This document shows positions 1 through 20,000 of a DNA stretch of 20,000 nt, piece by piece. A program made the position numbers and the translations under genes. The DNA is from an uncultured virus (IMG/VR IMGVR_UViG_3300031851_000015) (taxonomy: Duplodnaviria > Heunggongvirae > Uroviricota > Caudoviricetes), in the IMG/VR virus record IMGVR_UViG_3300031851_000015; one strand, given 5' to 3'. The notes below the pieces were generated by a model, which was not told where the DNA came from, made no database searches, and worked only from the letters and a program-made list of their open reading frames with translations. The stretch's first letter is position 1, and the number at the start of each line of letters is the position of its first letter.

Positions 1-695
1 TACTCTCTGGCAAACTTTAAAGGATCAAGTGTTAGTTTTACTCTCTCAATTTCTTCTTCATCAAGGAAAGGAGAGTCGTGATATGTGTAATGATAGTTTT
101 TCCAATCTTCATCAGAATCTTGTCTGTTATACATCTCATAAAAATAATCATACCCTTTGGGAGTGCTAATAATAAGCGCTCTACCTGAGTTAGCCCCAAA
201 CTTTTTAGCGTTCTGAGGAGACCAACGAGTACTCACACAAGGTTGTATAATAGATTCCCAAGACTCCTTGAGATTCATACCTGCACCCTTCCATGATGTA
301 ACCTCATCAGCTACTACAAAGTATTGACCTGTACCACGCATACGCTGTGATGCCTCATATGACCATAACTTTAGTTGTACATTTCTAGGAAACCAGAACG
401 TACCAGCAGCCTTAGATGCTTTATCAGCAAAGTCCTCCATGCCTAACTGCCAAGCTATTAGTGGATAGTAAATATCTACTGCCTGAGAGTAAGTAGGTGC
501 TATTAGTGCTACGTTCTTATTAGGTACTGACTCGTCTAATTCCATTAACTCTTGTACTGCTACGATAGCTGCTGTTGCTGCTAGGTATGACTTACCAAAA
601 CCACGACTAGCATTAACTACTGCATATCTGCAAGACTTATCTACGAACAGATCTCTGATAACATCAGACTGTCCTTCATGTAAATTAATTTCCAT
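1..695 (-). CDS. terL: Terminase large subunit, N-terminal ATPase domain (runs off the window edge)
   Basis: Manual translation from ATG at 695: MEINLHEGQSDVIRDLF...VVNASRGFGKSYLAA (Walker A), IAPTYSQA, RMRG, YFVVADE (Walker B), IISTPKG (motif C). Absent from the ORF track because the frame is open to the window end. Confidence 0.93.
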   Translation of the reverse strand, partial: MEINLHEGQSDVIRDLFVDKSCRYAVVNASRGFGKSYLAATAAIVAVQELMELDESVPNKNVALIAPTYSQAVDIYYPLIAWQLGMEDFADKASKAAGTFWFPRNVQLKLWSYEASQRMRGTGQYFVVADEVTSWKGAGMNLKESWESIIQPCVSTRWSPQNAKKFGANSGRALIISTPKGYDYFYEMYNRQDSDEDWKNYHYTYHDSPFLDEEEIERVKLTLDPLKFARE

Positions 696-704
696 AACTA
701 TTCT

Positions 705-1169
705 CTAATTTAATGTTGTTAACCATACAAAGCCTGTGAGACAGCCTAGCAAGAATATTAATAAAAATACTCCAGCACTCCACTCAATTATAGACTGTTT
801 GAGTTCCATCTTACGAAACTCATGGTCTTTTTTCTTTTTACGAATCTCTGCTTCAATACCTAGAAGCTCTTCCCAGTGTGATGGGCCATAAGCAACACAA
901 ATAAAGTCTTTTAACTCTTTACGCATTGCTTCTTTTTTCTTTTGTGCAGCAAATAATTGCATAGCTTGTGCTTCTGTACCACCTCCTAAAGCTTTATACC
1001 AAGGTGGATTATCTGTTTGTTTCTGAGCAAAGTCTATGTCAGCCATAGCACCTGCCCATTGAGAGAGTTGACCTCCCATGTCTTGTAAGTCTCTACCTAT
1101 ACTGATGCCTTTTTTGATAGCGTTAAACGCAGCCGAGGCTCCAGCAATAGCAGTAATTGGATCTATCAT
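705..1169 (-). CDS. Phage hypothetical protein with a C-terminal transmembrane helix
   Basis: 154-aa ORF with a GGGGA RBS; hydrophobic C-terminus (WSAGVFLLIFLLGCLTGFVWL); lies between terS and terL. Confidence 0.75.
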   Translation of the reverse strand: MIDPITAIAGASAAFNAIKKGISIGRDLQDMGGQLSQWAGAMADIDFAQKQTDNPPWYKALGGGTEAQAMQLFAAQKKKEAMRKELKDFICVAYGPSHWEELLGIEAEIRKKKKDHEFRKMELKQSIIEWSAGVFLLIFLLGCLTGFVWLTTLN

Positions 1170-1212
1170 AGTATTCCCCTAGCTGTTATTAGTGCTATCA
1201 GGGATATATCTG

Positions 1213-1479
1213 TTATCTAATCTGTCGGTCTTGTTCCATCATATCTCTGATGGCCTTTATATTCTCATCCATACGTACCATAGTCAAAGCTTGAGATTGA
1301 ACTATATCTTCTAAAGCTTCTAAGCGAACCTCTTGGCGCATTAAGTCTCTAGTATTATTTTGTATAGCATTATCTAAGCTAGATACATACCATACAAGAG
1401 CTATTGTTTGAAATAAGATGGCTAAAATAAATGTTACAGGCACACTCTTAGAGAGATGCCAAGGATCTGAATCACTCAT
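1213..1479 (-). CDS. Small membrane protein with a coiled coil (possibly holin/XhlA-like)
   Basis: Start reassigned to ATG at 1479 (MSDSDPWHLSK), preceded by AAGGA. One TM segment (VPVTFILAILFQTIALVWYV) followed by a heptad-like region. Confidence 0.65.
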   Translation of the reverse strand: MSDSDPWHLSKSVPVTFILAILFQTIALVWYVSSLDNAIQNNTRDLMRQEVRLEALEDIVQSQALTMVRMDENIKAIRDMMEQDRQIR

Positions 1480-1840
1480 CGTCTTTTTCCTTATTATTAG
1501 TGAGTAATATAGAAATAGGCTTCTTTTCAGTAACCTCTTGCTCGATCTTATCAGGGATTTTCTTATAGCCATACATCATTAAGTTATTAATGAGAGTGCC
1601 TTGAGTAGCTACTAGTTGAGCATATGCACCACCACCTAAAGGTGTTTTACCGCTGTGATGATGAGCTAACTGCTCTTCAATATAGTTATACTTCTTAACC
1701 ATCATCTCAATAGGGTCAAATTGAAGCTCTTCAAGCTTTCTAACAGACGCCATAGAGTTAATATTCTTAGACCCTTTAGGACGACCAGCGCCTTCACGCC
1801 GACCACCCATTTGAGGCTTAGTCGGATTCGGATTAGCCAT
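1472..1840 (-). CDS. terS: Putative terminase small subunit
   Basis: N-terminal GGRREGAGRPKGSKN motif typical of many TerS proteins; 122 aa; upstream of terL; AAGGA RBS. Confidence 0.75.
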   Translation of the reverse strand: MANPNPTKPQMGGRREGAGRPKGSKNINSMASVRKLEELQFDPIEMMVKKYNYIEEQLAHHHSGKTPLGGGAYAQLVATQGTLINNLMMYGYKKIPDKIEQEVTEKKPISILLTNNKEKDDE

Positions 1841-1980
1841 TTTGTTCAGTCCTTCTTTCTGGAATGTTTTTCAATTGAAATTTTTTATAATTCTTTTCAT
1901 ATATTTAAAAGAATACTATAATAACTTATTGAAAACATTTAATTTCTTATTTATAACCAACCAATACAAAAGTATAGTTT

Positions 1981-2154
1981 TTAATACTTACACTAAGGAT
2001 ACCAAAGTGATATCAATAACCCCCCGTGCTGTATACACAGAGAGTGTAGAGAGGATACTATCGGGGGGCATTTAGAGCATTCTCTTTCAAGTATCAGTAG
2101 AGAAGTCCTAGATATCACTTTGGCAGAGCCTTAGCAAAGTTATTAAGTTTATTC
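1981..2154 (-). ncRNA. Putative structured non-coding RNA (~174 nt), three-way junction
   Basis: Begins at the predicted +1 of the phage promoter. Nested inverted repeats: 2002-2014/2111-2123 (13 bp perfect), 1993-1998/2129-2134, 1981-1989/2137-2146 (one bulge), 2020-2026/2062-2068, 2034-2038/2044-2048, 2080-2085/2099-2104. No ORF on the minus strand. Confidence 0.6.
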
Positions 2155-2171
2155 TTAAACGTCAGGTATTA
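2149..2171 (-). promoter_or_regulatory. Putative phage RNAP promoter for the late/packaging region, TAATACCTGACGTTTAA|GAATAA
   Basis: Intergenic copy of the repeated motif, one mismatch in -17..+3 versus the 10702 copy; T7-like 17-nt upstream geometry; predicted +1 G at 2154. Confidence 0.85.
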
Positions 2172-2174
2172 TTT

Positions 2175-2456
2175 TCAGACAGAAATATCAAGAACTTCTC
2201 CTTGAAATAATCGTTGTCTTTCGTAGTAAGTATTGTTTTGTTGTTTTTGTAGAGTCATTAGCTCTTCAGCTTTTTCTCTCCAATTTTTTTCTAAAACCTT
2301 TTGAGCTCTTTTCTCTTGAGCTGTTATCATTTCTTCTCTAGTCTCTCGATAAGCACCATCTTCTGGCATCATAGCTTCATTATAAGGTTTAAAGACTATG
2401 TTGTCATGTGTTTCGAAAGGCATATTGGGAAGAGGCATGTGAGATATTAATGTCAT
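2175..2456 (-). CDS. Hypothetical protein (93 aa)
   Basis: Start reassigned to ATG at 2456 (MTLISHMPL) with an AGGA RBS; the longer track ORF runs through the hairpin and poly-T tract. Confidence 0.7.
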   Translation of the reverse strand: MTLISHMPLPNMPFETHDNIVFKPYNEAMMPEDGAYRETREEMITAQEKRAQKVLEKNWREKAEELMTLQKQQNNTYYERQRLFQGEVLDISV

Positions 2457-2470
2457 AGCTTTCCTATTTG

Positions 2471-2538
2471 AAAAAAAAAAAAATAAATCCCCACACCCCT
2501 CCAACCACCCCCAAAGGAGCAGCTAGAGAGATGTGGGG
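2471..2538 (-). terminator. Long hairpin (23 bp, 7 G-U pairs, UUUG loop) followed by a U13 tract
   Basis: Minus-strand RNA CCCCACAUCUCUCUAGCUGCUCC-UUUG-GGGGUGGUUGGAGGGGUGUGGGG-AUUUA-U13, directly after the stop at 2546. Confidence 0.75.
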
Positions 2539-2545
2539 GAAAAAT

Positions 2546-2908
2546 TTAATAAGAGAAGATACTATCTTTAATTTCTAGACCAACAAAGATATTACTTGCA
2601 ATATCATCTGTATCAAAGTCTGTTAGGTTTGTTTTAGCAAAAGCTTGTGTGCTGTTACCTAATGCATAACCTAGTTTTAAAGAAGGAGTAAATTCTTCTG
2701 CATCATCGTCATAGGTAATTACACCGTGTAGTGATACAGCATTTACACCAACAGTATAAGAACCATAGTAAGATACATCTTTAGTGCCTTCGTAATTAAC
2801 ACCTAGTGCAGCGTTATTATAAGCGAATTCTACGTGAGGTGTGATGGTTGGATACTCATCTACCTTTTCAATTTGTGCTGCTAGTGCAACGCCAACTAGT
2901 AAGTCCAT
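2546..2908 (-). CDS. Putative small outer-membrane beta-barrel-like protein
   Basis: Start reassigned to ATG at 2908 (MDLLVGVALAAQ) with an AAGGA RBS. Alternating hydrophobic/polar strands rich in Y/G/V (ALGVNY, SYYGSYTV, LKLGYAL, FVGLEI) and an aromatic C-terminus. Confidence 0.5.
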   Translation of the reverse strand: MDLLVGVALAAQIEKVDEYPTITPHVEFAYNNAALGVNYEGTKDVSYYGSYTVGVNAVSLHGVITYDDDAEEFTPSLKLGYALGNSTQAFAKTNLTDFDTDDIASNIFVGLEIKDSIFSY

Positions 2909-2927
2909 TTTATTTTCCTTTGTTAAA

Positions 2928-3134
2928 TTAGGGTATGTATCCCTCTGTACTGGCAACATAGCCAGCAAAATAAGAGTATCGAGGATCCCATCGGAGTTTA
3001 TACTCTTGCTTGTTAAATTCTACTACCATGATGTCATGGTCCATAGGGTCTTTTGAGCTTTGCATTTCAACAAAGTCTACGAGTAAGTAGCTAAGATTTT
3101 GGTTGTAAGGTATAAAAGTTTCAGTAGTATTCAT
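2928..3134 (-). CDS. Hypothetical protein (68 aa)
   Basis: ORF track; TAATG stop/start overlap with the upstream gene at 3134. Confidence 0.7.
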   Translation of the reverse strand: MNTTETFIPYNQNLSYLLVDFVEMQSSKDPMDHDIMVVEFNKQEYKLRWDPRYSYFAGYVASTEGYIP

Positions 3135-3544
3135 TACACTTCTTCCAATACAATAAACTTTACGTTATAAGGGTTAGGGAGCTTTTTAACATCATCTATA
3201 TGATCTTTAGAGACCACCATAACTTCTACTAAAGGCTCTTCTACAAACCCTACGTGATGACGAGTATCCCAACGATACATAGAAAAGCTTCTTTGACCAA
3301 TCTTACGATTAATATTAGAAAGTCTAGACTCATTAGGATCAGTGCAAATAATAGACATATCAGGGTGTTTCCATAAGTAATCTATTAAATGCTCTGTAAA
3401 CTCATCTACTCCATAAATAGCACAAACTCCTAACTCTCCGTACTTTTTGTAATAATCATCAGCAGAAGTTTTAGGGTTATGTTTTAGCTTTATCTTAGCG
3501 GGTCTACCTGCCTTCTTTTTAGTCGGCTGTTTCGTTGTTGTCAT
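3134..3544 (-). CDS. Hypothetical protein: basic N-terminus (KKKAGRPAK) plus a Rossmann-like domain
   Basis: Start reassigned to ATG at 3544 (MTTTKQP). CAIYGVDEFTEHLIDYL..IICTDPN..VMVVS resembles a degenerate beta-alpha-beta nucleotide-binding fold. Confidence 0.6.
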   Translation of the reverse strand: MTTTKQPTKKKAGRPAKIKLKHNPKTSADDYYKKYGELGVCAIYGVDEFTEHLIDYLWKHPDMSIICTDPNESRLSNINRKIGQRSFSMYRWDTRHHVGFVEEPLVEVMVVSKDHIDDVKKLPNPYNVKFIVLEEV

Positions 3545-3755
3545 TTGATTCCAATGATTCTTTGAGTTGAGCAACAATAGCATTACGACCTGCATCTACA
3601 TAAGCTAACTCTGCTTGAAGAGCCTGAGCTTTATTACCTGCAGTTTGAATTACAATTAACATGTTTTGTTGTGGTGGTGTCATGTCTTCAATAATATAAG
3701 ACTTATCGTCTAAAGTGATTGTTGCTTTTTGTTGTTCTTGAAGTTGTTCAGTCAT
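3519..3755 (-). CDS. Small coiled-coil protein (possibly DUF6447-like)
   Basis: TITLDDKSYIIEDMT...AGRNAIVAQLKESL pattern recalled from small marine phage proteins; the family call is tentative. Confidence 0.6.
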   Translation of the reverse strand: MTEQLQEQQKATITLDDKSYIIEDMTPPQQNMLIVIQTAGNKAQALQAELAYVDAGRNAIVAQLKESLESNDNNETAD

Positions 3756-3963
3756 TTTTTAATTTCTCTCTTAATTCTTGATATCCCCCAGTTAACTTTA
3801 ATACTACTGGTACAGTGCTCATTCCTAGATCTAACTTAATTAAATCCATATAGTGTGGGTTAATAGTAATGTCTTTATATACATAAGGAGTATTAGTACT
3901 ATCCAAAAGGTTAATTGCTTGAGTACAATGTCCACATTTCTCTCGCCCTAATACTAAATACAT
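3748..3963 (-). CDS. Glutaredoxin / NrdH-like redoxin
   Basis: CGHC active site, TVP cis-proline motif and GGY motif; 71 aa. Confidence 0.9.
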   Translation of the reverse strand: MYLVLGREKCGHCTQAINLLDSTNTPYVYKDITINPHYMDLIKLDLGMSTVPVVLKLTGGYQELREKLKND

Positions 3964-4130
3964 TATTCTTCCTCATCTTCTTCAGAGGCAGCTAAACAAG
4001 CCATAAACCCTGCTTCAAACAAAACATGAAATATATCATTTAATGAGTTATCAGAGTTTAAATCAAATCCATCTTCCATAAATTCATTAAAATACTCTAA
4101 TACTACAGCATCTAATTCTTCAGGTGTCAT
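3963..4130 (-). CDS. Very acidic 55-aa protein (not in ORF track)
   Basis: Manual translation MTPEELDAVVLEYFNEFMEDGFDLNSDNSLNDIFHVLFEAGFMACLAASEEDEEE*; its TAA overlaps the glutaredoxin ATG. Confidence 0.7.
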   Translation of the reverse strand: MTPEELDAVVLEYFNEFMEDGFDLNSDNSLNDIFHVLFEAGFMACLAASEEDEEE

Positions 4131-4323
4131 TTCTTTTTCCTGTTTTCATTTTATCTTTTTCTAACCAAATTAAGTGGCTAATATCACCACGGCTTAACCC
4201 AATGTCTTGAAGAGTTTGATCGTCTAAGCTATTAAGCTGTTTAATAGTCTCTCGATGTGCTCTCCAGGTTTTTAAGTATTTAACGTATCGAACAATAATA
4301 TGTTCTTTTAAGTATTTAAGCAT
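4120..4323 (-). CDS. DUF1127 (YjiS-like) small protein
   Basis: WRAHRETIKQLNSLDDQTLQDIGLSRGDI matches the DUF1127 signature (LxxLxDxxLxDIGLxRxDI); GGAG RBS before ATG at 4323. Confidence 0.85.
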   Translation of the reverse strand: MLKYLKEHIIVRYVKYLKTWRAHRETIKQLNSLDDQTLQDIGLSRGDISHLIWLEKDKMKTGKRNDT

Positions 4324-4501
4324 TATCACTCCAAGCTATGCACTTCCAATCGTGTGCAACCCATCTACGTTCTTCAACATAAGCAATACCAAATCCTATT
4401 TGTTTTAAACATTCTTCTTCAGATGCAAACAAAGCAGGATTAGCAAAACTTCTGCATTCGGTTCCTTCTATAGTACATGCTAATATAATTGCAGTAAACA
4501 T
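4316..4501 (-). CDS. Small Cys-containing hypothetical protein
   Basis: 61 aa, hydrophobic N-terminus (MFTAIILAC) and four Cys residues. Confidence 0.7.
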   Translation of the reverse strand: MFTAIILACTIEGTECRSFANPALFASEEECLKQIGFGIAYVEERRWVAHDWKCIAWSDNA

Positions 4502-4513
4502 TTATTTTCCAAT

Positions 4514-4627
4514 CTAAAATGGTAGCCACCCTAGCCAAGCAAGAAAGTATAGTCCGACCCACGTATTAACTATACTTCCTGCAATAAAGCCAAATGCATA
4601 CCCTATTAATTTAAAGGCATTATCCAA
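4514..4627 (-). CDS. Small membrane peptide (37 aa, not in ORF track)
   Basis: TTG start after GGAG; MDNAFKLIGYAFGFIAGSIVNTWVGLYFLAWLGWLPF*; fills the gap between neighbouring genes. Confidence 0.55.
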   Translation of the reverse strand: MDNAFKLIGYAFGFIAGSIVNTWVGLYFLAWLGWLPF

Positions 4628-4811
4628 TTTTATACTCCGATTTAAGGGCTATAATATCCATAATATATTCATTACAAGCATCCCAATTAGTAAATACTTT
4701 TTTAGTATTATTATAATCACCATCTTCAGTTCGACCACTATAGTTTAATACATAACCATTTTCACAAAAGTCTACAGAAAAATCAGATACTTCTTTTACA
4801 ATCTTATTCAT
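4620..4811 (-). CDS. Hypothetical protein (63 aa)
   Basis: ORF track; abuts the sulfotransferase stop. Confidence 0.7.
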   Translation of the reverse strand: MNKIVKEVSDFSVDFCENGYVLNYSGRTEDGDYNNTKKVFTNWDACNEYIMDIIALKSEYKIG

Positions 4812-5357
4812 TTATATCTCTCTTATATCATAATTAAATTTTTTAAAATCTTCTTCAAACAAGTTACTAATTAAACTTTTAGCATAATCGTCATAATAAT
4901 CTTTATAATTATACGTAGGTTGACTGTTAACTTTAGTTGAAGTTAATTTTACTTTAATGAAATCTTCTAGGTCTTTTAATTCTGTTTCTAATTTAAAAAA
5001 TTTTACTTTATTATTTTTATTAGATTTAATAAATTTATTTTGAGAAGTATTTATAGTCCAATTATCATTATCTACATCTTTCCAATAATCTTTAAAAGAT
5101 AGTTTACTAGAAGTATATAACCATTGGCTAACTGCCCTGCTATAAGGATTTCTTACTATTGTAATAAATTTATTAGTATTAATTTCAGATTCCCACATAT
5201 ATAATGGGTAATGTTGGGTTCCTATTTTAAAATTTAAATCTAAAGCATACCGATAAGGCTCTTGAATATTTTTTAATTGCATTCTACAATTATATTTTAA
5301 ATTAGTACCACTAGTTTTTGGTATATGAATAAAAGCCCATTTGTCTGTATATATCAT
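4812..5357 (-). CDS. Sulfotransferase family 2-like protein
   Basis: 5'-PSB motif FIHIPKTSGT, 3'-PB motif TIVRNPYSRAVS and C-terminal DFKKFNY. ATG at 5357 preferred over the track's TTG at 5375. Confidence 0.8.
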   Translation of the reverse strand: MIYTDKWAFIHIPKTSGTNLKYNCRMQLKNIQEPYRYALDLNFKIGTQHYPLYMWESEINTNKFITIVRNPYSRAVSQWLYTSSKLSFKDYWKDVDNDNWTINTSQNKFIKSNKNNKVKFFKLETELKDLEDFIKVKLTSTKVNSQPTYNYKDYYDDYAKSLISNLFEEDFKKFNYDIREI

Positions 5358-5358
5358 A

Positions 5359-5381
5359 TTATTCTTTAACGTCAACTATAT
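5359..5381 (-). promoter_or_regulatory. Degenerate phage RNAP promoter ATATAGTTGACGTTAAA|GAATAA
   Basis: -10..+3 identical to consensus (TGACGTTAAAGAA) and ATA at -15..-13 kept; CC>GT at -12/-11 where it overlaps the RNR stop codon. Confidence 0.5.
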
Positions 5382-7247
5382 TTCACAACCACCTGCACCG
5401 CAAGCTAGTGTTTGAGCACCTTCAGTTTCATCTTCAAATTCATAGTTAGGAAGCAAAGAAAAGTCTACTTCAGGGAAAGCATGAACCGCTTTAATATACT
5501 CTTGCTCAGTGCAAGGCGAATAAGGAGCTTGTGCATAAGTATGCTCACTGTAAGGCAAGAAACTAATGCCAGTTACGTTATCAAAGTTCTTGAATACCCA
5601 ATCACCTACCTCTAGCCATTCATGTTCTTTCACATAAATAGTTACTGAAACTGAGTGTTCAGACCACCAAGTTTGATAAGCCAACCAGTTTTCAAGCTGC
5701 TCGATAGCTGTTTGTTCGTTAGCTAGTGTAGCACCTGTTGGTGATTTAATTGGAAAGTAAAATACAGTAGTACGCTCTAAGTTCATAGCGTCTGGTTCGT
5801 TAGGTACACCTTGATCTTTAAGAAGTTGTGTTAAAGGATCATTGTTTGACTGACGAACAGATCGAATATAATAAGGGGCAAAGCGACCATGAATGCCACT
5901 AGCGCTGTCAACAAGCTGGCTAACAGTACCACTTGGCTTAACTGTAGTAATAGCTGTAGCGGGGTTAATAGAAAGCCTTTCGGAATAGTCTCTATTAGTT
6001 TGAATAGCAACATCTTTCATTTCCTTTAACAGCTTTGGATCAGGATTTTGTAACAATTTACAGTCCTGAATACCAGTTAAGCTTACACCTAGTAAGCTTT
6101 CTTCTTCACAATTCTTTTGCCATACTTTACGAACATATTTAAAGTCTGTTAGAGATGCTTGAAACGTACCAAGAATAGTAGCAATACGTACTTTACGCTT
6201 GAGATCTTCTTCTGTGTCATCTACTCGACATACTACTTCCGATAAGTTGCAGAGTTGTCCTGAACGCAATAAGATTTCTGCACAAGGATTAGTGCCACGA
6301 ATTTGTGAACTATCTCTGCGACCCCCGTTAGTATTGCGTTGAGCGCCATAGCGACTATAAATACCACGCTCACCAGAGCCTGATTTCTTAAGCGCTAACC
6401 ACTCTTCCATGAATACATCCATAGAAGGCTTTTGATCATAAGCAGCAGAGTTATTAGCCAAAGCACGTTGTGAGTTATTTTCCCACCACATACCTGATTT
6501 AGCATCCCGCACTTCTGGGTCTGTAAGATCACTTAAAGAAATTAAAGCAGAGCGGCGTACACCGCCTACTACAACAATCTCTGCAATTTTACACACAATA
6601 TCGTGTACTTCAATAGGGCGTAGTTTACGACCTGCTGCGTTCTTAAACGTAGTTGTTACAAACTCAAATAAACGTTTAAGAGGTTCAGGGCCAGAAGCCC
6701 GACCACCCATAGTTTTAAGACGAGCACCTTCTGGTCTAACTTTAGAATAATCCCATTCATGTTCATTTCCTAAATATAAATCTGCTACAAGTTTACGTAA
6801 TCCTTTTGCCCAACCTTCAGCACTATCTTCAATAGAAATAGTACGTTCTGTTTTAACAAATTGATCGTTAATAATAGGTAGTTTATTTACAGCACTAGCT
6901 TCAGCTGAAAAGCCTACACCTGTACCAGCCATAAGAATATAAAGTATTTCATCAAATACTCTAGGATGATCAACTTCTACAAAGCTACAGTTATAGCCTC
7001 GGAAGTGATTTTTTGATAGTGCGTCTCCAGCACTCCACATAGAGCGCATAGAGGGCATGACTTCTTTGTTGTATACAGCATCATGCACCTCTTGGAATTC
7101 CGCATCAGTAATAACATTATTACCAATTTGTTCTTTCCAAAATCCGATGAGTCTATCTACAGTTTCGTTCCACGTTTCGCGCCGATTCCAGTCAGCTATA
7201 AAACGTGAGTATCGTGAAAGATGGATAAAGTCTTCGTAAGCTTTCAT
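5376..7247 (-). CDS. nrdJ: Class II adenosylcobalamin-dependent ribonucleotide reductase (monomeric RTPR-like)
   Basis: YNCS, VVVGGVRRSA, GTNPCAEI (thiyl-radical Cys), CNLSE, TTVKPSGTVSQL and C-terminal CGAGGCEI. No beta-subunit gene in the window. Confidence 0.92.
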   Translation of the reverse strand: MKAYEDFIHLSRYSRFIADWNRRETWNETVDRLIGFWKEQIGNNVITDAEFQEVHDAVYNKEVMPSMRSMWSAGDALSKNHFRGYNCSFVEVDHPRVFDEILYILMAGTGVGFSAEASAVNKLPIINDQFVKTERTISIEDSAEGWAKGLRKLVADLYLGNEHEWDYSKVRPEGARLKTMGGRASGPEPLKRLFEFVTTTFKNAAGRKLRPIEVHDIVCKIAEIVVVGGVRRSALISLSDLTDPEVRDAKSGMWWENNSQRALANNSAAYDQKPSMDVFMEEWLALKKSGSGERGIYSRYGAQRNTNGGRRDSSQIRGTNPCAEILLRSGQLCNLSEVVCRVDDTEEDLKRKVRIATILGTFQASLTDFKYVRKVWQKNCEEESLLGVSLTGIQDCKLLQNPDPKLLKEMKDVAIQTNRDYSERLSINPATAITTVKPSGTVSQLVDSASGIHGRFAPYYIRSVRQSNNDPLTQLLKDQGVPNEPDAMNLERTTVFYFPIKSPTGATLANEQTAIEQLENWLAYQTWWSEHSVSVTIYVKEHEWLEVGDWVFKNFDNVTGISFLPYSEHTYAQAPYSPCTEQEYIKAVHAFPEVDFSLLPNYEFEDETEGAQTLACGAGGCEI

Positions 7248-7253
7248 AGTAAG

Positions 7254-7499
7254 CTACTCCTGTTCGTTTTCGTTAAAATATTTAAATGAATCCAACGGTT
7301 TAACCACTGGTTTTTTCTTTTTAGGTTTTGATTTAGGCTTTAATACCTCTGAATACCACATAGTGCTAATAACATCTAATGCGGCTTGTGGGTATAGTTT
7401 TCTAATATTAGGATTAAGAAGCCATTTATCAAAGTCTTCGTTTGAAAACCCTTTTTTCTTAAGCGAGTTATAAACCGCTGTCATTGTTTGAGTATACAT
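7254..7499 (-). CDS. Hypothetical basic protein (81 aa)
   Basis: ORF track; TAATG coupling at 7499. Confidence 0.7.
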   Translation of the reverse strand: MYTQTMTAVYNSLKKKGFSNEDFDKWLLNPNIRKLYPQAALDVISTMWYSEVLKPKSKPKKKKPVVKPLDSFKYFNENEQE

Positions 7500-7753
7500 T
7501 AATGCATATTCCTTTTTGATTGTAAGTGTGAATTCATTATCGTGTCTGCAAAATAATAAAACCTGTCACCTAACTCTGTACTTTGTTCGTTAATGTTGTG
7601 AAAAGAATTAACTATCTTTTCTATAAAGTCCATTACATTAGGATTAATTTCTGATACATCTGCACCACCATCTAGTAGTTGCAATATTATAGACATCCAA
7701 AACTCGTCTGGTGGAGAATCAAACTCGCTCAAAGTTCTCTTCGTTGAATTCAT
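7499..7753 (-). CDS. Hypothetical protein (84 aa)
   Basis: ORF track; overlaps the helicase 3' end. Confidence 0.7.
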   Translation of the reverse strand: MNSTKRTLSEFDSPPDEFWMSIILQLLDGGADVSEINPNVMDFIEKIVNSFHNINEQSTELGDRFYYFADTIMNSHLQSKRNMH

Positions 7754-9356
7754 CGGAACCCTTTCTTAATCTGCCTGTGTCAAAGTTATAAAACATAGAA
7801 CCTGATGGGCCAGTTAAGCCTGTGTATCTACATTTAAGAACTTTAGTCCTAATAGTATTTCTTTCTTCTTCACTTTCTGAACCTACGTTTCTAGCAAAAG
7901 CAATAATATCCATACTAATTTGTTTAATACTACCAGAGCCACGAATATCATCCATAGAGGGTAGTTTACCTTCTTCAAAGCTTTTACCTTTGTTATCTGT
8001 TTTACGCAAATGGCTAATAAGACCTAGCCATACGTTATACTTCTTAACCAACCGTAAAAGGTCATTCATAATTTTATCTATCGCTTCATTTCCGGTGAGT
8101 CCTTCAGTTCCTTCAGAAGCAAGTATAGTAATGTGGTCCACAAAGAGATACTTACAACCGCTAAGACACATATACTCAAGAAAATCCATGATGGAGCCAT
8201 CAGATATAGAACCTTGATGATCAAGGACCATAACACGGTTATCACTGAAAATAGTATCAAATCCTTCTTTAAGTTCATCTATAGGGATCTCCTCTTTGGC
8301 AGGGTTTCTACTAAGAGCCATTCCAGACATTTTTCTTGCAGTTTCAGCGGGACTTTCTTCCAGACTGATAAGGCCGATTTTATCTTCAGTTCTTTCAAGA
8401 AGATGTACAGCAATTTCCCGAAGAAGCGTACTTTTACCTGATCCGGTTCCGCTAGTCCAGAGAGTGATTTCTCCGAATCGCATACCCTTAAGCTTCTCAT
8501 TAAGACCTTCCATAAAGTCGGGATAAGGTACAGATTCAATTTCATTGTAAGCCTCCAGTTGAGTCCATAGTTCATCTTTAGTAAGAATACCTGCAGGTGT
8601 GTAGTCTACAGCATCGTAGATCACTTTTAATACTTTGTCAGGGTCTTTTATCCAAAGATCACTAGCATCTTTCTCTGATGATTTAGCTATCTTAATCTTA
8701 TCATAACCTATTATACGAGCAGCTTCTTTTACTGCTTTTTCGCCAGCTTCGTCCTTATCAAGCCATAAAATAACTTCATCAAAGTTACGAATCCAATCAC
8801 GACATTCGATAAGATCTCGTATAGAACTAGCACTACGAATACTAACCACAGGATAAAAAGTTTTATACTTCTTATACCAAGCTGATTGGACTGCCATAGC
8901 ATCTAGCTCACCCTCCGTTATTACTAATCTTTTACCACCGTTGTAGAGTTGTTGTCCAAATAGTCCACCTTTAACGGTACCACATGAGGTAAAGGTTTTG
9001 GGTAGATCTCTGACTTTGTAACCGGAGATCTTGTTGCCCACATAATAAGGATAGTAATGGCTAGAAATATCTCCGTCGATATTATAAGATACTTTAACAC
9101 CGTAATGCTCCGATACTTGTTTATAAATGTTTCTTTCTTTAAAGCCACGTATCGGATAGTCTTCTGTAATTTCTTCTACCGTATCATTATTAACTGCTAC
9201 CCATTGTGTTTCTACTGGTTGCATGTTGCCCTCCTTTGGGGCAGGGAAAGAGGCTCTACAAGAAAAACAAAATGCAGAGCCTTCTTCATAAATTTGTTTG
9301 GCATCTGAACTGCCACACTTTTCACATGGTTGATTACGAGTGACTATTGTCCCCAT
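7719..9356 (-). CDS. T7 gp4-like DNA primase-helicase
   Basis: N-terminal Zn finger CEKC..CFSC, TOPRIM motifs (ITEGELDA, LDKDEAG), Walker A GTGSGKST, FVDH, SHLRK and DIRGSGSIKQ. Confidence 0.95.
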   Translation of the reverse strand: MGTIVTRNQPCEKCGSSDAKQIYEEGSAFCFSCRASFPAPKEGNMQPVETQWVAVNNDTVEEITEDYPIRGFKERNIYKQVSEHYGVKVSYNIDGDISSHYYPYYVGNKISGYKVRDLPKTFTSCGTVKGGLFGQQLYNGGKRLVITEGELDAMAVQSAWYKKYKTFYPVVSIRSASSIRDLIECRDWIRNFDEVILWLDKDEAGEKAVKEAARIIGYDKIKIAKSSEKDASDLWIKDPDKVLKVIYDAVDYTPAGILTKDELWTQLEAYNEIESVPYPDFMEGLNEKLKGMRFGEITLWTSGTGSGKSTLLREIAVHLLERTEDKIGLISLEESPAETARKMSGMALSRNPAKEEIPIDELKEGFDTIFSDNRVMVLDHQGSISDGSIMDFLEYMCLSGCKYLFVDHITILASEGTEGLTGNEAIDKIMNDLLRLVKKYNVWLGLISHLRKTDNKGKSFEEGKLPSMDDIRGSGSIKQISMDIIAFARNVGSESEEERNTIRTKVLKCRYTGLTGPSGSMFYNFDTGRLRKGSDEFNEENFERV

Positions 9357-9528
9357 CATCTGCTCCTATATGTGCTGTGAATTTAGACATTTCTTGAAAC
9401 AATAAAAAGAATATAATACTTGTAATAGGATTAACTAAGTGATAACCCATAATTTCTGAGACTAAAGTAAAGGCTAATAAACCTACACTTACAATCCACA
9501 GGGCTACTGCCATTGGTGATACTTCCAT
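9334..9528 (-). CDS. Small two-TM membrane protein
   Basis: 64 aa with two hydrophobic segments; translationally coupled to its neighbours. Confidence 0.65.
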   Translation of the reverse strand: MEVSPMAVALWIVSVGLLAFTLVSEIMGYHLVNPITSIIFFLLFQEMSKFTAHIGADDGDNSHS

Positions 9529-9992
9529 TATAAAAACCTTTTCTTTAATACATTAACATACCTCTTGGTTTTTGTAGTAGGAAACTCTTTTGGTACAAAC
9601 CTAATAGCAGCAATTTGTCTATTGTAAAACCTAGGTGTAACATTGTCAGGTAAATACTCTGTCATACAATCAGATAACATTTGAAGGTAAGCTTCTGCAT
9701 AATACAGTCCACCTTTAGTTTTATAAAGGTCTACAATCTCAAATCTAAAGTTATCTTTTTTGTACTTGCCAATATCTTGTTTTAAAGCTTTAGAAGAACC
9801 TACATAGGTTTTCCATGTCATTGCTTTACCATAAGTCCTAGACTTCTTTTTACCACCATGCCAAAATTGTTTCTTTCCAATATAATACTGTTTAGTAGCT
9901 AAATTTTCTATACAATATACAAAGCCAAACCAATCACTAGGATCAAACTTTTTATTATATTCCCAGTGACCCTTATCTGTTAACATAAGCAT
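9528..9992 (-). CDS. GIY-YIG family endonuclease
   Basis: GFVY...YYIGKK motif pair, YVGSS, FRFEI, conserved E (YYAEAY) and FYN. Start probably ATG at 9992 or 9986. Confidence 0.8.
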   Translation of the reverse strand: MLMLTDKGHWEYNKKFDPSDWFGFVYCIENLATKQYYIGKKQFWHGGKKKSRTYGKAMTWKTYVGSSKALKQDIGKYKKDNFRFEIVDLYKTKGGLYYAEAYLQMLSDCMTEYLPDNVTPRFYNRQIAAIRFVPKEFPTTKTKRYVNVLKKRFL

Positions 9993-10686
9993 TATACTTT
10001 TCTTTTGGCAGAATAAAATGATCGTCTTGTTTACGCCAGATATGCAATAGCTTGCCATTCGCTAACATATGAGCGTGACCTTCATCAATGTAAAAATCAT
10101 TGTATGCCTTACAAACAATTTCTTTTCGATGCGCAGGTAACGTTGTACCTTCAAGCATTTTTTCAGCTTTCTTAGGTCCAATTTTAGGAATACCTGGGAT
10201 ATTGTCTACACTATCACCCATAAGTAATTGTTTCCAATAGAAATAATCAGCATAGTCTTTGTCAATTATATAAGTTTCTTTTTTACGAGGATTGTAGTGA
10301 AGACCTTCAATGCAGTCTAAGTCCTTATCTACAGTAACAATTGCATAAGGTTGTTTACATTCGTTGGCCCAAATGCGAACCATGTCATCAGCTTCACAAT
10401 TATCTGTTAGTATACAACCTTCATACTCGTTTACAACATCTGATTTCAAATCTAAGAACCAGTCTGGTCTTGTAGATTTTGACTTTGATCGATTAGCTTT
10501 ATACTCAGGGTATACGTCTACTCTAAAGTTATCAGGACCACCTAAGGCCATAACATAATCAGTTGTAAATAAGTCTTCTAGTATAGCAGTAAAAAGACTA
10601 TCAAAGTTTTCTCGTGCTTCTTCTTTGGTTTCTGCACCCCATATACTCATGTATAGTAGTACATCACCATCAACAATAGCTAACAT
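9973..10686 (-). CDS. T7 gp6-like 5'-3' exonuclease
   Basis: IVDGD, FR..YPEYKANR, EADD, DKDL and GDSVDNIPGIPKIGPKKA (H3TH) motifs. Confidence 0.93.
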   Translation of the reverse strand: MLAIVDGDVLLYMSIWGAETKEEARENFDSLFTAILEDLFTTDYVMALGGPDNFRVDVYPEYKANRSKSKSTRPDWFLDLKSDVVNEYEGCILTDNCEADDMVRIWANECKQPYAIVTVDKDLDCIEGLHYNPRKKETYIIDKDYADYFYWKQLLMGDSVDNIPGIPKIGPKKAEKMLEGTTLPAHRKEIVCKAYNDFYIDEGHAHMLANGKLLHIWRKQDDHFILPKEKYNAYVNR

Positions 10687-10701
10687 AGTAGCTCCTTTAT
10701 A

Positions 10702-10724
10702 TTGTTCTTTAACGTCAGGTATTA
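10702..10724 (-). promoter_or_regulatory. Putative phage RNAP promoter TAATACCTGACGTTAAA|GAACAA
   Basis: 23 nt (10701-10723) identical to 17390-17412; intergenic, directly upstream of the exonuclease RBS (AAGGAG); predicted +1 at 10707. Confidence 0.88.
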
Positions 10725-10725
10725 T

Positions 10726-10893
10726 TTACTCTTCGTTTTCTTCGGCTTCTATGCCTCTGCGAACTAACTCAAGAAAACCCATGTTAAAAATTTGAGCAAA
10801 AGTTTCTTTGTCAAGATCTAACTCTAATGTTGCAGATCCATCTTCATGTTCATCAATAGAAGCTACATGAATGCTGTATACTTTACTTTCCAT
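10726..10893 (-). CDS. Acidic hypothetical protein (55 aa, not in ORF track)
   Basis: MESKVYSIHVASIDEHEDGSATLELDLDKETFAQIFNMGFLELVRRGIEAEENEE*; GAGG RBS. Confidence 0.7.
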   Translation of the reverse strand: MESKVYSIHVASIDEHEDGSATLELDLDKETFAQIFNMGFLELVRRGIEAEENEE

Positions 10894-11140
10894 TTAATGC
10901 CCTCTTTTCAAGCTTGTTAATGTTTCTTAGCATAATATCATCTAAGTTTAATCCTGCATTATCAGTTAAAACAGTAACATACCATAATACATCACCTAGC
11001 TCATCAATAAGATTCTCACGGCTAGTAGCATTACATACTTCTTCTACTTCTTCACGAATACCTGCTTTTAAGTTGTCAGCGTGTACGTGGGTGTCACCAT
11101 AAAATTGAACAGCTAATGATTGATATAATTCGTTATTCAT
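10883..11140 (-). CDS. MazG-like nucleotide pyrophosphohydrolase
   Basis: EEVEEV...DELGDVLWYV...NINKLEKR motifs of the all-alpha NTP-PPase family. Confidence 0.88.
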   Translation of the reverse strand: MNNELYQSLAVQFYGDTHVHADNLKAGIREEVEEVCNATSRENLIDELGDVLWYVTVLTDNAGLNLDDIMLRNINKLEKRALNGK

Positions 11141-11379
11141 TTTTTATCCTTAATAAGCTCTAATTTAAATAAACCTTCAGGGCTGTTAACAGCAGCAACA
11201 ATATCAAGTAATTGTTGAAACGTCATTACGACAACATCAAACTCGTTTTTGTATTCTTGCCACTGTCTAACAAACACAGTAGAATTATCACCAATAATAA
11301 CTTGAACGTCTTCTTGGTCATCATCCTCTGACATAGTAGTTATAACAGCATCGTCATCAATAAACTCTACTGTATACAT
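11137..11379 (-). CDS. Acidic hypothetical protein (80 aa)
   Basis: ORF track; ATGA and TAATG couplings on either side. Confidence 0.72.
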   Translation of the reverse strand: MYTVEFIDDDAVITTMSEDDDQEDVQVIIGDNSTVFVRQWQEYKNEFDVVVMTFQQLLDIVAAVNSPEGLFKLELIKDKK

Positions 11380-11660
11380 TATTCTTCCTCTTCTTTTTTT
11401 GCTGCTGTATAACCATCATCCCAACCATCGTCATAACCGTCTTCACGACCGTTTTCAAAACCGCTTTCATAGCCGTTTTCGTACCATTCTTCTGCTTCTG
11501 TACTTTTTTGACTTGTTGTAATTTCAATGCAATCAGCTTCTAAATCTTCAATATCTTTTATTAAATCTCGACTTAGCTCAATACCTTGAAATTTAAGCTC
11601 TTCAAAAAATTTACTGAAATGGTTTTGAATCATAACTTCCATAGATGTAGTAATACTCAT
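11379..11660 (-). CDS. Acidic hypothetical protein with G[YFW]xxG repeats
   Basis: GYESGFENGREDGYDDGWDDGY; the ATG at 11660 is better spaced from AAGGAG than the one at 11666. Confidence 0.72.
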   Translation of the reverse strand: MSITTSMEVMIQNHFSKFFEELKFQGIELSRDLIKDIEDLEADCIEITTSQKSTEAEEWYENGYESGFENGREDGYDDGWDDGYTAAKKEEEE

Positions 11661-11809
11661 TGGCATGTCTCCTTATTAGCCTTACGAAGTCTTTTATTAT
11701 AAGCGCGTTTAATCTTTTTTAAGTCTCCTCTTTTAAAGTTAAGAAATTTACGAGATTTGCTAAAAGCATCCATCTCAGCTCCAGACTTTAAAGGAACTCG
11801 TTTGATCAT
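11657..11809 (-). CDS. Small basic protein (50 aa, not in ORF track)
   Basis: MIKRVPLKSGAEMDAFSKSRKFLNFKRGDLKKIKRAYNKRLRKANKETCQ*; ATGA overlaps at both ends. Confidence 0.65.
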   Translation of the reverse strand: MIKRVPLKSGAEMDAFSKSRKFLNFKRGDLKKIKRAYNKRLRKANKETCQ

Positions 11810-11892
11810 TTATTCATCTCACTTATTACTATCCACATAAATCCTAAAATTAAAAATAGTAAAATAGAGCCGCCCATAAATGCTTCAGTCAT
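11806..11892 (-). CDS. Membrane micropeptide (28 aa, not in ORF track)
   Basis: MTEAFMGGSILLFLILGFMWIVISEMNK*; AGGAG RBS; ATGA overlap with the next gene. Confidence 0.6.
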   Translation of the reverse strand: MTEAFMGGSILLFLILGFMWIVISEMNK

Positions 11893-12040
11893 TATTAACT
11901 CCTATGCATGGTAACAGTATTGTTTGCTTACAATACTTTGGATAGTCATCGTATGTCATAGCTATAAGTACGGGTGGTGCTGCAATTAATAAAACAACAA
12001 TTGCTGCTGCTTTAATTGCTCCATCAATATTACCCCTCAT
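11885..12040 (-). CDS. Small membrane protein (51 aa, not in ORF track)
   Basis: MRGNIDGAIKAAAIVVLLIAAPPVLIAMTYDDYPKYCKQTILLPCIGVNND*; AAGGA RBS. Confidence 0.65.
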   Translation of the reverse strand: MRGNIDGAIKAAAIVVLLIAAPPVLIAMTYDDYPKYCKQTILLPCIGVNND

Positions 12041-12054
12041 CTTTTTCCTTTTCT

Positions 12055-12309
12055 TTAATCAGTGTAGTTGGGTTTAACTTTGTAGTGCTCATGAATACTC
12101 TTCTTTACGTTAGATTTCATACGTTTAACTTCTAACGCGTGTTGATACTCAGGTTTATCTAATAAAACTTCCATAAACTCTTCAATAGCTTTTACTCTAG
12201 CTTCTAAAGATTTTTTAGGAAAATTACCAAAAGGGTCATGCATATTAGCCATCGATCTTTCTTTAGCTCTATTTCTTTCTTCATCGTCAAAAGGTCTAAT
12301 GAACGTCAT
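12055..12309 (-). CDS. Hypothetical protein
   Basis: ORF track; the ATG at 12309 is properly spaced from AGGAG. Confidence 0.7.
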   Translation of the reverse strand: MTFIRPFDDEERNRAKERSMANMHDPFGNFPKKSLEARVKAIEEFMEVLLDKPEYQHALEVKRMKSNVKKSIHEHYKVKPNYTD

Positions 12310-14137
12310 AATAGTCATCTCCTATTTTACAATCACCACAAGTCATAATGTTAATACCATATTGTTTAGGGGCGTCTTCAAAGCATTTAATAATGATTTC
12401 TTTAGCTTGTTTTGCCTCGTTTTCTTTAACTTCTACAGTATGTTCATCATGATAAAACAACAAATGTTTAAAATCAATCTTATTTTCTTTTAAACGTTTA
12501 TCAATAAGGTCAACAGTAGCTTTCATAACTACTGCTTCAGCACCTTGAATAAGATAGTTAAGAGCTTTATGTTTTTCAGATGGATCTAAACATATCTTTC
12601 TATCATCCAAGCCTGGAATAAATCCTTGTTTTTCTATTAATCCATTGACTTTATCAACTAGCTTAGCTAAAGCAGGTAAAGCTTTTTTATATCGATGCAT
12701 AGCTGATCTTGCTTGACTTACTGTTTGATCAATATACCCACTAAGTTTTTGAGCACCAGCACCATAAAGATAAGCAAAGATAAATCGTTTAGCTTGATCA
12801 CGGGTGCAGCCAATAATATCTGCATTCATTTGATGGATATCACCGTTAAGCACTGTATCAGTAAACTTAGAATCATCCATGTAGTGTGCTAAGAGACGAA
12901 GCTGACAAGCAGCTGAATCAGCACTAACAAGTTTATAGCCGCTAGGGGTAACAAAAAGTCTCCTAAATTCGGGACCAAGGGTTGCTTTTCCTGAAGGGAG
13001 GTTAGCAATGATTTTGTGGGTTTGTCGAAAAGTAGGTGTACCAATATTAAAAACGTCACCATGTAACCTACTATTATTATCCACATGCTCAAACCACCCT
13101 TCAAGTATTGATTTACGAGATCTAAGAGTATAATACTCCATTAATGATTGTCCCACTTCCCCAAGTGGTTCCAAGGAATTATCGGAGAGTTTTGGAGATA
13201 CCTTGATGAATTCTCCATTGACTCTTTTCCAATTCCATTCGTCCGGTTTCCATCCGATTGAATAGAGGTAACGTTTAACCGTATCAGTATTACCAATGTC
13301 ACCAATAACAAAATCAATCCGAGAGTAATTAGCCCAAACGGGGCAAGTATCAACAGTGGTGCCATCAGGAAGCCCAAACCAACGCTGTATGTGCGAACTA
13401 AGTCTTCCTGCCTTCGTGTAAGTCGGTTTCTTTTCGATTGCATAGCGTTTTCCTGTAATTGGTTCGTGTTCTTTCTTTGTATCAGGATCAACTACTTTTA
13501 CAGAAGCACTTAGTTTAGGATTAATAAAGTCAGAAATAATCTTCATCTTTTTATCAATTGTAACTAATAAATCTTCTGCGGCTGATTTATCAAATTTCCA
13601 ACCATTCTGGCATTGCTCTACCATAATCTTATCTAGATTCATTTCAGAGCGTAATGCTTTTAATACTGCTTTTGACTTAGTATTTTTAACGTAAGTCTGT
13701 AATTCTTTTAACAAGTACTTGTAAACTTTAGTACCAAGACGAACATCTTGTTGCATGTATACAAACATTTCTTCGTTAAATTCTTCAAAGCCCGATGAAT
13801 AATCCCCTTTATTATCGTTAAAGAATTCACCCCATATCTTTAAAGAATGGCCAAATCCAAATCTACGATAGTTAAGGACTTGAGACATAACTTTAGTACA
13901 ATGTACTGTGGCTTTAGGTTGCCAACCTGTTAGTTTAGTTAAAGCAGGAATATCATAGCCAAAAGCATTATGAGCCACAATAGTATCTGCTTTATCTAGT
14001 AGTTCTAAGAACTCATTAAGCTGATGAGGTCGAAACCAGTATTCTTTACCAGTATCGACATCGATAGCACCAGCGCAATGAAACTTAGACAGTTTTGGCA
14101 GAAGATTATCTGCCTCTATGTCAAAGACTAGTCTCAT
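12296..14137 (-). CDS. polA: Family A DNA polymerase with 3'-5' exonuclease (T7 gp5-like)
   Basis: ExoI FDIEAD, ExoII HNAFGYD, ExoIII YMQQD; motif A SADSAACQLRLLAHY, motif B RDQAKRFIFAYLYG, motif C YHDE. Confidence 0.95.
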   Translation of the reverse strand: MRLVFDIEADNLLPKLSKFHCAGAIDVDTGKEYWFRPHQLNEFLELLDKADTIVAHNAFGYDIPALTKLTGWQPKATVHCTKVMSQVLNYRRFGFGHSLKIWGEFFNDNKGDYSSGFEEFNEEMFVYMQQDVRLGTKVYKYLLKELQTYVKNTKSKAVLKALRSEMNLDKIMVEQCQNGWKFDKSAAEDLLVTIDKKMKIISDFINPKLSASVKVVDPDTKKEHEPITGKRYAIEKKPTYTKAGRLSSHIQRWFGLPDGTTVDTCPVWANYSRIDFVIGDIGNTDTVKRYLYSIGWKPDEWNWKRVNGEFIKVSPKLSDNSLEPLGEVGQSLMEYYTLRSRKSILEGWFEHVDNNSRLHGDVFNIGTPTFRQTHKIIANLPSGKATLGPEFRRLFVTPSGYKLVSADSAACQLRLLAHYMDDSKFTDTVLNGDIHQMNADIIGCTRDQAKRFIFAYLYGAGAQKLSGYIDQTVSQARSAMHRYKKALPALAKLVDKVNGLIEKQGFIPGLDDRKICLDPSEKHKALNYLIQGAEAVVMKATVDLIDKRLKENKIDFKHLLFYHDEHTVEVKENEAKQAKEIIIKCFEDAPKQYGINIMTCGDCKIGDDYYDVH

Positions 14138-14318
14138 CAACTTTCCTCATTTCTTTAGCCATACTATAAAGAAGAAACGCCATTTGATCTCCATTGTTTT
14201 CATGAATATTTTTTAGCCAAAACTGTGAAGCCCAATACTCTAAAGAGTCTGCTAGGCTCGAATAGCTAGTTTCATCCATTTCAAAACTTAATTTTTCAAG
14301 ATCTACGGTATTGCTCAT
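14121..14318 (-). CDS. Hypothetical protein (65 aa)
   Basis: ORF track; GGAGG RBS. Confidence 0.72.
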   Translation of the reverse strand: MSNTVDLEKLSFEMDETSYSSLADSLEYWASQFWLKNIHENNGDQMAFLLYSMAKEMRKVDETSL

Positions 14319-14454
14319 CCATTACCTCCACTTCGGCTTCTTTATAAAAATCATATGCCTCGTACGCTCTGGCTACTGCACTTGCAATAGAATGATCGGG
14401 ATGTTGGTTACGATACATTCTTGCTATTCTCTTAATAAAACTATAATCAATCAC
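14296..14454 (-). CDS. Hypothetical protein (52 aa, not in ORF track)
   Basis: GTG start after AGGAG; MIDYSFIKRIARMYRNQHPDHSIASAVARAYEAYDFYKEAEVEVMDEQYRRS*. Confidence 0.6.
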   Translation of the reverse strand: MIDYSFIKRIARMYRNQHPDHSIASAVARAYEAYDFYKEAEVEVMDEQYRRS

Positions 14455-14731
14455 CTAATAGATCTCCTAATAATAAATGTGCATCATTAATCTTTTTAAA
14501 TACTTCATCTACTGTATGAGATTCATAGTCTCCAGTTTCATGCAAGTAATGCAACGCAGAAGATAAAGACTTTTGTACTCGTTTTAAATCTGGTTTAACT
14601 TTTTCCAAAGCTTCTTTTTGCTCATCATAACCTGAATCCCAATTATCAATTTCTTCTTGAGTTAACATTTTAGTACCTCCAAAGTCCATATTTTCTACAA
14701 AATCAGGCCACGTATTCGTATTCTGTGTCAT
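14447..14731 (-). CDS. Hypothetical protein
   Basis: ORF track; GGAG RBS; a possible internal start follows GGAGG at MLTQEE. Confidence 0.68.
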   Translation of the reverse strand: MTQNTNTWPDFVENMDFGGTKMLTQEEIDNWDSGYDEQKEALEKVKPDLKRVQKSLSSALHYLHETGDYESHTVDEVFKKINDAHLLLGDLLGD

Positions 14732-14915
14732 CATCGTACTCCATAATTACTTCAACACATTCTACTCTTGCATTTCTTTTTTCTGCTTTCATTTTCTGAA
14801 AATATCTTTGTATTTCTTCTAAACTAAAAGAACTATCTATTTCTTCCCAGTAGCGCTCAACACAACCACACTCTTTAGTTGTTTCAAGAAATTCATGTAT
14901 AGTGTAATATATCAT
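14703..14915 (-). CDS. Hypothetical protein (70 aa)
   Basis: ORF track; AGGAG RBS; ATGA overlap with the DUF3310 gene. Confidence 0.7.
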   Translation of the reverse strand: MIYYTIHEFLETTKECGCVERYWEEIDSSFSLEEIQRYFQKMKAEKRNARVECVEVIMEYDDDTEYEYVA

Positions 14916-15454
14916 TTAGGTAGATCTCCTAATACTTTTACTAGACGATTAGCATACCATTCAATCTTTTTTGCATCTTGCAAGGCAGCGTCCTTTTTAC
15001 CTATTCTCATAGCATACTTAAAAATATGACCTAACAAATGAGCCTTAACGCCTCTGTGTTGTTTAAGAATATACTCCATAAGGTCTATATACTCTAGCCC
15101 TTCAGGGAATCTTTCGTAAGCAGAGTTAGGTATCATTTTGTAGTGTTTAGGATTAATAATAGCATCTTGGTCATCATCTGACATTTTATCAAAGTCACCA
15201 TGAAAATCTACTTCTTGCATTTCTTTTATAATACGTTTTTCTACTCTGTTCATTAATAAGTACCTCGACCAATCTTCAATATATTCTTTATTATTAGCGG
15301 AATAAACTAACACATCATTAAAATCAAAAACTTTAATGAGAGAGTTATGTTGGTTAGATTGCCAATAAGACCAACAATCAATAGCTCTTTGCCATTCTTC
15401 GCCATCATAATCTGGATTTTGCATAGCAGGAGTTCGATAAACTCTATATTGCAT
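14912..15454 (-). CDS. DUF3310-domain protein (T7 gp1.7 / SaV-like, putative nucleotide kinase) with an N-terminal extension
   Basis: DAIINPKHY...IDLME...GHIFKYAMRIGKKD..QDAKKIEWY matches the DUF3310 pattern. Confidence 0.8.
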   Translation of the reverse strand: MQYRVYRTPAMQNPDYDGEEWQRAIDCWSYWQSNQHNSLIKVFDFNDVLVYSANNKEYIEDWSRYLLMNRVEKRIIKEMQEVDFHGDFDKMSDDDQDAIINPKHYKMIPNSAYERFPEGLEYIDLMEYILKQHRGVKAHLLGHIFKYAMRIGKKDAALQDAKKIEWYANRLVKVLGDLPK

Positions 15455-15623
15455 TAGCTTTCCTTTTTTGTATATAACGTTTTAATTCAGACCTATTTTT
15501 AAAGCCATAAACTTGAGCAGCTCTTTGTTCTGCATCATAGCGAGAATAACCTGCGTCATACTCAAGTATTGCTGCTCTCTCTTCGTATAGATCATCTAGT
15601 TGTTCAGCTGATAGTTCGTCCAT
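15444..15623 (-). CDS. Hypothetical protein with an EERAAILEYDAG motif (59 aa, not in ORF track)
   Basis: MDELSAEQLDDLYEERAAILEYDAGYSRYDAEQRAAQVYGFKNRSELKRYIQKRKANAI*; GAGG RBS. Confidence 0.72.
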   Translation of the reverse strand: MDELSAEQLDDLYEERAAILEYDAGYSRYDAEQRAAQVYGFKNRSELKRYIQKRKANAI

Positions 15624-15984
15624 TAAAAACCTCTATAACTGGCTTATCGCCACTTTGAGTTAAAACCGCCATATCTGCACTATAAATTCTTTCTTCTGTA
15701 TCTGTAAATACAAAGTGTTCGTGCTTATATGGATTATAAGTAACAAACCTGCGATTTCCACTTGGAATAATATAATCTAACAACTCTTCACCTCGTACAA
15801 AAGCATGTACATTTTTTACTTTTTCTTTTAAAACTTTTAATCGTCCTGCTTGCCGTACAGCAAACGTTGGTGATATAATCACTACACCGAGAGTATGACG
15901 GATTACTTTTCCGTAGTCATCTTTCTGTCGGGACTTAACTGAAAATAGTTGTTTATGTAAGTTGTAATATACTTCAATTTTCAT
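15604..15984 (-). CDS. Conserved phage protein of unknown function
   Basis: Motifs VYYNLHK..FSV, AGR..VL...KNVHAFVRG and VTYNPYK, recalled as widespread in phages. Confidence 0.75.
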   Translation of the reverse strand: MKIEVYYNLHKQLFSVKSRQKDDYGKVIRHTLGVVIISPTFAVRQAGRLKVLKEKVKNVHAFVRGEELLDYIIPSGNRRFVTYNPYKHEHFVFTDTEERIYSADMAVLTQSGDKPVIEVFNGRTIS

Positions 15985-16178
15985 GAATCATACTCTTTTA
16001 CTAGTTGTGATTTTCTACTAATTTGCCAAATGTCTATAGAACTTATATCACTCTCTTTAATAAGCATTTCTGCTATTTCTTCTGCTTTGTCTATACTAGA
16101 AGAATAATCATAAAATCCCCCATTAACTTCAATTTCGTAATAAAATTCTTCTATAATTTCTTCATCCTGCATGTTCAA
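15981..16178 (-). CDS. Acidic hypothetical protein (65 aa)
   Basis: ORF track; GGAGG RBS; ATGA overlap. Confidence 0.68.
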   Translation of the reverse strand: MNMQDEEIIEEFYYEIEVNGGFYDYSSSIDKAEEIAEMLIKESDISSIDIWQISRKSQLVKEYDS

Positions 16179-16602
16179 TACAAGCCTCCACTGCTTCTGC
16201 TAAAGTTTCATGAATTTCTGTTGCCATTGCTGTCATAAAAGGATTTAAAGTATCAATAGGAGCTACCCACATAATAATTACTTTATTCTTCATATGAGCA
16301 AACATTACTTCCGCAGCAGTACCTTGACCTTTAACTCCTGGTAGGTCTCGCATATCAACAAGTACTACTTCACAGCGAGCTATATCTCTTAAATCTTGTT
16401 TAAAGATTCTGTTAGCAATATTGCGATCCAATCCCCTATCATTAAGTATTTGCTCATGATAGCTAATGCGCCTAGTAGGATCAAGCACTTTAATATCAGA
16501 GTCTCCAAGTTTATCGTGAGCATACCAACGCCATGATTTCATGTCTTGAGCTGTTAAACCCGCCATAGGCCCAGCTAAATATACACCTCTACACAGTTCC
16601 AT
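16162..16602 (-). CDS. Nucleoside 2-deoxyribosyltransferase / nucleotide N-hydrolase-like protein
   Basis: VYLAGPM, VLDP, DLRDIARCEVVLV and GTAAE (catalytic Glu) motifs. Confidence 0.85.
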   Translation of the reverse strand: MELCRGVYLAGPMAGLTAQDMKSWRWYAHDKLGDSDIKVLDPTRRISYHEQILNDRGLDRNIANRIFKQDLRDIARCEVVLVDMRDLPGVKGQGTAAEVMFAHMKNKVIIMWVAPIDTLNPFMTAMATEIHETLAEAVEACIEHAG

Positions 16603-16753
16603 CTTTTTTCATTACCTCATAGTTGTTCAACATTGCAATACACATGTCTACTGTTTCTAAACTAACATTCATTGTTCTACCCCAAGTAATCTCTCTTTTA
16701 CTATCAGAGTGGTGAATGACAATAATTCCGTTTGATATTCTTCTGTAATACAT
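16589..16753 (-). CDS. Hypothetical protein (54 aa, not in ORF track)
   Basis: MYYRRISNGIIVIHHSDSKREITWGRTMNVSLETVDMCIAMLNNYEVMKKDGTV*; GAGG RBS. Confidence 0.62.
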   Translation of the reverse strand: MYYRRISNGIIVIHHSDSKREITWGRTMNVSLETVDMCIAMLNNYEVMKKDGTV

Positions 16754-16761
16754 AAGACCTC

Positions 16762-16799
16762 TTAATAAAATTGGGAGAGACCCAAACTGAATCTCTCCC
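16762..16799 (-). terminator. Hairpin after ssb (weak terminator or mRNA-stabilising stem)
   Basis: Minus RNA GGGAGAGAUUC-AGUUU-GGGUCUCUCCC-AAUUUUAUU, an 11-bp stem including 2 G-U pairs. Confidence 0.65.
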
Positions 16800-16807
16800 T
16801 AAGTTAA

Positions 16808-17341
16808 TTAAAATGACAAGTCGTCTTCTAGCTCACTTGATGATGAAAACTGATCTTCATCTACTACTTGGTTATCTGCTACTTTTACTACTTCCATGTC
16901 TACCATTGCAAAGTCATCTTCACGAGGCTTTGGTGTATATTCTTTAAGAGTAGTTACCTGAATAGCCATAAGCATTGAAGCTATACCTTTACGCCCTGCA
17001 ATCTCATAGTCATACTGATAAATACGAATGTTACCTACTGAACCATTACCTAAAATATTAGGGTCAATAGGGCTTAAATCACCCCCTACTAAGTTAACGG
17101 GATTTTGTGGTTCTCCGTTAGCTTTCTTTGTTTTCTTCTTAAGACTCGCTTTATAAAACATTCCTTTATCATCTTCATCAGGTTTAACGTTGATGTTAAG
17201 ATCTTTCCACTCTTTAGCCTGTTTCTTGTTACGAGTACGAATCTGAACTTCCCATGTAGGGTTATCAGCATTGAACCGTGCATTAGGCTTTTTAGGGTCA
17301 AGTTTAGCAAAGAATAGTTCTACGTTATTAAGAATAGCCAT
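16808..17341 (-). CDS. Single-stranded DNA-binding protein (T7 gp2.5-like)
   Basis: OB-fold-like pattern (LGNGSVGNI, AIQVTTLKEY) and an acidic C-terminal tail ending in Phe (ELEDDLSF); first gene after a phage promoter. Confidence 0.8.
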   Translation of the reverse strand: MAILNNVELFFAKLDPKKPNARFNADNPTWEVQIRTRNKKQAKEWKDLNINVKPDEDDKGMFYKASLKKKTKKANGEPQNPVNLVGGDLSPIDPNILGNGSVGNIRIYQYDYEIAGRKGIASMLMAIQVTTLKEYTPKPREDDFAMVDMEVVKVADNQVVDEDQFSSSSELEDDLSF

Positions 17342-17390
17342 AATATTTATTTCCTCTTGGATATATGTAAATTAAGTTTTATTTGAACAA

Positions 17391-17413
17391 TTGTTCTTTA
17401 ACGTCAGGTATTT
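17391..17413 (-). promoter_or_regulatory. Putative phage RNAP promoter AAATACCTGACGTTAAA|GAACAA
   Basis: Identical 23-mer to the copy at 10701-10723; intergenic, upstream of ssb; predicted +1 at 17396. Confidence 0.88.
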
Positions 17414-17414
17414 T

Positions 17415-17645
17415 TTATTTAATAATATCAACCAGTTCATCGATATTATCATCGTACATTTCCATGTAAAAGTCATCATCAGACTCCCACATGTTTACAC
17501 CAGAACACATAGCACCAAAGCCATCTTCCCAAACGTCAGTAACAGTTGCGGTTGGTATTTCTGGCATTGTTTCAAAAGCTTTTATTCGGATAATGCTACC
17601 TTCTTTAAGCAAAGGCAAAGTCCGACTTAAGGGCGTCTCTGACAT
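17415..17645 (-). CDS. Acidic hypothetical protein (76 aa)
   Basis: ORF track; AAGGA RBS; overlaps the RNAP 3' end. Confidence 0.65.
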   Translation of the reverse strand: MSETPLSRTLPLLKEGSIIRIKAFETMPEIPTATVTDVWEDGFGAMCSGVNMWESDDDFYMEMYDDNIDELVDIIK

Positions 17646-19758
17646 TTAAGTTTCCTTTCTCTGGAATTAAATCTTCTGAATCTAGTTGCTGCAGAATATT
17701 CTCAAGAGGCAAGCTCTCATAAAGTTCTACAAACTTTTCTCTGACATGATAAAACATCTTATCCATGTTACCTGCATGACAACCAAAAGAGTCATGTACT
17801 ACAGTAGTTGGATAGTCTGCATCATGTATACACATAGTTAAGTGTACAGCATCAAGGCTATGAACCACATTAGGTGCAGCACCAGTCTTCTGTTTAGTTT
17901 CATTTACAGTTGTTTCTTCCCACACTTGAAGCTGTACTTTAAGAATATCTTCACCGTACTTAAGCTCTGTGCGCTTATTAGTAGGTTTTCGATAGGCTTG
18001 TACAACAGGAAATCCAGTAACAGGGGAAATCCAACTCATATGAACTTTCTTTTTGTTAGCTCTCTCTGCTAAACTTTGAAACATCTTAAGTAGCTTTGCT
18101 GGCCCCTTAAGCTCTTCATAACAGGTCTTATACACCAGAGCGCCAAGGAGTGCGCCCCAGAGATGCTCTTTGTCTCTTAGATAGGTAGATATATCTCTAG
18201 TGTCTTCTATTACCTGTTGGCCCATACCGTAGGACGTACCACCATAGCCTAGAGTCATTACATTTCTCTTAACAGTCTTACGTTGAATTTTCTTATCTTG
18301 AATATTCAACCAGTATGTCGGAAATAATTTTTCTCGTAAGTCACGGTTTTGATTACGCCATGTTTGAGCAGTCTTAAAGGCTACAGACTTTCTTTCAGAC
18401 TTATCAGGGGCAGTTTCATATTCTCTTTGAAGACTAACAGCTGTATTAAATACCTCATCAAATTGGTTTTCAACAGAAGTATCTCGTTTACGTTCTAGGT
18501 TTTCCCATACCTTTTCTGCTATAAACATATAGACATCTCCAGGCAAATTACTTGGAACAAGATTTACTAAAGGTGCCACTTCATCGTCTTGAGACATAGC
18601 TACAAGGTGTTGAACGCCGTTATTAGAGCCATCAATGTAAACTGGAAGACAAGAAGGAAAGTCTTCTATGTTTCCTTCCCACTCTGTTAACATTTTAATT
18701 TCATGACAAGCGGCAAGAAAACTAAATGGTTTATCTGCTTTCATCCAATCAGTGCTTGTCATTGGGTTTGTAGCATATTCAATAAATGTTTCTGCATTGT
18801 CTATAACAAACTGCACTCTATCATCGAGGCTTACTTTGTCATTACCCCAAATATTTGCAGTATGAACATAAAGCCAATAAACACCGTTTTCCCCTAGTGG
18901 TACAGGTTCGTCTAGCATTAAAATGCCTTTAGCATTGTCACTAGACTGCTCGTGTAAGAACGCTGTATTAGGGTAAATACGGCCTCGGAAGTCGAGGTTA
19001 TACAAGTGGTAGAAAGGCTTGTCTATGTGCTTCTCTGCAAGCCTCTGAATAGCTTCTGCTTCAATGATTAACGAAGCCCGTTTAATTGGATCAATTTCTT
19101 TTGTAAACTTAAAGGGATTAACTTCAGAGTGCATACACGCTTTGTACGTATCAAATACAAAGTTGTTAATACGCCAGCCTGTATGATTAAGCCTATTAAG
19201 AGTGTCTACAATATAAGTCATATCACTATTTTCAAAGTGATCTAAAGCAGCTTCATAGCCTTTTTTAATTACACTTATACCTGTTACTTCGTGATATGGG
19301 TCTTTACGCCAGTTTTCAGCAGGTGTGTTAACTGGAAACATGTCACACTTTTCAATGTCTACTAAGTCCATAAGCTCTTTAATAGCCTTCCAGTCTTTAG
19401 CAAACAAGAAATAAGATCTATGTTTATCTTTTTTACCGTTTTTGTAAGTATGTTTCTTACGATAACCTAGTATACCTAACTCAATGTAGCTAATAATTAC
19501 AAACCAACCACCTTGAACGTCTAGTACACTGTTTTGTTTTTGTCTAAGTTTTTGTCTAAGTCGTCTGCCAATACTAGATGCGACTTCTACTAGAGTTGCT
19601 TTCCTTTCTAAACCTTTTAGTATGTGTGAGTAAGAAAATTCAATAATATCTCTAGGTGACATTGTGTCTAAGAAACTTGCAGATTGTCTCTTATCTAATG
19701 ATTTTTGTCGATATTCCAGATCTTCAGTTAGTAAGTCTAGAATAGTTTTTTCTTTCAT
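17605..19758 (-). CDS. T7/T3-type single-subunit DNA-dependent RNA polymerase
   Basis: DFRGRIY, motif A PVYIDGSNNGVQH, motif B RKTVKRNVMTLGYG, APNVVHSLDA, motif C VHDSFG and C-terminal FAFA as in T7 RNAP; ATG at 19758. Confidence 0.96.
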   Translation of the reverse strand: MKEKTILDLLTEDLEYRQKSLDKRQSASFLDTMSPRDIIEFSYSHILKGLERKATLVEVASSIGRRLRQKLRQKQNSVLDVQGGWFVIISYIELGILGYRKKHTYKNGKKDKHRSYFLFAKDWKAIKELMDLVDIEKCDMFPVNTPAENWRKDPYHEVTGISVIKKGYEAALDHFENSDMTYIVDTLNRLNHTGWRINNFVFDTYKACMHSEVNPFKFTKEIDPIKRASLIIEAEAIQRLAEKHIDKPFYHLYNLDFRGRIYPNTAFLHEQSSDNAKGILMLDEPVPLGENGVYWLYVHTANIWGNDKVSLDDRVQFVIDNAETFIEYATNPMTSTDWMKADKPFSFLAACHEIKMLTEWEGNIEDFPSCLPVYIDGSNNGVQHLVAMSQDDEVAPLVNLVPSNLPGDVYMFIAEKVWENLERKRDTSVENQFDEVFNTAVSLQREYETAPDKSERKSVAFKTAQTWRNQNRDLREKLFPTYWLNIQDKKIQRKTVKRNVMTLGYGGTSYGMGQQVIEDTRDISTYLRDKEHLWGALLGALVYKTCYEELKGPAKLLKMFQSLAERANKKKVHMSWISPVTGFPVVQAYRKPTNKRTELKYGEDILKVQLQVWEETTVNETKQKTGAAPNVVHSLDAVHLTMCIHDADYPTTVVHDSFGCHAGNMDKMFYHVREKFVELYESLPLENILQQLDSEDLIPEKGNLNVRDALKSDFAFA

Positions 19759-19891
19759 ATATGTCAATTTCCTTTAGTTAGGGCATTAAGCTATTGCTTC
19801 CCTTATGAGGAACTTTATTAACAATTATTTGTTTTGAATTATCATTACGACAATTAAATAAATAGTAATAATTGTTAACATTATATCTTTC

Positions 19892-19940
19892 AAAAAAAAA
19901 AAAAAAGTTTTATTAAACCCCCACCCCCGAAGGGGTGAGG
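19892..19940 (-). terminator. GC hairpin with a C(UUCG)G tetraloop and a downstream U15 tract
   Basis: Minus RNA CCUCACCCC-UUCG-GGGGUGGGG-GUUUAAUAAAAC-U15, right after tandem TAA stops. Confidence 0.75.
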
Positions 19941-19949
19941 AAAAATTTA

Positions 19950-20000
19950 TTATCCTTCTAAACGAGGATTAATTTTATCAAGTGTTTTAATCCAGTTACG
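19950..20000 (-). CDS. 3' end of an upstream gene (partial)
   Basis: Open frame ...RNWIKTLDKINPRLEG followed by TAA TAA and then the hairpin. Confidence 0.4.
   Translation of the reverse strand, partial: RNWIKTLDKINPRLEG

Follow-up and report, generated by a model that had tools for sequence, protein, structure and literature searches.

A covarying three-way-junction RNA with a kissing-loop pseudoknot behind a late promoter of uncultured marine phages

Directly behind a late promoter of the phage single-subunit RNA polymerase (RNAP) type, the minus strand of the window, the whole 20,000-nt stretch of DNA that was analyzed, carries a genuine and strongly selected RNA fold. It consists of an interrupted closing duplex (P1), a three-way junction and two hairpin arms, whose loops are joined by a kissing-loop pseudoknot. 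The RNA family to which it belongs is previously uncatalogued and absent from Rfam 15. With a probability of roughly 40%, we read the element as a 5'-terminal protective or processing leader of a late transcript of ~25 kb. The features discussed below are collected in Table 1.

Table 1. Positions of the RNA element, its parts and the neighboring features in the window
Feature	Position	Strand	Description
Structured RNA element	1981..2154	minus	P1 closing duplex, three-way junction, two hairpin arms, kissing-loop pseudoknot
P1, 5' strand	2111..2146	minus	Interrupted closing duplex with conserved 3-nt CUC internal loop; minimum free energy fold
P1, 3' strand	1981..2014	minus	Carries conserved G-U pairs that fit the minus strand only
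Arm 1 (P2)	2073..2110	minus	6-bp UUCUCU/AGAGAA stem with 4-5 bp extension
Loop L2 of arm 1	2086-2098	minus	13 nt; conserved flanks ACU...UGAA
Kissing hexamer in L2	2090..2095	minus	GAUACU; partner 2054-2059
Arm 2 (P3)	2019..2069	minus	8-bp stem GCCCCCCG/CGGGGGGU, large loop, optional distal hairpin
Distal hairpin of arm 2	2034-2048	minus	UACAC/GUGUA; optional; in minimum free energy fold
Kissing hexamer in arm-2 loop	2054..2059	minus	AGUAUC; 2 nt past the P3 stem
Phage single-subunit-RNAP late promoter	2148..2175	minus	28-nt direct repeat, one of 4 copies
Terminator-like hairpin	2490..2537	minus	20 bp with U-rich tail; ~340 nt upstream of the late promoter
AT-rich ORF-free spacer	1841..1980	minus	Poorly conserved; alignment diverges right after P1
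First downstream gene, putative "terS-like" ORF	1472..1840	minus	122 aa; no Pfam or NCBIfam hit; one weak PHROG match, function unknown
Large terminase subunit, N-terminal part	3..695	minus	Pfam Terminase_6N, E 1.6e-5; PHROG 2, E 1e-18
RNAP gene	17605-19767		Pfam RNA_pol, E 1e-86

Folding of positions 1975-2154 on the minus strand yielded a minimum free energy structure of -60.7 kcal/mol, compared with a mean of -34.6 kcal/mol for shuffled controls (z -7.16), and 0 of 200 shuffles folded as well. An earlier sequence-only reading had described an interrupted closing stem that encloses two arms, and each of the structural elements that it listed was found at its stated coordinates. In the window, P1 comprises about 30 bp with interruptions. 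The core is formed by two near-equal hairpins (6-7 and 7-8 bp) on the three-way junction, and a 6-bp kiss between the mutually complementary hexamers GAUACU and AGUAUC joins their loops. The inner six pairs of the arm-2 stem are invariant. The ACU and UGAAA flanks, together with an arm 2 that is rich in G-C and does not vary, suggest that the core forms a compact knot resembling a triple helix, and the equal length of the arms and their short, fixed linkers favor an intramolecular over an intermolecular kiss.

The element was present in 51 of 80 related viral contigs, and a pattern search recovered 8 more. Across 37 distinct sequences, 98.3% of the 1,313 paired cells held standard pairs, whereas slid partners gave 39-59%. 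Compensatory change on both sides was found in 23 of 38 pairs, with a covariation score that was matched by 0 of 500 shuffles. Helices 1 to 3 of the P1 region were 93.8-100% paired, and 15 of their 21 pairs had undergone compensatory change. The kissing helix was paired in all 222 of 222 cells, 4 of its 6 pairs being altered on both sides; the hexamers occur as six different complementary versions, with no exceptions. Both the junction helices and the loop-loop pairing, which had been proposed from the window sequence, are thus borne out by covariation among relatives.

Conservation is distributed unevenly over the fold. The L2 consensus, TAYYG-N5-TGAAA, was found in 36 of the 37 distinct members (L076 has TGGAA), and pairing alone would not demand the invariance seen in the loop nucleotides and arm 2. 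The junction strands are conserved less than the loops. The distal hairpin is missing in three members (L012, L015, and L016). P1 ranges from ~23 to 50 bp across the family and its sequence changes freely; in L133, L071, and L166, it stays duplex (~23-50 bp) with a wholly different sequence. One lineage (L072, L145, and L146) is without the long P1.

Among the paired cells, we counted 64 G-U against 0 A-C combinations, which indicates selection on the RNA of the gene strand, in line with an earlier proposal of minus-strand selection at the RNA level. The strand test is based on this count rather than on the score of the R1 covariance model (176 bits on the minus strand versus 32 bits on the opposite strand), which was dropped as strand evidence, since the score largely mirrors primary sequence and the fold of the opposite strand has a z value of -5.4. 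A reading frame was open across the element in only 1 of 33 full-length members; the other 32 identify the region as non-coding. An element that acts as DNA, such as a pac or ori site or a cruciform formed by inverted repeats, would fit the position beside packaging genes and an AT-rich tract as well as the good fold of the opposite strand. However, the G-U count speaks against it, duplex DNA offers no reason for a tertiary loop-loop pair to covary, the element starts at the predicted +1 behind three promoter types, and in relatives the AT-rich tract is swapped for an ORF. We consider this the least probable of the readings weighed here.

When the window was searched against Rfam, no family reached its gathering score, and positions 1700-2500 gave no relevant match at E values up to 10. 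Seven divergent members had no match in Rfam 15 at E up to 1. The view that this is an undescribed structured phage RNA behind a phage-RNAP promoter is upheld by these searches. Three-way junctions with a loop-loop tertiary contact are the architecture of natural hammerheads, and the loop nucleotides CUG...UGAAA are conserved; on these grounds, a ribozyme could be imagined that cleaves itself and so trims the late transcript at its 5' end. Such a ribozyme is very improbable, ahead only of a DNA-level site, since allowing E values of up to 10 brought no family match, conservation is seen in loop L2 rather than in the junction, where the hammerhead core sits, and a conserved cleavage-site context was not identified. 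Hammerhead, twister, pistol, hatchet, twister-sister, and HDV-like ribozymes were each rejected as candidates, having matched neither in family model nor in catalytic core.

Relatives were gathered through the 122-aa "terS-like" ORF, of which 96 relatives were found in viral contigs. The element is missing from 21 related loci for which the upstream sequence extends over 350 nt or more. A pattern scan of viral contigs returned 93 stretches, and 35 of the 80 examined were true members by R1 and loop complementarity; the remaining viral matches came mostly from one unrelated abundant phage family, in which the pattern fell on a gene end and terminator. The same scan of bacterial and archaeal genomes gave at least 120 matches, with complementary loops in 0 of the 80 examined, so among the matches listed there was no sign of the RNA in cellular genomes. 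The closest cultured kin of the carrier phages are the Naomviridae roseophages DSS3_VP1 and DSS3_PM1. R1 found no match in the whole records of these two phages, nor, with filters off, in their terminase-upstream loci. Cultured members of this roseophage family substitute dU for dT (PMC8323127). A search of 6 supplement files of Fremin et al. 2023, whose catalogue holds 8,495 unnamed IMG/VR candidates, returned none of six carrier contig ids (PMC10690425).

Copies of the 28-nt promoter repeat were located at 2148-2175, 5358-5385, 10701-10728, and 17390-17417. The promoter core TACCTGACGTTTAAG (about 2154-2168) is invariant in 31 aligned relatives and abuts the fold. Comparison with T7-type promoters places the predicted +1 at the G in position 2154, give or take a few nucleotides. 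The promoter that had been assigned earlier with its start at 2154 stands, and the exact start is kept as a placement by analogy. With this +1, P1 would begin 0-8 nt downstream in the main promoter group, and in L072 and L145, arm 1 begins a few nucleotides after a promoter-like box. The same RNA core was found behind three different promoter types. The other two exact-consensus promoter copies in the window are followed by short leaders with z values of -1.9 to +1.1, and of the promoters folded in the window, no other has a structured leader. In G001, a near relative whose 60.8 kb correspond to 89% completeness, promoter copies on the same strand do not recur until ~25 kb downstream.

The terminator-like hairpin upstream of the promoter would mark the end of the preceding transcription unit. 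A long hairpin with a U-run is also found upstream of the late promoter in divergent relatives and DSS3_VP1. The order of terminator, promoter-like box, and GC-rich hairpins was seen in L073, L078, L081, L083, L077, L069, and DSS3_VP1. Of 41 loci that carry the RNA, 8 have same-strand tRNA genes immediately upstream. Four marine metatranscriptome runs contained contigs over the whole phage region, for which DNA carry-over is possible, and one RNA-library contig (1720-2483) spans the promoter and the RNA; such contigs show presence only, not starts, ends, or levels. Two of the RNA runs had zero cover over 2001-2200.

The put RNAs of HK022 are promoter-proximal, cis-acting antitermination RNAs that work on the multi-subunit host RNAP. 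Like them, the element is a two-hairpin RNA made right after a promoter and ahead of a long operon; unlike them, it belongs to a T7-type polymerase, on which any effect would be hypothetical. A nascent fold that binds the phage RNAP in cis and makes it resist pausing or termination would agree with the promoter-proximal position at one promoter only, with the ~25 kb that follow without a further promoter copy, and with the strong hairpin and U-run terminators that exist in carrier genomes. We regard it as improbable. We know of no such polymerase-modifying RNA for single-subunit RNAPs, and since the same core stands behind three promoter types, a modifier would have to suit diverged polymerases.

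Downstream of P1, sequence similarity ends in the AT-rich spacer. In four relatives (L010, L051, L019, and L068), the spacer is replaced by a phrog_8198 ORF of ~247 aa, which starts 5-54 nt past the RNA. Between the RNA and the next start codon, which belongs to different genes, there are 5 to about 140 nt, and the RNA travels with the promoter and not with a fixed downstream gene. No terminator-like site was found after the RNA, which does not support the discrete 174-nt species envisaged earlier. The designation of the first downstream gene as terS was likewise not substantiated: searches of Pfam, PHROGs, and NCBIfam gave no packaging-family match for this ORF and nothing useful for its neighbors. 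The phage does encode a T4-type large terminase, whose gene extends past the window edge, together with a family-A DNA polymerase, a Toprim/DnaB primase-helicase, and a T7-type RNAP.

Purine riboswitch aptamers are three-way junctions in which kissing loops L2 and L3 create a "tuning fork" shape. The element resembles them in its P1 and two side-by-side hairpins of ~7 bp with paired loops, and in peripheral hairpins that vary around a fixed core, as in riboswitch families. A riboswitch-like or protein-operator leader, in which a metabolite or phage protein bound to the kissing-loop core would tune the late genes, could draw on this topology and on the conservation of unpaired nucleotides. Such a sensor is doubtful. 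The element has no expression platform, given that a terminator is absent and the start codon lies at variable distance before different genes. Its P1 of 23 to 50 bp, compared with the short switchable stem of the aptamers, would be too stable for switching, its junction strands are conserved less than its loops, and an Rfam riboswitch match was absent even at permissive thresholds. Riboswitch and ribozyme readings are both disfavored.

The element also shares several properties with phi29 pRNA (Rfam Phage_pRNA), being phage-encoded, about 170 nt long and paired at its ends in a long bulged helix. The loop-loop pairing of pRNA is usually described as 4 bp; the kiss of the element is 6 bp, and its arm order is reversed. 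According to PMC5066667, pRNA likewise contains a three-way junction, and its loops are joined by covarying Watson-Crick pairs, one partner of which lies below a distal hairpin, as the arm-2 hexamer does in a bulge loop comparable to the pRNA CE loop. The same source reports two intermolecular G-C pairs in pRNA by NMR, and describes phi29-like phages as having a ~20-kb genome, a terminal protein, and protein-primed replication (PMC5066667). A pRNA-like packaging RNA, which would oligomerize through intermolecular loop-loop pairing on the portal/terminase motor, could account for the 5'/3' helix, the junction, the covarying loop pair, and the proximity to packaging genes, and covariation, which does not distinguish intramolecular from intermolecular pairing, is compatible with either.

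Against this stand the lack of a match to any Rfam family, pRNA included, a phage whose genome exceeds 60 kb and encodes a large terminase together with a family-A DNA polymerase and a primase-helicase, and the fit of the equal arms and short fixed linkers to an intramolecular kiss. In addition, the distal hairpin is dispensable, and the RNA appears as the start of an mRNA behind a phage-RNAP promoter and not as a separate gene. We rate a packaging RNA of this kind as less probable again than an effect on the polymerase. The kinship with pRNA that had been raised from the sequence is not supported: there is no Rfam match, and a T4-type large terminase takes the place of a phi29-like, protein-primed system. 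Membership in the phi29-type pRNA family itself was rejected both on the Rfam model and on phage type. The similarity in size is best taken as coincidence because family members span 159 to 214 nt.

Stem-loops at the 5' end stabilize bacterial mRNAs, and host RNase III processes T7 mRNAs at sites that are simple bulged hairpins. An RNase III processing site spans a duplex of some two helical turns, or at least 20 bp. According to the leader reading that we prefer, the element would make up the opening ~170 nt of the late transcript for DNA packaging and structural genes, which is made by the T7-type single-subunit RNAP. The 5' end would be locked at once into P1, or into arm 1 in the lineage without P1, so that a cis-acting leader module conceals the 5' end and exposes a knot of high mechanical stability. 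The leader may thereby shield a very long late mRNA, ~25 kb of which would follow without a promoter copy, from 5'-end-dependent decay. The long P1 may also be a host RNase III site that parts the late RNA from upstream read-through RNA. Relatives would meet the same need at the same place with plain GC-rich hairpins.

This leader reading has its closest parallel in the RNase III hairpins and 5' leader stem-loops of T7. In both cases, transcripts of a single-subunit RNAP have their 5' end buried in a helix, and a long irregular duplex lies at a transcription-unit boundary. The element differs from T7 RNase III sites in having a covarying tertiary core and in sitting at one promoter only, and its cleavage is putative. 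A duplex of at least 20 bp is found in the window (~30 bp, interrupted), L133, L071, and L166, and is absent in L072, L145, and L146; RNase III processing would therefore not be a universal role. Of the functions listed in the sequence-only reading, an RNase III-processed leader and a late regulatory RNA are the most plausible, and nothing points to a 6S-like RNAP decoy. It should be noted that a plain hairpin would suffice to protect the 5' end. That neither the loop nucleotides nor the arm-2 sequence vary, and that the kiss is exactly 6 bp, points to a partner or function more specific than protection.

The RNA could also act in trans. RNase III could cut P1, or the fold could outlive the mRNA, leaving a stable, abundant, and compact RNA of ~120-170 nt with a phage or host protein as its binding partner; assembly factor, host-nuclease decoy, and anti-defense RNA are examples of the roles it might have. 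We regard this as unlikely, though more probable than a sensor. In its favor are a P1 duplex of 23 to 50 bp that is kept even where its sequence is fully replaced, loop nucleotides and an arm 2 that are invariant past pairing needs, a single copy per genome with a strong promoter ahead, and independence from the downstream gene; the upstream tRNA genes may hint at a stable-RNA neighborhood. On the other hand, an unsystematic look revealed no partner protein gene that co-varies with the presence of the RNA, no terminator defines a 3' end, and P1 is missing in one lineage. That the element is, more specifically, a stand-alone RNA of a new class, excised by RNase III via P1 and binding a phage or host protein through its kissing-loop face, takes a place between the general trans-acting reading and the sensor, and is unlikely as well. 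Candidate roles for a stand-alone RNA are an assembly or packaging RNA, or an RNA that acts on the RNAP, a host nuclease, or a defense sensor. A structured phage RNA from the terminase locus is also known in the cabRNA of staphylococcal phages, which, according to PMC10686824, is transcribed within the terS-terL coding sequence, activates the host CBASS cyclase, and is not conserved in sequence between phages. In contrast to cabRNA as described there, the element is situated ahead of the genes in non-coding sequence, and its conservation is accompanied by covariation.

Dozens of contigs from uncultured marine phages with kinship to Naomviridae share the conserved RNA. Six complementary versions of its kissing hexamers with zero exceptions constitute unusually clean evidence for a natural RNA pseudoknot and make the RNA a good subject for structure determination. 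Whichever role holds, a family missing from Rfam 15 can already be modeled. If the element acts in trans, it would represent a new phage ribonucleoprotein; a packaging or assembly RNA, or an RNA that targets the RNAP, a host nuclease, or a defense sensor, would, if true, be unprecedented in T7-type phages. If instead it protects or processes a ~25-kb transcript of a T7-type polymerase, it would show how such phages stabilize uncoupled, ribosome-free mRNA, and it could then serve as a portable stabilizing leader for T7-based expression.

The minus strand of window positions 1975-2154 folded at -60.7 kcal/mol, compared with -34.6 ± 3.7 kcal/mol for 200 dinucleotide shuffles (z = -7.16), none of which was as stable. 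The computed fold comprised an interrupted closing duplex (P1), arm 1 (UUCUCU/AGAGAA with a 13-nt loop), and arm 2 (GCCCCCCG/CGGGGGGU), which bears a distal hairpin, and the hexamers at 2090-2095 in the arm-1 loop and 2054-2059 in the arm-2 loop were complementary. Closing stem, arms, and hexamers were all found exactly as the sequence-only reading had drawn them, and its expectation of a stability beyond that of shuffled controls was borne out.

Relatives were gathered by means of the 122-aa "terS-like" ORF at 1472-1840 (-), the first gene after the RNA. A relative of it was encoded on 96 viral-contig stretches, and 80 loci were kept. The RNA was detected by BLASTN in 44 of these (31 distinct sequences, identity down to 69%) and, on the gene strand, in 51 by a covariance model, R1, built from 26 distinct sequences. 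Eight of the 29 loci lacking an R1 match have less than 260 nt of upstream sequence; the promoter motif of the window was found in none of the 29. A pattern of invariant core nucleotides matched 93 viral-contig stretches. Among the 80 that were fetched, 35 were true members according to R1 and loop complementarity, including 8 on contigs beyond the first locus set, and the remaining 45 belonged mostly to one unrelated abundant phage family. Bacterial and archaeal genomes gave at least 120 matches to the same pattern, and none of the 80 fetched had complementary loops. Exactly one copy of the RNA is present in the near-relative IMG/VR record G001, and none in the complete records of the cultured roseophages DSS3_VP1 and DSS3_PM1.

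Base pairs were counted on a model-guided alignment (42 matches, 37 distinct), which is biased to the nested helices and not to the pseudoknot, absent from the model. Standard pairs filled 98.3% of 1,313 cells, against 39 to 59% when 3' partners were slid by 1 to 3 columns; both sides had changed in 23 of 38 pairs, and none of 500 shuffles matched the observed covariation score. A plain MAFFT alignment agreed with this, with 97.5% of cells paired and compensatory change in 18 of 38 pairs. Covariation is cleanest in the loop-loop helix: all 222 cells, which count sequences and not independent events, were paired, and four of its six pairs had changed on both sides. The compensatory change in relatives that the sequence-only reading had asked for, also in the GAUACU/AGUAUC pair, is present. 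Six versions of this helix occur, all fully complementary (GAUACU/AGUAUC, GGUACU/AGUACC, GACAUC/GAUGUC, GAUAUC/GAUAUC, GGUAUC/GAUACC, and GACAGU/ACUGUC), and these combinations need several separate double changes.

Neither fold energy nor R1 score decides the strand, as the opposite strand also folds strongly (z = -5.4) and the score asymmetry (176 bits on the gene strand, 32 bits on the opposite one) is mostly primary sequence. The paired cells included 64 G-U and no A-C; therefore, pairing works on the gene strand only, i.e., in RNA, in agreement with the selection on minus-strand RNA that had been proposed. Action as a DNA-level site is the least probable of the functions considered. A frame was open across the whole element in 1 of 33 full-length members, whose lengths fall into all three mod-3 classes, and the element is not a gene. 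We regard as settled that this is a real, selected, noncoding RNA fold with a tertiary loop-loop contact, located at the predicted 5' end of the late transcript.

Two hairpins form the constant core of the family. The arm-1 stem is an uninterrupted 6 to 7 bp in 29 of 37 sequences, and 36 of 37 have U-A-Y-Y-G-N5-U-G-A-A-A as the arm-1 loop. Arm 2 has 7 to 8 bp, with the inner six C-G pairs invariant, and the partner hexamer begins exactly 2 nt past the stem. The arm-2 distal hairpin is absent from three loci (L012, L015, and L016), an extra hairpin lies between the arms in L056, L057, and L135 or ahead of arm 1 in L035, L019, and L084, and the 5' end is extended in L043 and L045. The sequence of P1 is highly conserved within the main group; in L133 (~50 bp) and in L071 and L166 (~23 to 30 bp), P1 is wholly different in sequence yet paired. 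It is missing from L072, L145, and L146, where arm 1 starts a few nucleotides after a different promoter-like box. Kissing hairpins that lie side by side in one molecule have near-equal arms and short fixed linkers, as in purine-riboswitch-type junctions; by analogy, the same features here favor a kiss within one molecule. The A-rich 3' flank of the arm-1 loop, beside the invariant G-C helix, may form a compact triple-helical pseudoknot.

Every substantial ORF in the window is encoded on the minus strand; together they make up the replication module of a phage that encodes a T7-type single-subunit RNA polymerase (RNAP) (see the table). The nearest cultured phages, DSS3_VP1 and DSS3_PM1 of Ruegeria pomeroyi (RNAP identity, 56%), are classified as Naomviridae, genus Noahvirus; dU is reported to stand in place of dT in that family (PMC8323127). 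A SegE-type GIY-YIG homing-endonuclease ORF (9528-10058, minus strand; Pfam E 5e-30) is flanked by the exonuclease and primase-helicase genes, with an overlap at the end of the exonuclease ORF. No tRNA genes were found within the window.

Features of the window and of related loci
Feature	Location	Strand	Remark
RNAP	17605-19767	-	Pfam RNA_pol, E 1e-86
Family-A DNA polymerase	12296-14140	-	
5'-3' exonuclease	9973-10686	-	
Toprim/DnaB primase-helicase	7719-9359	-	
Ribonucleotide reductase	5376-7247	-	
Large terminase, N-terminal part	3-695	-	preceded by small ORFs after replication genes
Terminator-like 20-bp hairpin + U-rich tail	2490-2537	-	~340 nt upstream of the late promoter
phrog_8198 ORF	L010:1654-2397, L051:1325-2107, L019:1650-2393, L068:1617-2357		missing from window
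Upstream tRNA genes (Arg-UCU, Leu-UAA, Trp-CCA, Met-CAU)	L135:1481-1646; L056:1502-1939; L057:270-346; L019:753-949; L022:1047-1208; L026:938-1099; L024:1443-1519; L012:902-975		
DSS3_VP1 gap, unannotated, ~390 nt	L085:8550-8955	- of locus	~31-bp perfect hairpin + U-run, GC-rich hairpins

The suggested resemblance to phi29 pRNA held in outline (a 5'/3' helix, a three-way junction, and covarying loops) and failed as membership. As in pRNA, one covarying loop is a bulge loop below the distal hairpin. Unlike pRNA, the element has its arms in the reverse order, can do without the distal hairpin, and shows an arm geometry that favors an intramolecular kiss. No Rfam family matches, and the carrier, a terminase phage, exceeds 60 kb and encodes a family-A polymerase and a primase-helicase; phi29-like phages have ~20-kb, protein-primed genomes (PMC5066667). 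The caution that the 174-nt size match might be fortuitous was justified: it is a coincidence, because family members span 159 to 214 nt. A pRNA-like packaging role is accordingly very improbable.

The RNA had been called undescribed, and no Rfam 15 family matches it at gathering thresholds; with E values up to 10, the sole match in window 1700-2500 was a chance togavirus frameshift element outside the RNA. The literature surveyed at abstract level, on kissing-loop or terminase-linked structured RNAs of phages and on bacteriophage three-way junctions with kissing loops, gave no description of it, and "RNA polymerase" and "non-coding" do not occur in the Naomviridae paper (PMC8323127). IMG/VR, the source of the RNA-bearing contigs, was also the collection from which Fremin et al. 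2023 (PMC10690425) predicted their 8,495 unnamed structured-RNA candidates. The searchable supplement files of that study contained none of six carrier contig ids, and the RNA may already be among its candidates. We consider the RNA a new family; its architectural theme is a known one, its setting is new.

A 28-nt repeat has four gene-strand copies in the window (2148-2175, 5358-5385, 10701-10728, and 17390-17417), and its promoter core, TACCTGACGTTTAAG, is constant across 31 aligned relatives, with the core end at the RNA start. The phage-RNAP promoter proposed ahead of the RNA is therefore sound and, by analogy with T7-type promoters, would have its +1 at 2154. Behind the other two exact-consensus copies, a ribosome-binding site is reached within ~20 to 55 nt, and the first 60 to 180 nt are unstructured (z from -1.9 to +1.1, versus -7.2 for the RNA). 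In G001 (60.8 kb, 89% complete, 94 to 97% identical to most of the window), same-strand copies with no more than 2 mismatches are located at 1.9, 59.2, 53.9, 50.9 (the RNA), 25.94, and 25.85 kb; therefore, ~25 kb follow the RNA without another promoter copy. This stretch holds the terminase and, presumably, the structural genes. No terminator-like site was found after the RNA.

Across the family, the core was found behind three promoter-like boxes, one ending in CTGACGTTTAAG and the others being CCCCTTATGATA and CCGACTAATGATA, which suggests that RNAP specificities may have diverged within the clade. The latter two stand at the late-operon start in L072 (~1170), L145/L146, L133 (~330), L076 (~80), L073, L078, L081, L083, and L077. 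A near-consensus sigma-70-type promoter (2379-2407, minus strand; ATGACA-17-TATAAT, 11/12) lies downstream of the terminator-like hairpin, inside or just before a small ORF (2175-2504) that host polymerase might express. The promoter copy at 5358-5385 is directly followed by a sulfotransferase-like ORF (4812-5375, minus strand; weak Pfam and PHROG matches) that is itself a strain-variable insert: 4847-5349 is missing from G001, and in two RNA runs contigs pass directly from 4823 to 5350, leaving out 526 nt, with 9 nt common to both sides of the junction.

The RNA is tied to the promoter and not to any gene. In the window, the next ORF lies 140 nt beyond it, after AT-rich, poorly conserved sequence; in L010, L051, L019, and L068, a conserved ~247-aa ORF, phrog_8198 (E about 1e-50; 63 to 66% protein identity between lineages), begins 5 to 54 nt past it, and the L010 RNA is 95.5% identical. 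Just ahead of the late promoter, G001 has ~515 nt that the window lacks (G001:50938-51454, between window positions 2171 and 2175); gene content there is variable, promoter and RNA fixed. Same-strand tRNA genes lie 60 to ~1,250 nt upstream in 8 of 41 RNA-bearing loci versus 0 of 10 without it. The "terS-like" protein has a basic, Gly/Arg/Pro-rich, AT-hook-like N terminus (containing GGRREGAGRPKGSKN); the 140-nt tract before its gene is AT-rich and could conceivably stand in a pac-site relationship to the protein. Twenty public runs contained part of the stretch, nine recorded as RNA. Contigs from four marine RNA runs, from four studies, together cover all of the 6-kb stretch, and one (1720-2483) spans promoter and RNA; they show presence only, not ends or levels, and may derive from DNA in these libraries.

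In six RNA-less loci (L073, L078, L081, L083, L077, and L069), the same slot contains a long perfect hairpin and a U-run, then a promoter-like box and then short GC-rich hairpins. DSS3_VP1 has the same layout; its gap folds at z = -5.1 and contains two TAGGGTRCGTTAAAGA boxes, and these and the window promoter have the core ACGTT[T/A]AAGA in common.

We tentatively favor, at a probability of roughly 0.4, a cis-acting 5'-terminal leader that protects the long late transcript, a reading that fits the position of the RNA, its restriction to the late promoter, its independence of the downstream gene, the lack of a terminator, and the simpler hairpins in the same slot of relatives. The leader would bury the 5' end in a mechanically stable knot and so shield a very long transcript, probably without ribosome coupling, from 5'-end-dependent decay; where P1 is long, it would additionally present a putative RNase III site. 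Counting against the leader reading, a plain hairpin would suffice, and the nucleotides that never vary in the loop and in arm 2 point to a specific partner. For these reasons a released trans-acting RNA is kept as an unlikely alternative. A sensor leader is less likely still, since it would be without any expression platform and P1 is far too stable for switching. Below these rank, with the packaging and DNA-level roles, a put-like action on the phage RNAP, which is improbable, and a ribozyme, which is more improbable than either that or packaging. The same-slot hairpins of relatives and DSS3_VP1 indicate that late transcripts generally begin with a structured leader throughout the wider family, of which the kissing-loop RNA is the elaborate form belonging to one clade.

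Follow-up and report, generated by a model that had tools for sequence, protein, structure and literature searches.

A 20-nt motif that recurs on the minus strand of this phage DNA very probably serves as promoter for the phage's own 717-aa T7-type RNA polymerase and, judged from sequence, would drive middle and late transcription. The DNA, a 20,000-nt stretch referred to here as the window, comes from an uncultured long-tailed marine phage whose nearest cultured kin are the uracil-DNA phages DSS3_VP1 and PM1 (Naomiviridae). Because the lineage encodes a second T7-family polymerase, the pairing of motif and enzyme needed a test before it could be accepted. Across relatives, the bases at -11, -8 and -7 track the residues equivalent to T7 positions 748, 758 and 746 by T7's code, which fixes both the enzyme and the predicted +1. 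This residue-base covariation supports the preliminary description of this DNA, in which the motif was proposed as the promoter of the polymerase encoded at 17605..19758, with the same +1 register.

The four minus-strand copies given in that description were all recovered when the letters were checked: AAATACCTGACGTTAAA at 17391-17413, TAATACCTGACGTTAAA at 10702-10724, TAATACCTGACGTTTAA at 2149-2171 and the degenerate ATATAGTTGACGTTAAA at 5359-5381, each running directly into GAA. The pattern WAATACCTGACGTTWAAGAA with up to three mismatches has exactly four matches in the window, compared with a mean of 0.01 and a largest count of 1 in 200 dinucleotide shuffles; it was derived from the four copies themselves, and the relatives serve as the independent test. 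The motif is also the top direct-repeat family of the window. As described before, the copies lie at stop codons, three beginning 1-3 bases past the stop of the preceding gene and the one at 5359-5381 containing the stop. Their position downstream of the RNAP gene in the reading direction holds for all four in the window and is no general rule, as in the related record G006 one copy immediately precedes the RNAP gene, and the sibling record G002 has one antisense copy.

Copy 1 (17391..17413) is the most conserved site of the lineage, and its predicted +1, 17396, lies 55 nt ahead of the ATG of a Gp2.5-like single-stranded DNA-binding protein (SSB; 16808..17341, minus strand; phrog_112, E 7e-10), the first gene past it. 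The middle region then encodes on the same strand a family A DNA polymerase (12296..14140; PF00476; 45% identical to that of DSS3_VP1). Copy 2 (10702..10724, predicted +1 10707) is followed by AAGGAG and, 21 nt from that +1, by the ATG of a 5'-3' exonuclease (9973..10686, minus strand; Pfam), after which come, also on the minus strand and by Pfam, a GIY-YIG endonuclease, a primase-helicase (7719-9359) and a class II ribonucleotide reductase (5376-7247). The degenerate copy 3 (5359..5381, predicted +1 5364) has a T at -11 and overlaps the reductase stop codon; its site is conserved, reading ATATAGCTGACGTTAAA in G002, where it is intact and intergenic. In the window it is followed by a 7-nt leader and then by an inserted sulfotransferase-like ORF (4812..5357, minus strand, weak matches), which neither G002 nor the contigs of three public runs contain (joint 4823-5350).

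Copy 4 (2149..2171, predicted +1 2154) is of a late type with T at -3, a base found in 10 of 30 pattern matches from five records, all 10 of them in the packaging/structural region. A transcript starting there would carry at its 5' end a conserved three-way-junction structure (1980..2146, minus strand; z -5.3; 49 pairs, 12 of them changed on both sides, in 6 sequences), a candidate non-coding RNA or structured leader; Rfam gave no match for this element or for the window. A 122-aa ORF (1472..1840, minus strand) begins 314 nt past the predicted +1, ahead of the terminase large subunit, whose N-terminal part (3..695, minus strand; PF03237) runs off the window. The ORF has no Pfam match and is 39% identical to the gene upstream of the DSS3_VP1 terminase, and its position makes it a candidate small terminase subunit. 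The middle and late placement proposed earlier is supported by related records, where copies stand before portal, tail and PhoH-region genes, and the scan for copies before structural genes that had been suggested found them before portal and tail genes. In DSS3_VP1, all 16 pattern matches are on the coding strand and 15 have G at +1. Assembled contigs of four public runs, from a list of 24 that offered contigs only, cover the window, some bridging 2154 and 17396; such contigs are uninformative on starts, strand and level.

The motif shares several traits of the T7-like promoter class, being a ~21-bp, multi-copy, co-oriented element with an AT-rich -17..-13 region, C at -7 together with R746, and G at +1. 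The hallmark CACTA at -7..-3, present in over half of the 1067 promoters of Zhu et al. 2025, is replaced here by CGTTA or CGTTT. Scans of a distant group (L060-L064), with RNAPs of ~32% identity, found no such motif.

The enzyme encoded at 17605..19758 on the minus strand is a T7-family single-subunit RNA polymerase (PF00940, E 1e-86). Judged against motifs A, B and C of the T7 reference (D537, K631, Y639, H784, H811-D812 and the C-terminal FAFA), its catalytic motifs are intact: D376, K497, Y505, H633, H655-D656 and a C-terminal DFAFA. The predicted structure (pLDDT 95.6) matches T7 RNAP 1cez with Z 37.1 and an rmsd of 3.5 over 664 aligned residues. In the alignment to T7, the specificity loop spans ~590-618, with R596, E598, I605 and K607 equivalent to T7 R746, N748, R756 and Q758; the model has strands 590-601/604-618 in this loop and 97-106/109-120 in the intercalating hairpin. 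A basic stretch at ~17-25 aligns near the T7 AT-rich recognition loop (93-101), in a part where the alignment is gapped. A full T7 N-terminal domain was not found in this alignment, which has gaps against T7 ~3-70 and ~160-205 and lacks part of the thumb; given these missing segments, the enzyme may need a cofactor. Subdomain H of T7 falls in the missing ~160-205, and helix 56-70 of the model continues into helix 77-93. Related enzymes span 690-760 aa, shorter than the 779-906 aa given in part of one review table, and in one screen ~70% of mined phage polymerases were inactive (PMC11475235).

The covariation was measured on sites called 30-115 nt before ssb with positions -12..-7 left unscored, which gave an equivalent of copy 1 in 71 of 77 loop groups. 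Of 83 loop types, 6 lacked an ssb gene at their locus, and 6 of the 77 groups scored below the threshold; the flank model was applied to the very set that had trained it, and many loop groups are close kin. The residue equivalent to 748 predicts the base at -11: D or E goes with C (32/36), K or R with G (23/25) and L with T (4/4), while N goes with T in both cases, unlike in T7. Where the 746 equivalent is arginine, -7 is C in 48 of 51 groups; where it is another residue, -7 is never C (0/20). Among the 63 groups of equal loop length, K at the 758 equivalent goes with A at -8 (40/40), R with C (10/11), Q with T (3/3) and D or E with G (5/5), and R at the 756 equivalent goes with C at -9 (5/5). 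The Q-T and R-C pairs are T7's own, seen also in these relatives. The covariation matches rules published for T7-like phages, namely D with C and K with G at -11 and R with C at -7 (PMC11880802), or, as a class rule in Zhu et al. 2025, residue 748 setting -11 (D to C, N or K to G). The exceptions at -11 are E paired with T (L124, L216) or with A (L143, L145) and K or R paired with T (L220, L119); W goes with four different bases, and L025 was evidently mis-called.

When 580 residue-base pairs were scanned without guidance, 598/-11 ranked first, 607/-8 fourth and 596/-7 seventh; seven of the top 12 pairs fall outside the expected contacts, probably through kinship. On a tree built without the loop (L226 was left out as too short, and L140 retained its loop), ~5 to 5.5 of seven independent acid/basic pairs changed in the predicted way and none in the opposite one (sign test p 0.03-0.06), and cross-position controls gave nothing. 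Each single tree contrast is underpowered (p 0.03-0.5).

The second polymerase of the lineage could read the motif instead of the 717-aa enzyme, or both could. It is fused to a MuF head protein (PF04233 + PF00940), occurs in all eight records that are at least 90% complete, and is intact, with all catalytic motifs and a T7 fold (Z 31.9, rmsd 3.9, 520 aligned); in the window's own clade, its loop likewise has R and E at the 746 and 748 positions. However, its loop is acidic even where -11 is G, and it carries S in rows with C at -7 and R in rows with G there. Its 748 equivalent is acidic in 19 of 22 rows while -11 is split into 9 C, 9 G and 1 T, and the small enzyme has E in exactly the 9 C rows; the site in this comparison is that of the loop group's representative, not always from the same record. 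In addition, a separate motif, nearly constant across clades, is confined to the early region. We therefore consider reading by the MuF-fused enzyme very unlikely.

Two explanations through host RNA polymerase are less likely still. The motif could be an operator at which a phage or host DNA-binding protein acts as repressor or activator; the core contains a partial palindrome, TGACGTTA, with 8 self-complementary matches, and in relatives an HTH protein gene closely precedes the RNAP gene (L040:1767-2156). Yet the motif is strand-specific, the palindrome is gone in G006 (TGACCTTA) and in distant clades, for example GGGCGGAATAAT, where position and register are kept, and an operator would not covary with a polymerase loop. 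The CtrA-type pattern TTAA-N7-TTAA is matched by none of the four sites. The motif could also be a host sigma-factor promoter with CTGACG, which resembles TTGACA, as its -35 element. This reading we consider just as improbable: no minus-strand sigma-70 site starts at any copy among the best 60 of 77, these sites show no excess in the window (77 vs 73 +/- 9 in shuffles), and the core varies among clades far beyond what a sigma element would lead one to expect.

If the motif is the promoter of the 717-aa enzyme, the specificity loop would read the major groove, by analogy to the T7 complex, with E598 at the C of -11, R596 at the -7 pair and K607 at the -8 pair, while the N-terminal basic loop would bind the AT-rich -17..-13 region. 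The 97-120 hairpin would open TTWAA at -5..-1, and RNA would begin at the G of GAA, at 17396, 10707, 5364 and 2154. Middle transcription would then cover SSB, replication and nucleotide metabolism, and late transcription would cover packaging, portal-head and tail genes. Binding, melting, start site and timing are all inferred from these comparisons.

Expression of the small polymerase gene probably begins earlier, from the second motif GTGAGAAAA-N5-G(C/T)ATCTATAAT, which is hardly found anywhere but upstream of that gene. The reader of this motif would most likely be the virion-borne MuF-fused polymerase, encoded outside the window. An early promoter candidate near 19970, AATCCTCGTTTAG, was rejected as the coding end of the upstream gene. 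A conserved GC-rich hairpin with a short spacer and a T15 run, ahead of the RNAP gene (19892..19945, minus strand), appears terminator- or attenuator-like. A relay of two T7-type polymerases is likely in the lineage, the cultured uracil-DNA phages included. The fuller reading, that the head-borne enzyme reads GTGAGAAAA-N5-GCATCTATAAT and switches on a 717-aa enzyme that works on uracil-substituted DNA, is tentative, with the balance against it. In the same joint reading, the 717-aa enzyme lacks the domain that T7 refolds for promoter exit.

Whether this particular phage has uracil DNA is close to an even call, leaning slightly to the negative. The dCTP deaminase and dTMP phosphatase of VP1 have no match in the window or in G002 (89% complete); the dCTP deaminase family is present in 7 of 16 related records, and relatives lacking these genes have also been reported (PMC12669031). 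ThyX, ThyA and dUTPase are absent from all 16 related records, six of them complete, which is compatible with uracil DNA and no proof of it. For T7, a single dU/A pair can lower promoter binding and initiation up to 30-fold (PMC6486633).

G002 (60.8 kb; 94-97% nucleotide identity to the window) was used as a whole-genome stand-in; window 12290-16161 and a few short stretches have no counterpart in it. Matches to DSS3_VP1 were obtained for 7 of the 41 ORFs in the window and for 20 of the 80 in G002, where they include TerL (71% identical), portal, the MuF-RNAP fusion (62%) and tape measure. The Noahvirus gene set and synteny (DNA polymerase, primase-helicase, exonuclease, TerL, PhoH) are common to the lineage, and placement near Naomiviridae rests on pairwise identity (DNA polymerase 45%) and an RNAP tree. 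The long tail is predicted from genes: G002 has a siphovirus-type set with tape measure, distal tail and tail-terminator matches, a tape-measure-based tail module plus MuF protein in place of the short-tailed structural module of T7 and other Autographiviridae, which includes internal virion proteins. No relatives were found in 185,579 prokaryote genomes, hence no host or prophage evidence. The DSS3_VP1/PM1 RNAP (Naomiviridae, Noahvirus arc) is 56% identical to the window enzyme, and DSS3_VP1 has a motif in the same register, TAATAGG..CGTTAAA followed by GAGGG, and the same early motif as the window lineage. Unlike the window phage, with E and C, it has K at the 748 equivalent and G at -11; it also differs in G+C (47% vs 35% here) and in reductase (class I vs class II here). 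Our literature search, which covered few subscription papers, turned up no study of transcription in this phage group and no paper assigning a promoter or second polymerase to Naomiviridae, and the term 'RNA polymerase' is absent from the main texts of PMC8323127, PMC12669031 and PMC13037479. The DSS3_VP1 repeat is already in a 2025 supplement as one among many repeat groups left unassigned there, and Zhu et al. 2025 gives no definite promoter prediction for the DSS3 genomes.

Finding the right promoter is described as the limiting step in using new phage polymerases (PMC11475235). Here, comparison across the 690-760-aa family backs the promoter, the predicted +1 and the residue-base code unusually strongly, giving a test-ready enzyme/promoter pair, and with DSS3_VP1 in culture the predictions are testable now. 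A T7-type enzyme active without subdomain H, if true, would bear on how such enzymes exit promoters, and one adapted to uracil DNA, if true, would contrast with T7. That a natural loop converges on a laboratory-evolved CCTGA reader gives the recognition code a clean test. For use as an orthogonal part, the pair is less new than the preliminary description proposed.

Phage N4 reportedly uses a virion RNAP and then RNAPII. In Thermus phage P23-45, the virion RNAP is fused to the tape measure (PMC10770324). As in the relay proposed here, a phage polymerase that is itself a virion protein, or is joined to one, is proposed to activate a second, and each has a motif to itself. Unlike in N4 and P23-45, both enzymes here are T7-type single chains, with a MuF minor head protein as the carrier, the relay being read from sequence.

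The specificity core was said to be different, which holds only against wild-type T7 and T3 (2/6 bases in common at -12..-7); with SP6 it has 4/6 in common and with K1E 5/6. SP6 and K1E/K1-5 (Molineuxvirinae) have TGAC or GGAC at -10..-7 and GAA at +1..+3, like the motif, and predicted K1E-type sites TAGCTGAC and TACCTGAC appear in the supplement of PMC11880802. They differ from the motif at -6..-1 and -17..-15, and their specificity loops are unlike that of the window enzyme, which suggests that the similar cores arose separately. A laboratory-evolved T7 variant (CPR set) uses a promoter with CCTGA at -12..-8 and otherwise wild-type T7 sequence (PMC11880802, Table 2, citing its ref. 29). In that table, its promoter agrees with the 10702 and 2149 copies at every position of -17..-7, and the variant has 756T, small and beta-branched, and 758K, where the window enzyme has I605 and K607; it retains ACTATA/GGG, S not E at 748, and the T7 scaffold. 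As far as sequence goes, the core CCTGA (-12..-8) is thus not new, and only GTTAAA at -6..-1 is unusual. Given the shared SP6/K1E core and this variant, the orthogonality claimed for the pair is likely against T7 and T3 and no more than possible against SP6, K1E and the CCTGA-reading variant. T7 itself shares with the window enzyme the fold (PDB 1cez), catalytic motifs, specificity loop and intercalating hairpin, and its phi promoters share TAATA at -17..-13, C at -7 and G at +1 with the motif; it likewise has a copy directly before its gp2.5-like SSB and many co-oriented copies. T7 differs in having an 883-aa polymerase (717 here) and ACTATA where the motif has GTTAAA, and, unlike T7, the window phage is long-tailed, with a second phage polymerase that probably acts earlier.

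The four copies of the motif given in the preliminary description (17391-17413, 10702-10724, 5359-5381 and 2149-2171, every one on the minus strand) were confirmed in the sequence, and a 20-base pattern allowing up to three mismatches matched only these four in the window, compared with 0.01 matches on average in 200 shuffles. The minus strand holds 38 of the 41 called ORFs, and a stop codon lies 1-3 bases ahead of each copy or inside it. With +1 set at the G of GAA, the predicted minus-strand starts are 17396, 55 nt ahead of the Gp2.5-like SSB gene; 10707, with the exonuclease gene 21 nt on and AAGGAG in between; 5364; and 2154. An insertion 7 nt behind the third copy, a sulfotransferase-like ORF (4812-5357) flanked by 9-base near-repeats, was found neither in the sibling genome G002 nor in contigs from three runs.

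Copies before structural genes, which the preliminary description had anticipated, were found by scanning related records. Of the six coding-strand copies in G002, two precede the portal operon and the others precede ssb, exonuclease, the genes behind the reductase and the terminase region. Further copies lie ahead of tail genes and after PhoH in the related genomes G003, G004 and G006. In the cultured phage DSS3_VP1, 16 sites match with the register kept, none of them off the coding strand; they take the form TAATAGG(GTG/TTA/TGA)CGTTAAA with GAGGG from the start site, and the form in the related genome G005 is TACCAGGGGACGTTAAA followed by GAA. Of 30 pattern hits, 10 carry T at -3, and these lie without exception in the packaging/structural region, a possible middle/late distinction. 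A copy immediately upstream of the RNAP gene (G006:C1:2174), which would give that gene positive feedback, is missing from the window's closer relatives. The one antisense copy in G002 (G002:C1:44790, plus) lies within a long repeat-rich gene; two long structural-region genes (G002:C1:39680-45985) are built of Thr/Ser- and Ala/Thr/Ser-rich repeats.

The lineage has a second T7-type polymerase, and the cognate enzyme of the motif therefore needed testing. Gene 28 of DSS3_VP1 (L001:21242-25633) encodes a 1463-aa protein in which a MuF domain is joined to PF00940 at the C terminus; GenBank records call it 'minor head protein-like protein', naming the head-protein part only. The G002 ortholog (G002:C1:19052-23407; L102:2053-6408, minus) keeps all catalytic motifs, and its model (pLDDT 81.7) has a T7 RNAP-like fold (Z 31.9, rmsd 3.9, 520 aligned). 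This MuF-fused polymerase was found in 18 of 28 records searched, including every one of the 8 with a completeness of 90% or more. Its gene is interrupted in the related record G032, and in G002 a PF02690 Na+/phosphate cotransporter-like ORF (L027:3438-3884; L028:3438-3884, minus) lies between it and the portal gene.

For the small polymerase (17605-19758), 212 loci covering the specificity loop gave 83 loop types. In the 77 with a downstream ssb, the top-scoring site in the stretch 30-115 nt ahead of that gene was called from its flanks alone, leaving positions -12 to -7 unscored, and 71 exceeded the score cut. In loop-group counts, which are inflated by kinship, D/E at the N748-equivalent position goes with C at -11 (32/36), K/R with G (23/25), L with T (4/4) and N with T (2/2), while W goes with four different bases; R at the R746-equivalent position goes with C at -7 (48/51), which accompanies none of the 20 non-R residues. 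Positions 758 and 756 were compared across the 63 groups whose loops match in length, where the Q758-equivalent pairs with -8 as K with A (40/40), R with C (10/11), Q with T (3/3) and D/E with G (5/5), and R at the 756 position pairs with C at -9 (5/5). The Q-T and R-C pairings are those of T7, and D-C and K-G at -11 together with R-C at -7 are rules published for T7-like phages (PMC11880802). In an unguided scan of 580 residue-base pairs, 598/-11, 607/-8 and 596/-7 came out at ranks 1, 4 and 7, with 7 pairs not expected as contacts among the top 12.

As a control for kinship, we used a FastTree tree of 76 proteins with the specificity loop removed. Among 7 independent acid/basic pairs, about 5 to 5.5 changed in the predicted direction and 0 in the opposite one (p 0.03-0.06); at the 746 position it was 3.8 of 5 (p 0.125). 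Six additional contrasts all ran in the predicted direction, each too small for significance, and cross-position controls on this tree gave no signal. Two cases stand out. In L215, a loop group nested within the window's clade, L replaces E together with T replacing C; and of two loop groups that are sisters of each other, L155 has E with C and L153 has K with G.

For the MuF-fused enzyme, compared with motif sites from the representative of each loop group, 19 of 22 rows have an acidic residue at the 748 position, and the -11 base among those 19 is C in 9, G in 9 and T in 1; the small enzyme carries E in exactly the 9 rows with C. Its 746 position contradicts the -7 rule in two clades. By these comparisons the MuF-fused enzyme fails the covariation test that the small enzyme passes. 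The motif very probably serves the compact polymerase as its cognate middle/late promoter, as first proposed, with a core that is new only relative to wild-type T7 and T3.

A second motif, AAAAAA-GTGAGAAAA-N5-G(C/T)ATCTATAAT, occurs in 1-4 coding-strand copies in each of G002-G006, VP1 and DSS3_PM1, between the tape-measure and small polymerase genes; early-region copies include G002:C1:7600 and 5093 (minus) and DSS3_VP1 35795 and 36242. It is upstream of the small polymerase gene in all matches listed but one (L091, three mismatches), has no copy in the window, and is nearly constant among clades differing in the first motif. The simplest reading would be an early promoter for the MuF-fused enzyme, putatively carried in the virion. 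Its GTGAGA-TATAAT spacing of 13 nt is too short for a sigma-70 promoter by the scan tool's definition (16-18 nt), but a host sigma factor of different spacing might read it instead.

GC-rich long hairpins with a short spacer and an unusually long run of 13-15 T (19892-19945 and 2471-2537, minus), conserved in relatives, mark the early/RNAP and middle/late borders, respectively, and are terminator or attenuator candidates. Behind the putative late promoter, a three-way-junction structure (1980-2146, minus) is conserved with compensatory changes across 6 sequences and has no Rfam match; since a different gene follows it in G004, a free RNA is likelier than a leader tied to one gene.

The 717-aa polymerase (PF00940) shares 56% identity over its full length with the DSS3_VP1 and DSS3_PM1 polymerases; among the matches listed, no other GenBank phage exceeds about 32%. 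Both phages are cultured Naomiviridae, described as long-tailed roseophages with uracil replacing thymine (PMC8323127). G002, a 60.8-kb record with five blocks 94-97% identical to the window, has VP1 matches for 20 of 80 ORFs and a tape-measure tail module. The dCTP deaminase and dTMP phosphatase of VP1, characterised enzymes (PMC12697855), had no match in the window or G002; because of this, we regard the window phage, from its sequence, as Naomiviridae-related without assigning membership. ThyX, ThyA and dUTPase were absent from 16 of 16 related records, a result compatible with uracil in its DNA but short of establishing it. Two ORFs away from the SSB gene, a nucleoside 2-deoxyribosyltransferase-like protein (16162-16602, PF05014) could, speculatively, take the place of the VP1 phosphatase by eliminating dTMP as a nucleotide N-glycosidase. 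A 140-aa ORF (2546-2968) has no family match. A DUF1127 protein (4120-4329), a domain common in alphaproteobacteria, is in line with a putative roseobacter-type host.

The small enzyme has intact catalytic residues, and its model (pLDDT 95.6) superimposes on the T7 promoter complex (Z 37.1, rmsd 3.5 over 664 residues) with the intercalating hairpin and specificity loop visible. Aligned with T7 RNAP, it has no counterpart to residues about 3-70, to about 160-205 (subdomain H) or to part of the thumb, and its fingers carry an insertion. Many representatives are similarly reduced (about 690-760 aa), so compactness is a family trait. RNAP matches in L058:6455-9409, L131-L134 and L139-L140 span an extra 500-800 bases, suggesting introns or inteins.

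The 'different specificity core' of the preliminary description holds against wild-type T7 and T3 (2/6 bases shared) but not against SP6 (4/6) and K1E (5/6), whose sites were taken from our motif scan and which also start with GAA. Among the K1E-type promoters predicted in PMC11880802 are TAGCTGAC and TACCTGAC; Table 2 of that paper gives CCTGA at -12 to -8 for a lab-evolved T7 variant (748S, 756T, 758K among others). The variant's promoter equals two window copies base for base from -17 to -7, and I605/K607 stand where it has 756T/758K; this convergence supports the motif-enzyme assignment and weakens the orthogonality claim. The unusual part of the motif, on sequence comparison, is -6 to -1, GTTAAA; more than half of the T7-like promoters show CACTA from -7 to -3 (PMC11880802). 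That study's supplement prints the VP1/PM1 repeat first among many repeat groups, on a sheet of genomes without definite prediction, and our literature search, which covered subscription papers and supplements in part, returned no published promoter assignment or test. The significance of the system lies in its strong recognition code, cultured test system, compact enzyme, probable two-polymerase relay and question of uracil DNA. The motif would work like a T7 promoter minus one defining feature of the T7-like class, and its enzyme departs from T7 in the N-terminal domain.
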